This document shows positions 1-64,000 of a stretch of DNA of 64,000 nt, piece after piece (positions within the stretch are counted from its first letter, which is position 1; every line of letters begins with the position of its first letter). Location of the stretch: IMG/VR virus record IMGVR_UViG_3300028920_000027, positions 1-64,000 of that record. One strand, 5' to 3'. A program made the position numbers and the translations under genes. The notes beneath the pieces are model-generated. The model had not been told where the DNA came from. It did no database searches and worked only from the letters and a program-made list of their open reading frames with translations. This stretch comes from a virus.

Positions 1-139
1 ATACTTCTTGGCCCGTCGTGAAGTCGTACAGGGCGTAGTGGATCTCAGCTGCGTCCGTCGGGCGCCCAGAGCTATTCGCCAGGTAGATGTCCAGGTCGGT
101 GGGACCCAACTGCTGACCTCGATACAGTGCGACGCTCAT
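1..139 (-). CDS. Putative virion protein, N-terminal part only (runs off the window edge)
   Basis: ATG at 139, just after the stop of 143-1009, reads MSVALYRGQQLGPTDLDIYLANSSGRPTDAAEIHYALYDFTTGQEV. This resembles the C-terminal domain of 143-1009. Not in the ORF track. Confidence 0.75.
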   Translation of the reverse strand, partial: MSVALYRGQQLGPTDLDIYLANSSGRPTDAAEIHYALYDFTTGQEV

Positions 140-142
140 CGT

Positions 143-1009
143 TCAGCTCCATCCGTACTTCTTGACCCTTGGAGTATTGTCGCAGGGAAGAGCCGCAAGT
201 ACAGCATCAACGACCAAGAAGTCCATCCTTCTGGTCTGCACAGGGGACAATCCGTTCTGTTGAACAACCCACTCGATCTGCCAACAACCTGGCTGCCCAC
301 ACTCGCCTGCGCTCCCGGTCACGTAGAACTCGCCGATCGAGCCCGGGACGGGGATTCGGTCCTTGGGGCCAACCCGAAAACGGGACCCATCCGATCGCAC
401 TTGATACAAGGTGAAGCTGATGTGGGCTGGGATGGTGGGCCCTGTCTGGTTGCACAGGAAGATGCTCAGGTCTCCTCGTGTCAGGCGCTGCCCATACCGA
501 AACTGCTTGGGTGGGGGGAGGATAGCTTTGATGGGGGGTAGGGCCCGCTCGACGACGGGGTCACCGAACATCAGGCTCGACCCCCGAATTACATCGGGGA
601 TGCTCCAGAGAAGGGCACTCGTGCCCCGAGCAATTCCACCCGCCCCGCGGTAGATGAGGGGCTCGCCCGACATGAGGGATGTCCCCACAGCGGTCCCGCC
701 CGCCTCTTGCTGGTTGTCCCAGATGAGAGTGCCCACACCATAAGCGGTCCCGCTGGACAGGTGGATGATGCCCACCTGTCCAAACATGGCACTCATACCC
801 ATGGCGACACCGCCAGCATCACGCCGTCGAACAGCATCTGTGGGCAGCAGCTCGCCAACCCCCATGGCCGTGCCCGACCCCCACCAAGCGGTGTCGCCGA
901 ACGCCGTCGCCTGTCCCAGAGAGGTCCCACCTACTACGACGAGGACCCCCGCTGCCCCGGTAACAGTAGCCGCACCGATCGCCGTACCCAAGGCGTCAAC
1001 TACGGCCAT
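143..1009 (-). CDS. Gly-rich repeat virion/fibre protein with C-terminal beta-sandwich-like domain
   Basis: 288 aa. N-terminal GTAxGxxxxxG repeats; C-terminal domain FRYGQRLTRGDLSIFL...GCWQIEW; structural gene context. Confidence 0.65.
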   Translation of the reverse strand: MAVVDALGTAIGAATVTGAAGVLVVVGGTSLGQATAFGDTAWWGSGTAMGVGELLPTDAVRRRDAGGVAMGMSAMFGQVGIIHLSSGTAYGVGTLIWDNQQEAGGTAVGTSLMSGEPLIYRGAGGIARGTSALLWSIPDVIRGSSLMFGDPVVERALPPIKAILPPPKQFRYGQRLTRGDLSIFLCNQTGPTIPAHISFTLYQVRSDGSRFRVGPKDRIPVPGSIGEFYVTGSAGECGQPGCWQIEWVVQQNGLSPVQTRRMDFLVVDAVLAALPCDNTPRVKKYGWS

Positions 1010-1013
1010 TCAC

Positions 1014-2381
1014 TCAAGCCCTTCCTGCCGACACTCCCGCGGAGAAGGACGTCACGAAACCCTGCCCGTCGCAAGTAGAAGTACCTTCGGCCAAACCTGT
1101 CCAGTAGGTCCCCTCAGCATGCCCGACTACTTCCGTGGCCCCGTGGACGGCTCCTGTCGCCAGGATGCCAAAGAAGCCAACTCCAGCCACGAGGGAGTCT
1201 CCTCCGGCTGACCCTGCTTCAGTCATGAAAGTTCCTGTGGGCAAGCTCACTCCGCTAGCCAGGTTTGAACCTTCTGCCAACCCATCTGCATAGGCTTCAC
1301 AGAAGCCCGCGCCCTTGGTCAGGTCCGCGAGAATCCCGGCACCAAGAACCTCGGTGGAGCCCTCTGCCAACCCCATGCTGAACGAGGTGAGCAACGGTCC
1401 GCTGAAGGTGGCCGAGGGCGCCCCGATGGGAGTCAGGCCACGACCGTTCCCCGAGTAGTCGTCGAGGTTCCCCTCGATGAGCGGGTAGTAGGCGTAAATA
1501 TTGGCAGTTTTCTGGACCCCCATGTGGTTGGACTCAGCCTCCACCTCGTACTGAGTGAGGTATGCCTCCGACCAGATTTTCCAGTACTGCTGCTCAATGG
1601 TGTAGGCCCCAAGCACACTGATCTGAACGCCGTTGGGATCCCAGGTATCGTTGAAGTTCTGGGAAACCTCCCGCACCTTCACGGTGGGCCCACCGTAGCG
1701 TTTCAAGTAGGCCCGCACTGTGGAGCCGTCGTAGGCGATGGCGATGAAGTTCCAGCCATCTTGCAGAGCTGTCGTCAGCTCAAGGGTCCCGGACTCAAGG
1801 GGACCAGACCAGCCGAGGGACAGTCGACGGTAACCCCAATGGTAGTAGAGGGATAGTTGCCCACTGCTACCCTTCAGTTGCATCAGGGCGGCTGACCCAC
1901 TCCCGTTGGCGCGCTGGACGTAGAACCAGCCCCCGAACGCCCACGACCCTGAATGGTCAATCGTGGTACCCGTGTAGGTGGCACCTTCCCCCTGATCAAA
2001 TGCCGTCGCGGGGTAGGAGTACTCGTCGGTGAGCAGACCCAGGCCCATGACGACCGACGTTCCTTCACTAAGGCCCGCCGAAAGGATCGTGCTGTATCCA
2101 GCACCACTCACGACGGTTGAACCGTCACTGGCACCAACAGCAAGGGCGTTAACGGTCCCCGCGCCACTGACCACCGTGGTGCCGTCACTGGCACCCGCGG
2201 TCAGAGTGTCCGCAGCACCGGCACCACCGACGGTGGTAGAACCGTCGGCGATACCAGGCGAAAGAGAGTTGGCGACACTGACGCCCCCGACCACAGAGGT
2301 ACCGTCAGCAAGACCCGCACCTACCGTTGAAGTGCCGTAGCCTTCAACGAGAGTACTGCCGCTTGCAAGTCCATCAGCCAT
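1014..2381 (-). CDS. Fibre-like protein with central LamG/concanavalin A-like domain
   Basis: 455 aa. ~20-aa GxxDGxTxVxG repeats flank a domain with LamG_3 hallmarks (FGGWFY, WNFIAIAYDGSTVRAY, YYPLIEGNLDDYSGNG). Confidence 0.75.
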   Translation of the reverse strand: MADGLASGSTLVEGYGTSTVGAGLADGTSVVGGVSVANSLSPGIADGSTTVGGAGAADTLTAGASDGTTVVSGAGTVNALAVGASDGSTVVSGAGYSTILSAGLSEGTSVVMGLGLLTDEYSYPATAFDQGEGATYTGTTIDHSGSWAFGGWFYVQRANGSGSAALMQLKGSSGQLSLYYHWGYRRLSLGWSGPLESGTLELTTALQDGWNFIAIAYDGSTVRAYLKRYGGPTVKVREVSQNFNDTWDPNGVQISVLGAYTIEQQYWKIWSEAYLTQYEVEAESNHMGVQKTANIYAYYPLIEGNLDDYSGNGRGLTPIGAPSATFSGPLLTSFSMGLAEGSTEVLGAGILADLTKGAGFCEAYADGLAEGSNLASGVSLPTGTFMTEAGSAGGDSLVAGVGFFGILATGAVHGATEVVGHAEGTYWTGLAEGTSTCDGQGFVTSFSAGVSAGRA

Positions 2382-2406
2382 GTGTCACCTCTTCAAACCT
2401 GAAGGC

Positions 2407-2835
2407 TTAGTCTTCGGTGATGGTCGTCGAGGTCGAGAGCCCCGGGTTGTTGGGCGGCGTGACGTTGATGTTGGGGGTAACCGTCCCGAAGTAGAGCAGC
2501 ACGCCTGCACCGCTCGCAGCCGTGCCGATACCGAAGTGGGTCACAGTCTCGGAACCTGCCGTGCACTCGCCGAACTGCACTGCGGAGGTCAGGGTTGCCT
2601 GGTTGCCGGAAACAGTGAACCCCGCCGCGCTACGGGCAACTGCCTGCCGCGAGTACCCCGTGTAGGCGCACTCGTTCGTGGTCTGGTCCCCAGCTTCTCC
2701 AGGGTCTGCCGTGTGTAGGCTGAGGTAAAGATCCGTGACCGGGGCCGTAGTATCGTTCTCGGCCAGATCCGTGATGGGGTCCCCATTCAGAATGAGGCCC
2801 AGGTAACCATTCTCTAGTGTGTTTGACTTGGACAT
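2407..2835 (-). CDS. Small phage tail-fibre-associated beta-sandwich protein (paralog A)
   Basis: 142 aa. LYLSLHTADPG...ECAYTGYSRQAV...VQFGECTAGSETVTHFGI..LLYFG is typical of a widespread small phage tail protein family. Confidence 0.8.
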   Translation of the reverse strand: MSKSNTLENGYLGLILNGDPITDLAENDTTAPVTDLYLSLHTADPGEAGDQTTNECAYTGYSRQAVARSAAGFTVSGNQATLTSAVQFGECTAGSETVTHFGIGTAASGAGVLLYFGTVTPNINVTPPNNPGLSTSTTITED

Positions 2836-2853
2836 GTCTACTCCCTTCTATGC

Positions 2854-3237
2854 TCACTGCTCTTGGATAATAATCTGCCCAGCGGGGAATCGGAGCTGGT
2901 CGTTGGTCAGAATGTCGCGAGGTGAATTGAGACTAGCGTAGTACAGCATGTTGCCAGCCGAGGGTGCGTCGAAGATGGCGTAGGCCACAATAGTGTTCCA
3001 GTCAGCAGTTGCCGTTGGGAACAGGACATCCGACGAGTTGGAAACCTGTCCGCCGGAGGGGGTGGCAAAGGTGATGGACTGCCGAGTGTAGCCGTTGCCT
3101 GTGACTTCAGTCCCTCCACCAGGGTCACTTGGAGCCACGGTAAACAGCGCCACGTATACGCCAGCGGGAGACGCGTACGCCACACCACGTAGGACGTGGT
3201 TCAGAATGTTGGTTTCGAGGAAGTCGCTCTTACTCAT
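2854..3237 (-). CDS. Small phage tail-fibre-associated beta-sandwich protein (paralog B)
   Basis: 127 aa. YVALFTVAPSDPGGGTEVTGNGYTRQSITF...FPTATADWNTIVAYAIFDA..GNMLYY; same family as 2407-2835. Confidence 0.85.
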   Translation of the reverse strand: MSKSDFLETNILNHVLRGVAYASPAGVYVALFTVAPSDPGGGTEVTGNGYTRQSITFATPSGGQVSNSSDVLFPTATADWNTIVAYAIFDAPSAGNMLYYASLNSPRDILTNDQLRFPAGQIIIQEQ

Positions 3238-3256
3238 GGGAGCCCCCTGGCTGTCA

Positions 3257-3655
3257 TCAGCAAGGATGGTTGATAAAAGAAGACTTCAACCCACCCGCGG
3301 GTGGGGTAGCCTCGGCCACAACATCGTAGTCCTGACCCATGATTTGCTGCCCAGCCGTATAGGTGACGATGAGCCGCCAGTACCCTTTGGCGTTGGGCCG
3401 GAAACGTACGCTGTAGATGCCTGGGCTTCCTGGAAGCTCGTGGAAGTAGACCCTTCCCGCGGCTACCCTAGCGTCGTCGGTCGTCGCCCCGTCCACCAGT
3501 GGCCAAGGCTGGAAGTCATTCTGAAAGAACAGCTGTGACGCCACATCCGAAATCGTTAGACCCGTGACTCGTGTGAATCCGTCCCCTTGAAAATAGTCAG
3601 CCTGGTCGATCACGACCTGGTTGGCCTGTACGAGCCTGCCGCGCGTGGTTGCCAT
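3257..3655 (-). CDS. Putative Ig-like virion protein
   Basis: 132 aa, beta-rich, GIYSVRFRP...GYWRLIVTY; structural context. Confidence 0.6.
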   Translation of the reverse strand: MATTRGRLVQANQVVIDQADYFQGDGFTRVTGLTISDVASQLFFQNDFQPWPLVDGATTDDARVAAGRVYFHELPGSPGIYSVRFRPNAKGYWRLIVTYTAGQQIMGQDYDVVAEATPPAGGLKSSFINHPC

Positions 3656-4038
3656 GATTCATTTAGACAGGCGTACCAGTAGAAACGCGATGACCCCCAG
3701 CTCAGGTTTTGATCGCCCACTTGTGGCGGGCAGGAGCCTCCGAAGAGGCCCACTGCACCCTCATTTTCATCGAGCGCGCCGGAACCCAATACTGAATCCC
3801 CATCGAATGACGCCCCTGCAACCCAAGCCACTGTGGGAGCACTCTCCAGCACGGTGTCCCCCTCTAGAGTGGCTCCAGCACCGTAGACAACAAGAGCGTC
3901 CGTCGTCAGCTCCGCGCCCGTGACCTCCGTCCCGCCACCACTCTCTGTCGGGCTGACCGTACAGAGGCCGACCTCAATGCTCGTGGGCGAGGTGTAGGGA
4001 GTGTTACACAAGATGTGATTGATGAAACCCCTGACCAC
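3610..4038 (-). CDS. Chimeric small virion protein (paralog-B-like N-terminus plus Gly repeats)
   Basis: GTG start directly after the stop of 4039-4281. NHILCNTPYTSPTSIEVGLCTVSPTESGGGTEVTG matches NHVLRGVAYASPAGVYVALFTVAPSDPGGGTEVTG of 2854-3237. Confidence 0.65.
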   Translation of the reverse strand: MVRGFINHILCNTPYTSPTSIEVGLCTVSPTESGGGTEVTGAELTTDALVVYGAGATLEGDTVLESAPTVAWVAGASFDGDSVLGSGALDENEGAVGLFGGSCPPQVGDQNLSWGSSRFYWYACLNESWQPRAAGSYRPTRS

Positions 4039-4281
4039 TCATCCCATATGGCACAACGATTTGAGGTTCTTGATTGCATTCGCGTAAGGGAGGGCCGCAA
4101 CCTTCCCCGCCGACGTCGCCCAAGCTGTTTTCAACTCGGTGACGTTGGAAACCGTCTGATCGAAGACGAAGCTCATCTTCCCACCCCCGTTGCGGTCAGT
4201 GCGCTTCATGGGGACGCCAGCCACTTGGAGGTAGGCAGCAAAGTACAGATCGCTCGTCTTGAACTCGGTGTCGTTGCTCAT
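4039..4281 (-). CDS. Small phage protein, DUF5659-like
   Basis: 80 aa. FKTSDLYFAAYL...MSFVFD pattern recognised from the DUF5659 family. Confidence 0.65.
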   Translation of the reverse strand: MSNDTEFKTSDLYFAAYLQVAGVPMKRTDRNGGGKMSFVFDQTVSNVTELKTAWATSAGKVAALPYANAIKNLKSLCHMG

Positions 4282-4297
4282 CTTTCATCCCATCTGA

Positions 4298-4319
4298 GCC
4301 CCCAGCCAAAACTGGGGGC
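4298..4319. terminator. GC-rich intergenic hairpin (possible terminator or processing stem)
   Basis: GCCCCCAG-ccaaaa-CTGGGGGC, a perfect 8-bp stem with no clear U-tract. Confidence 0.4.
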
Positions 4320-4393
4320 CCTGAGCCATGCCTTGCTAAATCTGGATTTGGATTTGGATTCGGATCTACATCTAGGGGTTGGTCAGGTCGCCA

Positions 4394-5542
4394 TCAGGCG
4401 ACGGCTTCGACACCGCTCAGCCGCTGACGGACCATGACCTGGACACTGGTGGTTGTGGTCGTGGCGCCCGGAATCAAGGACGCTGGAACCACGATCGCGG
4501 TGAGACTAACGGAGCCGCCCGCGTTCTCGATCTGCTTCTGACCCAGCTTGACACTGATGACGCCCGTGAACTTGACCTCGGTGTCGAGCCGTCCGGTGCC
4601 CCCGCCGCCGCCCAACTCCCCACCGAGGCCCGTCCCAGCGATGGTCACATCGCCTGCGTTCGGGCTGTCGAGAGTCGCACTCGTGATGGTCGGAACCGTG
4701 ACATTGGTGCTGAAGGCCGACCCGTCATCGGCAACAACAGCTACCGCCGCGCCCGGGGTCAGAGCAGGAACCCGACGAGAGTCGGGGTTGAAGCTGGAAT
4801 TCCGATAGCCAGCGATTTGCCCCACGAGATAAGACTCGATGGCCACGCTTGTCTCAGCAAAGGCCGGCGCCACCACATCACGCAAAGCGTCATGGGTGCC
4901 ACGAGTCTTCGGGATGAGGGAAAGGGCATTGGCATTACTCCCAGACCCGATGCCGTCGATATCGGTGTCTTCGATCGCAAGCGGTCCACCGGGTGGGGAC
5001 AGCACAGCCAAGGTGTCAGAGGCTCCTGGCATCGAACGCTCAACACCGCTCGTGCTAAACCCCAGATCAGCATTGGCCGATGAACCGTTACCGGTGGTGT
5101 CGATAGCCACCTGGCTAGCAGTCCCCCGAGGACCTTCCAACGCCACGCGGTCGCCTGACCCTACGCCAGCCCGTGCTGTGATCCCCGAACCCGCAATAGC
5201 TGCGTTGATGACGTCCAAGAGAGCGTCAAGATCAGCCACAGCACCCGCAGCAAGGGTATAGTTGGTGAAGGATCCCCCAATCGTCGTACTGAGACGTAGA
5301 ACGTCGTTGGAAGATCCGGTGATCGTGAGAGGGAACCCTGCGTTGATATCGCCACCCTCCGCCACGGCACCGGCACCCACCGTGCTGTCGAGCAGGAGCG
5401 CCGTTACCGACGTGGACTCGGGAAACTTGAGGTATTGCTCCTGGCCAGAGGGCTCAATAGCGGGATTGTACCGGGACACCGGCTCTAGATCAGCCAGGAA
5501 GATAGCCTGAGCCAGATCGTTGCGAATGACTCCTACGCGCAT
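4394..5542 (-). CDS. Virion structural protein with C-terminal IPT/TIG-like Ig domain
   Basis: 382 aa, Gly/Ala/Thr-rich. C-terminal PTITSATLDSPNAGDVTIAGTG is shared with 5944-6549. Confidence 0.65.
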   Translation of the reverse strand: MRVGVIRNDLAQAIFLADLEPVSRYNPAIEPSGQEQYLKFPESTSVTALLLDSTVGAGAVAEGGDINAGFPLTITGSSNDVLRLSTTIGGSFTNYTLAAGAVADLDALLDVINAAIAGSGITARAGVGSGDRVALEGPRGTASQVAIDTTGNGSSANADLGFSTSGVERSMPGASDTLAVLSPPGGPLAIEDTDIDGIGSGSNANALSLIPKTRGTHDALRDVVAPAFAETSVAIESYLVGQIAGYRNSSFNPDSRRVPALTPGAAVAVVADDGSAFSTNVTVPTITSATLDSPNAGDVTIAGTGLGGELGGGGGTGRLDTEVKFTGVISVKLGQKQIENAGGSVSLTAIVVPASLIPGATTTTTSVQVMVRQRLSGVEAVA

Positions 5543-5545
5543 GAT

Positions 5546-5926
5546 TCAAACTCCTGTTTGCTCGGAAGGTGGTGGAAGAATCCCCCGAGCCTGATCAACC
5601 TTGAGCATCTGGAGGACGGTGCCAAAATCAACGTACATCTCGGCAATAGACTGGATGAAAACGAGGTCGTCCGCGCGCCACGCGAACTTCGCGCGCCGAA
5701 GCGTGAGGCGCATCCGGCGCAGAATACGGATGTAGTCCGCAGCTCGCTTGAGCGTCTGAAGCTCGTCCTCAGCAGCTTCAAGCTTCTGGTAACGGGCCTC
5801 AACATCATCGAGGAGACGACGACTGTAGAGTACCGGAACAAGGTCCCTCGGCTGCCAACGACGGAAAGTGCGGTAGAACTCCGCCCCTTCTGCGTCGAGA
5901 ATAGCATTGAGGTAAGGGTACTCCAC
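5546..5926 (-). CDS. Hypothetical helical protein
   Basis: 126 aa, GTG start; exactly fills the gap between flanking minus-strand genes. Confidence 0.65.
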   Translation of the reverse strand: MEYPYLNAILDAEGAEFYRTFRRWQPRDLVPVLYSRRLLDDVEARYQKLEAAEDELQTLKRAADYIRILRRMRLTLRRAKFAWRADDLVFIQSIAEMYVDFGTVLQMLKVDQARGILPPPSEQTGV

Positions 5927-5943
5927 GTCATCGGGGGTGGGGG

Positions 5944-6549
5944 TCAGGTCAAGGTGAAGGTGTTGCTCGTTTGATCATCAGCGGTCACCGTGATGGTGTC
6001 ACCTGACGCCAAGCTCGTGATGAGGGTCGAGTCGATGATGATCTCGATGTCCGAAACTGCACCCGGGGCCGTGCCTTCGATCTGCGCCTGAGTCAACGTC
6101 ACATCGCCCACGCCCGCGCCTTGCAGCCGTACACTCGTGATGTTGGGGGCCAGGCTCAGAAAGCCCGTGCCGTCAATGGTCACGTCGCCCGCCGCGGGGT
6201 CGTCAAGAGTCGCGCCCGTGATGACGGGGGTCGCTAGGTCGGCCGCCGCAAAGGTCGTCACCGAGATCAAACCCGCCCGCACGAACCCAGCGATCTTGCC
6301 CTTTGCCGCGCTAAGCGCGACCCGAGGCGTCTCGTCGAGGTCAACATAACCAGGCAAGCTGGTGTCCGTCGGCTTCGAGTACGGGATGTAGCAGGGTTGC
6401 TTCGGCTCGTTCGCGTATCCGTCTCGGGGCATCACATGGGGATCCGCTGAGGAACCCAGTCGGTGAGCGGTCTTGTTCGGCAGGCCGTCATCGATGTCGT
6501 CGATCAAGATGGCGCCAAGGCCAGACTGTTGGTGGATGAGCCGCAGCAT
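5944..6549 (-). CDS. Virion structural protein with C-terminal IPT/TIG-like Ig domain
   Basis: 201 aa. PVITGATLDDPAAGDVTIDGTGF; GGAG RBS and late-motif candidate upstream. Confidence 0.7.
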   Translation of the reverse strand: MLRLIHQQSGLGAILIDDIDDGLPNKTAHRLGSSADPHVMPRDGYANEPKQPCYIPYSKPTDTSLPGYVDLDETPRVALSAAKGKIAGFVRAGLISVTTFAAADLATPVITGATLDDPAAGDVTIDGTGFLSLAPNITSVRLQGAGVGDVTLTQAQIEGTAPGAVSDIEIIIDSTLITSLASGDTITVTADDQTSNTFTLT

Positions 6550-6597
6550 TCGTTTGCTCCTCTGACGTTCTAGGGATCGGGCAACGGAAGCAGAGCC

Positions 6598-6606
6598 ATA
6601 AAAGGA
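6598..6606 (-). promoter_or_regulatory. Candidate late-promoter motif TCCTTTTAT
   Basis: AT-rich 9-mer in a GC-rich genome, 48 nt upstream of ATG 6549; identical to 45852-45860. Confidence 0.55.
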
Positions 6607-6609
6607 AGT

Positions 6610-7470
6610 TCACAGCTGGGCCTTGGCGTCCTGGTACCCCTGCTCCCGTATCCGCCGAATGGCGTCTGGGTCGAAGTCCAGGGAGTCCTCAACAAGCTTC
6701 TTCTCCGGGCGAATAACCCGAACCTCGACCTTCCGATAGCTCTCCCCGTGGTCCGCCAACCGGTTTTTGAGGTGCGTCACCTGCAAATCCGTGCGGAGGA
6801 CCTCGTTGGATATGATCTCGACGGACCGCAGCAAATGTCCGTAGGTCTTGCGCCCTTTAGCGTCCCAGGGATCCACCCCTTCAGGGTTGCTGCACGCGAT
6901 GACGTCCACCTCGGTGGCCCCCAACTTGAGCGCCTGACCCAGTGGCAACACGTCCCGTAGCCCCCCGTCAGACCAACTGTGGCCGTCGATCTCGATGGGC
7001 TGGAAGAAAACTGGGAAGCTGGCCGACGCATAGACCCATGAGAGGAAATCCGGGTCAGAGGCCGAAGTGTACTGAATCTTACCCTGATCGAAGTCCACCG
7101 CGCCCACATGGATCGTGCGCCCCGACTCCCGAATGAGCTGAGGGTCGCATGCCTCGCGCACCCACTTCAACAACGGGCGGGCATCGTAAATGCTGGGCTT
7201 CCACAAGGCCGCGAGCTTGCCCAAGAACCAGTTCTTGCGGATCTTGCGGTTTTCGACCTCCTGCCAGATCTGATCGAGCTTGGACCATGCCTCAACAGGT
7301 TTGCCGTAGGGCGCTTGCCCAAGGATCGCAGAGTTGAGGGCACCAACGCTGATGCCGGTGACGATCTTGTAGTCAAGTCCCCCGTCGACCATCAAATGTC
7401 TGAGAGCGCCCACCTGGTAAGCGCCCTTGACCCCACCACCACTCAACACCAACGCTCGCACGGCTTCCAT
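6610..7470 (-). CDS. Patatin-like phospholipase
   Basis: GGGVKG oxyanion loop, GISVG nucleophile elbow and DGG catalytic Asp motif are all intact. Start taken at MEAVR (7470). Confidence 0.93.
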   Translation of the reverse strand: MEAVRALVLSGGGVKGAYQVGALRHLMVDGGLDYKIVTGISVGALNSAILGQAPYGKPVEAWSKLDQIWQEVENRKIRKNWFLGKLAALWKPSIYDARPLLKWVREACDPQLIRESGRTIHVGAVDFDQGKIQYTSASDPDFLSWVYASASFPVFFQPIEIDGHSWSDGGLRDVLPLGQALKLGATEVDVIACSNPEGVDPWDAKGRKTYGHLLRSVEIISNEVLRTDLQVTHLKNRLADHGESYRKVEVRVIRPEKKLVEDSLDFDPDAIRRIREQGYQDAKAQL

Positions 7471-7495
7471 AGTGACTTCATTTATCAAAGAATAT

Positions 7496-8542
7496 TCAGA
7501 CCACGTGCTTCCGAAAGAGGGTCATTCTCCCAACGAGAACACCCGCTCCAGTGGAAGCCTTGTAGGCCCGAACCAAAACTAACCAGTTGGGGTGAATCGC
7601 CTCTACTCGGTAGGCATCAGGCAAAAAGCTCCGTAGAACACCCGCGCACAAGACTTTGGCCATGAACCAAGCATCGGGCGTCTGGAACAAATATAGGTCA
7701 TGTGTCCCATCCCCATTCCGGTTAGGCGTAACGGACGGACCTCTCTCGAAATCCCACGTCCAATACCCCGTATTGGCCGAGCGATCTGAAACAGGAATGG
7801 GAACATGCTTGGTCACCTCATGCGTCCCTGTCCCTGCCTCGACAGGGACGATCTTGTAGGCGCCCGAACTTGGGGCAAGCTCCACAAGAGTGGCATTTGC
7901 TGCCCCCCCAGAAGTCACTTCACTGGCGGGGAACCGAACGCCAACGCTAACCCAATCGTTACTGGACCAATCACCCCCGTCGACCACAGCGGATTCCCAA
8001 TGCAGTTCCCCATCATGGACCAGGACGACTTCCGCGTAGGAGTACGCACCGTCAACATAGTCCGTCGGTCCTGTGGCGCCCCCTGGATGGACGACACGCA
8101 AAGAAGGTCCGTCAAACCGGCCCGACGCCACTAGCCCCCCCGAAGCCACGTATGCCTCATATTGGGTAAGATCATCCGAATGACTAGTGTAGACGATGCT
8201 CCAGGCCAACGGAGCAGGTGTGGGTGTTGTCAAAAGGCGCCCGTCCGGCTCAACGGGCATATCGATCTTCACGACATTACGGTCCAAAGGCTGCCCGCTG
8301 TGCTGGGCCACAACGTTGGCGACAACCAACTTCTCCGTTTCGGTCGGAGTGCTCCAAAAATGAATGTGGACCTGTAACCCCGAAGTATCATCGTTCAGGT
8401 AGTTCAGTGAAGTGGTCTTGATCGTGCCCAGACCCAGCGAGTGACTATAGCGTATCTGGTGCTCAAGTGCGGCAGCATCCAGCTTGTTGTTCTTCGTATC
8501 AGTGTACGACGCAGTGTATGTCGACCCAGCCCAAGAACCCAT
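7496..8542 (-). CDS. Hypothetical virion-associated protein
   Basis: Probable start MGSWAG at 8542 (TGATG overlap with the upstream gene); 348 aa, beta-rich. Confidence 0.65.
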   Translation of the reverse strand: MGSWAGSTYTASYTDTKNNKLDAAALEHQIRYSHSLGLGTIKTTSLNYLNDDTSGLQVHIHFWSTPTETEKLVVANVVAQHSGQPLDRNVVKIDMPVEPDGRLLTTPTPAPLAWSIVYTSHSDDLTQYEAYVASGGLVASGRFDGPSLRVVHPGGATGPTDYVDGAYSYAEVVLVHDGELHWESAVVDGGDWSSNDWVSVGVRFPASEVTSGGAANATLVELAPSSGAYKIVPVEAGTGTHEVTKHVPIPVSDRSANTGYWTWDFERGPSVTPNRNGDGTHDLYLFQTPDAWFMAKVLCAGVLRSFLPDAYRVEAIHPNWLVLVRAYKASTGAGVLVGRMTLFRKHVV

Positions 8543-9912
8543 CAGAAGCCTCCTCCAAACCACGTAGCATAGCGGTCAATTGCGGTAATAGGGGCCGCAG
8601 CAAATGCTACGACAGAGTGAGCTTGAATATTCAAATTGCCGGAAAAACTCCAAGACATAGAATAGGTGCCTGAAGAGACTGCTGTCTTGTAGCTGCTCAT
8701 ATGGTTAAGCGGAGAAGCATACAAGTCATTGACCAGAGTCTGCCCAGACCCCGCGACCCCTGTGATGTCGAACCCTCCCCCAGCGTCAACATCAACGATC
8801 AGCACGTTGTTGTTAGGGGCCGTCGAAATGTTCGTAGAGATCGTAGACGATGCCGACACCGTACCCGTACCAGCGTCTGCAAAGGGAGCCTCCTGTTTTG
8901 TTGCTCGCAGTAGAATGGCCGTAGCCACAACTTGTGCGCTCCCAGACGACGTGATCCGAAGGGTGTAGGACCCAAGGCTTGGTATGTCTGTATCTAGCAA
9001 GTACCAAATACTAGACCGAACACCAAACCCGAAAGCCCCGTCCCCACTATATTGAGTGAATGCCTCGGTCAAGTTGATAGCCAACCCGCCAGGGTCTAGG
9101 ACTACTGAGTCAATCGCGGTAGCTGAGGCCGAGGAGCCTCGCGTTGATATGAGAGCCCCCAGAACCCTACTGGAATAATCTTGCAAAGTCACTGTGAAGT
9201 CAAGCGGAGATCCCGAGGCTGACCCGGAATACGTGCTAACAACTTGCGGAGTTGAAGGCTCGCCATTCTCCGACTCCTCATAAGAAGCCATGGCGATTGC
9301 CAGACGATTGCTGGCAGTGGCGTTCGTGAAACCATGAGTGTAGTCCCCAGCCGTAGTCGTGAACTCCGAGCTGATAGCGCCCTCGCACGACGACATGTCT
9401 GCCTGACCCTGCAACGTCTGCCCGCCTTGAGTGGGGGTGAGAGTGCGACCTCCATCTCCAGAGATGGCGACACTCAGTACCAGGGCATTGTCAGTGACCG
9501 TCGTGAGAGTGTCACTGACTGTGGTGTTGTTCGTGACGCTATTGCCCGTCGTCGCCTCAGCAGGCTGATCCTTCACACCCACCAGGTTGCAAATGAACAG
9601 AGCTATCTCATCGACCGTCGTAGAAAGGTTGACTGATAGTGTGTAGCTCCCCGCAACTGGAAGAGCTGCCTCGCCAATCGACCAAAACTCCGCGATGTTT
9701 GAGTACCCGGCGGAAATGATCTCTCGAACATCCTGTGCAAGGGGCTGCCCATTGATCGTGACACCTTGGACGACAGCCGCCGAACCGTCCTCGATGATAA
9801 TCCCCACGACCATCCTGCGATCGGAACCGCTACCTACTGTTGTGCTGGAACGGTTCCAAGTCGATAGATTGGTGTTGGTGGCAACAACAACGCTGTCAAT
9901 GGAAATAGCCAC
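8542..9912 (-). CDS. Ser/Thr-rich two-domain adhesin-like tail protein
   Basis: 456 aa with two similar ~200-aa halves (TVSDTLTTVTDNALVLSVA vs TISTNISTAPNNNVLIVDVD). Confidence 0.65.
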   Translation of the reverse strand: MAISIDSVVVATNTNLSTWNRSSTTVGSGSDRRMVVGIIIEDGSAAVVQGVTINGQPLAQDVREIISAGYSNIAEFWSIGEAALPVAGSYTLSVNLSTTVDEIALFICNLVGVKDQPAEATTGNSVTNNTTVSDTLTTVTDNALVLSVAISGDGGRTLTPTQGGQTLQGQADMSSCEGAISSEFTTTAGDYTHGFTNATASNRLAIAMASYEESENGEPSTPQVVSTYSGSASGSPLDFTVTLQDYSSRVLGALISTRGSSASATAIDSVVLDPGGLAINLTEAFTQYSGDGAFGFGVRSSIWYLLDTDIPSLGSYTLRITSSGSAQVVATAILLRATKQEAPFADAGTGTVSASSTISTNISTAPNNNVLIVDVDAGGGFDITGVAGSGQTLVNDLYASPLNHMSSYKTAVSSGTYSMSWSFSGNLNIQAHSVVAFAAAPITAIDRYATWFGGGF

Positions 9913-9915
9913 AAA

Positions 9916-12342
9916 CTACCCCCAAAGATCGGCGTCGCCATAGTACCCAGCCGACGCGCCCCGATACTCAAAGGTGAAAATGTACTCATCCCCCGTAGCC
10001 CCCGAGCTCAAGTCCGGGGTCTGAGCTTGCCGCCACTTCACTGAAGACCAACCCGTCAGGCTATATCCACCAGAACCCCCTTGCAGGACTCGAAGAGAAT
10101 AGCGACCGGGAGCCGCGTTGCTGAAGTTGATAGTGGCCACGTTGCCCGTCAGGGTCACAGTCTGAACGTTGCCGTTGGACCAATCAACGTTCAACGTTCC
10201 AGAAACACTACCAATGGTGTATTCGCTGTTAAAGCTGGCCCTCTTGATGGCATAGATGCTCTGGTTTTGTGCATCAAGGTCACCGCCGAGCTGCGGGGTG
10301 AGGTCGTCGACCAAATTCTCCATGACAATGATGGTCGTGACATCCAGGATATTGACATCGGCCGTGTGGTTGTCGATGTAGTTGACGCCAACCTTGTTCG
10401 CCGTGTTGCCATTGGCGATGTACAGCCCGTCCCCATCGTTGTCTGAGACACGGTTACCAAGAATAACGGAGTAGTTGCTGTCTCCAGACTGAGGGGCCTC
10501 GATCCCGTTCCCCCCGTTGCCAACAACCTCGTTGAGGGACACTACACACGAGTCCCCCTTGATGGAGATGCCCGCACCGCCGTTGTCTCTCACCTTCCCA
10601 TTCACGAATGTGGAGTCGGGACCACAGTGCACACCGATCCCTCCGTTGCCGACTACAACAGCGGAGGCGCACGCCGTGCTCGTTCCAGCCAGGTAGACTC
10701 CCTCTTGCCCATTGTTGAGGGAGATCAGGTCCGTAATGGAGGTCTTGTCCGACGCTGAATCGAAGTATGCCCCGCGCGTATTGTTCCTTCGCACATTCGT
10801 TCCAGAGATGACCGTCCCAACACACCCAGTGCCGACATCTATCCCACACCCGTTGTTCAGTGCTGAAAAGATCTTGTTAAGCCCGGTGGTATTACAATTG
10901 GACAGGTAGATGCCGCCCGAAGCGCCGCCAATCAAAGCGCAGGTATCAAACACGATAGAGCTGCTTCTAGACAACTCCACATTGTACCCAGAGGTAGAGC
11001 CGTAAAATGCAGAACTGTTGACGATGATAGAAGCAGAATCCTCGATCTTCAGGTTCGTGGCGTTGCCCATGGCCAACGCCTTGTAGATGACCGCGCTGGA
11101 CCCTGCCCGGATGGAGATGCCAGCCGTTGTGGACCCTGTGACCAGGAACCCACTGAGACGGAACCGATGAGTAGTCTCGGCGATATAGGACAAGCCAGAT
11201 GCACTGGGCCCTAGCCATGGGCCCTGCACAGTAAGCTGCGTGTCAGACGCGATAGAAACTATCGGAAGGAGAATGATCCCATCAACCGTGATGACGTCTC
11301 CTGGGCTCAGGTTCGTGAACGTAGTGCTTGTGCCCGTAATGACCGCAGACCCGTAGGTGGCTGCCACCGTGCCCGCTGTCTCAACGGAACCACCCGACCC
11401 ATCCACCTTGAGCGAGTATGCCCCACCGTTGAACGTGATGATCGTGCCTTCCTCGCAGTGCAGATCCCCGCCATTCGGCAGGACAATGTCAGCGGTCTCC
11501 ACGTAGGTACCAACGTGAACAAATACCTTCTGGTTACCCGCTGCAAACGCCGCCGCGATAGAGGTGTAGTCCGCGGTACCATCATTGGCGCAAACAGCGT
11601 CGTATGCCGACTTACTCGGAACGAAGTCTACACCGCCACTCCCGTCTGGGGTCAACACGTGCTGAACATGACCATCTGTCATGTCTGCCGTATCCATCCC
11701 ATCGACGAGGTTGAGGGTGAAGTCCTTATCCGGAACCGTCATGGTTCGCAGGATACTGGTCGTCAAACCACTGAGGTCAAACGCGGCCTTCTTCGTAGGG
11801 TCCCCCGAATTTATTACACGAAAGAGGCTGTCCAGCACCTCTGTCACGGCGTGCGTGTGGTCAGACCGCGACAGGGACGTCGCGGTTCCTTCCGCGTTAG
11901 CAGAACCAGTAGAAACAGCAGCCGCCGTAGAAACGTCGTGCTTGTGATCCTGCCGGGCAGCCTCCGAAGAGGAGCCGACAGATGCTGCGGCCCGGGTAAC
12001 GTTGACGGGGGCAGTGCTGGTGACCACCGCGGCCCCGATCTGAGTGGGAGTGACCGAGTGAGGGTTCCCTGTGTCGTCCACGTGTGTGTCGAACGTCTCC
12101 TGAGTCACCCCAGCCTGTTGAGCCGCAACATTCGTGATGGGCTGAGCATTCTCGTCGACAACCGTAATGTACCCCGCACTGATCGCGTTCTGGACATCTG
12201 CCGACCGCCGAAGCTCCTCCATAGAGAACTCTAAGAGAAGGTCCAAATTGCTAACGGGATGCGGGATCGAACGGGCACCCAAATCGTCGAGGACAACCGG
12301 AGTCTGTGTACCCGAAGTCGTCACCAGAAATTGCTGAGCCAT
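9916..12342 (-). CDS. Tail fibre/tailspike with right-handed parallel beta-helix (pectin-lyase fold)
   Basis: 808 aa. DYTSIAAAFAAG..VFVHVGTYVE helix cap; repeated N(N)GxxGIxI coils; C-terminal DWSNGNVQTVTLTGN...VKW..PDLS fibre domain. Confidence 0.85.
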   Translation of the reverse strand: MAQQFLVTTSGTQTPVVLDDLGARSIPHPVSNLDLLLEFSMEELRRSADVQNAISAGYITVVDENAQPITNVAAQQAGVTQETFDTHVDDTGNPHSVTPTQIGAAVVTSTAPVNVTRAAASVGSSSEAARQDHKHDVSTAAAVSTGSANAEGTATSLSRSDHTHAVTEVLDSLFRVINSGDPTKKAAFDLSGLTTSILRTMTVPDKDFTLNLVDGMDTADMTDGHVQHVLTPDGSGGVDFVPSKSAYDAVCANDGTADYTSIAAAFAAGNQKVFVHVGTYVETADIVLPNGGDLHCEEGTIITFNGGAYSLKVDGSGGSVETAGTVAATYGSAVITGTSTTFTNLSPGDVITVDGIILLPIVSIASDTQLTVQGPWLGPSASGLSYIAETTHRFRLSGFLVTGSTTAGISIRAGSSAVIYKALAMGNATNLKIEDSASIIVNSSAFYGSTSGYNVELSRSSSIVFDTCALIGGASGGIYLSNCNTTGLNKIFSALNNGCGIDVGTGCVGTVISGTNVRRNNTRGAYFDSASDKTSITDLISLNNGQEGVYLAGTSTACASAVVVGNGGIGVHCGPDSTFVNGKVRDNGGAGISIKGDSCVVSLNEVVGNGGNGIEAPQSGDSNYSVILGNRVSDNDGDGLYIANGNTANKVGVNYIDNHTADVNILDVTTIIVMENLVDDLTPQLGGDLDAQNQSIYAIKRASFNSEYTIGSVSGTLNVDWSNGNVQTVTLTGNVATINFSNAAPGRYSLRVLQGGSGGYSLTGWSSVKWRQAQTPDLSSGATGDEYIFTFEYRGASAGYYGDADLWG

Positions 12343-12347
12343 GCTGA

Positions 12348-12833
12348 CTACCTCTTCTTGAAGACCGCGGTGATTGTCGGGTAGGAAATGTTGGTCCCGA
12401 GGCAGTAAAGCTGGATCCCATCCCCGGCATCGAAGTCAATGCTGAGGTCGTTTCGGAAGGCACTTGTCGCCGCCGTGATGTTGAGGATGGCCCCTGAAAC
12501 CAACGTACCGCCCAACCGAACCTGGGCCTGCCACGTCTGAGAGGCGCTCCCAGATGCCCCCATACCGATCAACGTGCTGTCGATGGGAAGGATGATCGGA
12601 GACAGGTTCGTTGGGACGTTCTGATGGTACCGAAGATATAGATCGGTCGTGTTCAAACTGGCTCGGCTCGCTCCCACAGCGAAAAGGTCATCCAACGCCC
12701 CCGCCGCCACCAAAGGGTAGACGGTCCCATCCGAAAGACGGACATAGAACCCGTCGGTCTTCGGGTACAGTAACATCTCTCCCGCCGCAGGTGTCGGGGG
12801 ATCCGTGGTCCTCTGTTGGAGCCGAAAGGTCAT
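12348..12833 (-). CDS. Putative fibre-associated protein
   Basis: Start MTFRLQQ at 12833 (ATGA overlap). PPTPAAGEMLLYPKTDGFY motif is common in phage fibre proteins. Confidence 0.65.
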   Translation of the reverse strand: MTFRLQQRTTDPPTPAAGEMLLYPKTDGFYVRLSDGTVYPLVAAGALDDLFAVGASRASLNTTDLYLRYHQNVPTNLSPIILPIDSTLIGMGASGSASQTWQAQVRLGGTLVSGAILNITAATSAFRNDLSIDFDAGDGIQLYCLGTNISYPTITAVFKKR

Positions 12834-13285
12834 ACCTCTACAATCTCCCCCCCGTCGATCACGGAGTACTCTTCGTTGACGCAATCAAAGCAAGTGAAAT
12901 CGGCTACAGGGTAGCTTTGCGTCGCCTGCACCGAAAAGCTCGACCGGCAGGACCTATCGAGTACGAATTCTGGGACGGTGAAGGGTACCCAGTCTGCGGC
13001 TCCTGGAGTCCCGTCTCTCAGAATGAACGATTCACCACTAGTCGAATTCAGCCACAGCATGCCAGCCCCAAACCCCGCGGAACTATCATCCGTCGCCGTG
13101 GGGTTCAGAAAGGAGCTCACATAGACGGCTCGAACTGTGAAGAGCCCAAGGACGTCTCGAGATCGAAGCTGTCCCCCAACATATCGGACTCCGCCTGTCT
13201 CAGGAGGGTCACCCGCTGCGTTCTCTTCGAGAATCAGGCCTTCTTCGGTCCGCTCTCCGGGAAATCTATCAGGAGTCCGCGGCAT
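12830..13285 (-). CDS. Putative fibre-associated protein
   Basis: 151 aa. NPTATDDSSAGFGAGMLWLNSTSGESFILRDGTPGAADW module is typical of phage fibre proteins. Confidence 0.7.
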   Translation of the reverse strand: MPRTPDRFPGERTEEGLILEENAAGDPPETGGVRYVGGQLRSRDVLGLFTVRAVYVSSFLNPTATDDSSAGFGAGMLWLNSTSGESFILRDGTPGAADWVPFTVPEFVLDRSCRSSFSVQATQSYPVADFTCFDCVNEEYSVIDGGEIVEV

Positions 13286-13907
13286 CCTTCCCTTTCGCTT
13301 TCTTCGCAGGTGCCTTCTTCGCAGGTGCCTTCTTCGCAGGTGCCTTCTTCGCAGGTGCAGGTGCCGGGTCCCCTCGAGCCTCCAGCCTTCGAGCGGCCAA
13401 GTCGTTGGCAGGGCGCACGCCGTCAGGTCGGGTGTCGGGCGGTCCCCGATGAAGAGGGGCTACCTTCCCGTCGGACTCGTCCCCTTCAAGAACGATCTCC
13501 CCATTCTCCAATGCCTTCTGGTAGTTCACAACCTTCCGCTCGTTGTCCCACTGCCTCTTGGTGATCTCATAGGACCGCAACAGCCCTTCCAGTCTACCCT
13601 GGCCTTGGAGGTGTGCCGCGTTCGCCTGAGTGGCCAGGTTCTCCAAAGAGAGCGCCGCCTTGAGCAGGTACTCCTTGATCAGCTTCTTGACCAGGAGAGG
13701 GTCCCCAAACTCCGAGAACTTGCCGTTATCACAGTCAGTATCCACTGCCTTGAAGACACTCTGCATCTTCTCCAAGGCATTGACCAGAGCAGTGTGCCCA
13801 CCCTTTTCTTCATAAAGGCGGGCCCTCGCCTCCGTCGCCTGCGCATCCAGCTCCTTCCCGATCCCTTGCAGGGTCAGGATTTTGACTTCAGCTTTGGCTA
13901 GATTCAT
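13269..13907 (-). CDS. Coiled-coil protein with histone-H1-like PAKKA tail
   Basis: Start MNLAK at 13907 with GGAG RBS; helical N-terminus; C-terminal (PAKKA)x4. Confidence 0.75.
   Translation of the reverse strand: MNLAKAEVKILTLQGIGKELDAQATEARARLYEEKGGHTALVNALEKMQSVFKAVDTDCDNGKFSEFGDPLLVKKLIKEYLLKAALSLENLATQANAAHLQGQGRLEGLLRSYEITKRQWDNERKVVNYQKALENGEIVLEGDESDGKVAPLHRGPPDTRPDGVRPANDLAARRLEARGDPAPAPAKKAPAKKAPAKKAPAKKAKGKDAADS
13300..13358. repeat. 15-bp tandem repeat x4 (encodes PAKKA)
   Basis: ttcttcgcaggtgcc repeated four times, last copy one base short. Confidence 0.95.
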
Positions 13908-13920
13908 CCGATCTCCATCT

Positions 13921-13955
13921 AAAAAGGGGGCCAAGGCGCGATTGGCCTGACCCCC
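13921..13955 (-). terminator. Intrinsic terminator
   Basis: Minus strand: GGGGGTCAGG-loop-CCTTGGCCCCC followed by TTTTT, downstream of 13978-15522. Confidence 0.75.
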
Positions 13956-13977
13956 CTTGGCTTACCCAGTCAGGTTA

Positions 13978-15522
13978 TCAACCCCAAACGATCATCGTGA
14001 TGACGTCGGGATTGCCGCCCCCCTTGACGTTGAACTCGAACATAAGGTCCCCATTCGCAGGAGTTGTGCCAGGGTAGACGTCGTGATTGGCCGCCGCGTC
14101 GGCGCCATTCCGCAGCAAGACGCCGTTGAGGTAGATATCCACGTCGGTGAGGAAGGTCGCGCTGCTGTAGTCCGGCAGCTGAGCGTCAAGATTGGGTGTT
14201 CCTCCTGCGCCTGTGACGTTGGTGTCGGGCGGGACGTTGGCCGTCAGCACGGCCACGCCCTTGGTGCGGCTGAGCCCAGCCGAAGCGTACAACTGGTTCA
14301 TGGCGTCTAGGAGGCTGACCTCGCCGAAGTTCGCCTCGAAGCTGTCCCACTCCGTTGTGGTCTCGGAGAGCTTGATGCCATCCGTCTGCGCCCATGTGGA
14401 GCCCGTCTGGTTACCGTCGTCGAGGTATAGCTCGCCTGCACCCAAAACGCGAAGGTCGTTGGTGCTCGTGGATTCAATAACACCCGCATTGACGCCGAGC
14501 TGAAGATCCTGGCCAGCCGAATCGACCGTGACCCCCCCAGCGAAATCCACTGTCGTCGAGTTGACGTCGAGGGTATCGCCTTGGATGCGTACGGTGTCAC
14601 CGCCGGCCGTGGGCACGACCTCGAAGAGGGCCGTCGTACCACTGGGTTCGTAGAAGCCCCAGGTCTGGGCGTCGGCGATGTTGACCTGGATCGAGCTGGT
14701 CTGGCCGACCGCGCCCGACTGATTGTCGATGGCGTTCTGAAGGGTGACGTCGACACTGCCTGCCTGATCGATAAAAGTGCCCGATAGAAAGGCTTCTTCA
14801 GGTACGTTGTCGAAGGCCACGCGCCGCACATAGGCGTAGTTGATCGAGGCGTTCTCGATGTCCGCAACGGGGACGGCTTCGAGGTCGTCACCCGTCGAGT
14901 TGATACGCACAAACGACAGCTGGACTCGGTTGGGGGTCGTCGTGGTGATGGTGTGCCCGTCGGTCGCGTTTTCCGACTGGATCAGCGCGTAAACCGTGCG
15001 GTTGTCGCTGAGAATGGGATCACCGGTCGACCCATCACGAACGATGCAAAGGTTCTTTGGACTGATTGCCGAACTGCCCGCCACCTCATCCAGGGCATGC
15101 GACCCGAAGGTCCCACCGTGGGCAGCCACGACGGTACCTTCCGTGGTCGAAGCCGCGCCGACCGCCGCGGTCGTGATGCTCGGGATTTCCCCTGATCCCA
15201 AGACCACATAGTTGTTGCTCGCCCCCACAGTGATGTCGGCCAGTGACTGCACTCGGAAGAGTAGTCGCTTCTCCTCGATGTCATCAAGGTCCGTGTTGAG
15301 CCCCAAAAGCGAACGCTTCTTGGCATTGACGGTGGGGATGTCGTCGTACCACGCGCCCGCTTGGTCATCAAGGATTCGACTGACCTGAGAACGTAGAGAA
15401 TTGAGGTCATCCTCAATATTAGCCGCCGCCGTTTCGAGGGCGGCCTGCCCAGCAGCAATGGTGTCATCGTAGACATCAGACTGCCGAATCTGGGTGTCCT
15501 GGCGAACGAAGGTGCGCGACAT
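13978..15522 (-). CDS. Virion structural (fibre-like) protein
   Basis: 514 aa, acidic and Ala/Thr/Gly-rich, short N-terminal coiled coil; AAGGA RBS; late motif upstream; terminator downstream. Confidence 0.7.
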   Translation of the reverse strand: MSRTFVRQDTQIRQSDVYDDTIAAGQAALETAAANIEDDLNSLRSQVSRILDDQAGAWYDDIPTVNAKKRSLLGLNTDLDDIEEKRLLFRVQSLADITVGASNNYVVLGSGEIPSITTAAVGAASTTEGTVVAAHGGTFGSHALDEVAGSSAISPKNLCIVRDGSTGDPILSDNRTVYALIQSENATDGHTITTTTPNRVQLSFVRINSTGDDLEAVPVADIENASINYAYVRRVAFDNVPEEAFLSGTFIDQAGSVDVTLQNAIDNQSGAVGQTSSIQVNIADAQTWGFYEPSGTTALFEVVPTAGGDTVRIQGDTLDVNSTTVDFAGGVTVDSAGQDLQLGVNAGVIESTSTNDLRVLGAGELYLDDGNQTGSTWAQTDGIKLSETTTEWDSFEANFGEVSLLDAMNQLYASAGLSRTKGVAVLTANVPPDTNVTGAGGTPNLDAQLPDYSSATFLTDVDIYLNGVLLRNGADAAANHDVYPGTTPANGDLMFEFNVKGGGNPDVITMIVWG

Positions 15523-15570
15523 GAGCTATCCTTAGGTCGGGTCCGTGGGTCTTCTCTGCTAAGGGTGGGC

Positions 15571-15579
15571 ATAAATGAG
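15571..15579 (-). promoter_or_regulatory. Candidate late-promoter motif CTCATTTAT
   Basis: Intergenic, 48 nt upstream of ATG 15522. Confidence 0.5.
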
Positions 15580-15588
15580 CTATTGGGC

Positions 15589-15915
15589 TCACGGCCCGTC
15601 CGTCGCGATGTAGTCAATCAACAAATGGTCCCCCGGACGGGGAGCCACTTCAAGGACTACAGTGTCATACCCCATGCCGAAGCCTTCACTCTCGTAGATC
15701 GTGTAGTCGTCGATCAGCGTCAAGCGGATGCCGTTGAAGTAGACCTGGATGGTCAGAAACGGCAGGTTGTGTGTGAATTTGTCCGGTGCTGGGACGGTGT
15801 AAACAACATTGACCCCATCCACCGGCCCAGCCAGCTGTTGCCCCGTCCGAAATCTCGCCGCAGCGATGTACTGCTGGGCAAGACTTTGAGGGTTGAGGTA
15901 GTTGAGAAGGTACAC
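15589..15915 (-). CDS. Small beta-sandwich virion protein
   Basis: 108 aa. GPVDGVNVVYT...IQVYFNGIRL..IDDYT...LLIDY repeat unit seen in phage fibre/baseplate proteins. Confidence 0.7.
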   Translation of the reverse strand: MYLLNYLNPQSLAQQYIAAARFRTGQQLAGPVDGVNVVYTVPAPDKFTHNLPFLTIQVYFNGIRLTLIDDYTIYESEGFGMGYDTVVLEVAPRPGDHLLIDYIATDGP

Positions 15916-15934
15916 ACTGGCGACTCAGCGGAGG

Positions 15935-16576
15935 TCACTCGGGAAACAAATTGGTAAAGCTCAGCGAAAAGTCCACAGCAGCTCCGTCTCCACGTACCAA
16001 GACCAAGGACTGTCCACCGTTCACATGCTTCAAGCTGTTTTGAGCTACCACGAGGGTCTCCGGGCCACCCAACTGGTAAGCCACGTAGAGGCCCGCCGTC
16101 GCGTGATGGTTGACGAACGTCAAGTCGTCCATGCTACGAGGGAGCTGGAGGACCAAGGAGCCTGCAACCGTCCCCGTGTTGGGAGCCACTCCGGCAACAT
16201 TGATCCGGCCGGTCCCATGATTCTCAGGGTCAGTCAGGACAAGGGCGCCCGCCGTCGTATCGACGTCGCTACCCGAGAAGTCTACCGTCACCATCCGCAG
16301 CCAAAAGTGCTGGTTGTCAGGGATGCTGAAGGTGGCGGGATTGAATGCCGCGCGGACCCGATTGGTCCCAGGGTACGAGTTGAGTGCGGCCAGGTTGATC
16401 CCAGTGGCCTTGTCCCGATCGAGAAATCCCGACTGCACCGTCGCCGTGAAGATGGCAGTGTAGCTCGCGTCAAAGTTGGTGGCCCACTCGAACCGGTAAC
16501 CTTCGATACCGGCCTGCTTGGGGATCAGGATGTCCAGTAAGCCGGGTCGGCGTCGCACGATCGAAAAGTCGTTCAT
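15935..16576 (-). CDS. Hypothetical protein
   Basis: 213 aa; overlaps the upstream stop (ATGA). Confidence 0.7.
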   Translation of the reverse strand: MNDFSIVRRRPGLLDILIPKQAGIEGYRFEWATNFDASYTAIFTATVQSGFLDRDKATGINLAALNSYPGTNRVRAAFNPATFSIPDNQHFWLRMVTVDFSGSDVDTTAGALVLTDPENHGTGRINVAGVAPNTGTVAGSLVLQLPRSMDDLTFVNHHATAGLYVAYQLGGPETLVVAQNSLKHVNGGQSLVLVRGDGAAVDFSLSFTNLFPE

Positions 16577-16977
16577 CCTGTCTTCTCCTTGGCCACAAGG
16601 GAATCATAGGTGCTCGCCGACAGGTCTCCCTTGTCGGACCGAGCTTGTTCTTGGGCGTCCTTCCAATCCTCAGCCTCTGTACCTTCGTAGTTGGGGACGA
16701 GCTTGGGCTTGAACACGTGGTCCTTCTCACGGCGCCGCATCTCATCGGCGCGAGCACGACGGTAGTTGTTCTCGCGACTACTCTTGCTGATCCAGCCGCC
16801 ACTCACCCCATCCCTCATCACGAAGTTGGGGTTGCCCGGGTTGAAGACAAGCTCAAGGGGCCGTCCTTGGCCGTCCTCAATGGTCAGCTCGCCTGCCTTG
16901 ACGGCATCGTAGTCGGAGAAGCTCAGCCGCTTCTGGCTGGTCTGCCCGTCCTGGTTTCTGAAAGTATACGTTGGCAT
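16573..16977 (-). CDS. FmdB-like small protein lacking Zn-ribbon cysteines
   Basis: Start MPTYTFRNQDG at 16977 with GAGGA RBS. MPTYxF start resembles the FmdB family but has no CxxC. Confidence 0.55.
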   Translation of the reverse strand: MPTYTFRNQDGQTSQKRLSFSDYDAVKAGELTIEDGQGRPLELVFNPGNPNFVMRDGVSGGWISKSSRENNYRRARADEMRRREKDHVFKPKLVPNYEGTEAEDWKDAQEQARSDKGDLSASTYDSLVAKEKTG

Positions 16978-16984
16978 CCGATCC

Positions 16985-17836
16985 TCATCTGTTGGGTTTC
17001 CTGCCCCGCGAAGGTGTTTTCTTGGGGAGCGGAATCGACCAGTCCTTCGTCGCATAGAGCACTGCGGCGACGTGCTTGCAAACGAAGTTCTCCCGGTCCG
17101 GGTCGCGAATATCGGGGGCACTGGCGGTCCCCTGAAGCTTACCTAGTTGGTACTTCTCGCTGGTCGAGTGGAACTCAGGCCCCTGCCATCGCCACGCAGG
17201 ACAGGTGCAGCTCAGTTCCAAGTCCATCTTGGCGAGCTGTGTCACGTTCCCCTTGCGCACCGCCCGCAACTTTACCGTGTAGTCGTGATTACCCTTCACA
17301 TTGAAGACCCAACGGAGATTGGCTCGGTCGATGCGCTTGACCGTGACTTCAGCACGACTGGCCCGGTCCAGTATCTTGGGGTTGAGCCCGTCCAGAATCT
17401 CGCCGAGCTTACGGGCGACCCGTACCCCCACCTCCGCCACGAAAGCGCGCACAGGGGTAAATTTGAGCCGGTACAGCTCAGCTACGAAGTGGGCCGAGGC
17501 ATTGTGGGAGTTGGGCACGCCGTCGCGGTAGGGGTACTTGGTCTTCGGGCTGTTCGAGTGGTCGCCCAGACCGCCGTACCCCGTGTCCCCTGATTGCCCC
17601 CGTTCATCTTGCCGGGTCTGGTGCTTGGCGAGGTCGTAGGGCCCATCGACCCGATGCATGCTGGTGTCGCTCTTGGTGTGCTCACGGGTGTGATCACCCG
17701 GCTTGGCGAAAGTCTTGGTCCCCGGAACGCTCTCGTCCAAAGGCAAACCTCGGCCAGCCGGCTCACCCTCGGGAAGTTGGGATTCAGCCGTCGTCGTGTC
17801 GCCATAGGGCGGACGGGTGACGAGAGGCTGCATCAT
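16985..17836 (-). CDS. SWIM zinc-finger protein
   Basis: LSCTCPAW...FVCKHVAAVL fits the SWIM CxC-xn-CxH motif. Confidence 0.8.
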   Translation of the reverse strand: MMQPLVTRPPYGDTTTAESQLPEGEPAGRGLPLDESVPGTKTFAKPGDHTREHTKSDTSMHRVDGPYDLAKHQTRQDERGQSGDTGYGGLGDHSNSPKTKYPYRDGVPNSHNASAHFVAELYRLKFTPVRAFVAEVGVRVARKLGEILDGLNPKILDRASRAEVTVKRIDRANLRWVFNVKGNHDYTVKLRAVRKGNVTQLAKMDLELSCTCPAWRWQGPEFHSTSEKYQLGKLQGTASAPDIRDPDRENFVCKHVAAVLYATKDWSIPLPKKTPSRGRKPNR

Positions 17837-20253
17837 ACTTTCCAGGGGTCTACCTCGGAGGCGGTCTTGGGCCGCGCTGCTTCCATCGCCGTGGGAAGCG
17901 CCTTGAGCTTCTGGATCATCTTGCCCTTGTCGGGGGTACCATACTTACGAATCCGCCTCGCAGCGGGCCCGCTGAAGGCTTCCAGGACCCAACGCCCACG
18001 CTCGAAGCCCAAGCTCACGTTGGCGTAGTAACTGTTCTGGAGAATGCCGTTGACCCACTCTTCTTGAGGGTCGAGTCCCAAGGTCATCATGAGTGATGCG
18101 TTGTGAGCCCCGCCGATGTTGCTGATGCGAACCTGCTTGTAGGGAACGGGAAGAGCCTCGGCGACGCGCCGGAAGTCCTCCAGGTGGCCCTTCAGCTGCT
18201 CAGCCCACTCCTTCTTGTCCTCGGGAACTTGGGTGATATCGGTCACCGCAACCCTGGTACCCCCTGTCTTCCGCTTAAAGAGCGTCCCCGCATTCTCTAA
18301 ATGGAACCCCTCGGGCCGCTCGTGTTCCTTGAGAGTCTCCCGAATCTTCTTGGCATCAGGGACGACAGACTTGCCCCGCACCTTGACGTAGCCCTTGCGA
18401 ACGAGACTCTTGATGACCTCGTTGTCGGGCCCGTACTCACCGAGCTTGTTCTCGTCGAAGTACTCCTTCCGGTAGCCGGCCTTGTAGTGTACCAAGTGGT
18501 GCATCGCGACCAGCTCTTTTGGGGAAAGGTCGCTCGACGCGGTCACCTTCCAACGGTCAACTTCGACAGTGGCTTCCTTGCCCGTGCCTGGCCAAGGGTC
18601 AGCGCCGCCCCAGCCGTTGTTGTCGCCCCGACCGTAGTCCTTGGACTCCACCATCCTGACCGGGCGAATCCGCTTACCGTCGATCATGGTCGGTCCGTAG
18701 AGCTTCCACATCCGCACCGAGTCAGCGCCCTCAACTACGGGCCCGCCCCGCTTGTCGAGGATGGCGGCCTGGAAACTGGGGCCTGCTGCCGAACGATGGG
18801 GTCCTAGGGAGTACTCATCCGTCAGAACGATGGTCTTGGGGGCGCTCATCAACTCCCGACTGACGAACTGAAGGACCCCCCGACGGTCCATCGTCTGGGG
18901 GTCATCATAGCCCCGCTCGACCGTCAAGTTGTTACCCTCCCCTCGAATGCGAATCGAGTCATCAGATGCCTTCTTGATGTTCGAGCCATCCTCGTCGACA
19001 TGAGAATCCCACTTCTTCTTGTCCTCAGGACTCATGTTCTGCGTGGGATCGGCGGGCTTGCCCTTCTCGAACTTCCCTTCCTTCCCGTCCGCCGATACGG
19101 TGGTGGCCTCTCTACCGAGGTAGAGGCCCACGGGGTCGCTGACCTCAGATGCCTTGATGTTCGAGCCATCCTCGTCGACATGAGAATCCCACTTCTTCTT
19201 GTCCTCAGGACTCATGTTCTGCGTGGGATCGGCGGGCTTGCCCTTCTCGAACTTCCCTTCCTTCTCCTCGGCTGAGGCCGAGTGGTTGTAGAACGCCTCA
19301 TCAGCGATGGTCGCTTCATAGTCGCGCCACTCCTGCTCTGCCTTGGCGCCTACCAAGAAGGTCTTGTCGTTGGGGAAGTACAGTACGCGGTCGCCCTTCT
19401 TAAAGGGTGTGCCGTCACGAGCCGTACCAGGGTAGCGCGCCTTGATCCACACAGGGTCATGTCCCCGTCGGGCACCCTGCTTGTCTTCGGACGCCATCCG
19501 CAAACCGAGAAGGGTCTTGACCTTCCGTGCCTGGTGCCGGAGTGCCTTGAGTCCTGACTCGATAAAAGCTGGCACCTCCTGCCCCATCATCGCTTCGGCA
19601 TCAACCTCTAGCTCATCAAGCGCTCGTTGAACCGCGCGCTCGTTAGGAAGGTTTGCCGCCATGATGTAGTCCCCCACCACGGTGCGCAAGAAACTGGCAA
19701 GCTTCACACTGCTCATGGTGCCCGACGCCGCTTGCTCCAGGGTTTCAGCCGCGGACTCGAAAAGGTCAGCCGCGGACTCCCTCGAGCGTGCTGTCTTCCG
19801 GCCGTTCTCCAGCTCTCTGATCAGGGCTACCAGGTCACGAATGGGGACCTCGTCTTTCCGGGTCTTGGCGGCGAGTTCACGAAGGGTCTTAGCTGTGGTT
19901 CTGGGGGTCATTGGCACTCCTCGACGCCGCACATGGCGCAACCGATTCTCTTCCAACACACGCTCCAGTTCCAAAACCTCGTTCTGGGGGAGGTCTTGCT
20001 TCAGCTCCTCGTAGTCAATGCGGTCAGCGGCCAAAGCCACCGCACTCAATGATTGCTGAAGACTGGCGAGACACTCAGGAGCTTGGTCGATGAGATGCCC
20101 AGCGACCTCAAAGAAGTGGTCACGGTGGCTCGACTTCTCAATAAGCTGTAGACCATCTGTCACGCAACGGGTGAGCCGGGCAAGGTACAACCGTGCGTTG
20201 CCCAGTTCTTCCTGAAGGTAGACGGTAACTCCCGATGCTGTCTTCTGTCCCAT
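17833..20253 (-). CDS. Modular putative head/internal protein (possible polyprotein)
   Basis: 806 aa of unrelated short modules separated by KTAS/KKAS/KEAT/RMAS-type motifs; contains an exact internal duplication. Confidence 0.75.
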   Translation of the reverse strand: MGQKTASGVTVYLQEELGNARLYLARLTRCVTDGLQLIEKSSHRDHFFEVAGHLIDQAPECLASLQQSLSAVALAADRIDYEELKQDLPQNEVLELERVLEENRLRHVRRRGVPMTPRTTAKTLRELAAKTRKDEVPIRDLVALIRELENGRKTARSRESAADLFESAAETLEQAASGTMSSVKLASFLRTVVGDYIMAANLPNERAVQRALDELEVDAEAMMGQEVPAFIESGLKALRHQARKVKTLLGLRMASEDKQGARRGHDPVWIKARYPGTARDGTPFKKGDRVLYFPNDKTFLVGAKAEQEWRDYEATIADEAFYNHSASAEEKEGKFEKGKPADPTQNMSPEDKKKWDSHVDEDGSNIKASEVSDPVGLYLGREATTVSADGKEGKFEKGKPADPTQNMSPEDKKKWDSHVDEDGSNIKKASDDSIRIRGEGNNLTVERGYDDPQTMDRRGVLQFVSRELMSAPKTIVLTDEYSLGPHRSAAGPSFQAAILDKRGGPVVEGADSVRMWKLYGPTMIDGKRIRPVRMVESKDYGRGDNNGWGGADPWPGTGKEATVEVDRWKVTASSDLSPKELVAMHHLVHYKAGYRKEYFDENKLGEYGPDNEVIKSLVRKGYVKVRGKSVVPDAKKIRETLKEHERPEGFHLENAGTLFKRKTGGTRVAVTDITQVPEDKKEWAEQLKGHLEDFRRVAEALPVPYKQVRISNIGGAHNASLMMTLGLDPQEEWVNGILQNSYYANVSLGFERGRWVLEAFSGPAARRIRKYGTPDKGKMIQKLKALPTAMEAARPKTASEVDPWKV
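18973..19264. repeat. Exact 112-bp direct repeat, period 180
   Basis: 18973-19084 is identical to 19153-19264; encodes EGKFEKGKPADPTQNMSPEDKKKWDSHVDEDGSNIK. Confidence 0.95.
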
Positions 20254-20282
20254 GGTGGAGCGCCTTGCTCCAAAGGCGCCCC

Positions 20283-20291
20283 ACCAAAGGA
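20283..20291 (-). promoter_or_regulatory. Variant late-motif candidate TCCTTTGGT
   Basis: Intergenic, 29 nt upstream of ATG 20253; two mismatches to TCCTTTTAT. Confidence 0.3.
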
Positions 20292-20301
20292 TTAGGGAAC
20301 C

Positions 20302-21381
20302 TCAGCTGAAGACTTCTGGGAACTCTTCAATCAGGCGCTGGCGAACCTCAGGGTCTGTATCGGCCGCCGCAACCGCTCGAATGACGTCGGGCCGGTCGTC
20401 ATAGTCGGCTTGAAGGCGTGCGATCTTTTTCCGGGTCGAAGCGCTGAAGTCGTAGTTGTCAGGGAAATCGGGGCACACCGACTTCGCAATCTGCCGAGCT
20501 ACACCATCACCGCCGTTCGAGCGAGCGGGGACAGGAGCCGGGGGTTGGACAAGCTGGACACCCTTCTGGGGCCCATTGGTGGTCCCGAATCGAATCCCCT
20601 CTGCCTCGATGACTTCCTGTCGTGCCGGACGCTGATCGCCGCCGCCAAGGTCCGCCACCTCGGTGCCACCGCCGGTCATGACCGCCGCCGTGATGCCCTC
20701 CGACGTGCTCGCCTGAGTCGGTTGCACTCGCCGCACCTCCACGGGCTCATCGTCCACGTACTGAGCCCGCCTGGAAGCAATCTTTGCTTCGTACTGAGCC
20801 CGGTCAGAGGGGCTCATGCGTTCGAGCATCTCCTCCCGACTCATGCCCTGACCGGGCTCGATGCTGACAGCGCTGGCCTCCGTAATGGCCTGGTGGGCGC
20901 TCGTCGACGTGAGTGTTGTACGCCTGTGCTTGGCTCCCTCCCCCGCCGCTGTCTTGAGCGTGCGAACCGGAACCCCGTCCTGCTCTTCGACCACGACCGA
21001 AGGGTGGCGGGGGTCTCGTCGGTAGTTGGTGGCGTTGCGCTGGGCCGTATGTGTTGAGTGCGCTCCCACACTGGCGACTTCACGCTCTTCAGCTTCGACC
21101 GCTTGGGTATCGATTGGCTGTCTTGGCTTCGGCTGCATGGGGTTGCCGCCATCAGCCGGACGAATCTGCATCCCCGCGACGGCAGGTAGCTCCTCGACGG
21201 TCGTACCTGAGAGAGCAACCCATCCTACATTGACGGTGCCCCGGAACTGGGGAAACGTGATGGCCTGTCCCTGGTAGATGACATCTGTACCGTTGAACTG
21301 GAGGCTCTCCCCCTTGACGATCTGAAGTCCACTCTTCCCGAGCGTGAAGGTGCGTTGCGCAACGTACGTTTGCGTGCTCAT
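20302..21381 (-). CDS. Hypothetical head-module protein
   Basis: Start MSTQTY at 21381 (AGGAG RBS), 359 aa. The ORF-track extension to 21483 overlaps regulatory DNA. Confidence 0.75.
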   Translation of the reverse strand: MSTQTYVAQRTFTLGKSGLQIVKGESLQFNGTDVIYQGQAITFPQFRGTVNVGWVALSGTTVEELPAVAGMQIRPADGGNPMQPKPRQPIDTQAVEAEEREVASVGAHSTHTAQRNATNYRRDPRHPSVVVEEQDGVPVRTLKTAAGEGAKHRRTTLTSTSAHQAITEASAVSIEPGQGMSREEMLERMSPSDRAQYEAKIASRRAQYVDDEPVEVRRVQPTQASTSEGITAAVMTGGGTEVADLGGGDQRPARQEVIEAEGIRFGTTNGPQKGVQLVQPPAPVPARSNGGDGVARQIAKSVCPDFPDNYDFSASTRKKIARLQADYDDRPDVIRAVAAADTDPEVRQRLIEEFPEVFS

Positions 21382-21427
21382 TCTCATCTCCTGGGGGCAG
21401 GGAAAAAGCCCCCACTCATACAAATAG

Positions 21428-21436
21428 ATAAATAGA
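21428..21436 (-). promoter_or_regulatory. Candidate late-promoter motif TCTATTTAT
   Basis: In an AT-rich divergent intergenic region, 46 nt upstream of ATG 21381. Confidence 0.55.
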
Positions 21437-21440
21437 TTAG

Positions 21441-21458
21441 CACCGGGCCGGCCCGGTG
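21441..21458. promoter_or_regulatory. Perfect 18-bp palindrome (operator or hairpin candidate)
   Basis: CACCGGGCCGGCCCGGTG lies between divergent promoter motifs. Confidence 0.45.
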
Positions 21459-21464
21459 TATGAT
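21455..21464 (+). promoter_or_regulatory. Candidate GGTGTAnnnT (-10-like) promoter, leaderless
   Basis: GGTGTATGAT ends 6 nt before ATG 21471; no RBS. Confidence 0.6.
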
Positions 21465-21470
21465 TGCTGC

Positions 21471-22145
21471 ATGGCAGAACCAACCGACACCGAACTCGAC
21501 GAACCCACTGAAGAGGTAGTCCTGGAAGAACTTCTTGCTTCAGGCCGGTTTCCCAAGGGAGCTACCCGGCCACCGCCACGGCCACCTCTCCCTGAGGTTG
21601 AGCCCTTGATCAAGTGCCTCAGTGACGCCATCCAAGTTTGGATCTTGGGAGTCGAAGAAGCAGCTCTGGCCGATGTCTCGGTCAACATCAAGACACCTAC
21701 CTGGGGCAGCGATATCGATATCGTGAACGACGGTTGGATCGTCGAAGTCAGAGGGCAAGGTCACGGAAACATCGAAGACGGAGAATCAACCCTTGTCTTC
21801 CAACACACTTGGAACGGCATCGGAGATGGCCTTCAACCTGCCCTGGAAGCCGTGCACCAAGACTTCACCCGGTACATCAACGGCCATCACAACAAGATCG
21901 AACAACAACTTGAATCCTACGAACAGGTGCGCACGTTCCTCGACATAGGTACCGGACTCGAAGGCATCTGGGATGCCCCCGAAGATCGCCCGCCCGAGGA
22001 CATCGAAGACATTTCACCTCTGGAAGATCGCCCGCCCGAGGACATCGAAGACATTCCACCTCTGGAAGATCGCCCAGTGACACAGTCCATTCAGGGCAAC
22101 GGCAACGTCCAGGCAGGGGGCATCGAAGACGACCCTAGGACCTAA
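21471..22145 (+). CDS. Acidic orphan protein, the only clear plus-strand gene
   Basis: 224 aa; fills a gap with no long minus-strand ORF; converges on ung with overlapping stops; 14-aa tandem repeat. Confidence 0.75.
   Translation: MAEPTDTELDEPTEEVVLEELLASGRFPKGATRPPPRPPLPEVEPLIKCLSDAIQVWILGVEEAALADVSVNIKTPTWGSDIDIVNDGWIVEVRGQGHGNIEDGESTLVFQHTWNGIGDGLQPALEAVHQDFTRYINGHHNKIEQQLESYEQVRTFLDIGTGLEGIWDAPEDRPPEDIEDISPLEDRPPEDIEDIPPLEDRPVTQSIQGNGNVQAGGIEDDPRT
21981..22075. repeat. 42-bp tandem repeat x2.3 (EDRPPEDIEDISPL)
   Basis: Near-identical units at 21981 and 22023, partial unit at 22065. Confidence 0.9.
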
Positions 22146-22804
22146 AGACGCCAATCAATAGGGGCCCGTCCGACGTCTTCCAGTGCGCGGTTGGCGTGCG
22201 AGAACGGGCGGGACCCAAAAAAGCCATTGTGGGCTGACAAGGGTGAGGGGTGGGCAGACTCGATGACGTAGTGCTTCTTCTGGTCGATCAACTGCTTCTT
22301 CCCACGGGCAAAGGCTCCCCAAAGAATGAAGACGATTCGCTCAGTGTTCTGATCCGAAAGGGTTGCAATGACTTGGTCCGTGAAAGTCTCCCACCCTAGG
22401 TCACAATGGGAGCCTGTCTCGCCCGCGCGCACGGTCAGGATGGAGTTGAGGAGCAAGACGCCACGCTCGGCCCAAGGCATGAGATAGCCCACCTTGGGCC
22501 GAGGACACTTCAAGTCCTCAGCCAGCTCCTTGAAGATGTTGCCCAGCGACTTGGGAAGGGGTTGCACGTCGGGAAGAACGCTGAAGCACAGGCCGTGGGC
22601 ATGTCCAGGGGTGGGGTAGGGATCCTGCCCCAGGATGACCACACGTACGTCCTCGAAGGGAGTGGCGTCGAAAGCCGCAAATACCTGTCCGCGCGGAGGT
22701 AGTACACGGTGCTTGATGCGCTCGTCCTTCACCTGCTCGAGCAGGGTCTTGAAGTAGGGTTCCTCCAGCTCGGTCGCAAGGTGTTCAGTCCAAGACGGGT
22801 GCAT
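22142..22804 (-). CDS. ung: Uracil-DNA glycosylase, family 1
   Basis: VILGQDPY, HGLCFSV, GVLLLNSILTV and HPSPLSA motifs. Confidence 0.97.
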   Translation of the reverse strand: MHPSWTEHLATELEEPYFKTLLEQVKDERIKHRVLPPRGQVFAAFDATPFEDVRVVILGQDPYPTPGHAHGLCFSVLPDVQPLPKSLGNIFKELAEDLKCPRPKVGYLMPWAERGVLLLNSILTVRAGETGSHCDLGWETFTDQVIATLSDQNTERIVFILWGAFARGKKQLIDQKKHYVIESAHPSPLSAHNGFFGSRPFSHANRALEDVGRAPIDWRL

Positions 22805-22809
22805 ATACC

Positions 22810-22819
22810 ACTCTACACC
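22810..22819 (-). promoter_or_regulatory. Candidate GGTGTAnnnT promoter, leaderless
   Basis: GGTGTAGAGT ends 5 nt before the ung ATG. Confidence 0.6.
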
Positions 22820-24720
22820 AAAGGCTTCCGAAAGACGTCCAAAGGCTCGGTGCTCGAGGTCTTCCCCAAGTAGCCCAAACGCAAGGAGTGTCTTGCCAAT
22901 GGTCTGAAGCCCAGAAGGTCAGCCAATCGACGAACCTCTGTCAAAATGGGGTACTCCTGGCGACCTTGATGCAAGTCTTTGGTGTTGATGGCAAAAACCC
23001 CACCAGACTCGAGAAGATCCCATGACCTTGTGACCAAAGGCTCGAGGAAGCCCTCCACCCATCGCTGCCAAGTCGGATATTGTACCCAGCTTTGGGCCGT
23101 ATCGTCAGAATAGCGCTCGGTGGAGAAGTAGGGCGGGCTCGTGAACACCAGGTCAGGCTTAGCTTGGATGTTGGCTTGCTCAAAAGGGCTCGAGATGAGC
23201 TGCAAAGGCCCCGTGAAAGCCTGAAGTTGCTGATAGGCAGTAGGGGCAAGGGGGTGGGGCTCCACGCCCAGATAGCGTCTGCCAGCAGCTCGAACACCAG
23301 CAGCACGGCCCCCGTACCCAGCACAAGGGTCAACGACCAGACCGCCAGGAGGGCAGTAGGAAGAAGCCACCGCCTTGGCCACCAAAGGTCTGAAATTGGT
23401 GGGAGTGCGTAGAATGGCTCGCAAGGCGCGGTGAACGTTCATCGGGTAGACAGGGTCACCTACCCGGCGCTGAAAGTGGATTGCCTTACCCACCCAAATA
23501 GGGTCAAACCAAGCATCTCTCAACGAGGGGAGATCCCGATAACGGGCTTCATAGCGATAAGGGAAACAGTGCGCGCACAGACGTAGACCTGTGCCGCCTA
23601 ACCGAATCTCCTCTGCCAACGACACCTCCCGTTGCAGAAGCCTACCCCAGTCTCGCTGGGCCTCTTCTACCGACGGAGGTGGGGGGTGTGGTAACCCGAC
23701 GAGAAGGCCCACCAAGTCATCATCTGCAAGCGTCGCCCTTTGCAGCATCTCCCGCACTCCCTCGAAGGTAGGGGCCGGCGTGGTTACCAAACGAGGGCGC
23801 CCAGATCGCGGTCGATCAATGCCAAACCTATCCATCGCACGTTGGACAGCCCCCTCGGAGACCGTCATTGCCTTTGCGATACGAGTGGCCCCCCAACCCT
23901 GACTGGCAAATGACCGCAACAGTGGCTCCGTCAGTCGGTCCCTTGGCGCGGCACCACGCTTTCGAACTCGCAGGTCCACCTTGTAGGCCATGCACTCTGG
24001 AACATGAGGAGTCACTAGGTCCAAGAAGCGAGACAGTGTGGTACGGTCGTGAATCCAAATTGAGGGGTCCGATCCATCTCGATTCTCGTAGTACCTAGGG
24101 TTCAACCCAAGTCTCTCCAGAAGCTGCATACAGCGATCCTGATCCACCTTGCTAGGGCTCACCGAGAGGCGGATGTAACCGTTCCAAGTCTTGCTCCCAT
24201 CATCTAAGTACCAAATCGCCAGAGCCAGCGCCGTAAGTCGCCGTGGGAACTGCTCGAACGTCTTGTTTCCCGAACCCTGAGGGTAAAACCTTTCCCAGTA
24301 CGGGCGAAAGGTTTTGCACCCATGAAGCCTGAGCTTCTTTCCCGGGTAAGTCTTCCCCTCAACAACCTTGTCTGAAGGCCTGATCGACTTGACGTAGGGG
24401 CCCCATTCACCGGCCTTCCATCGCAAGTAGGGTTCCTGACTCAAGGAATGGTGCTCGCTGAACGCGGCGGTATTGGGGCCCGTCTGAAACAAGCGACCGT
24501 CCCCCAGCATCGACCCTACCAGCAAAGACCTCTGCCTCGGGGTCAAAGGTGGCAAATTCAAGCGAGCCGTCTTGGTGATGGTGGGAATCCCGTACTTTCG
24601 GCGAAGACGGTTGACCTGTACCTGATAGGTGTCAAACCGCCGGGCAATCTCAGCCTCAGGTAGCCGCTCCTCCAAATACAGGCGCCGCAGTACCGGCTCT
24701 GTCAAACCTTCCACTGGCAT
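22813..24720 (-). CDS. HTH + LAGLIDADG endonuclease + HTH + amino-DNA methyltransferase fusion
   Basis: LVGSMLGDG and LAIWYLDDG (LAGLIDADG_2 type); VVDPCAGYGG (motif I) followed by VFTSPPY (motif IV); no intein splice residues. Confidence 0.85.
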   Translation of the reverse strand: MPVEGLTEPVLRRLYLEERLPEAEIARRFDTYQVQVNRLRRKYGIPTITKTARLNLPPLTPRQRSLLVGSMLGDGRLFQTGPNTAAFSEHHSLSQEPYLRWKAGEWGPYVKSIRPSDKVVEGKTYPGKKLRLHGCKTFRPYWERFYPQGSGNKTFEQFPRRLTALALAIWYLDDGSKTWNGYIRLSVSPSKVDQDRCMQLLERLGLNPRYYENRDGSDPSIWIHDRTTLSRFLDLVTPHVPECMAYKVDLRVRKRGAAPRDRLTEPLLRSFASQGWGATRIAKAMTVSEGAVQRAMDRFGIDRPRSGRPRLVTTPAPTFEGVREMLQRATLADDDLVGLLVGLPHPPPPSVEEAQRDWGRLLQREVSLAEEIRLGGTGLRLCAHCFPYRYEARYRDLPSLRDAWFDPIWVGKAIHFQRRVGDPVYPMNVHRALRAILRTPTNFRPLVAKAVASSYCPPGGLVVDPCAGYGGRAAGVRAAGRRYLGVEPHPLAPTAYQQLQAFTGPLQLISSPFEQANIQAKPDLVFTSPPYFSTERYSDDTAQSWVQYPTWQRWVEGFLEPLVTRSWDLLESGGVFAINTKDLHQGRQEYPILTEVRRLADLLGFRPLARHSLRLGYLGKTSSTEPLDVFRKPLV

Positions 24721-24736
24721 GTGCTGTTAGCGCAGT

Positions 24737-24746
24737 AGTATACACC
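24737..24746 (-). promoter_or_regulatory. Candidate GGTGTAnnnT promoter
   Basis: GGTGTATACT ends 16 nt upstream of ATG 24720. Confidence 0.55.
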
Positions 24747-24810
24747 AGAACCAGTCGAGGGGTTCCCAGAACTTCCCGATCCAGATCTTCTTCAAGCGCC
24801 GGGAAACGCA

Positions 24811-24845
24811 CGAAACCCCTGCTGGACGAACCAACAGGGGTTTCG
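24811..24845 (-). terminator. Terminator-like hairpin after the major capsid gene
   Basis: CGAAACCCCTG-13 nt-CAGGGGTTTCG, a perfect 11-bp stem. Confidence 0.7.
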
Positions 24846-24880
24846 AGGACTTAGCGGAAAACCGCTATAGTTTTGGCAGC

Positions 24881-25759
24881 TTAGAAGCGCTGCACAACGA
24901 GGCGCGTCTCCCCCTTCGGGTTGAACGCGCCGATGCCGACGTTCTGGAAACACGAGAACCCAATGGTGCGGGCCTTCGGGTCGTCAGCCGACAGCACGGT
25001 GAGTTCCGTGCGAACTGGGAAACGTCCGAAATTCTCGGGCTCGGTGCAGAGGTACACAAAGCCGGCTGGAACCAGACGGCTGGTGATGATCTGCGCTCCC
25101 CAAAGCTGTGCCTGAAGACCAGTCTTGAGCAGCGTCGCTTGGGACTCGATGTCCAGGATGTCGCGACCGAACTTGCGAATGTCCGCGTAGTCCACGCTGT
25201 TCATGAAGATGCGAGCGACACGCAGGTCGTGACGCTCGATCTCCGCGAACGCATCCGCCAGTACCGAGGGGCTGATGGGCGCCACCACGTTGATGTCTGG
25301 GTTCGTCTGCCCGGGGATCGTGTCGAAGCCCGACACCGCGATGGAGTCGAGAACCGCGAAAACACGCTCGTCTTCCGCCGCCTGGATCTGTGCCTTCGCC
25401 AGGTCCTGAGCGCGTTCGATCAAGTCGAATCGACGCTCCTTGATCTGGGTGAGCGGGATCTCCGGATTCGAGGCGATCTCGAACAGCGGGAAGATGACGC
25501 GCCGAGGCTTCTGGATGGCGAGGATGTTCTCGCCTTCCTCACCCACGACAAATGCCGTGACCTCGGGATCCTTGTCGTAGATCGGAAGGGCGCCATCAGG
25601 AAGCTGCTCGACCAAGAAGGTCTTGCGGCCGACAGCTGTATAGTCCCTGCGGAGGCGCAAGGGTTGGATCATGGAAGCCGCGAGCTTGGCGCGACCGGCA
25701 GCCGTACGGATGTACTGGCTGATGACCTGTTGTTTCTGAGCGTTGCTGACCTGGTTCAT
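24881..25759 (-). CDS. Major capsid protein (HK97 fold)
   Basis: 292 aa, last gene of the protease-scaffold-decoration run. E-loop-like LPDGALPIYDKD, backbone helix LIERAQDLAKAQIQAAEDERVF, A-domain LWGAQIITSRLVPAG. Strong AAGGA RBS. Confidence 0.88.
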   Translation of the reverse strand: MNQVSNAQKQQVISQYIRTAAGRAKLAASMIQPLRLRRDYTAVGRKTFLVEQLPDGALPIYDKDPEVTAFVVGEEGENILAIQKPRRVIFPLFEIASNPEIPLTQIKERRFDLIERAQDLAKAQIQAAEDERVFAVLDSIAVSGFDTIPGQTNPDINVVAPISPSVLADAFAEIERHDLRVARIFMNSVDYADIRKFGRDILDIESQATLLKTGLQAQLWGAQIITSRLVPAGFVYLCTEPENFGRFPVRTELTVLSADDPKARTIGFSCFQNVGIGAFNPKGETRLVVQRF

Positions 25760-25778
25760 GGTGTTCCTTTCAGTGCCC

Positions 25779-26408
25779 TCAGATGCGCAGGTCGAAGACC
25801 AACAGGGAGTTGTCAGCGTCGGGTGATACCTTGACCATACCCATGACAGTGACGCCGGTAGCGACGCCAGCCGAGCTACCGCCCGTCTGGTATTCGTAGG
25901 CGTCCTCGACGCGGTTGGTCAGCAGGCCATTGACGCTCGCGTAGAGTCTGTCGCCCGCTGTGTAGGTCAGAGCAGTGTTACCGCCGACCTGTCGCTGGGT
26001 CTCCCAGATGGTGACACCAAGGGTGCCCTGACCGGAGAGGTAAGGACCACGCCCCGACGCGACGCCGGGCGTGTTTTCGAACGGGTTGCCCAATGCATCG
26101 TTGATGAAGATGCCGAGCGGATTGATGTACGACACGTAGGCTGCACCCACCTGCACCGGACCACCAATGTAGCCGTTGCCAATGTCGGGGCGCGTGAACG
26201 CGACGGTAGCACCGAGGACACCCTTCTTAGTGATGCCACTCAGTGTGCTGCTGACATTTGCGGCCGTGGTGACGATCGGGGGTGTGTCCTGGGTAAATGC
26301 GTCCGCCGTCAAGATGCCAAGTGCATTCCGCACACCGACATGGAAGATCTGAACGCGACCTGAGGTCTCCCGAAAATCACCCGAGCCTTGACCGAGAGCT
26401 AGAGGCAT
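25779..26408 (-). CDS. Head decoration/cement protein
   Basis: 209 aa directly upstream of MCP; YTAGDRLYASVNGLLT is typical of beta-tulip decoration proteins. Confidence 0.75.
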   Translation of the reverse strand: MPLALGQGSGDFRETSGRVQIFHVGVRNALGILTADAFTQDTPPIVTTAANVSSTLSGITKKGVLGATVAFTRPDIGNGYIGGPVQVGAAYVSYINPLGIFINDALGNPFENTPGVASGRGPYLSGQGTLGVTIWETQRQVGGNTALTYTAGDRLYASVNGLLTNRVEDAYEYQTGGSSAGVATGVTVMGMVKVSPDADNSLLVFDLRI

Positions 26409-26507
26409 TGTACTCCTAGATTCTTAAAATTGGACTGGGGTGGATCTACATCTACATCTAGGGGCGGTCCGGGGACCTTTTTGGCCGAAGCCGTGAGGGA
26501 CGACCTT

Positions 26508-27746
26508 TTAGGAAAAGTGGTCGCTCACGTCAGGAGCCGAGTTCCAAAGTCCCGAAAGCTGGTCGACATCGTTGCCGCTGGCGGACTGACCCGCAGGGGT
26601 TCCGGAGCTTCCAATCTTCGAGACACCGCTCGTGGGGCGAGTGCCCACGGTACGGGTGGATGCAGTGTGCACGCCGGGGGCGGCGGGCTGGACAAGGGTA
26701 CCGTTCTCAATGGCCGCCGCCTTGGTGGCAGCCTGGACTTCACCGTTGCTCGCAAACAGGCTGGTGAGCACAGCGTCTTCCGGCCCCAGGTCAACCTCAC
26801 CCACGTCCATCGTCGGGGAGTCGATCATGATATCGTCGTCCATGGCTTCGAGGGCCATCTCGTCGTCCATGGCTTCAGGAGTCATTCCGTCACCACACGC
26901 CATGTCGTCCATCAACGCGGCTTCGAGGTCGTCGTCCATCGCCAGGGGGCTACCACCCTGGGAGAACGCTGTGCTGTCCTGGCTCGCCTGGGGCTGACCC
27001 TGAGCAGCTGCGATCTCGGCTCGAACCATCGACCGCAGCTCCTCGGCGAACTGTGTCATGTTGCCCGTCTTGGCAGCGTCGAACGCCTTCTTGAACTGCG
27101 GGGGTACTTCACCCTTCTTGGACTTGTCGCCATCATCCTTGGACTTGTCGCCATCATCCTTGGACTTGTCGCCATCATCCTTGGACTTGTCGCCATCATC
27201 CTTGGACTTGTCGCCATCATCCTTGTCACCCTCACCCTTCTTGGGCGCGGCGGCGGCGGTCTTGTCACCGTCATCATCGTCATCGTCACCACCCTCGTCT
27301 GCTCCGGTCTGATTCAGAGTCGCTAGACGGTTGTGAGTCTCAATGAGGTTGAGGTCGGGCATGTCCATGAATGCAAGCGCCTGCTCTTCGACCGCTGCTT
27401 CGGTAGCCCGTGTACCGAGCATCCAGCGCGCTGTGCGCGTGGCCACGCTAGCCTTCTTCTCGATGGTCTCGTCGTCGAGGCCAGCGGTCTTGAAGGTGTC
27501 GGCACGGAACTCAGGCTGCCCGATCTCGTTACGACGAGTCTGGCCACCTGCCTGCTCTGCCTTCCAGGTGCCTGCCGGCGGATGCACGTCTTCAGCAAAC
27601 TCGCTTGGGCCACCAATGACGTAGTCACCTGCCCCCGGCTGCTTGGAGAGGTGGTCTTGGTTCATGGCGCGAGGATCTTCCGCCGTGCGGAGATTCGCCG
27701 CCTTGGTGCGGATGACATCTCGGTTCCAGGTGGTGCGCTCGCGCAT
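26508..27746 (-). CDS. Putative scaffolding protein
   Basis: 412 aa, acidic and low-complexity, located between the protease and decoration/MCP genes. Confidence 0.7.
   Translation of the reverse strand: MRERTTWNRDVIRTKAANLRTAEDPRAMNQDHLSKQPGAGDYVIGGPSEFAEDVHPPAGTWKAEQAGGQTRRNEIGQPEFRADTFKTAGLDDETIEKKASVATRTARWMLGTRATEAAVEEQALAFMDMPDLNLIETHNRLATLNQTGADEGGDDDDDDGDKTAAAAPKKGEGDKDDGDKSKDDGDKSKDDGDKSKDDGDKSKDDGDKSKKGEVPPQFKKAFDAAKTGNMTQFAEELRSMVRAEIAAAQGQPQASQDSTAFSQGGSPLAMDDDLEAALMDDMACGDGMTPEAMDDEMALEAMDDDIMIDSPTMDVGEVDLGPEDAVLTSLFASNGEVQAATKAAAIENGTLVQPAAPGVHTASTRTVGTRPTSGVSKIGSSGTPAGQSASGNDVDQLSGLWNSAPDVSDHFS
27117..27221. repeat. 21-bp perfect tandem repeat x5 (DDGDKSK)
   Basis: cttggacttgtcgccatcatc repeated five times. 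Confidence 0.95.
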
Positions 27747-27779
27747 TTTGATACCCTTTCCTTGCCCTTCAGTTGGCGT

Positions 27780-27788
27780 ATAAACAGA
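27780..27788 (-). promoter_or_regulatory. Candidate late-promoter motif TCTGTTTAT
   Basis: Intergenic, 33 nt upstream of scaffold ATG 27746. Confidence 0.55.
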
Positions 27789-27796
27789 ATCGCGAT

Positions 27797-29284
27797 TCAG
27801 GAGCTACCAAGGTCGTAGAGGCGCCCCTTGGCGATTAGAGCGTCCGCCTCGGACACGGTTGGGGTTCGACCCATTGCGCGTCGGCAAGCCGCCATGTACC
27901 CATTCTCATCTGCATATGCGGCTACCCCGCCCACTGCGAGAACCGTCCGATAGACGTCTTGCTCCGTGGGCAGCCGGGGTTGACCGGTGAACTCGTCGAC
28001 ATACCTCGACAGGGCCAGCATCGAACGCGGCGTGAAGGCACGCGCCATGCGGACCCGGTTCCACCCACCATGGTGGTAGAGAAACAGCCCCCACAGCAGG
28101 TGGGACAGCACCTTGCGGTCTGACACCTTGCGACCCAAGCGAAGAGCCACTTTCTGCCACCGAGGATCGACCGTTGCCGTACGGAGCGCTGCTTCCTTGG
28201 TCAAGGTCTCGTTCAAGTTGGAGTCGAGAATAGTGGACTCTGGACCCTTGATCTCATCACGAAGCTTGCGGACCGCACGATCTCGAAGCGCCTCGGCAAT
28301 CTCGTTGACTGCCTTGTCGAATGGTGCGTCTTCAGCAGGCTTTTTGGCCTCTCCACCGCCCTCATCGCCATCGGGCCCGCCGAAATCGAAGGCCAATGAA
28401 CGTGCCCGGTTGGCAGCACGTGACATGAGGTCAGGGTTGGTGACCCTTGGAATCTGACTAAAGGCCACCTGAATCCGCGATCCCATCATGGCCGCTTCTT
28501 GAGGGGTCAGGATGTTGCGGAGAACAGCTCCCGTGAAAGCAGGGTTGGCAACCCAGCTCGCCTCAATGAAACGCACACTGCCGGGCTCGTCTATCAAGTG
28601 ACCGCACAGCTCGGCAATCTTGCGCTGCTTGCCTAGCCCATCGAGGAAAAGATTGCCCTTCTGGTACTTGATGTGGCCGCAGAGCTGTGTCTCGTCCTCG
28701 GCAACATTGCCACATTTGGTGCACGTCGTGTGAGTAACCTGGCACCCCATACTCAACGTCTTCAGCTGCTCCTTTTGGATGGCAGCGATCAACGGACGGT
28801 GCCTGAGATCAGTGGCAACGAGAATGTCGACGTAGATGGAGTCCCCAATGTCGCGGGCAGCGGCATCAATGATTTTGCCCTTTGACATCTCGGGCACCTG
28901 AAGGTGTTCGACGTAGTTCTCACCACCAACGAAGGTACGGAAGCAGGCCAGTAGAAGTCGGCGCTCCCAACAGTCGTTGTTGTTGTTGATGTACTTGCTC
29001 GTCTCGGGGGTGACGTAGTAGTCCGCAAACCGGCGGTTGACCTGGAATCCATTGTCCATCTGCCGACCGAGCTGCCCCGGACCATTCTCAGTATCGACTG
29101 AGGCCACGATGGTACAGTGGCTGAGCAGATACTGATCCGGGTGGAATCGCCGAAGCGCCCCCGAAGCGTTGCGCTCGTTGAAGTGCCCGCCTGCTACGGT
29201 CGCTGCATGGAGAACCTCATCCCAAGCCGCGCGGCTGATGGCGGGCTTGACGAGGGTTGCGTCGGCAGTCTTCAGAAAAGCCAA
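27797..29284 (-). CDS. Prohead maturation protease (HK97/herpes-assemblin fold) with Zn-finger insert
   Basis: YVEH..SKGKIIDA (His), TLSMGC (Ser) and FIEASWVANPAF motifs; CTKC...CGH insert; upstream of the scaffold. Confidence 0.85.
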   Translation of the reverse strand: MAFLKTADATLVKPAISRAAWDEVLHAATVAGGHFNERNASGALRRFHPDQYLLSHCTIVASVDTENGPGQLGRQMDNGFQVNRRFADYYVTPETSKYINNNNDCWERRLLLACFRTFVGGENYVEHLQVPEMSKGKIIDAAARDIGDSIYVDILVATDLRHRPLIAAIQKEQLKTLSMGCQVTHTTCTKCGNVAEDETQLCGHIKYQKGNLFLDGLGKQRKIAELCGHLIDEPGSVRFIEASWVANPAFTGAVLRNILTPQEAAMMGSRIQVAFSQIPRVTNPDLMSRAANRARSLAFDFGGPDGDEGGGEAKKPAEDAPFDKAVNEIAEALRDRAVRKLRDEIKGPESTILDSNLNETLTKEAALRTATVDPRWQKVALRLGRKVSDRKVLSHLLWGLFLYHHGGWNRVRMARAFTPRSMLALSRYVDEFTGQPRLPTEQDVYRTVLAVGGVAAYADENGYMAACRRAMGRTPTVSEADALIAKGRLYDLGSS

Positions 29285-29288
29285 AGGA

Positions 29289-30080
29289 TCACCAACTCCA
29301 GGGTTCGCCCGATGGGCCCATCACGTGGTCAGTCTTGAGCAAGTACCCGCACTCGGGACAGGACAACAGTCGAACGCGCTGACCCTCTTCATCCACCTTG
29401 TAGACGCTCTTGCGCATCAAGCCCTCACACCCACGCCGGGGACAACCAAGCTGCTTGCTCGCGAACTCCTTCTTGGTCGCCCGATGCCGACGTCCTGCAC
29501 CCGCCCAATAGGCGCCCGTGCGAATCTGCTGGTTGCGAAACATCTTCGCAGCATTGGCAGCGAAAACGTAGAACTTCTGCACCTCATCACGAAGAATGCC
29601 GTCATCGGTGTACGACGCGAACCGGTGCCACAACTCATCGTAGGCGCGGACCTCACTGGCCCCCCGATGGAAGACCCTAGCCAGCTCCATATGGAACCCA
29701 GCTGGGACTTCCGTCGTACGCCAGGGAGCCTTACGGGCTGCCTGGCGTGCGTCCCAACCGGGGTAGTACGAAAAGTCCAGCGTCGGAGGAGTGTACGCCA
29801 TGAACGAAGGATTCACGCGTACGACGTCTTCGGGAGACACGCGCTCGTTGCCAAATGGCCACTGGACGTCGAGGAACCCAATGCCAGGCAGGACCGAGGT
29901 GACCCTGCCCACATAGGGGCTCAAGTTGCCGGCCCGTGAAGGGATGTACTTCTGGACGGTGTCACCCACCTTGAAGTCACGGGTCAGCTTCCAGTAGTCA
30001 ATCATGTGCCAGTCCCCAGTTAGGTCGAACTCAGCCGTAGTGAGGAGCCAGCGGGCGACCCGAAGAGTCGATGCCTTCAC
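29289..30080 (-). CDS. Hypothetical protein with C-terminal Zn ribbon
   Basis: CPRRGC...CPECG. True start may be MIDYW at 30005, which removes the 50-nt overlap. Confidence 0.75.
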   Translation of the reverse strand: MKASTLRVARWLLTTAEFDLTGDWHMIDYWKLTRDFKVGDTVQKYIPSRAGNLSPYVGRVTSVLPGIGFLDVQWPFGNERVSPEDVVRVNPSFMAYTPPTLDFSYYPGWDARQAARKAPWRTTEVPAGFHMELARVFHRGASEVRAYDELWHRFASYTDDGILRDEVQKFYVFAANAAKMFRNQQIRTGAYWAGAGRRHRATKKEFASKQLGCPRRGCEGLMRKSVYKVDEEGQRVRLLSCPECGYLLKTDHVMGPSGEPWSW

Positions 30081-33000
30081 CCACGGCCGATGACTGGTCG
30101 TCGGAGAATTGCGTCATGTAGGGCTCGTCGGACTCCGTTTGAATGACCCCCACCGTGTTGTCGTACGCACTCATGTAGGGCTCATCGGGGTCCTGCTGCT
30201 CGACGGCGGCGGTCTTGTCGTCGCCCTTGTCGTCGTCGTCGTCCTCATCCTCCTCCTTGGCGGCCTTGAGGCCCATGACCTCGGCCTGCCGACGTACCAT
30301 CGACGCTTCGCCGAACGCCACCTTCTCGACCCTATCGGCCACCTTGTCGAGGCCCTGAACGAGGGTCTTGGCGACCTCAAAGTCCAAACCCCAGTCCTGG
30401 TAGTTGCTCTGCACCCACGCAGCCATCTTGTCGAGGCGGGTGAGGCTTTCCTCGATTACGGGGATGTCGGCCGTCGCCAGCTTGGTGCCACTCATGTCTG
30501 ATGCTCCTTGACTCGCTGTCGCTGTGAGGGTCTCCCCTCCGTACTCTTCTGGATTCTCGCCCGCGAGACGGGCTAGCAGCTTGTAGTAGAGGGTAGGGTC
30601 GACGACTCGACGTAGACCGTGCTCCTCGATGGCATAGTCGAGGGCTGCCCGTAGCTTGCCGTCCCGCGGCAGATCCTGGCTCACCCCCTCACCCAACCAC
30701 TGACGCGCTTGGCGCAACACGGAGGTAAGTAGGACCTTCTCCTCGTCTTCGAGGTCCTGAGGATTTGCCTGAGCCCACTCAGGATAGGGATCGACCGATC
30801 CTGGCTCCTGTCCGTGGTAAACGCCCTGCTTGTCGTGGGGATTGCCCATCGACTGGAAAGGGGGATAAGTAGAAATGAAGCAGGCCGCGACCCGAAGGGC
30901 CGTCCGCTCCCTCACCTTCTCGCTCAACTCCCCACCCTTGCCTGCCCAGGAGTCATACCCCACAGGTTTGGGTGGTGGCTGAGGCTCGGGCTCGTCGAAC
31001 TCTTCGAGTGGCTGGTCCCGGTACCCGCCTCCCCTACGCTTCTGTTCGTGCTTCTCCTTGCGAGCTTCCCAGTCCGTGTGCTCTTCTTCCCACGATTCCT
31101 GAGCGTTTTCATAGGCCTTGGCGTCAAGCTCGACAAGCGTCTTGCGTACCTCGTCGTACTTTTCACTATCCAGGTCACGAAGCTTGGCGAGCACCTGGGT
31201 CCGCAGCATCGTCGCGGCACCATAGTTCGGTGACGACGGGTAGGTTGACAAGCGACGATCCTCCATGTCTTCGGACAGCTTCGACAGACGCTTGGCAATG
31301 GCGCTGGCCGAATCCCGCTCGCTGATCGCATCAGGCCCTTCAAACAAGCCTTCCCGCGCCTCGTAGTAGTCGGCTGCCTGTACGAACCCCGCCAGCGCCG
31401 TCGCGCCGCCGGTCCCCTTCAGGGCATCCATCGTTTTGGCAATCTGACGTTTCACAGGTGGGACTCTCCCAGATTCCATAGCAGCTTCAAACAGTTGCCT
31501 GCCTAATGACTCGGCCTGCTCGGGACTCCTGCTGCTCAACGCCATGCGCGCCACGGCCTCTGACACTTCCTCAGGGATGCCAGCTCCCATGACCTTGACC
31601 GCGATGTTGCTCTGAGCCGCGAGACTCAACCCGACAACCTGCATCTGGTGCTGACGGTATGCCTCGGCTTTCTCACTGTCAGACAGCTCGTCAAAGGGGA
31701 CCTCATGGCCACCCTTCTCCCACGTCTTGGGTGGCTTCACTCGGTCAGGATTGACCTCGAAGTAGTCGATTTTTTCTACGTACTGGCGCACGTTCTTGAC
31801 CTTGATGCGCCCAGACTCAAACGTAGAAACTAGAGACTTGAGGTCTTGGGGATGATACCCCCGCTCAAGTAGCCGACGAGCGCCAGCCTCCCCAAAGGCA
31901 TCCGTAGCCTGGTGGAGAGCTTCTTCAACCTCGGCGCGCTGAACTGGGGGGCGCGCCGGACTCTTGATCTTCAGCTGCTTGGCAACGGGCTTGTCTGAAT
32001 CAGGCTTGTCAAGGTCACGTTGCAGCTCGTCGAGCTTCTTGCTCAACTCGGTTTCACCCTTCGCCAACTCCGCCTTAAGCTTCTTTTCAGCGTCTTTGGC
32101 TTCCCTCAGCTTTTCCTGGGCTTCTTCGACCTTCTTGACTTTACCGTCGCTATAATCCTTAACAACCCTCTCGATGACCCCTACCTGGGTGCCCACCGCT
32201 TCTGTGATGGGGTTGTTGGGAAGAAGACTCGCGAACTCTGAAACAATGCCCTTGAGGGAATCGTAGACAGCACCCAGGTTCTCGACGAACTTCTTGAAGT
32301 CATCGCTCGTTGTGTCAACCAAATCCCCTTCCATGTCGGGAAGATCCGGAACTTCAGGAGACTGCTTGATCTTCTCGACTAAGTCCGCGAGGGCTTTACG
32401 CTCATCGTCTTGACCCTTGTCTTCTTGACCCTTGTCTTCTTGACCCTTGTCTTCTTCCCCTAGCGTACCACCTTCATCTGGCTCATCTTCGTCTGACTCA
32501 TCAGACTCACCCCCCTCATTGGGCTCATTGTCACTGACTTCATCGGGCTCGAGCTCACTCTTCTCAGTAGGCACGTTTCCGTCGGGATAGAAATCCTCAA
32601 CCCACTCCTCGACGGTGTACCCAGTAGGGTCGTCTTCTGGTTCACTCCCCTCGGGCTTCTTGGAATCAAGAATCTCTCGCAACTCGTCAGGCGTGAAGTT
32701 GCCGACTCCTGGGATCGTGACCTTACCGACCGTGTCTTCTTCCCCACCCTCATCGGGCTCGTAGGAATCCGCACGGTCGATGGCCGCCTCGATGGCTGCC
32801 TCGATGTCGTTGGGGCCCATCTTGTCTTCGATGTCCTGACGAGTGTTCCAGTCGTCCCACGCCTGCCAGTTTTTCTCGGCTTCTTCGATCTCTTGCTCGA
32901 CGTGGCGCCGCTGAGCATCGGACAATTCACCCTTGGGCTTCTCTTTCGAGCCGCCCTCTCCCTCCTTGGGCTCGTCCTGCGCGGGCTCGTTGGGAACTGA

Positions 33001-33390
33001 AGTTTCCTCTTCGTCCTCAATGGGCTCGTACTTACCCGATTCCTCTTCGAGGGTCTTGGGACTGATGGAAACCACCTTCCCAGTCTCCTTGCTCCGGGCT
33101 GGGATGCGCTCGCCACCGCGAGCCATGAGGTACCGGTAGGTCACCCGCGCCACCGTGCGAGCCTCGATGTAGCGTCGAGCCACCGCGCAGGCGCTGCCCC
33201 CGATTGTCTTGTAGTTCTTGGACAAGTCGGGGTCAGAATCCTTGTCCGGATCGGTATCCTTGTCGGGGTCCACCCGATTACGCCGCCGATCATGGCGCGG
33301 AGGCTTTTGCTTGGGCGCAGGACGCACCAGTCGCTCAGACTCCTCGTCCTCGCGTTCTGGCTTGGTCTTGGTGCTCCAAATGCGACGCAT
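30031..33390 (-). CDS. Large acidic head-associated protein (possible nested/fused ORFs)
   Basis: 1119 aa between portal and protease; acidic low-complexity segment with (QEDKG)x3; internal in-frame start signals at 30849 and 30495. Confidence 0.75.
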   Translation of the reverse strand: MRRIWSTKTKPEREDEESERLVRPAPKQKPPRHDRRRNRVDPDKDTDPDKDSDPDLSKNYKTIGGSACAVARRYIEARTVARVTYRYLMARGGERIPARSKETGKVVSISPKTLEEESGKYEPIEDEEETSVPNEPAQDEPKEGEGGSKEKPKGELSDAQRRHVEQEIEEAEKNWQAWDDWNTRQDIEDKMGPNDIEAAIEAAIDRADSYEPDEGGEEDTVGKVTIPGVGNFTPDELREILDSKKPEGSEPEDDPTGYTVEEWVEDFYPDGNVPTEKSELEPDEVSDNEPNEGGESDESDEDEPDEGGTLGEEDKGQEDKGQEDKGQDDERKALADLVEKIKQSPEVPDLPDMEGDLVDTTSDDFKKFVENLGAVYDSLKGIVSEFASLLPNNPITEAVGTQVGVIERVVKDYSDGKVKKVEEAQEKLREAKDAEKKLKAELAKGETELSKKLDELQRDLDKPDSDKPVAKQLKIKSPARPPVQRAEVEEALHQATDAFGEAGARRLLERGYHPQDLKSLVSTFESGRIKVKNVRQYVEKIDYFEVNPDRVKPPKTWEKGGHEVPFDELSDSEKAEAYRQHQMQVVGLSLAAQSNIAVKVMGAGIPEEVSEAVARMALSSRSPEQAESLGRQLFEAAMESGRVPPVKRQIAKTMDALKGTGGATALAGFVQAADYYEAREGLFEGPDAISERDSASAIAKRLSKLSEDMEDRRLSTYPSSPNYGAATMLRTQVLAKLRDLDSEKYDEVRKTLVELDAKAYENAQESWEEEHTDWEARKEKHEQKRRGGGYRDQPLEEFDEPEPQPPPKPVGYDSWAGKGGELSEKVRERTALRVAACFISTYPPFQSMGNPHDKQGVYHGQEPGSVDPYPEWAQANPQDLEDEEKVLLTSVLRQARQWLGEGVSQDLPRDGKLRAALDYAIEEHGLRRVVDPTLYYKLLARLAGENPEEYGGETLTATASQGASDMSGTKLATADIPVIEESLTRLDKMAAWVQSNYQDWGLDFEVAKTLVQGLDKVADRVEKVAFGEASMVRRQAEVMGLKAAKEEDEDDDDDKGDDKTAAVEQQDPDEPYMSAYDNTVGVIQTESDEPYMTQFSDDQSSAVGEGIDSSGRPLAPHYG
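30865..30873 (-). promoter_or_regulatory. Candidate late-promoter motif TCTACTTAT inside a CDS
   Basis: 15 nt upstream of in-frame ATG 30849, nearly the same spacing as 45852 and 33407. Confidence 0.4.
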
Positions 33391-33406
33391 ACGCTAGAGC
33401 GAACGC

Positions 33407-33415
33407 ATAAGCTCA
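33407..33415 (-). promoter_or_regulatory. Weak late-motif candidate TGAGCTTAT
   Basis: Intergenic, 16 nt upstream of ATG 33390. Confidence 0.35.
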
Positions 33416-33418
33416 GTT

Positions 33419-35251
33419 TCAGAAGCGGCCGCCACCTTCGTCGTCCGAAGTGGGAGCCATCTTCAATTTGAGGTACTCCGCGATCCTCTCGACCAAATCG
33501 GTCTTCTCGGCCAGTGTCCTGCCCACCTCACTGTAGACAGAACGCATCACCTCGTTGAAAGTCGCGTCGTTGACTGTGAACATGTCGGCTTCGAGCTTCC
33601 TGCGCGTGTCCTCTGGATCGATGTTCAACAGCTCCAGGAGCAAATCGATGCTGATCGAGCCCTTCTGGTACAAATTGAACAGCTGGTCATAAGTGTCCTG
33701 GCTGTCCCGCAGCGGAAGGCGCGTGAAGCTCAGACGAGGGAATAGCACGACCTCCTGGCCCCACTCATCCAGCTCGACGAAACCCATGCGGCGGGCTACC
33801 GGCTTGAACAACTGATCCTCAACGAACTCCTGGATGATCTCGCGAAGGTGAAGGTACCGTTGGTTGATCACCTCCAGCTTGAGTCGATCACCACTGTAGA
33901 GGGCCTCACCGCTCATCAATGATTCGGTGACCCCCAGGCCCGAGATCAATCGACGCTCGGTTTGCTCATACTCACCCTGAAGGTCGAGTAGTCGGTCCCG
34001 GGCACCCATCTCTTCCCAACGAATCTCGTAGTTGGCGACGATCGAGTAGTCAGGGTCGACCAGGGCTAGGTCCACCTGTTCGCGCAAGTCCTCGACGTCA
34101 GCATCAGACAAGCCCTCGGCCCACACGATGCGTTTGGGTGTCATAGCGCGCGAGGCAATCGACGTCTGCGCCTGCCGTAGTTTGTCACGGTAGATGAGGG
34201 TCCTCAGACAACGTTGAAGAATGCTGTGCCCAAGCGGGGAATCTGCACTCTTCCGACCTGAAACGATAGCAACGAACGAGCCCTCGTCGGGGTCGGTCCC
34301 CAGCGGAATGAAGCGACCACTTCGGATATGCTCACGAACTTCCTGAGGGATGTCCTCAACCATATCTTGAGCGTCCAAATCACCCATCTCGGCCTTCTGC
34401 ACGAGCGACCGATCCCGCTCACTCGGAATCAACTCGACCTTCACCCGATCACTGAAGTCGAAACTCGTGAGCTTGACGTGATCAATAGGCAAGACCACCA
34501 GACGAGACCACCCCTTGTAGTTCTTCTGGTAGTGCAGGAACTCCTGCTGTTCCTTGTCCGGCTGGGCCACGCGAACGCGGACGGGCCGCTCTACGGGGGT
34601 GCCGTCGTCAAGGATGACCGAAGCCGTCCGAACCTCGGTAGAATACCCCAGGTTCTCGGGGATCGGGACCTCACTATCCTCGGCGAACACCGCCACGGAG
34701 CCGTCCAACCAGTAGTGGTGGACGATCGTAATGAGCCGCTGGAACAGCTTGGTCTGCTTGCACATCCGCTCGAAGCGGTCGAGAATGTAGCGACCGTAGT
34801 CGTGGGGATCCTTGAACCCCTCCGGTGCCAGGCGCGGCTTGGGGGCGGCGAGGCGAGTTTTTGACAACGGCAACTCCGTGTGCAGGTCGATAGCCTGCCC
34901 CACCAGCTCGTCGTTGTTGTAGAAGTGCCGGAAGATCTCGCGCTGTTCACGCAAGCTCTGAGGCAGCTCCAGAAAGTCCTTCGAGAGCTGAACACTGAAG
35001 AAGTCCTGGGTTGCTGATCCAATGGTGTTGCTGCCGAAGGATCCCCCACCATAACCCATCCCGAGGCCAAGCCCCCCCTCGCCAAGGGTCGGGGAACACG
35101 CGGCCTCCCGCATCTGCTGGCGAGCAAGGCGCTCCTTGTATGTCAGATTCGAGTATGAGCCCTGCGAGACGTAGGGTCTCGTGGTCCGCACCATGACGTT
35201 ACTTGGCGGAGTCCACTGAGGGGAAACGTTGCTGTGCCGGCGCCTAGGCAT
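33419..35251 (-). CDS. Portal protein
   Basis: 610 aa between terminase and head genes. FRHFYNNDELVGQAIDLH, SPLGHSILQRCLRTLIYRDKLRQAQ, ISGLGVTESL pattern is typical of portals. Confidence 0.85.
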   Translation of the reverse strand: MPRRRHSNVSPQWTPPSNVMVRTTRPYVSQGSYSNLTYKERLARQQMREAACSPTLGEGGLGLGMGYGGGSFGSNTIGSATQDFFSVQLSKDFLELPQSLREQREIFRHFYNNDELVGQAIDLHTELPLSKTRLAAPKPRLAPEGFKDPHDYGRYILDRFERMCKQTKLFQRLITIVHHYWLDGSVAVFAEDSEVPIPENLGYSTEVRTASVILDDGTPVERPVRVRVAQPDKEQQEFLHYQKNYKGWSRLVVLPIDHVKLTSFDFSDRVKVELIPSERDRSLVQKAEMGDLDAQDMVEDIPQEVREHIRSGRFIPLGTDPDEGSFVAIVSGRKSADSPLGHSILQRCLRTLIYRDKLRQAQTSIASRAMTPKRIVWAEGLSDADVEDLREQVDLALVDPDYSIVANYEIRWEEMGARDRLLDLQGEYEQTERRLISGLGVTESLMSGEALYSGDRLKLEVINQRYLHLREIIQEFVEDQLFKPVARRMGFVELDEWGQEVVLFPRLSFTRLPLRDSQDTYDQLFNLYQKGSISIDLLLELLNIDPEDTRRKLEADMFTVNDATFNEVMRSVYSEVGRTLAEKTDLVERIAEYLKLKMAPTSDDEGGGRF

Positions 35252-35711
35252 TCACCACCTCCCCGTACACTTCGTCAAAGTCATCACCCTCCGACCCTTG
35301 AAGGCTGAGTGTTGTCTGGGCCTTCCGCTCCATCTCACGCTGCTGAAGCTGTTGTCGAAGCTGCTCGTCCTGTTGCTCACGTTCGAGACGAGCTGCTTTG
35401 GAACTAATAAGCGCGCGGTCCGCAGCGGTCATGCGGCGGAAGCCGTTACCCAGAGCGCCCGCGAGACGTAGGTGTTGATTGGCAAATGCAACGAGAGCCT
35501 GCCCGTCCTCATCCCCGCGCAAGTTCCGCCGCACGTAGGCGCGAAGGGCATCACTCTTCTCGACCAGTTTGGCCAGGCCAGATTCCAACTCACCTCGAAG
35601 CTGCCTGATCTCTTCGATCATGGTGTTGGCAGCGGACGCACGTCGCCTGCGCAATTCGTCTTCGTGGCGCCGAACCGCCTCAATGTGTTGCAGCTCGTCC
35701 TGACCTGGCAT
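35244..35711 (-). CDS. Coiled-coil hypothetical protein
   Basis: 155 aa helical; short overlap with the portal start. Confidence 0.7.
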   Translation of the reverse strand: MPGQDELQHIEAVRRHEDELRRRRASAANTMIEEIRQLRGELESGLAKLVEKSDALRAYVRRNLRGDEDGQALVAFANQHLRLAGALGNGFRRMTAADRALISSKAARLEREQQDEQLRQQLQQREMERKAQTTLSLQGSEGDDFDEVYGEVVNA

Positions 35712-35714
35712 GGA

Positions 35715-36230
35715 TCACATCGCTGTCTGTATCCCGAGAAACAAGGAGTTTGTCGATTTCGGGACCTGGGCCACATAACCGGCCACCTGCGCAGGGGCCT
35801 CAGAATCGCCGCTGAGCGTCAGTTCGTCTTCAGGGGTCCACAGGCCCCGAAGACTCAAGAAAAGCTCCTGGTTGGGCGTGTAGACGAGCGGGACGAGAGG
35901 CCCAGCGAGACGTGAGGCATAGGTGTACTGCTCGTAGCTCGTGGTTCCCATAAGCGCGGCCCCAAACAACATCGTCGCGAACTGGTAATGGAGTTGATTC
36001 CGGGCCATCGCCGCGAAGTCGTCTCCTTCCTCATCGGAGCCCCACACCAGAAAACCAGCGTATCGACCCCGCGAGTAGCTGACGATGAACTCGTCGCTGC
36101 TCGATGCTACCCACTGGACTCCCTGACCACCGGGCCAACCCCCTGTCACCATCGCCTGGTCCACGACTACGGGGAACGAGTCGTCCTTGTACCAAACGAC
36201 GCAATCTCGGCTACGGAAGATCTCGGGCAT
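35715..36230 (-). CDS. Decoration-protein-like paralog 1
   Basis: 171 aa; clear tandem paralog of 36230-36745; shares C-terminal pattern with 25779-26408. Confidence 0.7.
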   Translation of the reverse strand: MPEIFRSRDCVVWYKDDSFPVVVDQAMVTGGWPGGQGVQWVASSSDEFIVSYSRGRYAGFLVWGSDEEGDDFAAMARNQLHYQFATMLFGAALMGTTSYEQYTYASRLAGPLVPLVYTPNQELFLSLRGLWTPEDELTLSGDSEAPAQVAGYVAQVPKSTNSLFLGIQTAM

Positions 36231-36745
36231 CAGAGCCTCGTTTGAACGGTCAAGAAGTTCTCAGTCAAGGCACTGGGAGCCTGCATAACGGTGCCAATAA
36301 TCTGCGAAGGGGCACGCCCGTCACCGCTCGCGGTCCACTCGTCCTCGTTGGTCCACAGCCCGTTGAGGCTGAAATAGAGAAGATCCCGCACGTTATAGGT
36401 GATCGGCACAAGGGGCCCGCTCTGCCGGCTCGCGTAGGTGTAGGTCTCGAACGTACGCGTGGAGAAAATCCAGCCCCCAAACCCCACAACCCCAAACCGG
36501 TAATGAGGCTGGTTGCGAGTGAGTGCCGTGTACTCATCACTGTCCTCGTCGGAGCCCCAAAGCATGAACCCGTTAGGGGTCCCGTCGGAGAAATCCACGG
36601 ACATCTCGTCGCGACCGTTGTCGAACCACCGCACACAACGACCCCCTACCCACCCTTGAGTTGCCATCCGCTCAGACACGGTAAAAGCGTTGGCATCCCC
36701 CTTCTTGAAGACCACCACGTCCCGAGTGCGGAAGATCTCAGACAT
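36230..36745 (-). CDS. Decoration-protein-like paralog 2
   Basis: ITYNVRDLLYFSLNGLWTN aligns with LTYTAGDRLYASVNGLLTN of 25779-26408. Confidence 0.7.
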   Translation of the reverse strand: MSEIFRTRDVVVFKKGDANAFTVSERMATQGWVGGRCVRWFDNGRDEMSVDFSDGTPNGFMLWGSDEDSDEYTALTRNQPHYRFGVVGFGGWIFSTRTFETYTYASRQSGPLVPITYNVRDLLYFSLNGLWTNEDEWTASGDGRAPSQIIGTVMQAPSALTENFLTVQTRL

Positions 36746-37007
36746 CAATGGGCTCTCCTTCCCCAGGCTTCGTCATCCGCCGGCCCTTCATGCGCTTCCC
36801 CCATGCTTTGACCAATCGAGATAGCAAAGAGACATGTCGAGGGTCCCCTGAGACCACCTTTTCCCAATGCCCTCCCAACCGACGGAAGACTCGCCGGATC
36901 ACGAGGTAGTCCCCCTTGAGCAGGGCACACTTCTCGCCGACGCTGTTGTCCACAAACTGTCGGATGGCACGGTTGGCGAACGCGAGGGGTTCGGGCCGAC
37001 GATCCAT
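36738..37007 (-). CDS. Small basic hypothetical protein
   Basis: ATG overlaps the terminase stop (TGATG); 89 aa. Confidence 0.65.
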   Translation of the reverse strand: MDRRPEPLAFANRAIRQFVDNSVGEKCALLKGDYLVIRRVFRRLGGHWEKVVSGDPRHVSLLSRLVKAWGKRMKGRRMTKPGEGEPIDV

Positions 37008-40000
37008 CAACGCACTCTCCTAAGTCGGCTGGTCACGCGAGAAACGCTGCGGTGTTGGATGGATCGCCGCGTCTGATAGGTCCTAGTGGAGGCACCCGTT
37101 GAAGCATGGGGACGGTAGACTCCGCCGGTCGAAGTGACGGTCTTCTGATTCAGCATGGCTTCGGTACTCAGCCATACCGCGCGCACGAAAGCATCCGCCA
37201 TGTCATCGTGGGCTCCGGCCTTCTGAGGGGCTTCGACCAAGACAATGTTCTTGCTCACTACCCGGCGCTGAAGACTCAAAAGTTCAGCAATGAAGGGGGA
37301 ATGCTTCACGGCGCCGTGCTCCGGAATCGGCCAGTCGTAGAGCACAAGACGCTCGTCGTACATCATCATCTTTGCGTTCTGATAGATCTTCGAGGTCATG
37401 TCGCGGGTGAAGAACTCGCTACGGAACTGCCTCAGCCCTCGCTTAACGAGCGATTGCTCCAAAGGGATGCCGTTCCAACGGTCGAACATCCCCGCGGTGG
37501 TGTGGAACCGTCGGCACAAGGCCACCACCCAATCGCTGATGGCATCGAAGTCGAGACGAGCCTCATCCTCCAACGTCTTGGCGTAGACGATCGGGTACTC
37601 TTCCCCCAAGTGGGGGTTGGTCTTACGCCAATTCTGCCCTGCGTACCAAGCTTCATGGTAGTCGAGCACGATGCGATCATTGTCGACGTGCGTGATGAAA
37701 ACCGACGTACCATCGCCCGCAAGACCGACGTCAATACCCATTTGGTGAGGCATCTTGGGGCGAGCCCGCATGACGGGGCGCCCCGCGGAGACAATGCACG
37801 CCTGGAGATCTTCAGCACGCTCCACCCACCCTTGAGCCTGATCGCTGAACTGGGCCCCATGTTCGGTGACAAACGTGGTCGGATCCGCGTGGTACTTCTG
37901 CTTGTAGTAGCTTGGGGGGACCGTCGGGTTGATTTCCCAAGTCGGCGCCTGAATGGCCAGGAGGTTCTCACTACCCTCACCCCCGTGCATCGCGAGGTCA
38001 AACAGCTCGAAAAACTTGCCACTGCGGCCCAGCGGGCTGGAGATGAGAATGATGCGTGATTCGACGGGGGCCCGCTCCCCTGTCACCTGGTCGACTATTG
38101 GAAGGCCGTTACGAGGGTCCTTGCGCGAGAACGCAGCCGTGGACGGAGTTACCGCGTCATAGATCTCCTTCGCCGAGCTAAGGCCCTTGTCCTTGAAGTG
38201 GGCCACTTCGTCGAGGATGACGACAACGTTACCCGAACCACGAAGGCCCTTGGCAATACATGACTTGAAGGTGACCCTCAACGTTGCCTTACCGTTGAGG
38301 GTCGTGAACTTGCCCGCGTCGGTCCGCAGCGTGGGCCCGAACTTGTCGATGTCGTAGGGCGTGCGGAAGTTGACGTGGCTCAAAGTATTGTTGCCAATGT
38401 AGGGTTGGAAGTAGTCACACTTGGCAACATGTGTCGTCACTTCATTGTAGAGCAAAGACGCCTGGTCCTTGTCGGTCGCGACGCTGATGATCTGGATGCG
38501 GTTGCCGTTCGGCAAACCGTAGTACTCCTGGGGGTTGTGCAAGTTGAGTAGGCGGTAGACTTCGTAGCTGGCGAAGATGCCAGAGAGTGTCGTGTTGTGG
38601 TTGGTGAGGCCGTTTGCCACGAACGATGCACCCTCAGGAACGGTCAAGTCATATACTTGGTGCTCTCCTACAGCCAACTCCGCGACGGGATCGTAGAAAT
38701 AGTCAAGCTCCAGAAGATGTTCGAAATGTGCTCGTTCCTTCGCCGCGACACCAAGCTCTGAAGCTACCGCCAGAGCCTTCTTGAGGCGTGGGTAGGACAG
38801 TTTCTCCTCAGACCCTGGCTTACAGGAGTTTCCAAACGCCTGTCTCAGACGACTACGCCCCCACCCTTTCTCACCACGTGCCGGATTACGCTTGGGCACA
38901 GCTTCCAAGAGATTCCTGACGTGCCTATACTGATGAGGTAGGCTTTCTGTGTCGGACTTGCCCTCCTGAGCCGTCTCCAGAGCCGCCAACAAGGGGGCTT
39001 GCTTCTTCTCTGAATCAAAGCCTATGTGCTTGGCAAACAACTGCCGGGACCGAACACCCTTCAGACTGAGGTTGGCGTAGTGCCGTCGGGTCTTCTTGCT
39101 CCACTTCTTCGCGACGTTGGAGACGATGCCTAGGTTGAGCAGCAAAGTTTGAACGTCAGAGGCCAAGTCGAAGCTCGCCGTTGAGAGCGTAATGTAACAC
39201 CCCCCACCCTCAGCAGAACCGTCTGTTTCGAAGAGGCCTCGAAGAAACGCGCAGACCACTCTCTTAGGGGACCTGAAGATTGCCCAAGGGACTCTCTTAC
39301 CGTAGCGCCCCAGATCGTGGGACCAGCCGAGGTCATGAAGGAACTGACGTGCTCCCACACCGGGGAACTCTAGTCGCCCTGTGTTCTGAGTGCGCTTGTC
39401 CATCTGGACGCGCCAAGACCCAAAAAGGCGCTCAAATAGGGCCTTCAGATAGGACCAGATCTCGTCGTGCTCGACAGTGACAGCAACGCCTTGGGTGTGC
39501 CCCCAAGATCCATCACCCACGAGATACCCCAATAGATTCCCCCAGGACTCGTCGAGGGTATCCGGAAATTGAACGTCTTTGCACCCACGGTCGTTATGGA
39601 AGGGCCGCACATCGAGCGGTTCTGAAGCCCACAAGTCGGTGCCCCGATGCACTGCTAGGAAGTCACCGAGCTGAAGCTCGTCCAGATAACGCCAGGCTAC
39701 GACCCCATCCGAAGTCATGACCTTCACTCGATGGTTGCCTGTACCCGTGATGGCGTACCCAGAAGCGGTCCGTGCCGTCACGGTTGGTTTCACGCCCCCA
39801 TTATAAAAATGAGATGAGCGTGCCTTGACGGTTCCTTCCTGGGCGACACCAACATCAAGTTCGCTGAATTCTTCCTCAGGAGCCCCCCCAAGAGCTTCGA
39901 TAGGGAAAAGACCCTTGTCCGTGAGGATCAGGGTGCCTCCTTCAACGCACTTTCCCGCACGCCTCCCAATGGGTAGAATCAGCTCGCGGCGCGGGTGGTC

Positions 40001-40351
40001 CTGCTCCCCAATATTGCACCGACCCTCATTGTACAAGTAGCGCAGGTACTCGACCTCGGTGAACTCGTAGAGGACCTTGGTGTTGAACATGTCCGTGACC
40101 CGGATGCGGCGATCCGGGTCTTCGGGCAGCTCGCCATCAAGCTCCAGGTAATAGTAGAGCTTGACGATGAACCGTTGCGCGGGGAATAGGCGCATCCCCA
40201 AGCCCCACGGGGACTCAATGTAGTCGAGAATGGTACAGGTCTGAGCGCGGCCATCTTCCTCGACTTGACCCGCTGCCTTCTGCTCTTCCTTGACCTGCTG
40301 ACCAGCTTTTCTGACCAGCTCAGAGAGGTCGGGCCCCCTGGATGCTGCCAA
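37007..40351 (-). CDS. terL: Terminase large subunit with intein
   Basis: Walker A IGRRAGK|TT split by an intein; Walker B VVILDEVAH; ISSP coupling motif; nuclease GIDVGLAGD and HDDMADA. Confidence 0.95.
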   Translation of the reverse strand: MAASRGPDLSELVRKAGQQVKEEQKAAGQVEEDGRAQTCTILDYIESPWGLGMRLFPAQRFIVKLYYYLELDGELPEDPDRRIRVTDMFNTKVLYEFTEVEYLRYLYNEGRCNIGEQDHPRRELILPIGRRAGKCVEGGTLILTDKGLFPIEALGGAPEEEFSELDVGVAQEGTVKARSSHFYNGGVKPTVTARTASGYAITGTGNHRVKVMTSDGVVAWRYLDELQLGDFLAVHRGTDLWASEPLDVRPFHNDRGCKDVQFPDTLDESWGNLLGYLVGDGSWGHTQGVAVTVEHDEIWSYLKALFERLFGSWRVQMDKRTQNTGRLEFPGVGARQFLHDLGWSHDLGRYGKRVPWAIFRSPKRVVCAFLRGLFETDGSAEGGGCYITLSTASFDLASDVQTLLLNLGIVSNVAKKWSKKTRRHYANLSLKGVRSRQLFAKHIGFDSEKKQAPLLAALETAQEGKSDTESLPHQYRHVRNLLEAVPKRNPARGEKGWGRSRLRQAFGNSCKPGSEEKLSYPRLKKALAVASELGVAAKERAHFEHLLELDYFYDPVAELAVGEHQVYDLTVPEGASFVANGLTNHNTTLSGIFASYEVYRLLNLHNPQEYYGLPNGNRIQIISVATDKDQASLLYNEVTTHVAKCDYFQPYIGNNTLSHVNFRTPYDIDKFGPTLRTDAGKFTTLNGKATLRVTFKSCIAKGLRGSGNVVVILDEVAHFKDKGLSSAKEIYDAVTPSTAAFSRKDPRNGLPIVDQVTGERAPVESRIILISSPLGRSGKFFELFDLAMHGGEGSENLLAIQAPTWEINPTVPPSYYKQKYHADPTTFVTEHGAQFSDQAQGWVERAEDLQACIVSAGRPVMRARPKMPHQMGIDVGLAGDGTSVFITHVDNDRIVLDYHEAWYAGQNWRKTNPHLGEEYPIVYAKTLEDEARLDFDAISDWVVALCRRFHTTAGMFDRWNGIPLEQSLVKRGLRQFRSEFFTRDMTSKIYQNAKMMMYDERLVLYDWPIPEHGAVKHSPFIAELLSLQRRVVSKNIVLVEAPQKAGAHDDMADAFVRAVWLSTEAMLNQKTVTSTGGVYRPHASTGASTRTYQTRRSIQHRSVSRVTSRLRRVR
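38594..39949 (-). mobile_element. Intein with LAGLIDADG endonuclease in TerL (452 aa)
   Basis: Starts CVEGGT (aa 135), block B TGNHR, LLGYLVGDG and FLRGLFETDG, ends NHN before Thr. Confidence 0.95.
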
Positions 40352-40354
40352 GGG

Positions 40355-40954
40355 TCACCTCAATTCGTTGGCAGCCTTCTCCTCCCAACCATTGGTGAGA
40401 GTAACCAGCTTGTTGAAGAACACGTCTGCCACCTCAGCCGGCAAAACTATGGCGGCCTCTTGCACCATCGCAATCCAGAGCGCGAAGATCTTCTGCATCT
40501 GCTCACTCTTGAGGTCGATGACACTGGAGGAAAGACGCTTCAGCTCCAGCTCCATATTAGCCACTTCTTTGAGAGCCGTGATGCGGGCCTTGGACACCGC
40601 GGAGGTATCCTTGCCGTACTTGCTCTGCTCGACCCGTTCGAACTCCAGGGCGGCGGCCTCGCGGGCAATCTCCGCTTGGATTCGACGCAAAACCTCGGCG
40701 GCGTCTTTGCGCTGATCCGTAGCGCGAACGACCTCATCATCCTCGACGTGGACGGCCTTCCGCTTGATGGTCTCTGCGTGGTATTCCAAGTCGCTCTTCG
40801 AGGGTTTCGGGTGAACCTTCTTGGGACGTCCTGGCGCGCGCTTGATGTCCGACTTCTCGACCGCGGCCGAGCCAGTCGCAGCATGCAGCGGTACCACGTT
40901 CGCTTGGCGCTCGGCCTTTGCAACACGGTCAACGCGGTCGTTGGAGTCACTCAT
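40355..40954 (-). CDS. Candidate terminase small subunit
   Basis: 199 aa, helical, immediately upstream of terL; call is positional only. Confidence 0.45.
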   Translation of the reverse strand: MSDSNDRVDRVAKAERQANVVPLHAATGSAAVEKSDIKRAPGRPKKVHPKPSKSDLEYHAETIKRKAVHVEDDEVVRATDQRKDAAEVLRRIQAEIAREAAALEFERVEQSKYGKDTSAVSKARITALKEVANMELELKRLSSSVIDLKSEQMQKIFALWIAMVQEAAIVLPAEVADVFFNKLVTLTNGWEEKAANELR

Positions 40955-41379
40955 GGCTTTGATCCTTGTGGAGGGGTGTCACCACCCCCTTCGGTCCTGA
41001 TCAAATACTGGGACAGGTTTCTCACCGTGGCAAATCCCCTGTCATCTTTGATCCTGACGTCTACCTTCCCTGATTGGTTGTCCCGACCCGTCTCAGCGAA
41101 GTTGCGCACCCCTGCGTTCTCAGGGGTCAATTTGAATACATCCTGTGGTCGGATGTCTCGACGGTCAGCCTTAGCCCCATCTTCTTTTGGCGGTTGCTCC
41201 TTCCCCTCTTGCTTCTGAATCTTGGTCGGCACGTTGAGCAGACGGTTGACGGGAGTCACGTTCTCCCGGACCTTCCGCCGACTCCCAGGTGCCTGGCCCG
41301 CTGCACGGGCAACAAATCGAGCCGCAATATCTGCCCGATAGCGGGCAGCAACTCGAAAAGCGATCGAGCGGTCCGTCAC
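40951..41379 (-). CDS. Basic hypothetical protein
   Basis: 142 aa; RVAARY motif; overlaps both neighbours by 4 nt. Confidence 0.7.
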   Translation of the reverse strand: MTDRSIAFRVAARYRADIAARFVARAAGQAPGSRRKVRENVTPVNRLLNVPTKIQKQEGKEQPPKEDGAKADRRDIRPQDVFKLTPENAGVRNFAETGRDNQSGKVDVRIKDDRGFATVRNLSQYLIRTEGGGDTPPQGSKP

Positions 41380-43316
41380 AGCTCGATACCTTCCTCCAGG
41401 GCTCCGGCGAACTCGACTGCCAAGGGCTCAACCTCGACCTCAGGGTCGAGCTCGATGTCGAAATCAGCTGTGTGCCGCTGTAGATCCATCTCGGCCATCA
41501 TACTGACCCCATTGTTAACGAGATTCGCGAAGTTGATTTCTGTCGATCTGCCGGATGCCAGAACCGCACGCTGGGCCTCGGCCTTACCCTCCGGGTACTC
41601 CACCTGCTCCACAACGGGCCTGCCAATCGCTCGACATATGCCCTGGTCGTTGCGAAACACACACGATGTGCAGGCGCTCCCGAGCTTCACAAACGGGACC
41701 CCCCGGCTCCGATGTAGGCGTGACGCCTCCTTGCAGCCCCGACCGTAATCGTCGTAAACCGTTGGATCTACATAGTAAATCCCCTGAAGTCCCTGCTCGG
41801 CTATGAACGGTTTGAGCTGGGCGACGGAAGCCATGAGGTCTCGCTTCTCGAAACGACTCTTGAGCGCGGCCATCAGCTCGGCCCCGTAGAGCCCCTCATT
41901 GAGGAAGCGGCGAGCTGTCTTGACGACTTCCCGCACTGTCAACCCGCCGGTCGAATGGGCATGCTCGCCCGCGATGTGGGCGCGCTCCACAAGGGCTCGA
42001 GAAGGGAGGCTTTGGACGGCGCCTGGGTGTCCCGAGGCAGCCTTGTGGATGGCTTGCAATGCCGCCTTAGGGGTCTCGCCCCACTCAACCTGAGAAGCCG
42101 TCCTGGGCAGCGTTCCGACGAGCCTGTGCTCCTCGATCACGGCATTGACTGTGGCGGCAGTTAACACCTCGTCAGGGCTCGCCACCAAGCGCTTGCCGTA
42201 CATCATGCACTGGCCCACCTGGGCGTAGATGCACGAGGCACATTTGGGCCCGGCCACGATTGCACGGGTTTTGCTCCCCCGCCGGGCCAAGAAATCAGCG
42301 CCCTCATGGCAAGAGTCGAACGACTCCTGAGTCGTGTAGACTGTGCCGTACACTCCCGCCTCGCGGAAGAGGGGCTCCCAGTGAGCTCGAGTCTCGTCGA
42401 GCAAATTGCCATCGAAGCTCAACTTCAGTGTCTTCAGGAGTCCCAGCTCGCTCCGGCCCTTGTGCATCTCACGGCGCAAAGTCGCCAAGATAGGGCGAGC
42501 CTTGAGCGCCACGGGGTCATGTACCTTCTTCTTGGTGAGACGGTCCGCGGGCACGACCGCAGCTGCCCGGTTGGGCTGGCCACTGAACTGCCGAGGCTCT
42601 GGGGAGGCATCGTCAAGGAAAGCCGCTCGAATGCGTGCCCGAGGGCCCCCTTCAGTCGCGGCCTTGCCTTGGGACCGCTCGATAGCCACCGCCAGCTCTG
42701 TCGTGTACGGCACCTCGACGACCAGCTCCTTGTTGAAGACGGCGCAGTGATTACCATTGGCGTGGCGGCACTCCTGGCAGGTATCCTTGGCCTTGAGGTA
42801 CGGGGCTTTGCCCGCGAACCGACGGACGAACTCCGCTGCCTCGGGACGCCCAGTGTTACAGGTCGGGAAATCAGCGGCGTCGATGTAGTAGCGCCCCAGG
42901 AGCCCCCGCTCGGCCAAAACCCCCGCCAACGCGCTCTTGACGCTAGCAAGCCGAGATCCGAAACGGGTCCGCAGGGACTCGGCGATCCGCCCCGCGTGGG
43001 TCGTGCGCATCATGGCGAGTCGAGCCCCCCGCAAAATATCGGCGGGTTCGGACCGAAGCGGCCCATGCAGCTGGCTCATGTCACCCATGGTGTGGGGCGC
43101 ACCCGCGTTGGGAATGAGGTAGTTCGTGCTCGGTTGCCCTTCGTGACTCCAAAGAGCCTTCAGGTCCGGCACGACGTCAAGGTTCTGCTTTGGTAGGGTG
43201 TCTTCCTTGCGGTAGACCGACTCGTCGACCATCATCCAGTCGAGGTTGGCAGGAGTCTCTCCGTCCGCAACGGTGGCGTCCTTCATAATGTAGCCGATAT
43301 CGCCAATCTCGCTCAT
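41376..43316 (-). CDS. Hypothetical protein with three Cys4 repeat modules
   Basis: 646 aa; three ExGxxGxxY...C...CxxC-x7/8-C modules. Confidence 0.8.
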   Translation of the reverse strand: MSEIGDIGYIMKDATVADGETPANLDWMMVDESVYRKEDTLPKQNLDVVPDLKALWSHEGQPSTNYLIPNAGAPHTMGDMSQLHGPLRSEPADILRGARLAMMRTTHAGRIAESLRTRFGSRLASVKSALAGVLAERGLLGRYYIDAADFPTCNTGRPEAAEFVRRFAGKAPYLKAKDTCQECRHANGNHCAVFNKELVVEVPYTTELAVAIERSQGKAATEGGPRARIRAAFLDDASPEPRQFSGQPNRAAAVVPADRLTKKKVHDPVALKARPILATLRREMHKGRSELGLLKTLKLSFDGNLLDETRAHWEPLFREAGVYGTVYTTQESFDSCHEGADFLARRGSKTRAIVAGPKCASCIYAQVGQCMMYGKRLVASPDEVLTAATVNAVIEEHRLVGTLPRTASQVEWGETPKAALQAIHKAASGHPGAVQSLPSRALVERAHIAGEHAHSTGGLTVREVVKTARRFLNEGLYGAELMAALKSRFEKRDLMASVAQLKPFIAEQGLQGIYYVDPTVYDDYGRGCKEASRLHRSRGVPFVKLGSACTSCVFRNDQGICRAIGRPVVEQVEYPEGKAEAQRAVLASGRSTEINFANLVNNGVSMMAEMDLQRHTADFDIELDPEVEVEPLAVEFAGALEEGIEL

Positions 43317-44629
43317 TGGTAAATGTCCTTCTGGGGATCATGGACGGGCCCTCGTCGATGCTGGGGCGTCGAGTAGTCGTAGCGCACGTAACCGGTTGCA
43401 GCGTCCTCACCAAGGGCGTGGGTGTCGTGCAGCTCCGTGACGTTGGTCTCCTGCCAAACTTGCTCTTCCCCTGGTAGCTCAGATGAAGCCAAGGGCGTAT
43501 TGACGAGACTGCCCCGGTCTCCCTCGAAGTAGTCACTGCGAGCCACAGGCTCCTCAAAGTCTCCCGGAAGCTCACTGGCACTTTGGCGGTTGATGTTCAG
43601 CTCCACCGCGGGCGTCGTGTCTTCGATGAAGAGCGAGGCGTCCTCCTTGGGAAGGCTCTCCTGGGGATTCTCTACACCCTGACCCTTGGCGCCAAAGCCA
43701 AGACCGAAGTCATACCCTTCGGTGGGAGTACCATCGGTGGGGAGCGCGCTGGCTGCCAGGGCGTCGATGGCTTCCCCCCGCCCCATCGCCAGCAAGTCGG
43801 CCATGGTAGGGAGCCGTGCGAACCGTCGGAGGTCACCCCCATCCGAAACCTCTCGCTTCTTGACGAGCTGAGGGTCCTCATCGTTATAGGAACCGTAGGG
43901 ACCCTCACCCGTCGCCGGACCACGTTCATCTACGCGAGGGCCGCCGCTATCGTCCACGGTCGTCGAGGGTACGCTCGCCACCTTTACCCCCAAGTCGTCT
44001 TGAGAAGGTGTGTCCTGGGGGTTTAGGCTGCCCCCATCAGGTAACTTGGACCCCCCACCCTCTCGAGGATCCCTCAACCCTCCAGGACCGTCGTTCTCTT
44101 CCTCGATGTCCTTGATGCGCTGCTCGGCCTCGGCCTCGGGCTGCTCCATCACCTCTGCTGACTCCTCGACGAAACGCTGGATGTCCTCGACGGTATTGGA
44201 GTCGAGCTGGGAAAGCTTGGGCTGCCAGTGAGGCGCCTGGATCTCGTCGTAGAGCGTGTCAGCGATGGCGCTCAAAGCCTCGCTCGCCTCCCAAAGCTTC
44301 TTGCGGGTGTCGGCGATGCTCATGACGTAGCCGCGTCCTCCAAGGAGACCATCAGGACTGATGGTTGTGCTCTTGATGCGACTCAAGTGTCGGTGTGCCG
44401 TGAGCGCGTGTCCAAGCGCCACACTACACGCGAACAATGCCTTGCTGAGCGGCTTGAGGGCCTTGGGGTCAAAACCGTGATCCTTGGGAATGTCGCGCTT
44501 CTGGCTGCCCGCGTTCTGGTCGAATTGAGGGGGCACCTGCCCCTTCATAGATGGGGGTGCGCCCGCAGCGGTCTTGGGGCGCTCGCCTCGTGCATACCGT
44601 GCTGCCACCTTTCGTGCCACATCGCCCAT
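43313..44629 (-). CDS. Hypothetical head-module protein
   Basis: 438 aa; RKVAARY start, helical middle, acidic disordered C-terminus. Confidence 0.75.
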   Translation of the reverse strand: MGDVARKVAARYARGERPKTAAGAPPSMKGQVPPQFDQNAGSQKRDIPKDHGFDPKALKPLSKALFACSVALGHALTAHRHLSRIKSTTISPDGLLGGRGYVMSIADTRKKLWEASEALSAIADTLYDEIQAPHWQPKLSQLDSNTVEDIQRFVEESAEVMEQPEAEAEQRIKDIEEENDGPGGLRDPREGGGSKLPDGGSLNPQDTPSQDDLGVKVASVPSTTVDDSGGPRVDERGPATGEGPYGSYNDEDPQLVKKREVSDGGDLRRFARLPTMADLLAMGRGEAIDALAASALPTDGTPTEGYDFGLGFGAKGQGVENPQESLPKEDASLFIEDTTPAVELNINRQSASELPGDFEEPVARSDYFEGDRGSLVNTPLASSELPGEEQVWQETNVTELHDTHALGEDAATGYVRYDYSTPQHRRGPVHDPQKDIYQ

Positions 44630-44634
44630 CGAAT

Positions 44635-44922
44635 TTAACCCTTCAGGGGGTCTCCCCCATCCTCGAACAGACGCTCGATATAATAGTTACCGCCGTCCTG
44701 TCGAAGGGCCCACAGGTCACGGGTGCTCTTGTTGACCAAGGTCTCAGCGCTCTGACGCTCAAACTCTTTTAGGTCCGCCAAGGACGCAACCTTGACACGG
44801 GCAGAAGCCGTCCGCGGGGGGGTCTGTCCCACGGGAGTGACCACCTCAGGTTCACGAGCGAAGAAGCCGTCCAGACCTCCGCCAGTGCTGATTTCCATTC
44901 CTTTGAACTCGAAGTCGTGCAT
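44635..44922 (-). CDS. Small hypothetical protein
   Basis: 95 aa; RTAS and KVAS motifs; tightly packed. Confidence 0.75.
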   Translation of the reverse strand: MHDFEFKGMEISTGGGLDGFFAREPEVVTPVGQTPPRTASARVKVASLADLKEFERQSAETLVNKSTRDLWALRQDGGNYYIERLFEDGGDPLKG

Positions 44923-44929
44923 GGTTCTC

Positions 44930-45835
44930 TCACTGGGTGATAGTCAAGCGGATGGTGACCTCTTCATAGTTGGACTCACTGTAACCGCTGACCCTCAAGG
45001 TTTCCTCGTAGGTCCCCACAACCATGCCAGCATCAGGTGCAACGTTGACGGTGACCATATCGGACGCACCCGAATTCAAGGAACCCGCGACAGGACCGAA
45101 GGACTTGAGCCACTCAATCGAACACCCCACACGCTGAATCTGGTAGTTTAGAACGGAGCCCGCGGGCCCTGTGTTCTCGACCGAGAAGCTCTGGGTGGGG
45201 GTGAGGGGGAAATCCCCAGTGAGAGGCTTGGCGGCCGTAAAGTTGAGGATCAATGGGGTCAGCGTAATAGCCGACTTGGGTCGGATGACGATGGTAACCG
45301 GAACTGTCTGGGGAGAGTTGTCTGCGTTGGGATCACTGATGGTGATGACTTCCACCATAGGACTATCCACCGCCAGCAGGTTGGTGGAGTTGACTGTCGC
45401 CTCAAACGAGCCCGCCTGGTTGAAAGCGAGACCCACGAGCTGCACAGGGTCAGTCTTCACGTAGTCCGCGCTCGTCGCAAGAGCGGCGCTCAGCTGCGAT
45501 CCGTAGACGCCGCCGTTGGTGACCACCACCGTCTGCGGATCGCTGAACCCACGGCCCTCGTCGACCTCGAACGTGAGGGATGTTGGCGGGCCCACCAGGA
45601 TGCTCGCCGGGAAATTGGCGCGGATCTCGGAGATACTGGTCGCCATGGCCTCAATCACACCACCAGGGATCGGCACCGAGTCACGCAGGATGCCATAGGG
45701 ACCGACGACGTCGAGGATACGAAAAACCGCCACCGCACCCGAGATGTCGTACTGAGTGGTCCACTTCCACCGCCCAGTCTGCGTGTCGAGCTGGAACTCG
45801 TAGTTTTGGGACTGGAGATTCGAGGCTAGAGTCAT
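44930..45835 (-). CDS. Tandem Ig-like (BACON-like) domain protein
   Basis: Start MTLASN at 45835; two ~100-aa beta-sandwich repeats (TVVVTNGG / SFSVENTG; WLK...GSLNSGASDMVTVNV). Confidence 0.7.
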   Translation of the reverse strand: MTLASNLQSQNYEFQLDTQTGRWKWTTQYDISGAVAVFRILDVVGPYGILRDSVPIPGGVIEAMATSISEIRANFPASILVGPPTSLTFEVDEGRGFSDPQTVVVTNGGVYGSQLSAALATSADYVKTDPVQLVGLAFNQAGSFEATVNSTNLLAVDSPMVEVITISDPNADNSPQTVPVTIVIRPKSAITLTPLILNFTAAKPLTGDFPLTPTQSFSVENTGPAGSVLNYQIQRVGCSIEWLKSFGPVAGSLNSGASDMVTVNVAPDAGMVVGTYEETLRVSGYSESNYEEVTIRLTITQ

Positions 45836-45851
45836 CCACCGGAGACGGGGC

Positions 45852-45860
45852 ATAAAAGGA
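45852..45860 (-). promoter_or_regulatory. Candidate late-promoter motif TCCTTTTAT at the start of the structural block
   Basis: 16 nt upstream of ATG 45835; identical to 6598-6606. Confidence 0.55.
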
Positions 45861-45914
45861 AACCCTAGTCTCATCGGGAACCTACGCCCAGTTCGACCCC
45901 AAACTCCTTGGCAA

Positions 45915-46088
45915 CGGTCGCCCCTTCAAACCACGCCGACCGCAAAACCCCAAATTAAGAGGGGTAAAGGAGGGCCTATGACCCCCTTTGACCTAGCGAC
46001 CTTCGTCGCGCCCATCGTCATCCGCCTCAGGCGGTGGCGGGGCCTAAAGCGACGATAAGGTCGGACGGAAGGGGTTTACCCTCCCGTC
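45915..46088. other. Hairpin-dense non-coding spacer (possible structured RNA or termination zone)
   Basis: At least five adjacent inverted repeats, e.g. 45997-46009/46049-46063 and 46064-46073/46079-46088. Confidence 0.45.
45978..46058 (+). CDS. Possible 26-aa peptide MTPFDLATFVAPIVIRLRRWRGLKRR
   Basis: AAAGGAGG RBS at 45966-45973, ATG at 45978, TAA at 46056-46058; could be chance. Confidence 0.3.
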   Translation: MTPFDLATFVAPIVIRLRRWRGLKRR

Positions 46089-46092
46089 GCCA

Positions 46093-46541
46093 TTACCCGC
46101 CAAAACGCTGGCGATTGATGTGGGCAGAAGATGCCCACACACAGTTCGCGGGCCACCCCTCGCGGCGGCACTCCTCGCACTTGCCGCAGGAATAGTGCCC
46201 CCTCAAGCCACGCCGGGTGAACTTGAACTTCGGGTCAGGCTTATGAAGTCGCCTACCCACTCGGGGTGGATCTTGACACCGTGCCCGCCCCAGTCAGGAT
46301 AGTTGCTGCTCTTGAGGTTGAGGCAGCGGTCTTTCATAGCAAGCCAAACGTTGTGCTCGGGTGTGTGGCTCATACCGTGCTTGAAGTTGGTACGGTGCCC
46401 CCTGCGTACGGGGCGCAGATCGACACCCTGACCCCACTTGCTCTGGGCCCGTTGGTTGTTGTTCTGCTCGAGTACCGTTGCCCAGCGCACGTTTCCGGGC
46501 TCGTAGTTGCCGTTGACGTCCTTGCGGTCAAAAACACTCAT
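46093..46541 (-). pseudogene. Decayed tandem HNH homing endonuclease
   Basis: Begins mid-domain (FDRKDVNGNYEPGNVRWAT), then HGMSHTPEHNVWLAMKDRC..EW. After a frameshift near 46240 it continues PDPKFKFTRRGLRGHYSCGKCEECRREGWPANCVWA to TAA 46093-46095. Confidence 0.85.
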
Positions 46542-47280
46542 CTCCCCCACGCCCGCTCCATTGGGGCAATTTCACCTCGCGAAGAATGTTAAAGCGCTTC
46601 ATCCGTATAGTACTGAAAATCTGTTCATACGGCTTGAGGGTCTCGTCGTCGGAGGCCATTTCGGTCAGCCTGTCCACAGCCTTGAAGAACCTGTGCCTAA
46701 CTCGGCCCTGGGTAAGGCACAAGCGCTTGGCGACCTCGCTCTGGCAAGTCGTCGCCCACATCCCGACAAGGATTTCAACGTCCACCTGTATGGTCCCAAC
46801 ACCCCGACAAATGGGACAGTCCTCACCCTTGCAGCCCTGGGGGCAGTGGACCTGGCTGGGGAACACCCTAGCCAGGTCCCGTCGCATCTCTTCCTCAGCC
46901 ACCTGAGGGATGCTCAAGAGGAACTTGATGCGCTTGATCCCACGGTCGAGCCGATAACTAATGGCCGCCTGTGTCACCCCGAAAATGGTGGCAATATCAG
47001 CCTGGCGCTTCCCGTGGACGAAATAGAGGTAGATAAGGTCGGCTTCTCGTTCAGGAATGCGTTCGAGCAACGGGGCGACCCGGGCCTCGTAGTCTTCGGT
47101 CGCCGAAAATAACTCTGCGATGTCTTCAGGGTCGACAGGATTACCTTCGTCGTCAAAGACATACTCTGGGTCCTCGTCGTCATTGGCAGCCTCTTCATCC
47201 CATGGGTGAACTACATCTATCGGATTGCTGAATCGTTGGGCCAATTCATGGGGGTCCACTGGAATGATGTATGCTGCCAT
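46528..47280 (-). CDS. Sigma-70 region-4-like double-HTH regulator
   Basis: Start MAAYII at 47280. IPEREADLIYLYFVHGKRQADIATIFGVTQAAISYRL, second HTH QSEVAKRLCLTQGRV, and a CPQGC..CPICRG insert; no region 2 visible. Confidence 0.75.
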   Translation of the reverse strand: MAAYIIPVDPHELAQRFSNPIDVVHPWDEEAANDDEDPEYVFDDEGNPVDPEDIAELFSATEDYEARVAPLLERIPEREADLIYLYFVHGKRQADIATIFGVTQAAISYRLDRGIKRIKFLLSIPQVAEEEMRRDLARVFPSQVHCPQGCKGEDCPICRGVGTIQVDVEILVGMWATTCQSEVAKRLCLTQGRVRHRFFKAVDRLTEMASDDETLKPYEQIFSTIRMKRFNILREVKLPQWSGRGGDECF

Positions 47281-49117
47281 TCTCGATCCTCGGCCCCAAC
47301 AGGGCATCCAGAATGGGGTCGGGGTTGACCCCAATCTCCCGCAGTCGGGAGGCAATACGATCTACATCTTCATCTGGGTTTGTGAGAAAGACAGTAACGT
47401 TTTGAAGGGTCATCAACTCGACGTTGAGAGTCACCTGCGGCTTAGCAGTTTGAAGCTGCTCGTACTGCCGCCCGGAGAGCCCGGCCAACCCCGACTTGAA
47501 AACCCCCTCCACGGTCCCGTGTGTCCGGACAAGATCCCTGAGGACTTTCTTTGGTACTCTGGCAACTCCTGGGATCTCATCGGACGTATCTCCGCAAAGA
47601 GCCCTAAGCTGTACCATTGAACTTGGAAGTACCCCAAACAGTTTCTCAACATCGGCCGGAGAGGTGAACTCCAACTCCTTCCGACCCCCAACTGCTGGCT
47701 GCAAAACATGGGTCGTCAGGGTCACCAACTGAAGCAGGTCGTTGTCGGTGGAGAAGACGACGTTGACCTGACCCTTCAGATGATCGCGCGTCAGGGTTGC
47801 AATAACATCATCGGCCTCGGCCTCCGGATTGATGCCCTGATAGACCCCCAGAGCCGGAAGGATCTCCATCAAATAGTCGATCTGGTTGAAGCCCCTGTCA
47901 GAACTGGAAAATTTTGACATCCTCGATTGACGCTTTGCCTTATACCCCGGAAAAGCGTCCTTCCGGCTCTGGGACGACCCCGGAGCGTCCCAGGCGACAT
48001 ACAGCCGCGCGTTGGGGTACCGCTTGCGTAGAGAACCTAACCCTCGCAAAAAACCGAAGATCACGCCCGTCGGGCGTCCCAACTCATCGGTCAAGTCCTT
48101 CAAATTGGGTGCGTGTAGGCACCTGTAGGCCAAGTTCATCCCATCCACGATGACGTTCTGAGTCACATCGCCTCCATCCAGTTGTGCAACCTGCTGAGCC
48201 AGCCGATCGCAAGCGTCCACAAGCCGTTGGAATCTTTCCAGGACCCCCTGCATCCACGCCAACTCCACGATGACGTTCTCGATACCTGCCACCTTCCGAC
48301 CCAAGAAGTCTGTCTGATAGAAGGTTACAAACGACCACAATCTGCGACCCTTAACTACCCACTCTCCCAGCTGCTCGAACTCCGCCATGCTACTGTTGCA
48401 GTGCACAACGAGGGCGTCAGATGCGTTCGCGACTAGCGACCAAAGACGGCAACCCCGAAACTGCCAGTCAGCGAACCGCGAGTAATCCCCCCACGCCTCC
48501 TTCAACGGCAACAGGGGCTGGTCCTCCCAGGTCAGGTAGGGTCGCGCGTGCATCAGCCATTCGCGCAACCGCGAGACGTGGTGTGCCATGGGAGACCCAG
48601 GAGCACGCTCGATGACCTTCAGGAAGGTTCGCGGCAACGTAAGCAGACTTTGCTTACTCCGTAATTGAACGTAAACCTGAACCTTTCCCTGCTCAGGAAT
48701 GTCGGCGACGACTTGTGCCGGAATCGACTGATAGGGGCCTTTGACGATCTCCACAGTGTCGCCAATACAAATCCCCTGGTCGGCCTCGATGCGTACCTGA
48801 CGCTTCAGACGCTCGACATCTGCATCGGTCACGGTCGACAAGCGACGATCTTTCCCATTACCCTCCGCCAAAAGGCTCTGCACGTAACGGGAACCTTCGA
48901 GCTTGAGGTAGGCCGCGTCCTCGTGGTCGCGGCGCACGAAAGCGTACCCGTCCATCAAGTAGCGAACGACCCGGTCCTCCCCAATCTGGGTGATGCTCGC
49001 AGGAATGAATACCTCCCCCTCCCCCCCAATAACTCGTAGGATGGACTTCGAGATCTCGTCAGGATCCTCAGACTCCCCGCGCAGGCTAAGCTCCAGAACT
49101 ACCCAATCAGTTGGCAT
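47246..49117 (-). CDS. NusG-like (NGN+KOW) domain fused to a 5'-3' exonuclease (PolA-N/FEN)
   Basis: Start MPTDWVV at 49117. EVFIP, GYAFV and IGDTVEIVKGPY (KOW); later VIVDGMNLAY, VAWDA, EAEADDVIA, STDNDLLQL and GDTSDEIPGV. Confidence 0.85.
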   Translation of the reverse strand: MPTDWVVLELSLRGESEDPDEISKSILRVIGGEGEVFIPASITQIGEDRVVRYLMDGYAFVRRDHEDAAYLKLEGSRYVQSLLAEGNGKDRRLSTVTDADVERLKRQVRIEADQGICIGDTVEIVKGPYQSIPAQVVADIPEQGKVQVYVQLRSKQSLLTLPRTFLKVIERAPGSPMAHHVSRLREWLMHARPYLTWEDQPLLPLKEAWGDYSRFADWQFRGCRLWSLVANASDALVVHCNSSMAEFEQLGEWVVKGRRLWSFVTFYQTDFLGRKVAGIENVIVELAWMQGVLERFQRLVDACDRLAQQVAQLDGGDVTQNVIVDGMNLAYRCLHAPNLKDLTDELGRPTGVIFGFLRGLGSLRKRYPNARLYVAWDAPGSSQSRKDAFPGYKAKRQSRMSKFSSSDRGFNQIDYLMEILPALGVYQGINPEAEADDVIATLTRDHLKGQVNVVFSTDNDLLQLVTLTTHVLQPAVGGRKELEFTSPADVEKLFGVLPSSMVQLRALCGDTSDEIPGVARVPKKVLRDLVRTHGTVEGVFKSGLAGLSGRQYEQLQTAKPQVTLNVELMTLQNVTVFLTNPDEDVDRIASRLREIGVNPDPILDALLGPRIENGSIHHSSGPP

Positions 49118-51881
49118 CGCTCCTCGGGCTGGAAGTACGGACCAAGTACGCCTGGTGAGCGCGCCGCCACTCGGTGGGAGGGAGGAGTCGAAGCCCGCCG
49201 GGGACGCTCTGACGAGGAATCTCAACCTGGGGTGGCGGTTTCCGCTCATGACCCCGAGGTCGTTGGTGAGGCACTCCTTGCTCATCCAACGTCGTCAACG
49301 CCGCAAAGTCATTGCTCCCAAGTGAACCGATCCCATCTGGGCGACCGTGGGCCGGCATGGCAAGCGGCGGTGGAGGCTTGGGGGACTCCTGCTCTGGAGC
49401 CTCGCTCTCCACCTCCGCAGACGCCACAGGAGCAGAAATGGGGGCTGTGGCCTCCACTGGGGAAGGAGGTAATGCCAGAGGGGCTACAACTTGAAGGACC
49501 ATGGGCTGTGAGGGCACGACCGCTGTTTGAGGTATGCCACCACCCCCGGAAAGTGCAACGACGTCACACACCAACCCTGCCTTGGTCACGTGACGCACAC
49601 GCAAAAAGTACTCAGCCAGCTTCGTTACATTGTCCTTGAAAAGACTATACACCTGTTTGGCGAGACCCCGATCCATCAAACTGAAAGGCGCATGCATCTT
49701 GTAGGCGAGCCGATAGCTATTCATGGCCGCCTCGGCGAGGCCCGCGGCAACGTCGTCAGGGTCCAGAGTACCGCATAAATCGTCTACGATCCTGGCAGCC
49801 TCCCCAGGTTGACCCAGAGACAGGAGCACCTTGTAGTACTGAGTGACAGCATCGAGCCTGAGGTATGTTCGAGCCGACTCCAAGGATACAGGTCCAAGCT
49901 GGGCGATCATTTCGAGCTTGTTCAAGATGTCTCGAACATGGCCCTGCGAATGATCGATGACCACCAACAGGGCGTCATCCTCGTACTCAACCTTTTCAGC
50001 CTCCAAGATCTTCCTGAGCCTGACCTGGACATCATCGCGCGTGATGGGGCGCATAATGTGCTCCTCGCACCGTGACCGGATCGTGGAGCGGATCTTGTTG
50101 CCTTCGGTGGTGCAGAGGATGGCAACGAACCTCTTGTCTTCAATGGGCTTGAGCAGTACGTCCTGCGAGTCGCGGCTCATGCGGTGCATTTCGTCAAAAA
50201 CAATGACGCGCTTGGCGGCCCCCGGGACGTTAAACGCCAACTCATCGACGATGCGTCGAACGTTATCGATGGTGCCCGAGCTAGCGGCGTCCAACTCCTT
50301 GTAGGCCACCGAGGCTTCAGTCAACTGGGCTTGGCAGTTGTCGCAGCTGTTACAGGGCTCGCTCCCCCCTTGAAGGTCTTGGCAGAGCAGTGCCCGGGCC
50401 AGGATGCGAGCCAGGGTCGTGTTGTGGTTCATGAACCCCCCAGCTGCAAACATCTCTTGTCCAGGGACCGAAAGGTCAAACACTTCTGCCCGGCCCGGAG
50501 ATGTTTCGATTACCGGATCGAAGTAGTACCCTGTATCCAGCAAGTGCTTGAAGTGGGCATACCCAGGGCACCCTTTGAACTCGCTGACAATGCGCTGGAC
50601 CTGGCGATCCGTACACGACACACGCCCCCTCCGTGCCTGGAAGAAGTGGCTGGTGTCATGAGTCCGCAACTCAGAAGAAAGGCTCTCATAGAAGAAACGT
50701 AGGTGGGCCGCTTGGTAGGGCACCACTTCGTAAGTATTGGATAGTTGACGGCGACCCTTAGCGTGTCCACGAACGAGAGACCGTTGTAGCTGGCCCCGCT
50801 TTCGAGCCGAAAGAAAACCTACCTTGGACGCGAACACGTCGAGGGATGAGCGCCGAATACCGACCCTCCAGTAGACCCCGTACTCCGGATGGGGCTTGGG
50901 GCGCCGATAGGCCACCACCCCTAAATTCAACAACATCGCCTGCACCTGACGAGCGAGCTTAGGGCTCTTGGTGAGGGCCTCTACTCGGTACCCCGAGACG
51001 CTACCGTCACACTCAAAGTAACCTCGCAGAAACTCGCAAACGAGATGCTCAGGGGAGACCCTGATGGACCATGGCATTTCCTTCCCGCCAGCCTTCGCAT
51101 AGGAAACCCCGAGGAATGCCAGAAAATCCCTGAACTGAACACTGCTGCATCGAACCGCAACGAGACCTGGGCGCCGTTTGTCTGGTGAAATGAAACTCCC
51201 CCCGCCCAGGCGGTCTAAAAGACGCCTGGCATCATCCACGGTATCAGGCTCAGCTGTATGGACCGAGACACTTGTCCTACTCGTGCATGAACCGTCCCCT
51301 GCCAGATAGCCCAGCAACCGTGCCCACTCCAAGCTCAGGGTAGTCGGGGGGTTGAAGTCATGGCTGCTATGGTCATGGGGTCGTTTCGCGTAGGAGTAAC
51401 CCTCAATCAAAGGCCCTGTGCCAAAAAGTCCTGTCCCTCGCGAAAGGCACGCATAATCACCTTTGCGCACTTGACCTATCTCCCTCCACTCAATCTCACC
51501 CGATTTAGCCAGGATCTTGATGCGATGGTGGGGGGTCCCTTCGATGAAGAAGCCCAAACTAGTCTTGATGCGAACTGTGTCCCGGACCCCACCTCGATAC
51601 GAGAAAGCTGCCTCACCCACCCCCTGTTCTTGCCCAACGACAATATGCACAGGGTCGACGACATGGGGCCCACCCATAAGGTCTCCTATTTCGAGCAAAC
51701 CACGGTTCGTAGGGACCAAGGTCTCCTTAGACACACACTTCCCACGCCCGTGCCCGCCCGAGAAGATGTAGCTCGTGTCCAGGGCAGTCCCATTCTTCAA
51801 GCGCTGCTTGAGCACCTGGACAGGGCCCTCCTGCCCTAGCACGTCACCAAAAACGCGAGGTCGATACTTGATATCCCACAC
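49107..51881 (-). CDS. dnaX: DNA polymerase III gamma/tau-type clamp loader with intein
   Basis: KYRP..F.DV.GQ, SGGHGRGK|TT, EPCNSCDNC Zn module, ELDAAS, DEMHRM, IRSRC (SRC motif); Pro-rich tail. Confidence 0.95.
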   Translation of the reverse strand: MWDIKYRPRVFGDVLGQEGPVQVLKQRLKNGTALDTSYIFSGGHGRGKCVSKETLVPTNRGLLEIGDLMGGPHVVDPVHIVVGQEQGVGEAAFSYRGGVRDTVRIKTSLGFFIEGTPHHRIKILAKSGEIEWREIGQVRKGDYACLSRGTGLFGTGPLIEGYSYAKRPHDHSSHDFNPPTTLSLEWARLLGYLAGDGSCTSRTSVSVHTAEPDTVDDARRLLDRLGGGSFISPDKRRPGLVAVRCSSVQFRDFLAFLGVSYAKAGGKEMPWSIRVSPEHLVCEFLRGYFECDGSVSGYRVEALTKSPKLARQVQAMLLNLGVVAYRRPKPHPEYGVYWRVGIRRSSLDVFASKVGFLSARKRGQLQRSLVRGHAKGRRQLSNTYEVVPYQAAHLRFFYESLSSELRTHDTSHFFQARRGRVSCTDRQVQRIVSEFKGCPGYAHFKHLLDTGYYFDPVIETSPGRAEVFDLSVPGQEMFAAGGFMNHNTTLARILARALLCQDLQGGSEPCNSCDNCQAQLTEASVAYKELDAASSGTIDNVRRIVDELAFNVPGAAKRVIVFDEMHRMSRDSQDVLLKPIEDKRFVAILCTTEGNKIRSTIRSRCEEHIMRPITRDDVQVRLRKILEAEKVEYEDDALLVVIDHSQGHVRDILNKLEMIAQLGPVSLESARTYLRLDAVTQYYKVLLSLGQPGEAARIVDDLCGTLDPDDVAAGLAEAAMNSYRLAYKMHAPFSLMDRGLAKQVYSLFKDNVTKLAEYFLRVRHVTKAGLVCDVVALSGGGGIPQTAVVPSQPMVLQVVAPLALPPSPVEATAPISAPVASAEVESEAPEQESPKPPPPLAMPAHGRPDGIGSLGSNDFAALTTLDEQGVPHQRPRGHERKPPPQVEIPRQSVPGGLRLLPPTEWRRAHQAYLVRTSSPRSDAN
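50421..51737 (-). mobile_element. Intein with LAGLIDADG endonuclease in DnaX (439 aa)
   Basis: Starts CVSKET (aa 49), TPHHR, LLGYLAGDG, FLRGYFECDG, ends NHN before Thr. Confidence 0.95.
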
Positions 51882-51895
51882 AGGCCGACCTCTGG

Positions 51896-52393
51896 TTACT
51901 CGGTCAAGGTTAAGAGATCATTGATCTTGACATCTTCAGCTGAGGTCTCTTCCTCGATGATCTCTTCTATTTGGATGGCCTTGGCTACATTGACGAACCC
52001 TTCGAGGCCCGGATGCCACGCACCATACCGTTCCAGAATCGTGGCGAACTCGCTAACGTCGGGTTCGCGAGTGCTCCACTTCATTTCCCCGGATTTCTCG
52101 TCTTCCTGACCACAGCACCGTTCCAATAAATGATCGACTAGTGCCGTCCGTTGGTCGGCGTCCAATTCGTTCCAGCTGTCAAGGCCAACTTCGATGATGA
52201 AGGTCTTATTCGTGAGCCAGGTCAAGAAGGGGCTGCACTTCTTGACCGTGCCCAGAATGGTCTTACCATTCCTGACGCTGGACTTGTCGACGAACACCCA
52301 CAGGATGGCCGCATCGGCCAACTCCGCGTGGTAGTTTGCAATCAGATTACTCGCGATCTGTCCCATCGCGTCACCGGGTTCATAGGTCTTCAT
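51896..52393 (-). CDS. Phage metallopeptidase-family protein, degenerate active site
   Basis: FIIEVGLDSWNELDADQRTALVDHLLERC...PDVSEFATILERYGAW matches the family, but HELxH reads HLLER. Confidence 0.7.
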   Translation of the reverse strand: MKTYEPGDAMGQIASNLIANYHAELADAAILWVFVDKSSVRNGKTILGTVKKCSPFLTWLTNKTFIIEVGLDSWNELDADQRTALVDHLLERCCGQEDEKSGEMKWSTREPDVSEFATILERYGAWHPGLEGFVNVAKAIQIEEIIEEETSAEDVKINDLLTLTE

Positions 52394-52396
52394 CAA

Positions 52397-53104
52397 TCAC
52401 ACCACTAGGTTGGGGTCCAATCCTTCCATGAATACACCAAATCGCTCATCTCCCCAAGCTTCCCAAAGATCTCCCCAGTCCTTGGACAGCTTACTCTCTC
52501 CCTCAGGCGCAGCCATGGGTACGGCAGGGGGTAGGGCCACTTCGATACGCTCGAACTCGTCTTGGTGATCCCGACGGAAGGCGTAGGCTACCTTGCGACC
52601 CGTCTCGTCGTTGTCGTAGCCGATCCACACCTGATCGACCATTCGGTGCAAAATCCTGAGTAAATCAGGGGAAATCCCTGCCTTAAGCGTAGCCACCACC
52701 TCAGGGTAGGTCCGTTGGACCGGGCACAGGTCGAACACCCCCTCGACCAACCAGATCCGGTTGCTCTGCCAGATGTGTGGCATGGCCTGATGTAGCCCGA
52801 AGAGGACCGCCTCGTCCCCTTCAAGTAAGTAGTCCATGTAGCCCTTGCGGACGATGGGGCGGAACTGAATGCCCTTGACTTGCCCTACCGAGTTCGTCAA
52901 CGGGAAAACCCAGACCCGGTTCAGGCGGTGCTTCTCAGCCCACCTGGCAAACCCAGGCGGCAAGCCCTCAGGCATCTCGTCCAGGTAGCCAACGTGGTAA
53001 AAGTCAATCTGCTCATCGGTCATGCCCCGACGCCACAAGCGGAAACGAAGGTCCTCGTCGAGCTGTTGCTCGGCGTGCTGCACCAGGCCGTCAATCCAGG
53101 TCAT
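52397..53104 (-). CDS. DnaG-like primase catalytic core (Toprim), no Zn-binding domain
   Basis: RGM..EQIDFYHVGY, WVFPLTNSVGQVKGIQFR, WLVEGVFD, IGYDNDETG. Confidence 0.85.
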   Translation of the reverse strand: MTWIDGLVQHAEQQLDEDLRFRLWRRGMTDEQIDFYHVGYLDEMPEGLPPGFARWAEKHRLNRVWVFPLTNSVGQVKGIQFRPIVRKGYMDYLLEGDEAVLFGLHQAMPHIWQSNRIWLVEGVFDLCPVQRTYPEVVATLKAGISPDLLRILHRMVDQVWIGYDNDETGRKVAYAFRRDHQDEFERIEVALPPAVPMAAPEGESKLSKDWGDLWEAWGDERFGVFMEGLDPNLVV

Positions 53105-53705
53105 TGACCACCATCACCGCGCGGCCAATGCGAGTCACCATCAACCCCACGCGGTCATCAACCCGCGAATAAATCCCCGCCAAACCTGGTGCCGCCAAGA
53201 GTAGAATCACGCCAGGAGGGCCCGGTAACACTTGAAGCCCACCCTCGATCTCCGCCACACACCCCATCGTCAACACCAACTCATCAATGGACTTGCCGTC
53301 CAAACCTGGACAAATGGGGGCCATCCTGTCACGCGCCAAGACCAGGTACCGAGGCTGGTAACCTTGACTCGTCATTGCAGCCACCGCAGCCTTTAGAGTC
53401 ATCTGATACGCCCCGGGAAATGGCGACCTGGAAGGGCGCGAGGCTCCCTCTATGATCCGAGCTTGTAAACCAACCAGCAGCTTCGACTCATCCTCCAAGC
53501 TGCACTCGCTGAACGCGAACCGAACGCGGCCGTTCCGTATGCCAGGTTGGACAGCCATCCCCCTCATATTGGTGACCAGAATCGGAAGGTCTTCGGAAGT
53601 AACCCTTCGTTCCGATATCACAGGGGTGGCAAACCCGCCCCCGTGAGCAATGCTGGCAGCCTGTCGTCGGTTTCGCTCGACATGAAAAATGCGTTCAAGA
53701 GTCAT
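53091..53705 (-). CDS. Hypothetical protein, possible truncated capsid-protein paralog
   Basis: 204 aa; C-terminal half aligns by eye with the A-domain region of MCP 24881-25759. Confidence 0.6.
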   Translation of the reverse strand: MTLERIFHVERNRRQAASIAHGGGFATPVISERRVTSEDLPILVTNMRGMAVQPGIRNGRVRFAFSECSLEDESKLLVGLQARIIEGASRPSRSPFPGAYQMTLKAAVAAMTSQGYQPRYLVLARDRMAPICPGLDGKSIDELVLTMGCVAEIEGGLQVLPGPPGVILLLAAPGLAGIYSRVDDRVGLMVTRIGRAVMVVNDLD

Positions 53706-54288
53706 GGGACCTCTCCGCGAGCTGTTTCAATTGATCAGCTCCGTACCCCTCCAGCAGCTTGATGGGGTCCTCCTGCACTTTCATCGGGGGGTGGATGTCA
53801 ACCTTGGCGAAGAACAAAAACCAAACTCTCTTCCACCAGGGCATCTGATCAACATAAGGAGCCACGATTTGACCCAAGACCCATAGCAACTCATGGACCT
53901 CGGGCAGATGCTTCTTCAGCCAATCAGCGTCGTTGACGTTCCGACGGAACTCAGCAAAAACCTCCTCCTTTTTGAGAGACTGGACCGGCTCGAACTTACC
54001 ACATCTCTGAGCGTCGACCGGTTCATCACAGAGGTCCCCTGGCCACGTCTCGCTGTCCTCGGACCCGTACATGCAAAGCCCTATCTCTTGAACGACTGGC
54101 AACCCCCCGGCCGCCGTGATGCGGTTATAGCTGGGGTTGGGGCCCCCCTCGACGGTCTTGCGGTAGTCGAGGGAATGACGCTGATTGAAGCGACAGTGCT
54201 GGGGTAGGCGTGGAATGGACAGCCGCCGCATCAGCTCGCTGAACAACAGCGCTCGAACTCGGTCCTCGATCTCCTTTAAATTTCGCAT
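53695..54288 (-). CDS. Hypothetical Cys-containing protein
   Basis: 197 aa, four spaced Cys (HCRF, LCMY, LCDE, RCGK); packed in the operon. Confidence 0.7.
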   Translation of the reverse strand: MRNLKEIEDRVRALLFSELMRRLSIPRLPQHCRFNQRHSLDYRKTVEGGPNPSYNRITAAGGLPVVQEIGLCMYGSEDSETWPGDLCDEPVDAQRCGKFEPVQSLKKEEVFAEFRRNVNDADWLKKHLPEVHELLWVLGQIVAPYVDQMPWWKRVWFLFFAKVDIHPPMKVQEDPIKLLEGYGADQLKQLAERSHDS

Positions 54289-54290
54289 TA

Positions 54291-54965
54291 TCAGGCACCC
54301 CTCAGGGTCAGGTGCCGACGGCCACCCTCGACGACCTCGACACAGCGGTAAGCTCGGTTGGCGTGCGTGACGTAACCTTGCTTGTGAGTGACCAGCAGCA
54401 CGTCGATGCCGGTCTCCTTGGCGAGCTGGCGAAGAAAGTGCCCAGTACGCTCAACGTACTCTTCACTGACGGCGCCCAAGCTTTCGTCAAGAACCAGTAT
54501 GGGGATTCGCTTGAGCTTGACCATCGTCATCAAGCGAATGATAAGCGAAGCCACACTACAAGGCCCGCCCCCGAACGAATCCAGGGGCTTGCCTCGAATG
54601 CTCAAGGGGTTCTCGGGCTTACCCTCCCTGATGTAGAACTCGATCCAGACCTTGCCATGCTTAGGCACCAGCTCGGCCTCGAAGCTCAGGTCAAGATCAT
54701 GGAAAATAGCTTCCAAACCTTCTCCCACGATCTTGCGCAGTGCCTCAACCTGATCGTTGATGAGCAAGTCCATGAGCTTGCGGAGGCCCTGCCCCGTTTG
54801 ATCGAGCATCAAGCTTTGGTGGTCGAGGTGATCAATCTGCTTCCGGATCTGGGATCCTTGTGTACGAAGGCGGTCCCGTAACGTCACCAGACGCTCGGCC
54901 TTCAACTCCAACTGACGGAGTCGAGCGATCAATCCCGAGAGGGCATGAAGCGTGTCACTTGACAC
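54291..54965 (-). CDS. Rad50/SbcC ATPase, C-terminal half
   Basis: Coiled coil followed by signature-like SFGGG, Walker B ILVLDES and H-loop LLVTH; no Walker A. Confidence 0.88.
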   Translation of the reverse strand: MSSDTLHALSGLIARLRQLELKAERLVTLRDRLRTQGSQIRKQIDHLDHQSLMLDQTGQGLRKLMDLLINDQVEALRKIVGEGLEAIFHDLDLSFEAELVPKHGKVWIEFYIREGKPENPLSIRGKPLDSFGGGPCSVASLIIRLMTMVKLKRIPILVLDESLGAVSEEYVERTGHFLRQLAKETGIDVLLVTHKQGYVTHANRAYRCVEVVEGGRRHLTLRGA

Positions 54966-56173
54966 AAGTGCGCCTTATTCTCATCGTCCTGTCCTATAAG
55001 GACCTGACCGTTGTCATCGAGCCAGAATTCGTCGATGGTGCGGAAGGTCGCAACCTTCTTCTTACCCTTGGGCGCCAAGATTGCAACTCGAAGCTCGATC
55101 TCATGAGCCTTGACGGGGTTCACCAGGTCGAGAAGGTGGTTGACGTTGGCATTGATGGCAAAGCCATCCTCCCCTTCGACAGGGTCAACCCCCACGGGCA
55201 CGACCCCCACGGGCACGCTGTTAGCCACATTGGTACCCCCATCGCTCGCCACAAAACGGAGACTGGATTCGGAACTCGTATAGATCACCCGAATCTTGTC
55301 GAGCTTGGGGTCCAACTCGGCACGAGCATACTTCAACGCCTTTACCAGGAAGGTGCGGGGGGCCCGCAAGATGTACTTGTCGGCCTTGAGTGGGTAATAG
55401 CTGAATTTCCCATGCTCCCTCTCATGCTTGGCGCACCCCAATATAGCCCCTTCAGAGTTGACGAAGTAGACCATATTCGGAGCCGTCAAAACCTTGACCA
55501 TTCCCGACGAGTGGGACAAAAACGACAGGATCTGGGGCAGATGTTGCACCCCGAGTCCAAGACCCTTGTCTTTGAACGCCTCGCAATAAAAGTAGAACGC
55601 GCAGACGCCCGTGGCAGCGAATAGGAAGCCATTACCCTTAGCCCACTCCTCCTTCGAGGAATCAAAGATCTGGAACGTCTGAAAGTGCTCGTTCTCGTCA
55701 CGAGCGGCACTGCTCTTGGCCAGGTATGGTTTAGCCAAGGTAAGAGCCTCCCTAAGGACGGCGATAGGGTACTCCCGCTCACCCTCAGCGTCGGACAAGT
55801 CACAGGGACTCATAAAGCGGGCCTCAAATGATGTCTTCTTGCTGGAGGCTCCGCCCTCGGTCTCGTAGGAGACCGAGCATTCCTCGGGATTCGACGAGAA
55901 CTCAATCCACCCGTCAAGGCACTGGAGCGCGCCAACCTGATTGGCAGGGTAGATGAAGCTCCCCTCCCCTCGCACGTCCTCGACTTCAAGGGCCGCTCGT
56001 GACGTGTGGAATTGATCACGAGAATGCACCTCACACTTACCGTCCTTGATGACAAACAAGTACCCCGCCCCTCCCTGGGGAGTCACCGAGGAGGGGGTTA
56101 CAATCCCAACCAACCTCAACACGGCATGGAGGTGTGTCGCCTGTGTGCGAAACGTGATGTTGCTCATACTCAT
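54929..56173 (-). CDS. DNA sliding clamp (beta-subunit-like)
   Basis: 414 aa with three-domain clamp periodicity (HLHAVLRLV, AVLREALTLA, FLVKALKYA; AINANVNHLLD); two genes cluster with dnaX. Confidence 0.7.
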   Translation of the reverse strand: MSMSNITFRTQATHLHAVLRLVGIVTPSSVTPQGGAGYLFVIKDGKCEVHSRDQFHTSRAALEVEDVRGEGSFIYPANQVGALQCLDGWIEFSSNPEECSVSYETEGGASSKKTSFEARFMSPCDLSDAEGEREYPIAVLREALTLAKPYLAKSSAARDENEHFQTFQIFDSSKEEWAKGNGFLFAATGVCAFYFYCEAFKDKGLGLGVQHLPQILSFLSHSSGMVKVLTAPNMVYFVNSEGAILGCAKHEREHGKFSYYPLKADKYILRAPRTFLVKALKYARAELDPKLDKIRVIYTSSESSLRFVASDGGTNVANSVPVGVVPVGVDPVEGEDGFAINANVNHLLDLVNPVKAHEIELRVAILAPKGKKKVATFRTIDEFWLDDNGQVLIGQDDENKAHLCQVTRFMPSRD

Positions 56174-56451
56174 CCCTGTCCTTCGTCGTAGGTGCTCAGT
56201 GCATCTTCAACATTTGTCAGATCCTTCTCGAACTGGTCCAGCAGCTCGACCAACCGCTTCTCTGCCTTGTCCCGTTCAGACTTGATGGTCTTGGGGTCGT
56301 AGCCCGCGGCCTTGATTTCCTGGCTGAGGTCAGCCAGCTCCCTCTTCTTGGCGCCCAACTCGCCCTTGAAACGCTCCTTCTTCCCTTTGGCGGCTTCATA
56401 CCGACGTGACAAGTCATCAAAACGCTTCCTGAGTTGCTCGAAGTCGGCCAT
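56170..56451 (-). CDS. Small coiled-coil protein
   Basis: Start MADFEQ at 56451 with AAGGAG RBS; 93 aa with heptad pattern throughout. Confidence 0.8.
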   Translation of the reverse strand: MADFEQLRKRFDDLSRRYEAAKGKKERFKGELGAKKRELADLSQEIKAAGYDPKTIKSERDKAEKRLVELLDQFEKDLTNVEDALSTYDEGQG

Positions 56452-56467
56452 TGATCTCCTTCTCCCT

Positions 56468-57367
56468 TTACACCGCGCCATGCGGCGCTGCACGGCGCCG
56501 CGCCTCCAATTTTTTGACAACGGCCGCTCCTCGAGGGCACAGGTCCTGAGTGGCGAACGTGCAAAAACGACAATTCTGCTGACTAGGCTTCGGTTTGAAG
56601 GTCTTTTTCACCTGCTCGATGCCCTGCCCATCAGTCTCTTCGAGCCAAGCTGCTGTCTGAGCGATGATGCCCATCACCTTGGCCTTGAAAGCGTCCAACT
56701 TACCCTCGTCGAAGTCCAACCACATGAGGGCGTCCTGAGGCGAAAACCTCCACAGGAAGTATCCCAACTTGTCAGGGGCTTTGCCGAAACGCTCTCGGTG
56801 CAGTACGCCGTACCACAACAGCTGGTCCCAATCGAGGTAGCGGACTGCACGCTTCTTGGAGCCCTTACCGTCCAAGATCACCTTATCGCACAGGGGCTTG
56901 GCCCGCCGAATCATGAAGTCGACGCGACCCCCCAACTTGTGCCCGTCTACCTCGGAATCGAGCTTGATCTCGGCCCGCGCCATGGGGCCCAGCAGTCGGT
57001 GAAACCGGATGGCACCGAGCGCCCGAGGGACCGTATCTCGAACGTCAGCCTCCAGCTCCTCTCGTGAAGCGTAGTTACTGCCCTCCCCATCGAACTCGAT
57101 GTAACGACCCTTCTTGTTTGACTCTTCGTCGATCACCCGCTGCACGGTCTCATCGACCAAGTCCATGACGAGCTTACGGGGCTTGGGATCTCGCGAGCGC
57201 CACAGCTCTCTCTCGTAGAAATCCTCGATGAGCGACGACACAATGGACCCATAGAGCGTGTTGACGGCGTTCTCCTCCTTCCCCAGATCTGGCTGGCCCA
57301 CATAGGCAAACCAGTAGCGAAGGGCACAGTCCCGGAGGTACTTGTAACCGGAGTAAGAGAGGTACAT
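56468..57367 (-). CDS. PD-(D/E)XK exonuclease (RecB/Cas4/AddB-like) with four-Cys staple
   Basis: N-terminal CALRY, GRVDF, ILDGK, DQLLWY and C-terminal CRFC..QDLC. Confidence 0.88.
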   Translation of the reverse strand: MYLSYSGYKYLRDCALRYWFAYVGQPDLGKEENAVNTLYGSIVSSLIEDFYERELWRSRDPKPRKLVMDLVDETVQRVIDEESNKKGRYIEFDGEGSNYASREELEADVRDTVPRALGAIRFHRLLGPMARAEIKLDSEVDGHKLGGRVDFMIRRAKPLCDKVILDGKGSKKRAVRYLDWDQLLWYGVLHRERFGKAPDKLGYFLWRFSPQDALMWLDFDEGKLDAFKAKVMGIIAQTAAWLEETDGQGIEQVKKTFKPKPSQQNCRFCTFATQDLCPRGAAVVKKLEARRRAAPHGAV

Positions 57368-59434
57368 CTACTTCTTCCTCGCGCGGGCACGCTCTAGATA
57401 CTCCAGAATCAAGCTGGAGACTTCCTGACTCACGTCCAGCGACCCGATGTTGTCCTCCAGGGACGCCGATGTGTCCAAATCCTGCTGCTGTCGCAGCGAC
57501 CGCGCAAACTCCTCGATGACCTCCTGACGCTGCTCCTGCCGATCTTTCTTCTCCAGGTCGAACACCTCACTGGCAGGGGGTACCCGCAGGGGGACCTCTT
57601 GGGCGCTGATCCCGCTGAAGTTCGTCTGGAGGATCGCAACCTTAGGGACCCGAGTCAGATTCTCCTTAACCAGAGCGCCACGACTGAGAGCGCCCAGGTT
57701 GACGAAGGTCTTCCCGCCAACCTTCACGATCCCCTGGTCGATGTGCCAATGCCCAAAGCAGTTGTGTACCAGCAAACCCCCAGCAACGTACTGCTCTGAA
57801 CTGGTTCGGAAGTTGTGGACGGGCCCCTTGTAGGCGACGTCGCATATTTCAGTGATCCTTGCATAATACAAGCCCTCATGGAAGAAGCCGGACACACGGG
57901 TTTTCTGACGCTCTGGGGGCCTAATCCCCATGCGAGAGGCTAACTCGCAACCAGAGTCCCCATAGAAGGCCACAATGTGGCAGGGGTGGTTCTGGTGCTG
58001 TTTAGGAGGACACACTTGGAAGCAGGGGCGCCAGCCCACAGACAGAGCCAGGAAGAACAATTGGAAAGCCAGTTTCCGAGAAGCTGTAGCCCCCGCAACC
58101 TCTACCTTGGTCGACCTGGCATGCCCATCCCCCAACAGCCAGCCAAGCAGAAGCTCCTTACGATCAATAGTCGGACGTTCCCATACCCAAGCAGAGACCT
58201 CTTTTTGGTCTGAATAGCGGCCGCCGTGCTCTTTGAAAAAGGCGGTGATGTTGAGACCGTAGGCGCACAGTTGGATGCAGTTGGGGTTATCTGGGTGCGC
58301 GTGCTCATGAACGGTCAAACCGAAGTGACGCTTCACAAGAGTCTTGACGTCGAGGTGTAAGGCATGTTCGAGAATATGAAAACTCCAGCCAACACCGGCT
58401 ACAGGGGCGCCCTTGCGATTGTTGATCAAGTGCCCCTCAGCAAGATAATAACCTAGTAGTCGAGACAGTCCTGCATACGAACGAGCCTCCGTGGGAACTG
58501 AAGGAACGGGCACCCCCAAGTAGTCACCCTTAACAAGGCTTCCTGCGGCGCACCAAGTGGGCTCCACGAAAGGCTTGTCAGTGCAACTACTACAGGGCGC
58601 TGATGAGGCCGTCTTATCTGGGTAACAACGGCGATTAACCTTGGCGGCCCAGAAGGGGTGTTCTGACGTAACACCTTCAACGAGCGGAGGTAGCCCCTCG
58701 ACCTCGAAATGGATCAGAGGCTCATTCACTTGCCTTGGGGGGTGGACAGCCTCCACCACGGTCGACTTTGAGCCCGCCATGTGCTGGCCGACCTGCACGT
58801 CCTCAATGGGGATAGGTCGGTATAAGGCGTCCAGTACAGGTGTCTGTGGGGGAAAGCACCAGGCATCAGGGCCCCCTTCATAGACGAGATCCCTGTATCG
58901 GAAAACTGGCTCCCCAAAAAACTCCTCAACGCGGGTAGGCGGATTCTCAGCAGCAAGCTGGTGGACGATGGCTACCAAGTGCTCCCCGTCCTTCTTGTGT
59001 GCCTGCCGCAGCTCGTCGAGGGTACGGTTGGGGGCGTAGGGAAACCCCACCACGCGTACGCATTCGGGCCCCTCCCCAAACGTCACGTCCCGCAACTTCT
59101 TGAACACCCCCGCCTCGTAGAGGACGCCGATGGGTTGCCTATCCACAGTGTCGAGGTTGTTATGGGCCATGTCGTGGTTGCCCTCGACATGGTACACCGG
59201 ACAAGGATAACCAGCGTGTAGAGACGCCGTACGCGCTACCAAGGCGTGTGAATTGCGAGTGGCCGCCTTGACGTGGAAGTAGTCACCCCCATCGAGCACC
59301 GCCTCGACCGCTTGCTCTTCCGCGATGTGACCCACCTGAGTCAGCAGGTCCCACACCTCTGCCTGGTAGTCGCCCTTCCAACTCAAGGGGGAGCGATCTG
59401 ATACATGGCAATCGGTGCGGAACAGCAGCTTCAT
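57368..59434 (-). CDS. sbcD: Mre11/SbcD metallophosphoesterase with intein
   Basis: TDCH, GGDYFH and EGNHD motifs; W|CFGHWH motif split by an intein. Confidence 0.92.
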   Translation of the reverse strand: MKLLFRTDCHVSDRSPLSWKGDYQAEVWDLLTQVGHIAEEQAVEAVLDGGDYFHVKAATRNSHALVARTASLHAGYPCPVYHVEGNHDMAHNNLDTVDRQPIGVLYEAGVFKKLRDVTFGEGPECVRVVGFPYAPNRTLDELRQAHKKDGEHLVAIVHQLAAENPPTRVEEFFGEPVFRYRDLVYEGGPDAWCFPPQTPVLDALYRPIPIEDVQVGQHMAGSKSTVVEAVHPPRQVNEPLIHFEVEGLPPLVEGVTSEHPFWAAKVNRRCYPDKTASSAPCSSCTDKPFVEPTWCAAGSLVKGDYLGVPVPSVPTEARSYAGLSRLLGYYLAEGHLINNRKGAPVAGVGWSFHILEHALHLDVKTLVKRHFGLTVHEHAHPDNPNCIQLCAYGLNITAFFKEHGGRYSDQKEVSAWVWERPTIDRKELLLGWLLGDGHARSTKVEVAGATASRKLAFQLFFLALSVGWRPCFQVCPPKQHQNHPCHIVAFYGDSGCELASRMGIRPPERQKTRVSGFFHEGLYYARITEICDVAYKGPVHNFRTSSEQYVAGGLLVHNCFGHWHIDQGIVKVGGKTFVNLGALSRGALVKENLTRVPKVAILQTNFSGISAQEVPLRVPPASEVFDLEKKDRQEQRQEVIEEFARSLRQQQDLDTSASLEDNIGSLDVSQEVSSLILEYLERARARKK
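57761..58858 (-). mobile_element. Intein with LAGLIDADG endonuclease in SbcD (366 aa)
   Basis: Starts CFPPQTPV (aa 193), TSEHPF, LLGYYLAEG, LLLGWLLGDG, ends VHN before Cys. Confidence 0.93.
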
Positions 59435-60783
59435 CAGTGAATACGATGTCCCGGTTCGAGCCGTTGCTCACAAGTTGGGCACGCGCCAAGTGCCTCGAAC
59501 TCGCTGATCAACTGGGTGACTTCATTCTCACACCGAACACAGCGAGCTTCTGCTTCTTCGACTTCAGCCGCCAGCTTGTCGTACCGAGTCGCAGTCTGGC
59601 AAAGCCAGACGAACTGCTGGTAACTTGCCTTCAAGGTTTTAGGGTCCAGCAGCTTGGGCTTGACCGCCTCGGTGAGCGTCAAAAACTTGACCTTGAGCCG
59701 CTTCAGGTAGTTGAGCCACTTGACCAAACGCTTCAGCTCTTCCCTCGCCTGATGGATGGGCTCGAGTTTCGGCAGCTCGACCAGGCAGGTTTGCTCCAGC
59801 GTCACAATCTGCGGCTCCAGAGGCGTCAGCCGATCGCTCCAACCGGTCAGCAAGGTAAACTCTTCCCGCTGCTCGGCAGGGGGTTTCATGAGAGCCGGCT
59901 TCGTAGCAGTCTCCAGGGCGTCCACATGGGCCACCAAAGCTTCGTAGTCATGCTCGAAGCGCCTCAGGTCCAGGATTCTGTGAAAGCTCTCCTGAAGGCT
60001 CTGAGGGACCGGTAACTCGGGCTTAACCGCCGTGCGCAAAGCTCGAATGGCCACCGCGTACTCTTCCAGCTTCGACAGAAACCCCAAGAGCCGATCTAGC
60101 TCGTCCCCCACAGCCTCGACCCGCTTTCGGTCGGCCTCAACTTCCCGGACCCGAGTGGTGGCCTCATCGAGGCCGTCGTAGGTCTTCAACTCGTCTTCCA
60201 GCTTGATGAGGTCCCCCACCCGAACCTTGCGTTCGGACACCGCCGCACGCCGGTCTTTCTCAACCAAGCGTAGGGCCTCGTTCAGGTCATCGAGCTTGGC
60301 CACGTCCCCAAGGACGTCCGCCGCTACTGAGCCCGACTCCCCGAGCAAGAAGATCGGCTTGAACTGGTCCCCCACCTGGACAACAACCTTGTCGTCCCCA
60401 ACTTTGAGTGGCTCGAACCCTTCCAAGAAGTGGAGGTTGCCACGTTCGACCTTAGTGTAGACCTGCTTCTTTCCCGCAGTATTCCACACGGTGTACTGAT
60501 TGACAGCATCACCCTTCTCCCACTTAAAGGTCATCTTGCCAACGATCTCGATACGCACCGTGCAATGACACTTGCACTTCTTGGCGTTGCGCCGAATACG
60601 GGCGCACGTTGCAGGGCTATGGCGCACAAAGTCTGACCCCTTGGCTCCGGTAAGAGCATACTTGACGGCTCGGATCAGGGCGCTCTTCCCAATGTTCGAC
60701 CTCCCGACCAAGGCGGTGAACCCGTCAACCTCGACCTCGACGTGCTCCAGGCTCTGAAAGTTGTCGACTGTGATCTTCAGCAT
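59434..60783 (-). CDS. Rad50/SbcC ATPase, N-terminal half ending at the zinc hook
   Basis: NFQS, Walker A GRSNIGKS, Q-loop VQVGDQ, long coil, ends CPTCEQ...; no Walker B. Confidence 0.9.
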   Translation of the reverse strand: MLKITVDNFQSLEHVEVEVDGFTALVGRSNIGKSALIRAVKYALTGAKGSDFVRHSPATCARIRRNAKKCKCHCTVRIEIVGKMTFKWEKGDAVNQYTVWNTAGKKQVYTKVERGNLHFLEGFEPLKVGDDKVVVQVGDQFKPIFLLGESGSVAADVLGDVAKLDDLNEALRLVEKDRRAAVSERKVRVGDLIKLEDELKTYDGLDEATTRVREVEADRKRVEAVGDELDRLLGFLSKLEEYAVAIRALRTAVKPELPVPQSLQESFHRILDLRRFEHDYEALVAHVDALETATKPALMKPPAEQREEFTLLTGWSDRLTPLEPQIVTLEQTCLVELPKLEPIHQAREELKRLVKWLNYLKRLKVKFLTLTEAVKPKLLDPKTLKASYQQFVWLCQTATRYDKLAAEVEEAEARCVRCENEVTQLISEFEALGACPTCEQRLEPGHRIH

Positions 60784-62177
60784 CAGTCAGCCAGAGCTTC
60801 CTCCGCCTCCGCAACATCATCAGGCTCGTCCACGTCCCCCATGCCTTCCCCACTATCTTCCTCTTCGATATCTGAAGCCTCGAAGGCGTCTTCGTCGAAG
60901 TCCGAGGGGACGTCGTCGAGAACTGTATCTCCGGCGTCTCCCATGATGACGTTGAGGCCGTCGAGGCCCTCTTCAATCAAATCTTCCTGAGAGGGGTCCT
61001 CACCCAGGGCCGCCAAATCTTCCGAGCGAATGGCCTCCCCCACCAATCCCTTGACCTCTGTGAAAATGGATGGGTGCTCGCGGAAGAAGGTTCGCATTCC
61101 CTCTCTACCCTTGATCTTGTGCGGACCGTAGGTGTACACCGCACCATTGCGCTTGACGATACCGTGAGCACTTGCAGTATCGATGATACTGAACAGCTCG
61201 TCGATGCCCTGTCCATAGCGGATGAAGATCTCAGTCTCGTGACCTTGCTTACCATCAAGCTTGTTCTTGATGACACGGACGTTGGTCTTGTTGCCGTAGG
61301 GGAAGGACCGGGACTTGCGCGTGGCAGGGTCCTTGCGCTTGACATACTCATGTCCCTTGCTGGTCGTACGCAATCGAACGGCACAGTAGAACTTGAGGGC
61401 CTTACCGCCTGATGTGTTTTTGTTGGCGCCCTTGGCCTGCTGACCGTCGATGGCCGAGCGCTCCTGGTTGACCCAGATAAGGGAGGTACCCCTCCCAGGC
61501 GCGTCGTGGAGCCACTTCTGAATCAGGGGCAGGAAGCGACTCATCTGGCGAGCCTGAGCACCGATGGTCTCTGCCTGGTCGACCTTCTTGCCCAAGCTCG
61601 ATGCAGGGATCATGGCAGACACACTGTCCACCACGATCAGGTCGGCCCCCGCCATGATCGAGATGTAGATGTCCTTGACCCCATCCTCCAACGTGTTGGG
61701 TTGGTAGATGAGGAGATTACTCTGATCGAAGTTGACCCCTAGATTCTGGGCATACCCATGTTGGAGGGCATGCTCAAAGTCGAGAAACACCGCCACGCCG
61801 CCTTCCTGTTGGGCACTAGCGACGGCCTCCAACGACATGGTGGTCTTCCCGCTCGACTCTGGACCGTACAGCTCGACCATGTAGCGGCGGGGGTACCCCG
61901 GACAGACGAGAGTCTTCCCATCAGTTGCCAGAGTGCCACCGATCAAGGTATCCACCAAGAGACTACCTGACGGTACCACATCGAGCCCACTCAAGTTCTT
62001 TGAGACAGGATCAGCGCCCATGTTCTTCTTGATGTTGGCGCGGATAAGGCCAGCTACGTCCTTCTTGGACCCTGCCTTCTTCGTGACTGCCGCCTTCTTG
62101 ACGGGAGCCTTCTTCGCCGCCTTCTTGACGGGAGCCTTCTTCGCCGGGGTAGTGATGGTTTTCTTCGTAGCAGCCAT
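60783..62177 (-). CDS. recA: RecA recombinase with basic N-terminal and acidic C-terminal extensions
   Basis: ELYGPESSGKTT, FLDFEHAL, IVVDSVSAM, QARQMS, SGGKALKFY. Confidence 0.97.
   Translation of the reverse strand: MAATKKTITTPAKKAPVKKAAKKAPVKKAAVTKKAGSKKDVAGLIRANIKKNMGADPVSKNLSGLDVVPSGSLLVDTLIGGTLATDGKTLVCPGYPRRYMVELYGPESSGKTTMSLEAVASAQQEGGVAVFLDFEHALQHGYAQNLGVNFDQSNLLIYQPNTLEDGVKDIYISIMAGADLIVVDSVSAMIPASSLGKKVDQAETIGAQARQMSRFLPLIQKWLHDAPGRGTSLIWVNQERSAIDGQQAKGANKNTSGGKALKFYCAVRLRTTSKGHEYVKRKDPATRKSRSFPYGNKTNVRVIKNKLDGKQGHETEIFIRYGQGIDELFSIIDTASAHGIVKRNGAVYTYGPHKIKGREGMRTFFREHPSIFTEVKGLVGEAIRSEDLAALGEDPSQEDLIEEGLDGLNVIMGDAGDTVLDDVPSDFDEDAFEASDIEEEDSGEGMGDVDEPDDVAEAEEALAD
62091..62144. repeat. 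27-bp tandem repeat x2 (AKKAPVKKA)
   Basis: cgccttcttgacgggagccttcttcgc repeated twice. Confidence 0.93.
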
Positions 62178-62179
62178 GT

Positions 62180-62842
62180 TCAGGTCTCCACATCCACATC
62201 CTCCGGAGCCAACTGACTGAACCGGAAGTATCGACTGTTCTCTTTGAAAGCGAGCCCCGCCCTCGTAGTCTTGCCCGCGTTGCGCCCGCGTGTGTAGGTG
62301 TGAATGCGCGCGTAAGAGTTGCGCTCCGAAGGGGTCAGCTCATCCTCACTAATCTTGCCGTTCACGAAATTCCAGAAGCGCGCGGCCTGGCGAGCAACGA
62401 TGAAGGCGTCAGCCTCGTTGTGATTCCAGCGCTGGATACCAGTATCCCCCCTGGCAGCGTCCACCATGTCAGCTTTCTCCATTCGACCACGCCGAACCTT
62501 GGGATCCATCCGCGCCAACGACTTGAGGCTCGTTGGGTCGAAGTAGACAACATCCTTACGGGACAAGTATGCTGCTTCGTTGACCTGGACAAACAGGCCA
62601 TACATCCCTTCGGAAAACTCTTCTCCATACAATGGGGACTCGACCCCCATGGCCTCGACAGGATACCGTTCCAGCAACTCACACGTCCTCTCACGCAAGT
62701 AGATGTAGCGCTTCACAAACACCCACTTGGAGGGGGTCGAGAAAACGCCCTTGGCCCGGACCCTAGCCTCACCGCCGACTGAGTTGTCATGGACACACCA
62801 GCCGAACCCCGTAAGACTAGGGTCGAGGCCGAGCGTGATCAC
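62180..62842 (-). CDS. ruvC: RuvC-like Holliday junction resolvase
   Basis: ITLGLDPSLTGFGW, MGVES, PTSLKS, KADMV, HNEADAF. Confidence 0.88.
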   Translation of the reverse strand: MITLGLDPSLTGFGWCVHDNSVGGEARVRAKGVFSTPSKWVFVKRYIYLRERTCELLERYPVEAMGVESPLYGEEFSEGMYGLFVQVNEAAYLSRKDVVYFDPTSLKSLARMDPKVRRGRMEKADMVDAARGDTGIQRWNHNEADAFIVARQAARFWNFVNGKISEDELTPSERNSYARIHTYTRGRNAGKTTRAGLAFKENSRYFRFSQLAPEDVDVET

Positions 62843-63720
62843 ACGTTGTCGATGACGTCGTTGTAATCGCCCGTATCGTCGTCCATGTCGCTGCCGCCAG
62901 CACCATCGTCGATCCCCAGCTTGATCTTGAGATCAGCCGTGGAAAGCGAACGGAACGGATCCAGCTTCTCGTAAAGCTTGACAGCCCTCTCCAAAACCAT
63001 GGCCCTGAACTTGTCATTCCGGCGCCACGTGGCGGGGCCGTTGGCGTTGACATCGAAGTTCTGGAACCCCGAGTTGGTGCAGTCGAGCTTCACGTCCTGA
63101 TGCGCGATGTCGGTACTGTTCTTCTTCAAACTCGCGTTGAGCTTGTGAACCGCCTCGTAGCTCTTTGACGACAGACGCCATGGCTTGAGTCGCCAGTGCT
63201 TAGCCAATCGATCTTTGTCGATAGTCAGCTCCCCGTCCTCTTCCACCGTCGGGTAGATGAGCAACAAGGTGCCGAAGTAATTGCGTATGTCGCCGAGCTG
63301 CTTCCACACAGCATCGGCATCCTCGCCATCTTTGCCCATTCTGGTATACACATAGCCAATACCTTCTTTGTAGTGGGCTTCCCACTTTTTGAACTTGGCG
63401 ACGTTGATGTCGAGCTTCTCCGCTTCCGTTAAAGCGTCAACATCCTTGCCCAGCTTCTCAGCAACCTTGGCCAAGGCTCGGTTTCCGACTTCGACCATCT
63501 GCTCTCGAGTAGCCGTCTGCCCTTCCTTGGCCAACTTCCTCTTGAGGGCCAAGGCCGCCGCGATGGCGATGGGGTGGAAGTAGACAAAAGCCACGAGATG
63601 ACTGCGGCCCTTCTCAGACTTGAACCAGTCCTGCCGGTTGCCGGTTGCGTGCTTCTTGTCCTCGGGTTCTACGCCAATGTCTTCCTCATAAGCGTCGAGG
63701 TCATCAAACGGATCACTCAT
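62839..63720 (-). CDS. Putative ssDNA-binding protein (T4 gp32-like)
   Basis: 293 aa, aromatic-rich core, acidic C-terminal tail DDDTGDYNDVIDNV; upstream of ruvC/recA; AGGAG RBS. Confidence 0.6.
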   Translation of the reverse strand: MSDPFDDLDAYEEDIGVEPEDKKHATGNRQDWFKSEKGRSHLVAFVYFHPIAIAAALALKRKLAKEGQTATREQMVEVGNRALAKVAEKLGKDVDALTEAEKLDINVAKFKKWEAHYKEGIGYVYTRMGKDGEDADAVWKQLGDIRNYFGTLLLIYPTVEEDGELTIDKDRLAKHWRLKPWRLSSKSYEAVHKLNASLKKNSTDIAHQDVKLDCTNSGFQNFDVNANGPATWRRNDKFRAMVLERAVKLYEKLDPFRSLSTADLKIKLGIDDGAGGSDMDDDTGDYNDVIDNV

Positions 63721-63802
63721 GATTCAATCTCCTAACGGTCGCCTAGTGCCCACGGTGCGTTTTCTCTGGCTTGCTTGCGGGTGGACCCAGAACGAACAAC
63801 TG

Positions 63803-63812
63803 ACTCTACACC
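63803..63812 (-). promoter_or_regulatory. Candidate GGTGTAnnnT promoter
   Basis: GGTGTAGAGT, identical to 22810-22819, intergenic upstream of the SSB-like gene. Confidence 0.6.
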
Positions 63813-63821
63813 ACGGAATGG

Positions 63822-64000
63822 TCAGAGGTCCTCAAAAAGATCGGAATAGTCCTCTCCTTCTCCATCAAGGAATGCATCCACATCGTCATCCTCGGTGTCG
63901 CCCGTATTGTGGCCCTCACCCCCGCCCTCCCCATCATCCTGGGCTTCCTCTTCCTCGACAGGGCCTTCGCCTTCGCCCTCACCCCCGCCCTCCCCATCAT
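63822..64000 (-). CDS. Acidic C-terminal end of an upstream gene (partial)
   Basis: Frame DGEGGGEGEGEGPVEEEEAQDDGEGGGEGHNTGDTEDDDVDAFLDGEGEDYSDLFEDL*; includes a 26-bp direct repeat (63912-63937 / 63975-64000). Confidence 0.75.
   Translation of the reverse strand, partial: DGEGGGEGEGEGPVEEEEAQDDGEGGGEGHNTGDTEDDDVDAFLDGEGEDYSDLFEDL

Follow-up and report, generated by a model that had tools for sequence, protein, structure and literature searches.

T4 gp21 and its relatives phiKZ gp175 and SPN3US gp245 are head proteases that cut after Glu. The cleavage motif of T4 is L/I-x-E and that of phiKZ is S/A/G-x-E; the herpesvirus assemblin consensus is V/L-x-A, then S. In T4 gp21-type systems the protease gene adjoins the scaffold and capsid genes, short sites are repeated in many head proteins, and maturation includes loss of N-terminal propeptides and self-trimming of the protease. 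The SPN3US protease cuts at A-X-E, reading P3 and P1 and preferring Ser at P1′ (PMC10052503). Phage G (gp19 protease, gp21, gp27) and the cluster C mycobacteriophages (Bxz1, I3) have capsid proteins with 37% and 27–29% identity, respectively, to that of the phage described here; they also encode a homologue of its protease and share its gene order and motif excess. No cleavage motif, substrate list or autoprocessing sites were found for these phages in searchable papers, which for phage G maturation report only the length of the mature capsid protein (PMC5646251).

We analysed the head locus of an uncultured 182-kb phage, IMGVR_UViG_3300028920_000027. The window comprises positions 1–64,000 of this genome, and the range at issue lies at 17–45 kb. 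In phage G, gp14 to gp27 follow the same order as the genes here: portal, 1119 aa, 263 aa, protease, scaffold-like, decoration-like, capsid. An earlier note had pointed to a recurring [KR]-x-A-[SA] motif in the proteins of this range as an assemblin-like maturation code. This motif probably marks the sites recognised by a gp21-type prohead protease of the phage itself, which would cut after Ala with Lys or Arg at P3.

The window protease has the fold common to T4 gp21, phiKZ gp175 and SPN3US gp245. The locus resembles T4 gp21-type systems in its gene neighbourhood and repeated short sites, and also in propeptide removal and self-trimming, which are here predicted from sequence. It differs in the proposed code, which has Ala rather than Glu at P1 and Lys or Arg at P3, and in its capsid protein, which at 292 aa is small and of HK97 type instead of gp23-like. 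With assemblin it shares the fold superfamily, a predicted scissile Ala with some preference for Ser after it, and two predicted cuts, one past the catalytic domain and one near the scaffold C-terminus that would release a conserved tail. P3 is aliphatic in assemblin but basic in the window motif, where P1′ is also much looser, and the window phage has many more predicted substrates. Protease and scaffold are separate genes in the window phage but form one fused protein, gp103, in mycobacteriophage I3.

Motif excess in virion genes

The KTAS/RTAS-type peptides listed in the earlier note are present in the ORF translations: QKTASG and PKTASE in the 806-aa ORF, IRTAAG in the capsid protein, VRTASV in the portal, PRTASQ in the 646-aa ORF, PKTAAG in the 438-aa ORF, PRTASARVKVASL in the 95-aa ORF, LRTAE, FKTAG, KKASV, DKTAA and VHTAS in the 412-aa scaffold-like ORF, and LKTAD and KEAALRTAT in the protease. 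To say that most proteins carry them was an overstatement, as [KR]-x-A-[SA] is absent from 8 of the 24 ORFs of the range. The suspected excess over composition background was borne out. When nested non-virion genes were taken out of the range, the remaining virion-gene core contained 39 matches against 13.6 expected from shuffles (2.9-fold, z 7.0), and in this analysis the motif density was 5.65 versus 1.57 per 1000 aa (Fisher p 3e-9). The full range, 16985–44922, gave 42 matches against 16.5 expected (z 6.6). The nested non-virion genes and the rest of the genome were at expectation: UDG, homing endonuclease and terminase had 3 matches (3.0 expected) and the remaining 118 kb of the genome 46 (49.8 expected). 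Window genes outside the range had 21 (15.5 expected). The motif observation is thus real, with an excess far past chance that survives composition controls.

The sharpest core was [KR]-T-A, with 18 occurrences against 4.6 expected. Twenty sites are encoded by 15 different 9-mers, and the signal therefore resides in the peptide and not in the DNA. Genome-wide, the motif is over-represented at protein residues 4–45 (35 versus 19.4, z 3.65).

The motif might have no function and be a by-product of head-protein sequence style (helical linkers rich in Ala, Lys, Thr and Ser) combined with shared ancestry. Both KT and AS are enriched as dipeptides, and the strict four-residue motif kept its position (0.21) no better than permuted patterns did (0.06–0.32). 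This explanation is nevertheless quite unlikely, because residue order matters. Six reversed or permuted versions of the same composition were flat in the 17–45 kb range, each with 15–19 occurrences against about 17 expected; shuffling residues only inside 20-residue blocks left z at 5.9 for the full range; and [KR]-T-[not A] was not enriched (50 versus 43.8). The motif also persists where sequence is otherwise not retained, at the unalignable N-termini of the 438-aa family and in a protease island whose flanks are 5% identical. A column-island scan gave only modest support, with 19 islands against 3–20 for controls, and 5 against 0–2 in variable flanks.

The excess recurred in the head loci of all 10 relatives first tested (z 1.9–5.5), and reversed or permuted motifs were flat in nearly all of them as well. 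Head loci of the cultured phages G and Tunturi_5 had 11 (4.6 expected) and 26 (11.4 expected) matches, and mycobacteriophage I3 had 21 (8.5 expected). These relatives are homologous, so that the replications are not fully independent, a point on the side of the by-product explanation.

A Glu-specific code of the giant-phage type was considered for the window phage and rejected. [LIV]xE exceeded shuffles equally in head (z 3.3) and non-head genes (z 2.9), [SAG]xE was below expectation in both alike, and in phage G the capsid cut follows Ala.

The prohead protease

27797..29284, minus strand: prohead maturation protease, 495 aa (phrog_18299 head maturation protease, E 3.6e-10)
28745..28756, minus strand: L-S-M-G, residues 177–180, with candidate catalytic Ser178 (S178, M179 and G180 invariant in 72 homologues)
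28409..28420, minus strand: R289-A-A/N, candidate autoprocessing site just past the catalytic domain, cut after the second A (72 homologues)
28172..28198, minus strand: K363-E-A, A-L-R-T-A, T, tandem candidate sites (cuts after KEA and RTA) in a second conserved island

The protease consists of a catalytic domain (residues ~1–275), a hypervariable linker (~292–335) and a helical C-terminal domain (~366–495). It had no Pfam match at E <= 0.01 and no PDB sequence match by single sequence or profile. An AlphaFold2 model (pLDDT 82, above 90 in the catalytic domain) matched T4 gp21 best (5JBL, Z 10.8, rmsd 3.1 Å, 146 of 166 residues, model range 1–249), and Foldseek also ranked 5JBL first (probability 0.93). 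About 30 herpesvirus protease entries followed at Z 5–6.7 (VZV, PRV, HSV, HCMV, KSHV, EBV). These matches, with the PHROG assignment, support the earlier identification of this gene as a protease, namely a prohead protease with the T4 gp21/herpesvirus-assemblin fold. The description as assemblin-like holds for the fold superfamily, but the enzyme is structurally clearly nearer to T4 gp21. H56, S62, H127 and S178 are invariant in the 72 homologues, and Ser178 is a candidate catalytic residue.

The first conserved island lies at R289, between flanks that cannot be aligned (flank identity 0.05). In the 72 homologues its P3 residue is K in 48 and R in 19 (93% K/R) and P1 is A in 68 (94%); P2 is A in 46, V in 11 and T in 6, and P1′ is only preferentially S (34), the other residues there including A, R, K, N and Q. 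By these counts the resemblance to assemblin is at P1 and P1′ only. The second island, at K363, marks the end of the linker and the start of the C-terminal domain. There the homologues have K (35), R (12) or H (7), then S, E or Q, then A (38), S (10) or G (9), and then S (20) or A (9). The earlier note had placed sites after the catalytic domain; its KEAA belongs to the second island, but the best candidate, R289-A-A/N, was not on its list.

Motifs at both ends of the protease linker are a signature of autoprocessing. They bear on the possibility that the sites are cut by a host or second phage protease, such as a phage Clp system or a host enzyme preferring small residues. Phage G virions do contain ClpP and ClpX (PMC12484599), and the analyses here tie the motif to no single enzyme. 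Such an enzyme is very improbable all the same: the gp21-like protease itself has conserved motifs at either end of its linker (72 homologues), phages from mycobacteriophages to huge phages have motif and protease family together, and no signal-peptide-like hydrophobic stretch precedes the sites.

Scaffold-like protein

26508..27746, minus strand: scaffold-like protein, 412 aa, acidic, of low complexity, with a conserved C-terminal domain of ~50 aa
27678..27689, minus strand: site 1, R20-T-A/E-(D-P), candidate cut after A ([KR]-x-A-D-P in nearly all orthologues)
27480..27491, minus strand: site 2, K86-T-A/G, candidate cut after A (HPE-[KR]-T-A in 11 of 14 orthologues)
26658..26669, minus strand: C-terminal boundary site, H360-T-A/S, 50 aa from the C-terminus ([VIT]-R-T-A-[SA] in 10 of 14 orthologues)

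The 412-aa protein had no family match in profile searches. Its gene lies between the protease on one side and the decoration and capsid genes on the other, as does phage G gp21, and its scaffold role is putative. Site conservation was assessed in an alignment with 14 orthologues. At site 1 the variable residue is T, Q, K or V (island fraction 0.92); at site 2, L004 and L006 have LAK/MAK instead. The boundary site has a hypervariable Q-rich linker ahead of it and a conserved RTVGTRP...LSxLWxSAPDV domain after it. Most orthologues with [VIT]-R-T-A-[SA] have KQA[SA] just ahead of it, and L013 and L015 have KQAS and KKAS, respectively. The earlier proposal of a VHTA/S site comparable to the assemblin M-site near the scaffold C-terminus agrees with this conservation of [VI]-R-T-A-[SA] at the edge of the C-terminal domain.

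Capsid protein

24881..25759, minus strand: major capsid protein, 292 aa, HK97 fold (phrog_2522, E 3.7e-50)
25676..25687, minus strand: K25-L-A/A28, predicted maturation cut removing 27 residues (gapless alignment to phage G A25-L-A27/Q28)
25697..25708, minus strand: R18-T-A-A, second motif match within the putative 27-residue propeptide (conserved in close relatives)

The capsid protein is 85–93% identical to more than 100 relatives and matches phage G gp27 (PDB 6WKK) with E 2.9e-60. N-terminal sequencing of the mature phage G protein gave 255 residues and 28.2 kDa (PMC5646251). Cleavage after Ala27 would leave 28.17 kDa, and together the length and the mass check place the phage G cut after Ala27, despite the presence of E18-T-E-E21 just upstream. 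PDB 6WKK was deposited from gp27 residue 1 and so gives no independent support for N-terminal removal. Cleavage at Glu or Lys had been named as the outcome that would speak against an Ala code; the sole experimentally known cut in the clade follows Ala instead.

The earlier note had listed IRTAAG as the capsid site, but the counterpart of the proven phage G cut in the alignment is K25-L-A/A28. Residue 25 is K in 117 and R in 3 of 120 homologues, and A27 is present in all 120. At the R18-T-A-A position Tunturi_5 has KSAA and phage G has ETEE, and whether it is a cut site is uncertain. The phage G cut lies in the context R-V-A-L-A/Q, with Ala at P3; a Lys/Arg rule for P3 is therefore not absolute, at least in phage G.

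Other proteins of the head region

17833..20253, minus strand: 806-aa protein, candidate internal head or ejection protein (6 motif matches versus 1.8 expected, p 0.006)
20233..20244, minus strand: N-terminal site of the 806-aa protein, K4-T-A/S, candidate cut after A ([KR]-x-A-[SAG] in 8 of 8 orthologues)
43313..44629, minus strand: 438-aa protein, N-terminal basic tag then motif (relatives match only from residue ~41 onward)
44564..44608, minus strand: V-A-A-R-Y tag, then P-K-T-A/A, residues 8–22 of the 438-aa protein (similar layout in relatives)
44782..44814, minus strand: tandem R-T-A/S-A-R-V-K-V-A/S of the 95-aa protein, at the edge of a conserved C-terminal domain
30205..30216, minus strand: C-terminal site of the 1119-aa protein, K1059-T-A/A ([KR]-x-A in orthologues having the tail)
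29511..29522, minus strand: R187-T-G-A-(Y-W) of the 263-aa protein ([KR]-[TSN]-A-[AS]-Y-W in 9 of 9 orthologues)
41376..43316, minus strand: 646-aa protein (6 motif matches versus 1.8 expected, p 0.009)
33419..35251, minus strand: portal protein, 610 aa (phrog_16240, E 1.6e-25)

In several unrelated families, namely the 806-, 438-, 95- and 1119-aa proteins and the scaffold, the motif core sits where variable sequence meets conserved sequence. Neither the 806-aa nor the 438-aa protein has a Pfam family. In orthologues of the 806-aa protein the site reads KVAA, KVAG, KEAG, KTAA, RTAS or KEAA, directly ahead of a conserved G[IV]T[VI]YLxEEL, and the peptides upstream of it differ in length. The N-termini of 438-aa orthologues cannot be aligned, and L018 has VLARY...IRTA/SF and L019–21 have MTRTA/GE. 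At the tandem site of the 95-aa protein L018 carries RKTASMKVRVASL, and L019 carries QKAAGNTMRVASL after an unrelated 135-aa N-terminal part. In the 1119-aa family the variants KRA/Q, RTA/E, RQA/E, KNA/K and KSA/K stand directly ahead of a conserved V-x-Q-x-D-x-DE-x-YM tail; L004, L006 and L013 have a different tail.

Other sites fared less well. Portal R208-T-A-S is not conserved among 8 orthologues, and R405-T-A-S and K466-T-A-R of the 646-aa protein are not kept in L018 or L019, which makes cleavage there doubtful. Site conservation, suggested earlier as a check, was thus found at the protease, scaffold and 806-aa boundary sites, but not at portal R208, K177 of the 393-aa protein, 646-aa R405 and K466 or protease K5. 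Part of the excess must accordingly consist of fast-turnover sites or is unexplained. Candidates for the large set of internal-protein substrates foreseen in the earlier note remain in the boundary sites of several families, but many of the internal sites that it listed are not conserved. The R187 motif of the 263-aa protein, in which the window copy has Gly where orthologues have Ala, lies within a conserved region and may serve a structural role instead of being cut.

Enrichment and boundary positions by themselves would fit binding as well as cutting. The motif could be a docking or targeting signal, a basic-x-Ala element bound by the scaffold, the portal or the inner capsid surface that loads proteins into the procapsid and is not cut. 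It often adjoins a second shared element, a basic VAxR[YF] tag, which suggests that packaging signals exist. Docking as the function of the motif itself is unlikely, since several proteins carry multiple copies, even in tandem (the 95-aa protein; KQAS-VRTAS in the scaffold), as is typical of fragmentation sites, the motif flanks the protease's own linker, and phage G is known to be cut at the aligned position of its capsid protein.

Proposed cleavage code and maturation

Cleavage by the phage's own protease remains the preferred reading. The motif behaves like a cleavage code, a description supported by its specificity for head genes, its dependence on residue order, its recurrence in the clade and its position at domain boundaries. 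In the predicted code P3 (K/R) and P1 (A) would be fixed and P2 loose, with Thr favoured in the window phage. P1′ would usually be Ser, Ala or Gly, with G, D, E, T, N and Q also accepted. Of the rule put forward earlier, cleavage between Ala and Ser/Ala, the P1 residue stands, with a basic P3 as the second fixed position, but P1′ is looser.

We infer the following sequence of maturation events. The procapsid would take in the protease, the scaffold-like protein and internal proteins, some of them by means of short basic N-terminal VAxR[YF] tags. The protease would shed its linker and C-terminal domain through cuts at R289-A-A/N and K363-E-A/A, and would cleave the scaffold at about three conserved sites, one of which would detach the conserved C-terminal domain of ~50 residues. 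It would take 27 residues off the capsid protein at K25-L-A/A28, trim N-terminal propeptides of the 806-, 438- and 95-aa proteins, and sever the tail of the 1119-aa protein. If correct, this provides a testable rule for capsid maturation in thousands of very large phages.

A broader interpretation is possible but rather doubtful. It holds that a very large lineage of tailed phages, which takes in cluster C mycobacteriophages, phage G and thousands of uncultured huge phages, has a gp21-fold protease with a basic-x-Ala/small specificity undescribed for phages and, at the same time, has the scissile Ala/Ser bond and two landmark cuts in common with herpesvirus assemblin. The Ala/Ser chemistry and the R/M-site logic would then date to a common maturation ancestor of tailed phages and herpesviruses, and the motif and VAxR[YF] tag would define a sequence-readable 'packaged proteome' of internal or ejected proteins in huge phages. 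The tag-plus-site layout of the 438-aa protein is also found in the genome ORFs at 83472–83807 and 99815–100420.

The phage and its head genes

The window takes up the first 64 kb of a single contig of 182,335 bp. The GC content is about 59%, and almost all genes are on the minus strand. More than 100 proteins share 85–93% identity with the window capsid protein, on contigs that reach 620 kb. Among its cultured relatives, capsid identity is 47% for Tunturiibacter phage Tunturi_5, 37% for Bacillus phage G and 27–29% for the cluster C mycobacteriophages. The phage therefore belongs to a large clade of huge phages. The head and packaging module (17–45 kb) contains the following features.

37007–40351 (–), large terminase with an intein (Pfam Intein_splicing and LAGLIDADG_3)
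33419–35251 (–), portal protein
27797–29284 (–), prohead protease (phrog_18299)
26508–27746 (–), scaffold-like protein, acidic and of low complexity
25779–26408, decoration-like protein
24881–25759 (–), major capsid protein, HK97-type (phrog_2522; E 2.9e-60 to phage G gp27, PDB 6WKK)
22813–24720 (–), LAGLIDADG homing endonuclease, non-virion
22142–22804 (–), UDG-superfamily gene, non-virion

The last two are inserted directly downstream of the capsid gene. The 635-aa ORF at 22813–24720 combines a LAGLIDADG_2 homing endonuclease with an HTH and an N6/N4 DNA methylase fragment.

A motif excess confined to virion genes

The earlier note had remarked that [KR]-x-A-[SA] recurs across the head proteins, and had suggested a composition-controlled count of head against replication genes. 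When each protein was shuffled, 42 matches were observed at 16985–44922 against 16.5 expected (z 6.6), and 21 against 15.5 in the remainder of the window. With the nested non-virion genes removed, the virion core held 39 matches against 13.6 (2.9-fold, z 7.0). No excess was seen in the removed genes (3 against 3.0), the 635-aa ORF and the UDG-superfamily gene included, or in the other 118 kb of the genome (46 against 49.8). Motif density was 5.65 in head genes and 1.57 in other genes per 1000 residues (Fisher p 3e-9), bearing out the observation in the earlier note.

The excess depends on residue order. It persisted (z 5.9) when shuffles were confined to 20-residue blocks, and six permuted or reversed patterns of identical composition were all at expectation (15–19 against about 17), which together with the global shuffles rules out a global or local composition artefact. 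The k-mers picked out by an unbiased scan of the head proteins were KT, AS, KTA and TAS. In the virion core [KR]-T-A occurred 18 times against 4.6 expected, and [KR]-T-[not A] was not enriched (50 against 43.8). The 20 [KR]TA sites are encoded by 15 different 9-mers; the signal is therefore at the peptide level, and a DNA-level cause is ruled out. Neither the T4-type [LIV]xE nor the phiKZ-type [SAG]xE motif showed a head-specific excess, and Glu-type cleavage motifs were rejected for this head module.

Genome-wide, the motif is also over-represented in protein residues 4–45 (35 against 19.4). Outside the head range, an 808-aa beta-helix, tail-fibre-like protein at 9916–12342 (–) carries four matches against 0.8 expected (p 0.005), none of the [KR]-T-A form.

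Eight uncultured relatives, with proteases 46–63% identical to that of the window, likewise showed a forward-only excess in their head loci, as did phage G (11 against 4.6), Tunturi_5 (26 against 11.4) and mycobacteriophage I3 (21 against 8.5); homology among the proteins means that these replications are only partly independent. Many individual sites are positionally unconserved, and the motif has therefore been maintained or regenerated. In I3 (L022, 4093–8319) the protease domain forms the N-terminus of the 1408-aa gp103, fused to a scaffold-like protein, and in this fusion the cluster C mycobacteriophages resemble the herpesviruses. [KR]-x-A-[SAG] clusters lie within the C-terminal 250 residues of I3 gp102 and gp103.

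The capsid protein cut of phage G

The phage G capsid protein CL58_gp027 is made as a precursor of 282 residues (31.2 kDa) and matures to 255 residues (28.2 kDa; Hua et al. 2017, PMC5646251, Table 1), the mature size coming from N-terminal sequencing (PMC5646251). Residues 28–282 of the deposited gene amount to 255 residues and 28.17 kDa. Phage G capsid protein is therefore cut at R-V-A-L-A27↓Q28 (the arrow marks the cut or proposed cut). The deposited 6WKK sequence begins at residue 1 and is uninformative on the mature N-terminus. In a HMMER alignment with gp27 the window capsid protein is gap-free around the cut, which thus aligns to K25-L26-A27↓A28, a sequence that fits the motif. Across 120 capsid homologues, position 25 is Lys in 117 and Arg in 3, all have A27, and the residue after it is Ala in 106, Ser in 7 and Gln in 4; Tunturi_5 likewise has K-L-A-A.

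The only known maturation cut in the clade is thus after Ala and not after Glu or Lys, despite several nearby upstream Glu residues in phage G. At that cut the residue at P3 (the third before the scissile bond) is Ala, so a basic P3 is a strong preference and not a requirement, at least there. The earlier note had listed IRTAAG as the capsid site. It is a less likely cut than K25-L-A↓A28: phage G, which reads ETEE here, is cut seven residues further on, and IRTAAG falls inside the removed stretch anyway.

The protease and its own sites

The protease was aligned with 72 homologues (32–60% identical), in which S178 (in L-S-M-G), H56 and H127 are invariant. Sequence searches of the PDB, with the single sequence and with a profile, gave nothing meaningful. 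An AlphaFold2 model built from the 72-sequence alignment was confident for the catalytic domain (1–250) and a helical C-terminal domain (370–495), and of low confidence for the segment that joins them. The modelled catalytic domain matched T4 gp21 best (5JBL; Z 10.8, rmsd 3.1 Å over 146 residues), followed by a long series of herpesvirus proteases (Z 5–6.7), and Foldseek gave the same ranking.

Residues 289–292 form the sole alignable island right after the catalytic domain, with a flank identity of 0.05. In the 72 homologues P3 is Lys in 48 and Arg in 19, P2 is Ala in 46, Val in 11 and Thr in 6, P1 is Ala in 68, and P1′ is Ser in 34. A second island, at 363–366 on the far end of the hypervariable linker, reads Lys/Arg, then Ser/Glu/Gln, then Ala/Ser/Gly, then Ser/Ala. 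The protease thus has the motif at both linker ends.

SPN3US gp245 cuts after A-X-E with Ser preferred at P1′ (PMC10052503). This enzyme and its superfamily relatives read P3 and P1, and a Lys/Arg-x-Ala rule would share that register. The assemblin-like maturation code put forward in the earlier note is partly supported and can be refined: the predicted cuts resemble those of assemblin in the Ala↓Ser bond and in lying after the catalytic domain and before the scaffold tail, but the enzyme is structurally nearer to T4 gp21 than to assemblin, and P3 differs.

Sites at domain boundaries of other head proteins

Site placement is the strongest argument for reading the motif as a cleavage signal. 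In 14 scaffold orthologues [KR]-x-A-D-P occurs near residue 20 and HPE-[KR]-T-A near residue 86, and a tandem KQA[SA]-[VI]RTA[SA] lies at the exact border of a hypervariable Q-rich region and a conserved domain that makes up the C-terminal 50 or so residues. In phage G, the predicted sites homologous to those of the window follow V-K-T-A in gp19 and K-K-T-A in gp20 and gp21. Two scaffold orthologues (L004 and L006) have lost both main sites together: HPE-LAK or MAK replaces HPE-KTA, and VAQPA or LRSPS replaces VRTAS, with a nearby KQAS retained in L004. This loss may reflect drift in protease specificity or site turnover.

In the 806-aa family [KR]-x-A-[SAG] directly precedes the conserved G[IV]T[VI]YLxEEL in all eight members, behind upstream peptides of varying length. 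The N-termini of the 438-aa family are unalignable, yet each keeps a site (VAARY...PKTA↓AG, VLARY...IRTA↓SF, MTRTA↓GE). Members of the 95-aa family carry tandem sites (RTASARVKVAS, KTASMKVRVAS, KAAGNTMRVAS) between a variable N-terminal part and a conserved 58-residue domain. In tail-bearing orthologues of the 1119-aa family, the conserved tail V-x-Q-x-D-x-DE-x-YM comes immediately after [KR]-x-A.

In three relatives, about 130 residues from the C-terminus of the 1119-aa protein (after the K-T-A↓A site; window 30031–30600, –) are encoded by a small gene of their own, which fits a putative separable module:

L002, 79–477
L003, 1394–1771
L011, 6528–7013

The gene for a 263-aa protein (29289–30080, –) shares 50 bases with the end of the 1119-aa ORF. 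Two features of this protein are conserved: a zinc-ribbon-like CPxC...CPxC C-terminus and a [KR]-[TSN]-A-[AS]-Y-W element, which is R-T-G-A-Y-W in the window copy.

Retention of the strict four-residue window sites in orthologues was 0.21, no better than for permuted patterns (0.06–0.32), in a test weakened by the poor alignment of low-complexity regions and by the many conserved window sites with neither Ser nor Ala at P1′. When conserved [KR]-x-A columns were sought independently of the window sites, support was only modest, with 19 islands against 3–20 in controls, and 5 against 0–2 in variable flanks. Conservation in homologues, which the earlier note had suggested checking, was found at the boundaries in the protease, scaffold, 806-, 438-, 95- and 1119-aa proteins, and not at portal R208, 393-aa K177, 646-aa R405 and K466 or protease K5. 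About half of the motif excess is therefore without positional support; it may represent fast-turnover fragmentation sites, or be unexplained.

A predicted cleavage rule

Capsid maturation by prohead proteases is well known, and to our knowledge large-phage cleavage rules have been worked out solely for Glu-specific enzymes (T4, phiKZ, SPN3US). Most likely, the gp21-fold prohead protease of this phage cuts after Ala with Lys or Arg at P3; besides its own chain, it would trim the scaffold, the capsid protein and a group of internal proteins. No description of an Ala-specific phage prohead protease, or of this specificity, was found in the papers searched, which is not proof of absence.

If true, the Lys/Arg-x-Ala rule would apply to the phage G, huge-phage and cluster C lineage, and would account for the loss of 27 residues from the phage G capsid protein, which is known but has had no explanation. 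In thousands of uncultured genomes, sequence alone would suffice to predict which virion proteins are mature, which segments are propeptides and which internal proteins are packaged. A phage enzyme sharing the herpesvirus Ala↓Ser bond would also bear on the evolution of specificity in an ancient protease superfamily. The rule is directly testable, since three cultured systems exist.

Inteins and a basic N-terminal tag

Besides the terminase intein, many prohead protease homologues (P0121–P0270) are 600–1960 aa long with split matches, the breaks falling near residues 100, 125, 180, 190, 203 and 227. Such a pattern points to between one and four inteins within the protease gene of other huge phages; the window protease is without one.

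In several small proteins elsewhere in the genome the motif comes after a basic VAxR[YF] tag. More generally, small proteins that are unrelated to one another have [VI]-A-x-[RK]-[YF] close to the N-terminus, usually 3–8 residues before [KR]-x-A-[SA]; it is a candidate capsid-targeting sequence. Examples are:

window 44564–44608 (–)
genome 83472–83807 (+)
genome 99815–100420 (+)
genome 84202–84900 (–)

The 1119-aa family has a related, conserved internal element, RVARRF, at about residues 70–85 of the window ORF.

Follow-up and report, generated by a model that had tools for sequence, protein, structure and literature searches.

The DNA analyzed here (the window) comprises positions 1 to 64,000 of IMG/VR virus record IMGVR_UViG_3300028920_000027. 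At 17833-20253 on the minus strand it carries an 806-aa open reading frame, P0001, one of the head-operon genes of an uncultured huge phage. Its stop codon shares 4 nt (ATGA) with the start of the SWIM-protein gene that follows. The operon also encodes a prohead maturation protease of 495 aa (27797-29284, minus strand; phrog_18299), with 39% identity to the "head maturation protease" of Tunturi_5, and a major capsid protein (MCP) of 292 aa (24881-25759, minus strand; phrog_2522) matching Gp27 of PDB entry 6wkk (E 2.9e-60). This MCP resembles gp27 of phage G (37% identity) and the MCP of Tunturi_5 (47%). The slot order protease-g412-g209-MCP-[island]-g393-P0001-SWIM was fixed in 52 of 52 related loci, which sit on contigs of up to 450 kb with an MCP that likewise resembles phage G gp27. 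An earlier note on this DNA had taken the ORF for a cassette polyprotein of protease-releasable capsid cargo; the ORF is real, and P0001 is a fixed member of the operon that contains the prohead protease and MCP genes.

The ORF begins with a helical N-terminal domain (residues 1-250, core 1-200; 19504-20253, minus strand like all parts of P0001 given below) that was delimited by homolog alignment and predicted structure. The N-terminus, MGQKTASGVTVYLQEEL, opens with KTAS at residues 4-7, then a long helical hairpin (residues 6-87), and has an L-x-E at residues 13-15 within the conserved first helix. Residues 1-200 are common to about 93 of 111 homologs and include the nearly invariant string EELGDARLR...HFFEVAGH...ALAA..DYEE.K; an N-terminal K.A[SGT]..VYL is present in 137 of 218 family members. 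The domain was predicted at pLDDT 75-94, and Foldseek (PDB, BFVD) and VIA-wide searches with both models returned generic helical-hairpin matches only (Z<=9.1).

The junction RMAS (residues 252-255; 19489-19500) separates this domain from module Z (residues 265-323; 19285-19461; GDPxWIxAKYPG...DE.VYN), a 59-aa beta-plus-helix domain by predicted structure (pLDDT 95-98) that is shuffled through the family, being carried by 26 members and lying anywhere from residue 51 to 1044. Two copies of a 45-aa element, here called the punctuation motif, follow at residues 326-370 (19144-19278; HMM score 62 bits) and 386-430 (18964-19098; 64 bits, ending in IKKAS), separated by a 15-aa spacer beginning EVSDPVGLYLGREAT (19099-19143) that belongs to a 180-nt duplicated unit. 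Downstream lie module C1 (residues 433-541; 18631-18957), homologous to residues 27-131 of P0116 (67% identity) and 273-383 of P0017; a junction, ADPWPGTGKEATVEVDRWKVTASS (residues 551-574; 18532-18603), with WKV and TAS elements; module C2 (residues about 575-660; 18274-18531), homologous to portions of P0117, P0014 and P0126; and module C3 (residues 666-795; 17869-18258), with counterparts in P0122 (71% identity), P0002 (59% identity) and phrog_3308. The C-terminal tail KTASEVDPWKV (17836-17868) has the ending W[KRQ][VAILT], which 86 of 218 family members carry inside their final 8 residues. Modules Z, C1, C2 and C3 each have separate homology partners, which supports the proposal that unrelated modules are strung together in this protein. 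A region search with residues 431-806 matched P0002 only, and P0001 had no tblastn match in 50,697 phage records.

The punctuation motif is a conserved acidic sequence (..EEKxSRFEEGKPADPTxNMSPEDAKKWK......KDxFKxA) that recurs 1-4 times per protein across hundreds of relatives (745 clusters when grouped at 50% identity), with invariant P, D, P, T, M and W. Its conservation equals that of the best part of the N-domain, a level that the modules do not reach. Intact or eroded copies occur at most P0001 module boundaries. The junction ADPWPGTGKEATVEVDRWKVTASS is probably an eroded copy, judging from its weak pairwise alignment to the intact motif of P0117 (E 0.002), and ASEDKQ..ARRG around RMAS may represent the flanks of a lost copy, as a by-eye comparison with P0003 suggested. 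Module C3 itself begins with a partial copy (residues 677-695, PEDKKEWAEQLKGHLEDF; E 4e-4), and in the predicted structure helix 678-700 apparently incorporates this half of the motif into the folded module. Tandem copies with no intervening cargo are common in the family, and for 35 of 304 motif units the C-terminus follows in 15 residues or fewer, leaving no module after the motif. Motif-bearing proteins lacking the N-domain are encoded at a long distance from the head operon, next to genes for GroEL, AAA+ ATPases and helicases, and small stand-alone proteins composed of leader, motif and module also exist. Complete genomes hold just 1-2 motif-bearing genes each, so the motif is not a broad sorting signal. 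OAS1_C Pfam matches in the family proved to be the motif itself, a literature search for the motif string returned nothing relevant, and a similarity to the N-terminus of g412 was not significant (hhalign P about 0.1). The punctuation motif is real and undescribed.

The tandem copies in P0001 account for the duplication previously described as a cargo module with 112 identical bp. The identical run is exactly 112 nt (19153-19264 = 18973-19084), within a 123-nt direct repeat of 97% identity and 180-nt spacing (18973-19095 / 19153-19275). Similarity picks up after a 3-nt indel and continues through IK(K)AS, and both copies do end at IKAS or IKKAS as had been stated. The assignment as cargo was not sustained, as the unit consists of the family-wide motif plus the 15-aa spacer and there is no cargo between the copies.

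The claim that modules are bounded by K/R-x-A-S/T was supported by counts. P0001 contains seven [KR]xA[ST] sites where 1.25 are expected, a number reached by 0 of 2000 composition-preserving shuffles, and five of the seven fall at the N-terminus (residue 4), at module boundaries (252, 427, 559) and ahead of the C-terminal tail (796). Family-wide, [KR]xAS occurs 702 times against 136 expected (5.2-fold), with KxAS peaking sharply at both motif edges, the N-terminus and the C-terminal tail. The end of module C3, ARPKTAS or ARPK.AS, is kept in all three carriers in three different contexts. Across the 212 genes of the P0001 genome only 45 [KR]xAS were counted, concentrated in P0001 and in a small number of further unannotated proteins encoded between the terminase and upstream genes. 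The predicted structure is confident for the N-domain, module Z and the motif helices, and low-pLDDT stretches coincide with junctions (327-336, 368-396, 429-458), which are probably exposed according to the model. Amongst other proteins, the putative scaffold g412, adjoining the protease, has four positionally conserved [KR]xA[STGA] sites, and conserved K-x-A sites are also found close to the MCP N-terminus; the decoration protein, g393, g182 and g213 have no conserved [KR]xA[STGA] site. K-x-A is a short string, and the proteins here are rich in Lys and Ala. A string in the protease resembling the P0001 tail, RTATVDPRWQKV, was dropped as it is not conserved among homologs.

Comparison of relatives revealed a common plan consisting of a conserved helical N-domain of ~200-250 aa and a hypervariable string of small modules, with motif copies and KxAS at the module boundaries and a C-terminal tail KxAS..WK[AV]. 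An initial breakpoint test on X-masked proteins was blurred (~3-fold enrichment only); inter-motif segments often contain several modules, and tracing of single modules resolved the breakpoints, which fall at motif and KxAS junctions across relatives. The cassette-like, expandable architecture anticipated for this locus was thus recovered. For example, 23 of 27 module Z copies adjoin a motif copy, with a gap of only 2-6 residues between motif end and module start, and a natural gene fission at a junction was found in locus L035, where ORF B begins MRDPWKVSSEDDKQSRFEEGKPADPT. Altogether, these data show that the basic cassette is the 45-aa acidic PADPT motif plus a module, delimited by K-x-A-S junctions, and that such cassettes come and go, duplicate and pass from one protein to another. 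Members range from 222 to 1405 aa among syntenic relatives, the minimal ones carrying no module at all; this spread, together with absence from Tunturi_5 and phage G, led us to reject a tape-measure function. The large family to which P0001 belongs, made up of head-operon proteins from a clade of huge phages, is undescribed.

Searches for known domains gave few assignments. ESM Atlas, Foldseek (PDB, BFVD) and VIA-wide searches with both P0001 models assigned no fold, module Z giving only short treble-clef-like matches in Foldseek (PDB/BFVD) and VIA-wide. Pfam identified no family in P0001 at E<=0.01, including no MuF (SPP1 gp7) domain, and no peptidase was found in it by Pfam and PHROG. In 51 members the only Pfam domains were HMG_box, KOW, DUF2280 and C39, and the HMG-box and KOW modules of these relatives hint, at the sequence level, at nucleic-acid binding. 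Peptidase_C39 was confined to two motif-bearing relatives, P0108 and P0111; in the P0001 genome (38% complete) a C39 peptidase match at 113166-113393 was sub-threshold only.

The protease at 27797-29284, encoded in the same operon, is a candidate processing enzyme for P0001. The same protease family is encoded in 5 of 5 motif-bearing genomes tested (E 1e-72 to 1e-146). More distant proteases are encoded by the cultured relatives Tunturi_5 and phage G, in which the motif and the P0001 family are both absent. The protease at 27797-29284 had no match in Pfam, its profile had none among PDB sequences, and no family with known specificity could be assigned. With these observations in mind, we favor, at a probability of about 40%, the interpretation that P0001 is a precursor loaded into the prohead and cut at K-x-A-S into small internal proteins. 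The precursor would enter the prohead via its N-domain, the motif or both, and the maturation protease, encoded 8 kb upstream, would cut the exposed K-x-A-S junctions. This would free the modules, possibly together with the acidic 45-aa peptides, as small internal proteins that could exit the capsid along with the DNA. Repeated motif-coding DNA would supply homology for unequal recombination, as the 112-nt identical duplication illustrates, and the locus would be expandable for that reason. The wider proposition, that this is a clade-wide plug-and-play polyprotein in which interchangeable arrays of orphan effectors are packaged and co-injected, with cassettes released by protease and the acidic peptides acting as internal capsid peptides, is possible but doubtful.

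P0001 might instead remain uncleaved and act as a multivalent adaptor, like beads on a string, whose motif docks one conserved putative partner of phage or host origin, such as a chaperone- or unfoldase-type machine, the protease or a capsid component, with K-x-A-S marking the ends of the docking elements. The high conservation of the motif relative to the modules fits this idea, as do the frequent cargo-free tandem copies, which suggest avidity, and the occurrence of the motif at extreme N- and C-termini and in non-structural contexts beside GroEL and AAA+ genes. Docking would, however, leave unexplained the strong KxAS at the N-terminus and at module ends lacking the motif, as well as the natural fission at a junction, and its partner remains putative; we regard this explanation as tentative and rather unlikely. 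The location of the gene between the MCP gene and tail-fibre-like genes could also point to a structural virion protein (neck, collar, whisker or decoration), in which the N-domain is the anchor, the motif a semi-rigid spacer and the exposed variable modules function in adhesion or in determining host range, much as in Hoc or a fibre. A conserved N-terminus with a variable C-terminus is typical for fibres, and the ATGA overlap suggests translational coupling with the SWIM protein, whose Tunturi_5 homolog was deposited as a "tail protein"; PHROG scans gave no support to the names deposited for Tunturi_5. The modules are small, charged and largely helical or poorly ordered, however, and their types include HMG-box and KOW instead of Ig-like or beta-helical folds. 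Furthermore, minimal members lack modules altogether, copies without the N-domain are encoded at other genome positions, and relatives that share these virion genes do not have the P0001 gene (gp335, in the same slot of Tunturi_5, is unrelated), all of which makes a structural role improbable.

Another possibility is that the motif is conserved chiefly as DNA, with recombination at this site mobilizing cassettes and the encoded peptide having no role of its own. The 112 identical nt shared by both P0001 copies and the movement of cassettes between proteins are in line with this, and the same-codon fraction is slightly higher for the motif (0.56) than for the N-domain core (0.43). This codon excess is accounted for by the two-codon Lys/Glu/Asp composition, so the same-codon comparison was not convincing evidence of DNA-level conservation. 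Additionally, motif copies within genes are barely more alike than those between genes (0.69 vs 0.58 aa identity), and the invariant P, D, P, T, M and W indicate selection on the peptide, leaving this explanation with very little probability.

The precursor interpretation has partial parallels in known systems. The internal proteins of T4 (IPI-III, Alt) carry a cleavable capsid targeting sequence (CTS) of ~10 aa, strictly N-terminal and ending in L/I-x-E, with one cargo per gene. The P0001 family resembles them in attaching a portable short peptide to unrelated small proteins, in a possible link to the maturation protease and in having genes not necessarily in the head operon, but its element is 45 aa long, internal, repeated and provided with K-x-A-S junctions. 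The non-structural surroundings of some motif-bearing genes are compatible with a T4-CTS-like signal but do not establish one. Pfam, PHROG and tblastn (50,697 phage records) detected no homology to IPI, IPII, IPIII or Alt, and the parallel to IPI and GmrSD is conceptual only. Polymorphic toxins of the MuF/SPP1 gp7 type, found in temperate phages, combine a conserved N-terminal head-associated domain with a variable C-terminal payload, whereas P0001 has multiple payload modules and the motif, with no MuF and no recognised toxin domains. In bacterial secondary metabolism, multi-core RiPP precursors such as the cyanobactin PatE contain hypervariable cassettes of 6-8 aa that are flanked by conserved protease recognition sequences and vary in number by duplication. 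The likeness to PatE is one of analogy only, as P0001 carries folded modules of 60-140 aa and is encoded in a phage virion operon.

Polyvalent proteins of phages and conjugative elements combine several unrelated domains in a single polypeptide, and their phage genes often lie amid late or virion genes; they were proposed to travel with the DNA and be split by proteolysis, and change their domain content fast (Iyer et al. 2017, PMC5512222). The concept that injected multi-domain phage proteins release individual domains is established (PMC5512222). P0001 is similar in having at least two unrelated domains (N, Z, C1, C2, C3), but it lacks both defining features of polyvalent proteins, enzymatic or conflict domains and an embedded peptidase (MPTase), and its 60-140-aa orphan modules, 45-aa motif and KxAS are undescribed for them. 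In phiKZ-like giant phages, head and ejection proteins of SPN3US are cut by the prohead protease at multiple sites, and in head proteins such as gp245 the cuts fall at several occurrences of a short consensus and fragment the propeptides (PMC10052503). P0001 shares with such substrates its position amongst head genes and its co-occurrence with the protease. SPN3US-type substrates are single-fold proteins with long N-terminal propeptides, whereas P0001 is a shuffled array of modules from another lineage (phage G-like MCP) with no homology to them. Our verdict is that the P0001 family is a variation on the polyvalent or internal-protein theme.

By its design, P0001 resembles a plug-in carrier of small proteins. 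Huge phages have hundreds of orphan genes, and the contents of their capsids are little known. With at least 745 sequence clusters, the family provides a portable 45-aa motif and a 4-residue junction as two defined handles, which flag dozens of small autonomous modules as candidate injected or capsid-internal proteins. Should the junctions be sites of protease cleavage, virion cargo could be predicted from sequence alone by means of the motif, which could likewise serve for loading foreign proteins into large capsids. Even without cleavage, conservation of such a peptide would imply a conserved partner in these phages. If true, cassette release would parallel multi-core RiPP precursors at the scale of protein domains and would give these phages a new route for evolving an injected arsenal.

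The 806-aa protein P0001 is encoded on the minus strand at 17833-20253, where all 806 codons are open, and within its ORF a stretch of 123 nt is directly repeated (18973-19095 and 19153-19275), the two copies being 97% identical at a spacing of 180 nt. The identical run within this repeat is exactly 112 nt (19153-19264 matching 18973-19084) and is followed by a 3-nt indel, after which the likeness resumes through IK(K)AS. The string [KR]xA[ST] was observed seven times against 1.25 expected, a count reached in 0 of 2000 shuffles. The open frame, the 112-nt identity and the shuffles therefore indicate that these features, on which the earlier note built its view of P0001 as a cassette polyprotein of protease-releasable capsid cargo, are real and not due to chance. 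The P0001 stop overlaps the start of the downstream SWIM zinc-finger gene (ATGA, 17833-17836), which suggests translational coupling. By eye, a hairpin (GGGGCGCC/GGCGCTCC; 20254-20290, minus strand) lies directly 5' of the P0001 start codon, with a GGAG Shine-Dalgarno apparently in its loop.

A word-indexed search recovered 111 relatives of P0001 with lengths of 444-1405 aa, and an exhaustive search gave 745 clusters at 50% identity. The parts common to the homologs are residues 1-200 and approximately 320-440, and the C-terminal half of P0001 is almost unique. The N-domain is conserved and helical, with a long hairpin predicted for its first 90 residues (pLDDT 75-94), and is preceded by K.A[SGT]..VYL in 137 of 218 members. 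The variable region of the family ranges from 0 to approximately 800 aa, and the C-terminal tail K[TN]AS..(D)PWK[AV] was found in 86 of the 218, P0001 itself ending in KTASEVDPWKV. Minimal members, such as P0182 (222 aa) and that of viral locus L032 (240 aa), consist only of the N-domain, one copy of a punctuation motif and WKA. In P0001, the variable region comprises module Z (residues 265-323), two motif copies, and modules C1 (433-541), C2 (approximately 575-660) and C3 (666-795), each with its own homology partners. C3 opens with a partial motif (residues 677-695, E 4e-4) and residues 551-574 look like an eroded copy; therefore, most boundaries in P0001 bear an intact or decayed motif. ARPK.AS ends C3 in all three carrier proteins, whether or not the chain continues. 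Few modules match known families (HMG box, KOW, DUF2280 and Peptidase_C39), and the C39 domain is fused to the motif in two relatives. A second conserved leader, ..LR.RLIRLA..NPE.R.DLLPLL.., precedes the motif in the small proteins P0235, P0243, P0251-P0253 and P0260, and another group of short relatives begins with MNNARWN.Y.

The punctuation motif is an acidic peptide of 45 aa (consensus ~A[AS][DE][DE]EKxS[RK]FEEGKPADPTxNMSPEDAKKWK......KDxFKxA) in which P, D, P, T, M and W are invariant and conservation drops steeply at either flank. Amongst the 218 members, 63 carry one copy, 91 two, 51 three and seven four, with none in the remaining six. K-x-A-[SG] peaks at both edges of the copies, and FKxA[SG] ends 111 units. 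The duplicated unit of P0001, which had been taken for a cargo module, proved to be this family-wide motif, located in the stretch at approximately 320-440 that homologs have in common. Since only a 15-aa spacer separates the two copies, what was recently duplicated in tandem here is the punctuation element and not cargo. Pfam OAS1_C matches in 12 relatives (P0020 552-584, P0098 115-159 and 10 others; model positions 141-188, above the gathering score) coincide exactly with the motif, whose short DPADPT.N...W stretch locally resembles the C-terminal tail of 2'-5'-oligoadenylate synthetase. String searches did not find the motif in the searchable literature and, as far as these searches show, neither the motif nor the K-x-A-S junctions nor the WK[AV] tail has been described before.

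Module edges coincide with the motif and with K-x-A-S junctions, a positive outcome of the test proposed in the earlier note, of whether breakpoints of module gain and loss fall at K/R-x-A-S/T strings. Module Z (pLDDT 95-98) was identified in 26 members, anywhere from residue 51 to 1044, and 23 of its 27 copies lie directly next to a motif, in most cases 2-6 residues past FK[SA]A. The gene in locus L035 (9914-11893) is naturally split into an ORF encoding the N-domain and, 4 nt on, a motif-first ORF beginning with MRDPWKVSSEDDKQSRFEEGKPADPT. An N-domain match and the motif likewise lie in separate ORFs in locus L036. Small proteins lacking the N-domain and consisting of leader, motif and one module (60-148 aa and larger) also exist. 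Complete genomes carry one canonical head-operon gene, joined in some cases by a further, motif-first protein that is encoded hundreds of kb away; for example, in genome G003 (536 kb) the canonical gene is cut to a 144-aa N-domain ORF at ~125.9 kb, and the motif-first protein, of 743 aa, is encoded at ~200 kb. Thus, the mobility of module Z, the split gene, the stand-alone proteins and the distant motif-first genes indicate that the basic cassette appears to be the motif plus one module.

The most likely reading, to which we assign a probability of roughly 0.4, is that P0001 is a precursor that would be incorporated into the prohead, after which the maturation protease would cut it at its K-x-A-S junctions and so set the modules free. 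Consistent with cleavage are the excess and placement of KxAS, the low predicted order (pLDDT) at the junctions, the autonomy of the modules and the strict co-occurrence of the motif with the protease family of the window. Additionally, four positionally conserved K-x-A sites were found in g412 (412 aa; 26508-27746, minus strand), which is probably the scaffold, versus none in the decoration protein, g393, g182 and g213. This gene adjoins the protease and has the conserved N-terminus MRERTTWNR..ADP..MNQDH...W[KE]AE...TF..KTAS. Precedents exist for processing at multiple sites in giant-phage heads (PMC10052503) and for the release of domains from phage polyproteins that are injected (PMC5512222). 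Against cleavage, motif-first genes adjoin GroEL, AAA+ and helicase genes, only one or two motif-bearing genes occur per genome, and many copies of the motif are terminal and not followed by a module. The main rival, somewhat less probable, holds that the protein stays uncleaved and serves as an adaptor, its motif docking on a conserved partner. A structural protein for surface display fits these observations less well and is unlikely, and a motif acting purely as a DNA-level recombination element is very improbable. Polyvalent proteins, internal proteins of T4 tagged with a CTS and phiKZ-type processed head proteins are the nearest counterparts in how the family would work. On the features compared it fits none of these groups: P0001 showed no embedded peptidase, no MuF domain and no sequence likeness to the T4 internal proteins, and conflict enzymes were not recognised.

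An unannotated 646-aa protein (41376-43316, minus strand) has the top [KR]xAS density in the genome, with five sites including PRTASQVEW, and by eye three repeat units can be seen inside it, each bearing a CxxC...C cluster; KTAA, RTAS and KVAS strings also occur in its neighbours (43313-44629 and 44635-44922). In locus L059 of a 536-kb phage, a 1206-aa helicase-like protein (12197-15817) adjoins a motif-first protein, also matches a 2269-position DNA methyltransferase PHROG, and lies two genes downstream of a phage GroEL. It is reminiscent of the capsid-packaged DarB of phage P1. Beyond the window, a 292-aa ORF of the incomplete source genome has a sub-threshold Peptidase_C39_2-like match (113166-113393, minus strand; E 1.2e-4, 19.7 bits) and could represent a processing-related cysteine peptidase.

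The window comes from an uncultured huge phage, of which it is a fragment (CheckV 38%; contig of 182 kb, 59% GC), and encodes terminase, portal and prohead protease. The major capsid protein (MCP) is the 292-aa product of 24881-25759 (minus strand; PDB 6wkk Gp27 major capsid protein, E 2.9e-60; phrog_2522), and the 412-aa ORF beside the protease was rejected for this role. By this capsid protein, Tunturiibacter phage Tunturi_5 (47%) and Bacillus phage G (37%) are the nearest relatives with a name. The 495-aa protease (27797-29284, minus strand) gave no Pfam or PDB sequence match; it has an invariant Cys-rich insertion (TxCTKCGN...LCxH...C) within its catalytic domain and a C-terminal extension of ~200 aa with conserved QKAAR, LIKSAL and GGWxAV. 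Across 52 related viral loci the genes follow one arrangement, g1119-g263-protease-g412-g209-MCP-[MTase/UDG island]-g393-P0001 family-SWIM protein-g182-g213, and within their 20-kb neighbourhoods the motif was found solely in the P0001-family gene. The Tunturi_5 homolog of the SWIM protein is deposited as a 'tail protein', a label for which no PHROG basis was found. The protease and MCP are kept in both Tunturi_5 and phage G, and the SWIM protein in Tunturi_5, but neither phage has the P0001 family or its motif, which marks the P0001-family gene as accessory to a sub-clade.

What the first reader, a model, noticed from the sequence alone, without database searches (positions are those of the whole stretch)
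47246..49117. NusG-like antiterminator fused in frame to a 5'-3' exonuclease, with a nested start
Seen: NGN+KOW domain, a ~150-aa helical linker, then a complete PolA-N/FEN domain with no stop between. GGAGG (48171-48175) precedes an in-frame GTG (48166) exactly at the exonuclease start (VTQNVIVDG). Known: NusG paralogs (RfaH, LoaP, TaA) enable very long operons, and FEN/RNase H removes primers and R-loop RNA. Inference: either a true fusion coupling transcription elongation to RNA/DNA 5' processing, or two genes merged by stop loss and producing long and short forms.
Basis: partly seen in the sequence, partly recalled or inferred. Interest (0 to 1): 0.7.

Follow-up and report, generated by a model that had tools for sequence, protein, structure and literature searches.

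The report
Megaphage NusG–flap nuclease fusion gene
A huge uncultured phage joins a copy of the RNA-polymerase-riding factor NusG to its only DNA flap nuclease in one gene, and indirect sequence evidence suggests that the gene also makes the nuclease alone from an internal start.

Summary
On the minus strand, 49117-47246 is one 623-codon frame. It encodes a divergent NusG-like NGN+KOW module (residues 1-170), a four-helix spacer (176-313) and a complete 5'-3' exonuclease/FEN domain (318-623). GGAGG lies 4 nt before the in-frame GTG at 48166.

It is a true fusion, not a stop loss or assembly error. About 490 homologues of 600-690 aa keep it, and a second assembly is identical. Distant relatives have the two parts as adjacent genes. 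At least five lineages have re-split the gene at exactly this boundary.

The GGAGG itself is not evidence, because Gly-Gly codons explain it. Three other results favour a nested start:
- 59 of 63 sequence clusters keep a start-capable codon at the boundary.
- Split relatives start their FEN gene there.
- Synonymous codons keep the mRNA unusually unfolded only there, and this replicated in an independent set.

The probable products are a long RNA-polymerase-tethered nuclease and a free nuclease. No binding, activity or protein product has been shown. This scan has reported the same fusion in at least eight other genomes, and I found no paper on it.

The parts
47246..49117 (-). Whole NusG-like/helical/FEN gene, 623 codons plus stop. 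It overlaps the dnaX-like gene by 11 nt at its 5' end and the sigma-region-4-like gene by 35 nt at its 3' end.
49120..49125 (-). GAGGAG Shine-Dalgarno-like motif upstream of the annotated ATG at 49117
   Evidence: read
48608..49117 (-). Divergent NusG-family module, residues 1-170. NGN is about 1-113 and the five-stranded KOW is about 114-170.
   Evidence: Foldseek hit to NusG chain 9a56_B, E 8e-9
48179..48592 (-). Four long helices, residues 176-313. This is the spacer domain, found only in the fused or boundary-split clade. No known family matches it.
48171..48175 (-). GGAGG, 4 nt upstream of the in-frame GTG. It is encoded by the Gly-Gly codons GGA GGC.
48164..48166 (-). In-frame GTG (V318), the candidate internal start. 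It sits at the position where most relatives have ATG and where split relatives start their FEN gene.
47249..48166 (-). 5'-3' exonuclease / flap endonuclease domain, residues 318-623. The Pfam N part maps to 47636-48154 and the H3TH part to 47399-47629. The carboxylates D325, D377, E434, D436, D437, D458, D460, D510 and D513 are invariant in 116 sequences.
47294..47323 (-). Conserved near-C-terminal motif P-[DE]-[PS]-[IL]-[LV]-x-[AT]-F-F-G (PDPILDALLG in the window). It is a candidate clamp-binding peptide.
   Evidence: weak support
49107..51881 (-). Upstream neighbour: a DnaX-type clamp-loader ATPase interrupted by a LAGLIDADG intein. It sits directly upstream of the NusG-like gene in every relative whose neighbours were read.
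46528..47280 (-). Downstream neighbour: a sigma-70 region-4-like protein. It follows the NusG-like or FEN gene in every relative whose neighbours were read.
54929..56173 (-). Phage beta-type sliding clamp, 414 aa, with no Pfam hit. It is the likely partner of the FEN domain.

Best explanation
This is a conserved bifunctional gene of a clade of huge phages.

Shown:
- One open frame encodes a NusG-family NGN+KOW module, a four-helix spacer and a FEN nuclease with all catalytic carboxylates intact.
- The architecture is conserved across deep divergence.
- In four complete or near-complete relatives it is the only FEN and the only NusG-like gene. Their family-A DNA polymerase therefore lacks its usual 5' nuclease.
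- No phage RNA-polymerase beta subunit was found in those genomes.

Inferred:
- The NGN module docks on the host RNA polymerase, as all studied NusG proteins do.
- The full-length protein therefore places a flap/RNA-DNA 5' nuclease on elongating polymerase. There it would clear R-loops, or transcripts and primers, where transcription and the phage replisome meet on the long one-strand gene block.
- The gene most likely also yields a free 34-kDa FEN from the in-frame start at V318 (GTG 48166). This form would mature Okazaki fragments together with the phage beta clamp and DnaX loader.
For: Fusion:
- 487 homologues; the 120 best listed are 584-691 aa and cover 91-99% of the query.
- One frame spans the gene in 57 of 62 IMG/VR loci and 62 of 69 metagenome loci.
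- A second assembly is identical.

NusG homology.

Active-site residues are invariant in 116 sequences, and the top fold matches are FenA, Pol I and T5 FEN.

In relatives of 437-529 kb the fusion gene is the sole FEN and the sole NusG-like gene. A PolA gene lies elsewhere, and there is no RNAP beta, PolB or Pol III alpha.

The gene order DnaX, NusG(-FEN), sigma-R4 holds in all architectures.

Nested start:
- ATG occurs within 8 codons upstream of invariant N321 in 42 of 63 clusters (12% expected).
- Any start-capable codon occurs there in 59 of 63 clusters (42% expected).
- L069 is split there with an ATGA stop/start overlap and GGGAG 7 nt upstream. L066, L148 and L155 share a conserved overlapping-frame split.
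- Ten short proteins end at the boundary, and the tree needs at least 5-6 fused/split changes.
- mRNA from -30 to +20 around the boundary is less folded than synonymous resamples (mean z +0.74, p 1.5e-5). It is the only peak among 66 positions scanned.
- This replicated in 26 independent clusters: z +0.61, p 0.003, with controls between -0.80 and +0.07.
Against: - No RNAP binding, nuclease activity or protein product has been measured.
- The N-terminus scores far below every curated NusG, RfaH, LoaP and UpxY cut-off.
- The Shine-Dalgarno-like signal disappears once amino acids are held fixed.
- The excess of GTG among Val codons at the site is what single-step mutation from ATG would give.
- The folding signal is small per sequence. 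For the window alone z is +0.8, p 0.23.
- pTM 0.58 means the relative placement of the domains is not defined.
- A few relatives lack any start-capable codon at the boundary (L030, L039, L129, L138).
- For 7 of the 10 short proteins the downstream FEN gene could not be checked.
Confidence: 0.5

Rival explanations
1. Only the full-length protein is made. The conserved Met/Val/Leu is a structural hydrophobic residue at the entry to the first FEN strand, and the unfolded mRNA reflects some other constraint on a linker. Split relatives acquired working starts secondarily.
For: - M, V and L are chemically alike.
- Amino-acid composition explains the SD-like signal.
- The window's own folding z is not significant.
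- Four clusters lack a start-capable codon.
Against: - The flanking linker residues are not conserved, while this one is.
- Other inter-domain linkers (residues 100 and 172) show no unfolding signal.
- Five or more independent viable fissions at the same codon are hard to obtain without a pre-existing start.
Confidence: 0.3
2. The long form bridges RNA polymerase and the sliding clamp and serves replication-coupled late transcription. The FEN end binds nicks or flaps and the phage beta clamp, and the NusG end binds RNA polymerase. Together with the neighbouring sigma-region-4 protein, this would switch on or sustain the late structural operon, in the manner of T4 gp45-gp33-gp55.
For: - The three genes clamp loader, NusG-FEN and sigma-R4 are always adjacent and sit just upstream of the structural block.
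- The phage encodes its own beta clamp.
- A conserved near-C-terminal [IL][LV]xxFF motif is present.
- Complex prediction of clamp with FEN gave weak support: score 0.59, best of 3 controls 0.00. That mark was reached by 58 of 80 solved complexes and 2 of 110 mismatched pairs. At 0.60 or under, only 7 of those 80 solved complexes reached it, as did both mismatches that passed. The runs agreed in at least 0% of contacts, and partner pLDDT was at least 79. FEN-clamp complexes of other families are solved, so this pass may reflect likeness to them.
Against: - One of the three complex runs scored 0.00, and no interface was reported.
- The motif forms a confident helix in the monomer model and may belong to the FEN fold.
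- L079 and LR745208.1 keep the NusG-like and sigma-R4 genes without any FEN between them, so the transcription pair does not need the nuclease.
Confidence: 0.2
3. The NusG-like module no longer binds RNA polymerase. It serves the nuclease as a nucleic-acid-binding or protein-docking accessory, since KOW and NGN folds are reused in other contexts.
For: - Scores against all curated NusG models are very low.
- The family-specific invariant residues (for example LRSK at 152-155, W5, Y58, F60) are not NusG hallmarks that I could verify.
Against: - Homology spans both NGN and KOW in the NusG order.
- Stand-alone relatives of 165-207 aa sit next to a sigma-like gene with no nuclease present.
Confidence: 0.12
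4. The single frame is an assembly or sequencing artefact, or a recent stop loss, that merged two genes in this contig.
For: Relatives with two separate genes exist.
Against: - Hundreds of independent contigs carry the same uninterrupted frame.
- A second assembler gives the identical sequence at about 50-fold word depth, with no indel.
Confidence: 0.01

Closest known systems
Specialised NusG paralogues (RfaH, LoaP, UpxY, ActX/TaA) and housekeeping NusG/Spt5
   Same: It has NGN followed by KOW in the same order. It is encoded at the head of a very long one-strand gene block, which fits the 'long operon' role of the paralogues (general role as reviewed in PMC7819879).
   Different: It is phage-encoded and far below every curated cut-off. 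It carries a four-helix domain and a nuclease after the KOW. The review PMC7819879 mentions neither phage-encoded NusG homologues nor nuclease fusions.
Bacterial Pol I 5' nuclease domain, mycobacterial FenA, E. coli ExoIX (Xni), phage T5 D15 FEN
   Same: Same fold and same metal-binding carboxylates. Both Pfam domains score above their cut-offs.
   Different: In bacteria this domain is free or sits at the N-terminus of the family-A polymerase. Here the phage's PolA lacks it, and it is attached to a transcription-factor module.
In-frame nested genes of phage replication proteins (T7 gene 4A/4B, phiX174 A/A*), from my own knowledge
   Same: An internal in-frame start would give a C-terminal product alongside the full-length protein.
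   Different: Here the short product is only inferred from sequence statistics and from split relatives. No protein data exist.
T4 late-transcription coupling (gp45 clamp, gp44/62 loader, gp33, gp55), from my own knowledge
   Same: Clamp loader, clamp and RNA-polymerase-binding factors are encoded together, with a possible physical link between replication proteins and RNA polymerase.
   Different: The proteins are unrelated: a beta-type clamp, a NusG-like module and a sigma region-4 protein. A nuclease forms part of the link, and nothing has been tested.

Membership tests
NusG/Spt5 family | Sequence match to the NGN (Pfam PF02357) and KOW models above the curated cut-offs | tested here: not met
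   Pfam NusG: E 0.1, 13.6 bits against 22.2. TIGR00922: 27 bits against 135.7.
NusG/Spt5 family | Homology over NGN plus KOW, detectable with a family profile | tested here: met
   Profile A2 matches solved NusG chains from end to end, E 1.3e-12 to 2e-7. 23 of 40 members hit Pfam NusG and 13 hit KOW.
NusG/Spt5 family | Alpha/beta NGN fold followed by a five-stranded KOW barrel | tested here: met
   AlphaFold secondary structure over residues 1-170 with pLDDT above 90. Foldseek hit to NusG chain 9a56_B, E 8e-9 over 183 columns.
NusG/Spt5 family | Binding of NGN to the RNA polymerase clamp helices | not testable with these tools
RfaH / LoaP / UpxY subfamilies | Match to the subfamily model above its cut-off | tested here: not met
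   LoaP: 21-22 bits against 125. UpxY: 17-19 bits against 100. RfaH: 12-13 bits against 124-144.
5'-3' exonuclease / FEN (Pol I N-terminal type) | Both Pfam domains (PF02739, PF01367) above their gathering scores | tested here: met
   102.3 bits against 34.3, and 44.5 bits against 40.
5'-3' exonuclease / FEN (Pol I N-terminal type) | Conserved metal-binding carboxylates and the GDxSD H3TH motif | tested here: met
   D325, D377, E434, D436, D437, D458, D460, D510 and D513 are invariant in 116 sequences. They align to the Pol I/Taq motifs.
Nested gene with an internal in-frame start | Conserved start-capable codon at the domain boundary | tested here: met
   59 of 63 clusters have one, against 42% expected. 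ATG is present in 42 of 63, against 12% expected.
Nested gene with an internal in-frame start | Shine-Dalgarno sequence selected upstream of the start | tested here: inconclusive
   The signal is stronger than at other in-gene sites, but it is fully explained by the amino-acid sequence.
Nested gene with an internal in-frame start | Locally unfolded mRNA maintained at synonymous sites | tested here: met
   z +0.74 to +0.93 at the boundary only, p about 1e-5. Replicated with z +0.61, p 0.003.
Nested gene with an internal in-frame start | Detection of the short protein | not testable with these tools
   No proteomic or ribosome-profiling data are available, and no RNA run holds the stretch.
Clamp-binding replication nuclease | Binding to the sliding clamp through a terminal peptide | tested here: inconclusive
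   The motif is conserved. The complex prediction gave weak support only: 0.59 against a best control of 0.00, with one of three runs at 0.00.

The most novel reading that the evidence does not exclude
The long form is a physical bridge between the host RNA polymerase and the phage replisome (beta clamp and flap/primer ends), while the nested start supplies free nuclease. This would be a previously unknown device. It would either make late transcription depend on replication, an analogue of the T4 clamp-gp33-gp55 system built from unrelated parts, or process nascent transcripts or R-loops into or out of replication primers.
Probability: 0.2. Interest if true: 0.85.

Novelty: new variant of a known kind. 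Interest (0 to 1): 0.62.

Why it matters
NusG is the only transcription factor shared by all cellular life. Its known partners are ribosomes, Rho and RNA-processing factors, not DNA-replication nucleases. A conserved covalent link to the phage's only flap nuclease, beside the clamp loader and a sigma-like factor, points to an undescribed physical link between transcription and replication in the largest known phages.

The protein is small enough to express and test. The possible internal start would also explain how a single gene could serve both RNA polymerase and the replisome. It offers a natural case of repeated gene fusion and fission at one codon.

Tried and rejected
- Direct Pfam scans of the N-terminal half gave nothing significant.
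- The GGAGG/SD argument was rejected after the synonymous-codon control.
- The excess of GTG among Val codons at the site (8 of 10 clusters against a 30% background) was set aside as weak. ATG to GTG is the only one-step path from Met to Val.
- My heuristic picks of the annotated start gave noisy values (mean SD energy -4.8, mean folding z +0.22). They serve only as a rough yardstick.
- GenBank phages hold no full-length relative. They hold only FEN-only hits and one stand-alone NusG-like gene, in LR745208.1.
- Five literature searches and one review gave no description of a NusG-nuclease fusion.
- The Atlas search of the helical domain returned only generic helix bundles with TM about 0.5.
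- No RNA holder was listed among public runs. Run X2 covers only small parts of the stretch.
The gene downstream of 7 of the 10 boundary-ending short proteins therefore could not be inspected.
- L065's split lies in an A7 run and may be a sequencing indel.
- L104 has an in-frame TGA inside the helical domain, which I did not pursue.
- I considered a torpedo-type RNA 5'-3' exonuclease role. I judged it unlikely because this nuclease family acts on flaps and duplex ends. I did not test it.
Full report
**What is there.** The finding's coordinates are correct, but the gene is on the minus strand.
- The ATG at 49117 is preceded by GAGGAG at 49125-49120 and overlaps the stop of the upstream gene by 11 nt. 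It opens a 623-codon frame that ends at 47246.
- The longer frame back to 49285 runs through the end of the upstream gene. Homologues, which all begin M-x-x-[DE]-W-V-V-L-E-L, do not support it.
- Residues 322-573 match both Pfam 5'-3' exonuclease domains above their cut-offs.
- The nine carboxylates and the GDxSD motif expected of an active Pol I-type flap nuclease are invariant in 116 family members.
- The first 170 residues are very divergent. Pfam sees nothing (E 0.1), while TIGR00922 NusG and PHROG 6386 'transcription antiterminator' reach only E 2.5e-6.
- A profile of this segment with 39 stand-alone 165-190-aa relatives matches solved NusG proteins across NGN and KOW at E 1e-12 to 1e-7.
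- The AlphaFold model (pLDDT 90) has the NGN and five-stranded KOW layout and gives a Foldseek hit to a NusG chain.
- Residues 176-313 form four long helices with no recognisable family.

**Real fusion, and its history.**
- The database search returned 487 homologues. The 120 best are 584-691 aa long, 39-51% identical and cover 91-99% of the query.
- Of 131 IMG/VR and metagenome loci that held near-full-length matches, 119 carry one uninterrupted frame.
- A second assembly of a marine-sediment run, probably the source sample, is identical over the gene with no indel. An artefact or a private stop loss is therefore excluded.
- The contig is an IMG/VR virus record of 182 kb, estimated 38% complete. 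Relatives with terminal repeats are 437 and 512 kb, so these are huge phages.
- The neighbours are conserved: a DnaX-type clamp loader lies upstream (here with an intein) and a sigma region-4-like gene lies downstream.
- Around that frame the architecture varies:
  - NusG-like gene alone (L079 and the 485-kb GenBank record LR745208.1).
  - NusG-like and FEN as adjacent separate genes without the helical domain (L073-L078, about 30% identity).
  - The fusion with the helical domain (the majority).
  - Re-split forms in which NusG plus helices is one gene and FEN the next.
- The fusion therefore arose from neighbouring genes and gained a spacer domain.

**The nested start: signals that carry little weight.**
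- The Shine-Dalgarno-like pairing upstream of the boundary codon is stronger than at other in-gene start-capable codons. The excess disappears when each amino-acid sequence is kept and synonymous codons are redrawn from the gene's own usage (median p 0.49; window p 0.15). The motif is simply what Gly, Glu, Lys and Asp codons give.
- The preference for GTG among Val codons at the site is what single-step mutation from ATG predicts.

**The nested start: signals that survive.**
- Conserved start-capable codon.
  - An ATG lies within eight codons upstream of invariant N321 in 42 of 63 clusters (70% identity clusters; 12% expected).
  - Some start-capable codon lies there in 59 of 63 clusters (42% expected).
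  - The flanking linker residues are not conserved.
- Split relatives start the FEN gene there.
  - L069 has an ATGA stop/start overlap at the aligned Met, with GGGAG 7 nt upstream.
  - L066, L148 and L155 share a conserved overlapping-frame split with their FEN ATG nine codons further upstream, and they differ from each other at many bases.
  - Ten short proteins in the representative library end at the boundary.
  - A tree of the N-terminal 330 residues needs at least five to six changes between fused and split states.
  - Repeated viable fission at one codon is most easily explained if a working start was already there.
- Unfolded mRNA at synonymous sites.
  - The mRNA from -30 to +20 around the boundary codon is less folded than the rest of the gene.
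  - It is also less folded than synonymous resamples of the same peptide (mean z +0.74; 30 of 35 clusters positive; p 1.5e-5). Random positions give z -0.33.
  - In a scan of 66 positions the boundary is the single peak (z +0.93). Other domain linkers show nothing.
  - The result replicated in 26 clusters that are under 70% identical to any sequence of the first set (z +0.61, p 0.003; controls -0.80 to +0.07).
- Limits: this is indirect and small per sequence (window z +0.8). I put the nested start at about even odds or slightly better.

**What it probably does.**
- In four complete or nearly complete relatives the fusion gene holds the only FEN match and the only NusG-like match.
- Those relatives have a family-A polymerase encoded elsewhere. 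They show no match to RNA polymerase beta, PolB or Pol III alpha. The contig itself shows no match to RNA polymerase beta'.
- So the nuclease that bacteria attach to Pol I is attached here to a factor that, by family, rides the host RNA polymerase.
- The window also encodes a previously unrecognised beta-type sliding clamp (54929-56173; pLDDT 94.6; all top fold hits are DnaN, E about 1e-18).
- The FEN ends in a conserved [IL][LV]xxFF motif.
- A complex prediction of clamp with FEN domain gave weak support only.
  - The score was 0.59 and the best of three controls 0.00.
  - That mark was reached by 58 of 80 solved complexes and 2 of 110 mismatched pairs.
  - At 0.60 or under, only 7 of the 80 solved complexes reached it, as did both mismatches that passed.
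  - The runs agreed in at least 0% of contacts, and partner pLDDT was at least 79.
  - It may also reflect likeness to solved FEN-clamp complexes.
- My best reading is as follows. The long form tethers a flap/RNA-DNA nuclease to elongating RNA polymerase on a genome whose genes run one way for tens of kilobases. The short form works with the clamp in lagging-strand maturation.
- A clamp-to-polymerase bridge for replication-coupled late transcription is the most interesting alternative.
- None of the binding or catalytic steps is shown.

**Comparison and novelty.**
- The N-terminus is a NusG-family homologue by profile and fold, but it fails every curated subfamily cut-off. I therefore call it NusG-like and not a member of RfaH, LoaP or UpxY.
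- The C-terminus is a regular member of the Pol I-type FEN family.
- JGI's automatic names already read '5'-3' exonuclease/transcription antitermination factor NusG'.
- This scan has reported the same fusion in at least eight other genomes.
- I found no paper that describes it.

Noticed in passing
window 54929-56173 (-): A 414-aa ORF with no Pfam or PHROG hit is a beta-type (DnaN-like) sliding clamp by predicted fold (pLDDT 94.6, pTM 0.92; Foldseek E about 5e-19). At least 140 homologues in the protein collection have no family assigned, and where a source names them it calls them hypothetical.
   Followed up: yes
relatives G001-G004 (records of L002, L025, L030, L057): Complete 437-529-kb relatives encode a DnaX-type loader and a family-A DNA polymerase of 930-1422 aa. 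One of them, like this window, holds the beta-clamp gene. None has a match to Pol III alpha, PolB or RNA polymerase beta. A beta clamp and loader serving a PolA-type replicase would be an unusual combination.
   Followed up: partly
L066 7040-7150; L148 2556-2676; L155 2547-2667: In one subclade the NusG-helical gene and the FEN gene overlap by about 14 codons in different frames. The basic tail of the first protein (KERKRR..KR.R) is therefore the out-of-frame reading of the FEN N-terminus. The arrangement is conserved in three divergent sequences.
   Followed up: partly
L104 about 2150 (contig VFSW01046191.1) and protein P0135: There is an in-frame TGA inside the helical domain, where relatives read on (R-L-*-D-W-L-L). 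It could be a pseudogene, a sequencing error or a read-through site.
   Followed up: no
window 48164-48169 (-): The candidate GTG start overlaps an out-of-frame ATG-TGA start-stop pair (GAUGUGA). It is probably chance, and I did not check whether it is conserved.
   Followed up: no
window 46528-47280 (-), and L079 / LR745208.1 (L083 4079-4672): The sigma region-4-like gene directly follows the NusG-like gene, or the FEN gene where one is present, in every architecture. This includes phages that lack the FEN, so the NusG-like/sigma-R4 pair is the conserved core at the replication-to-structural junction.
   Followed up: partly
The DnaX homologue in LR745208.1 seems to carry an unrelated-looking shorter insert, judged by eye from its translation.
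   Followed up: no
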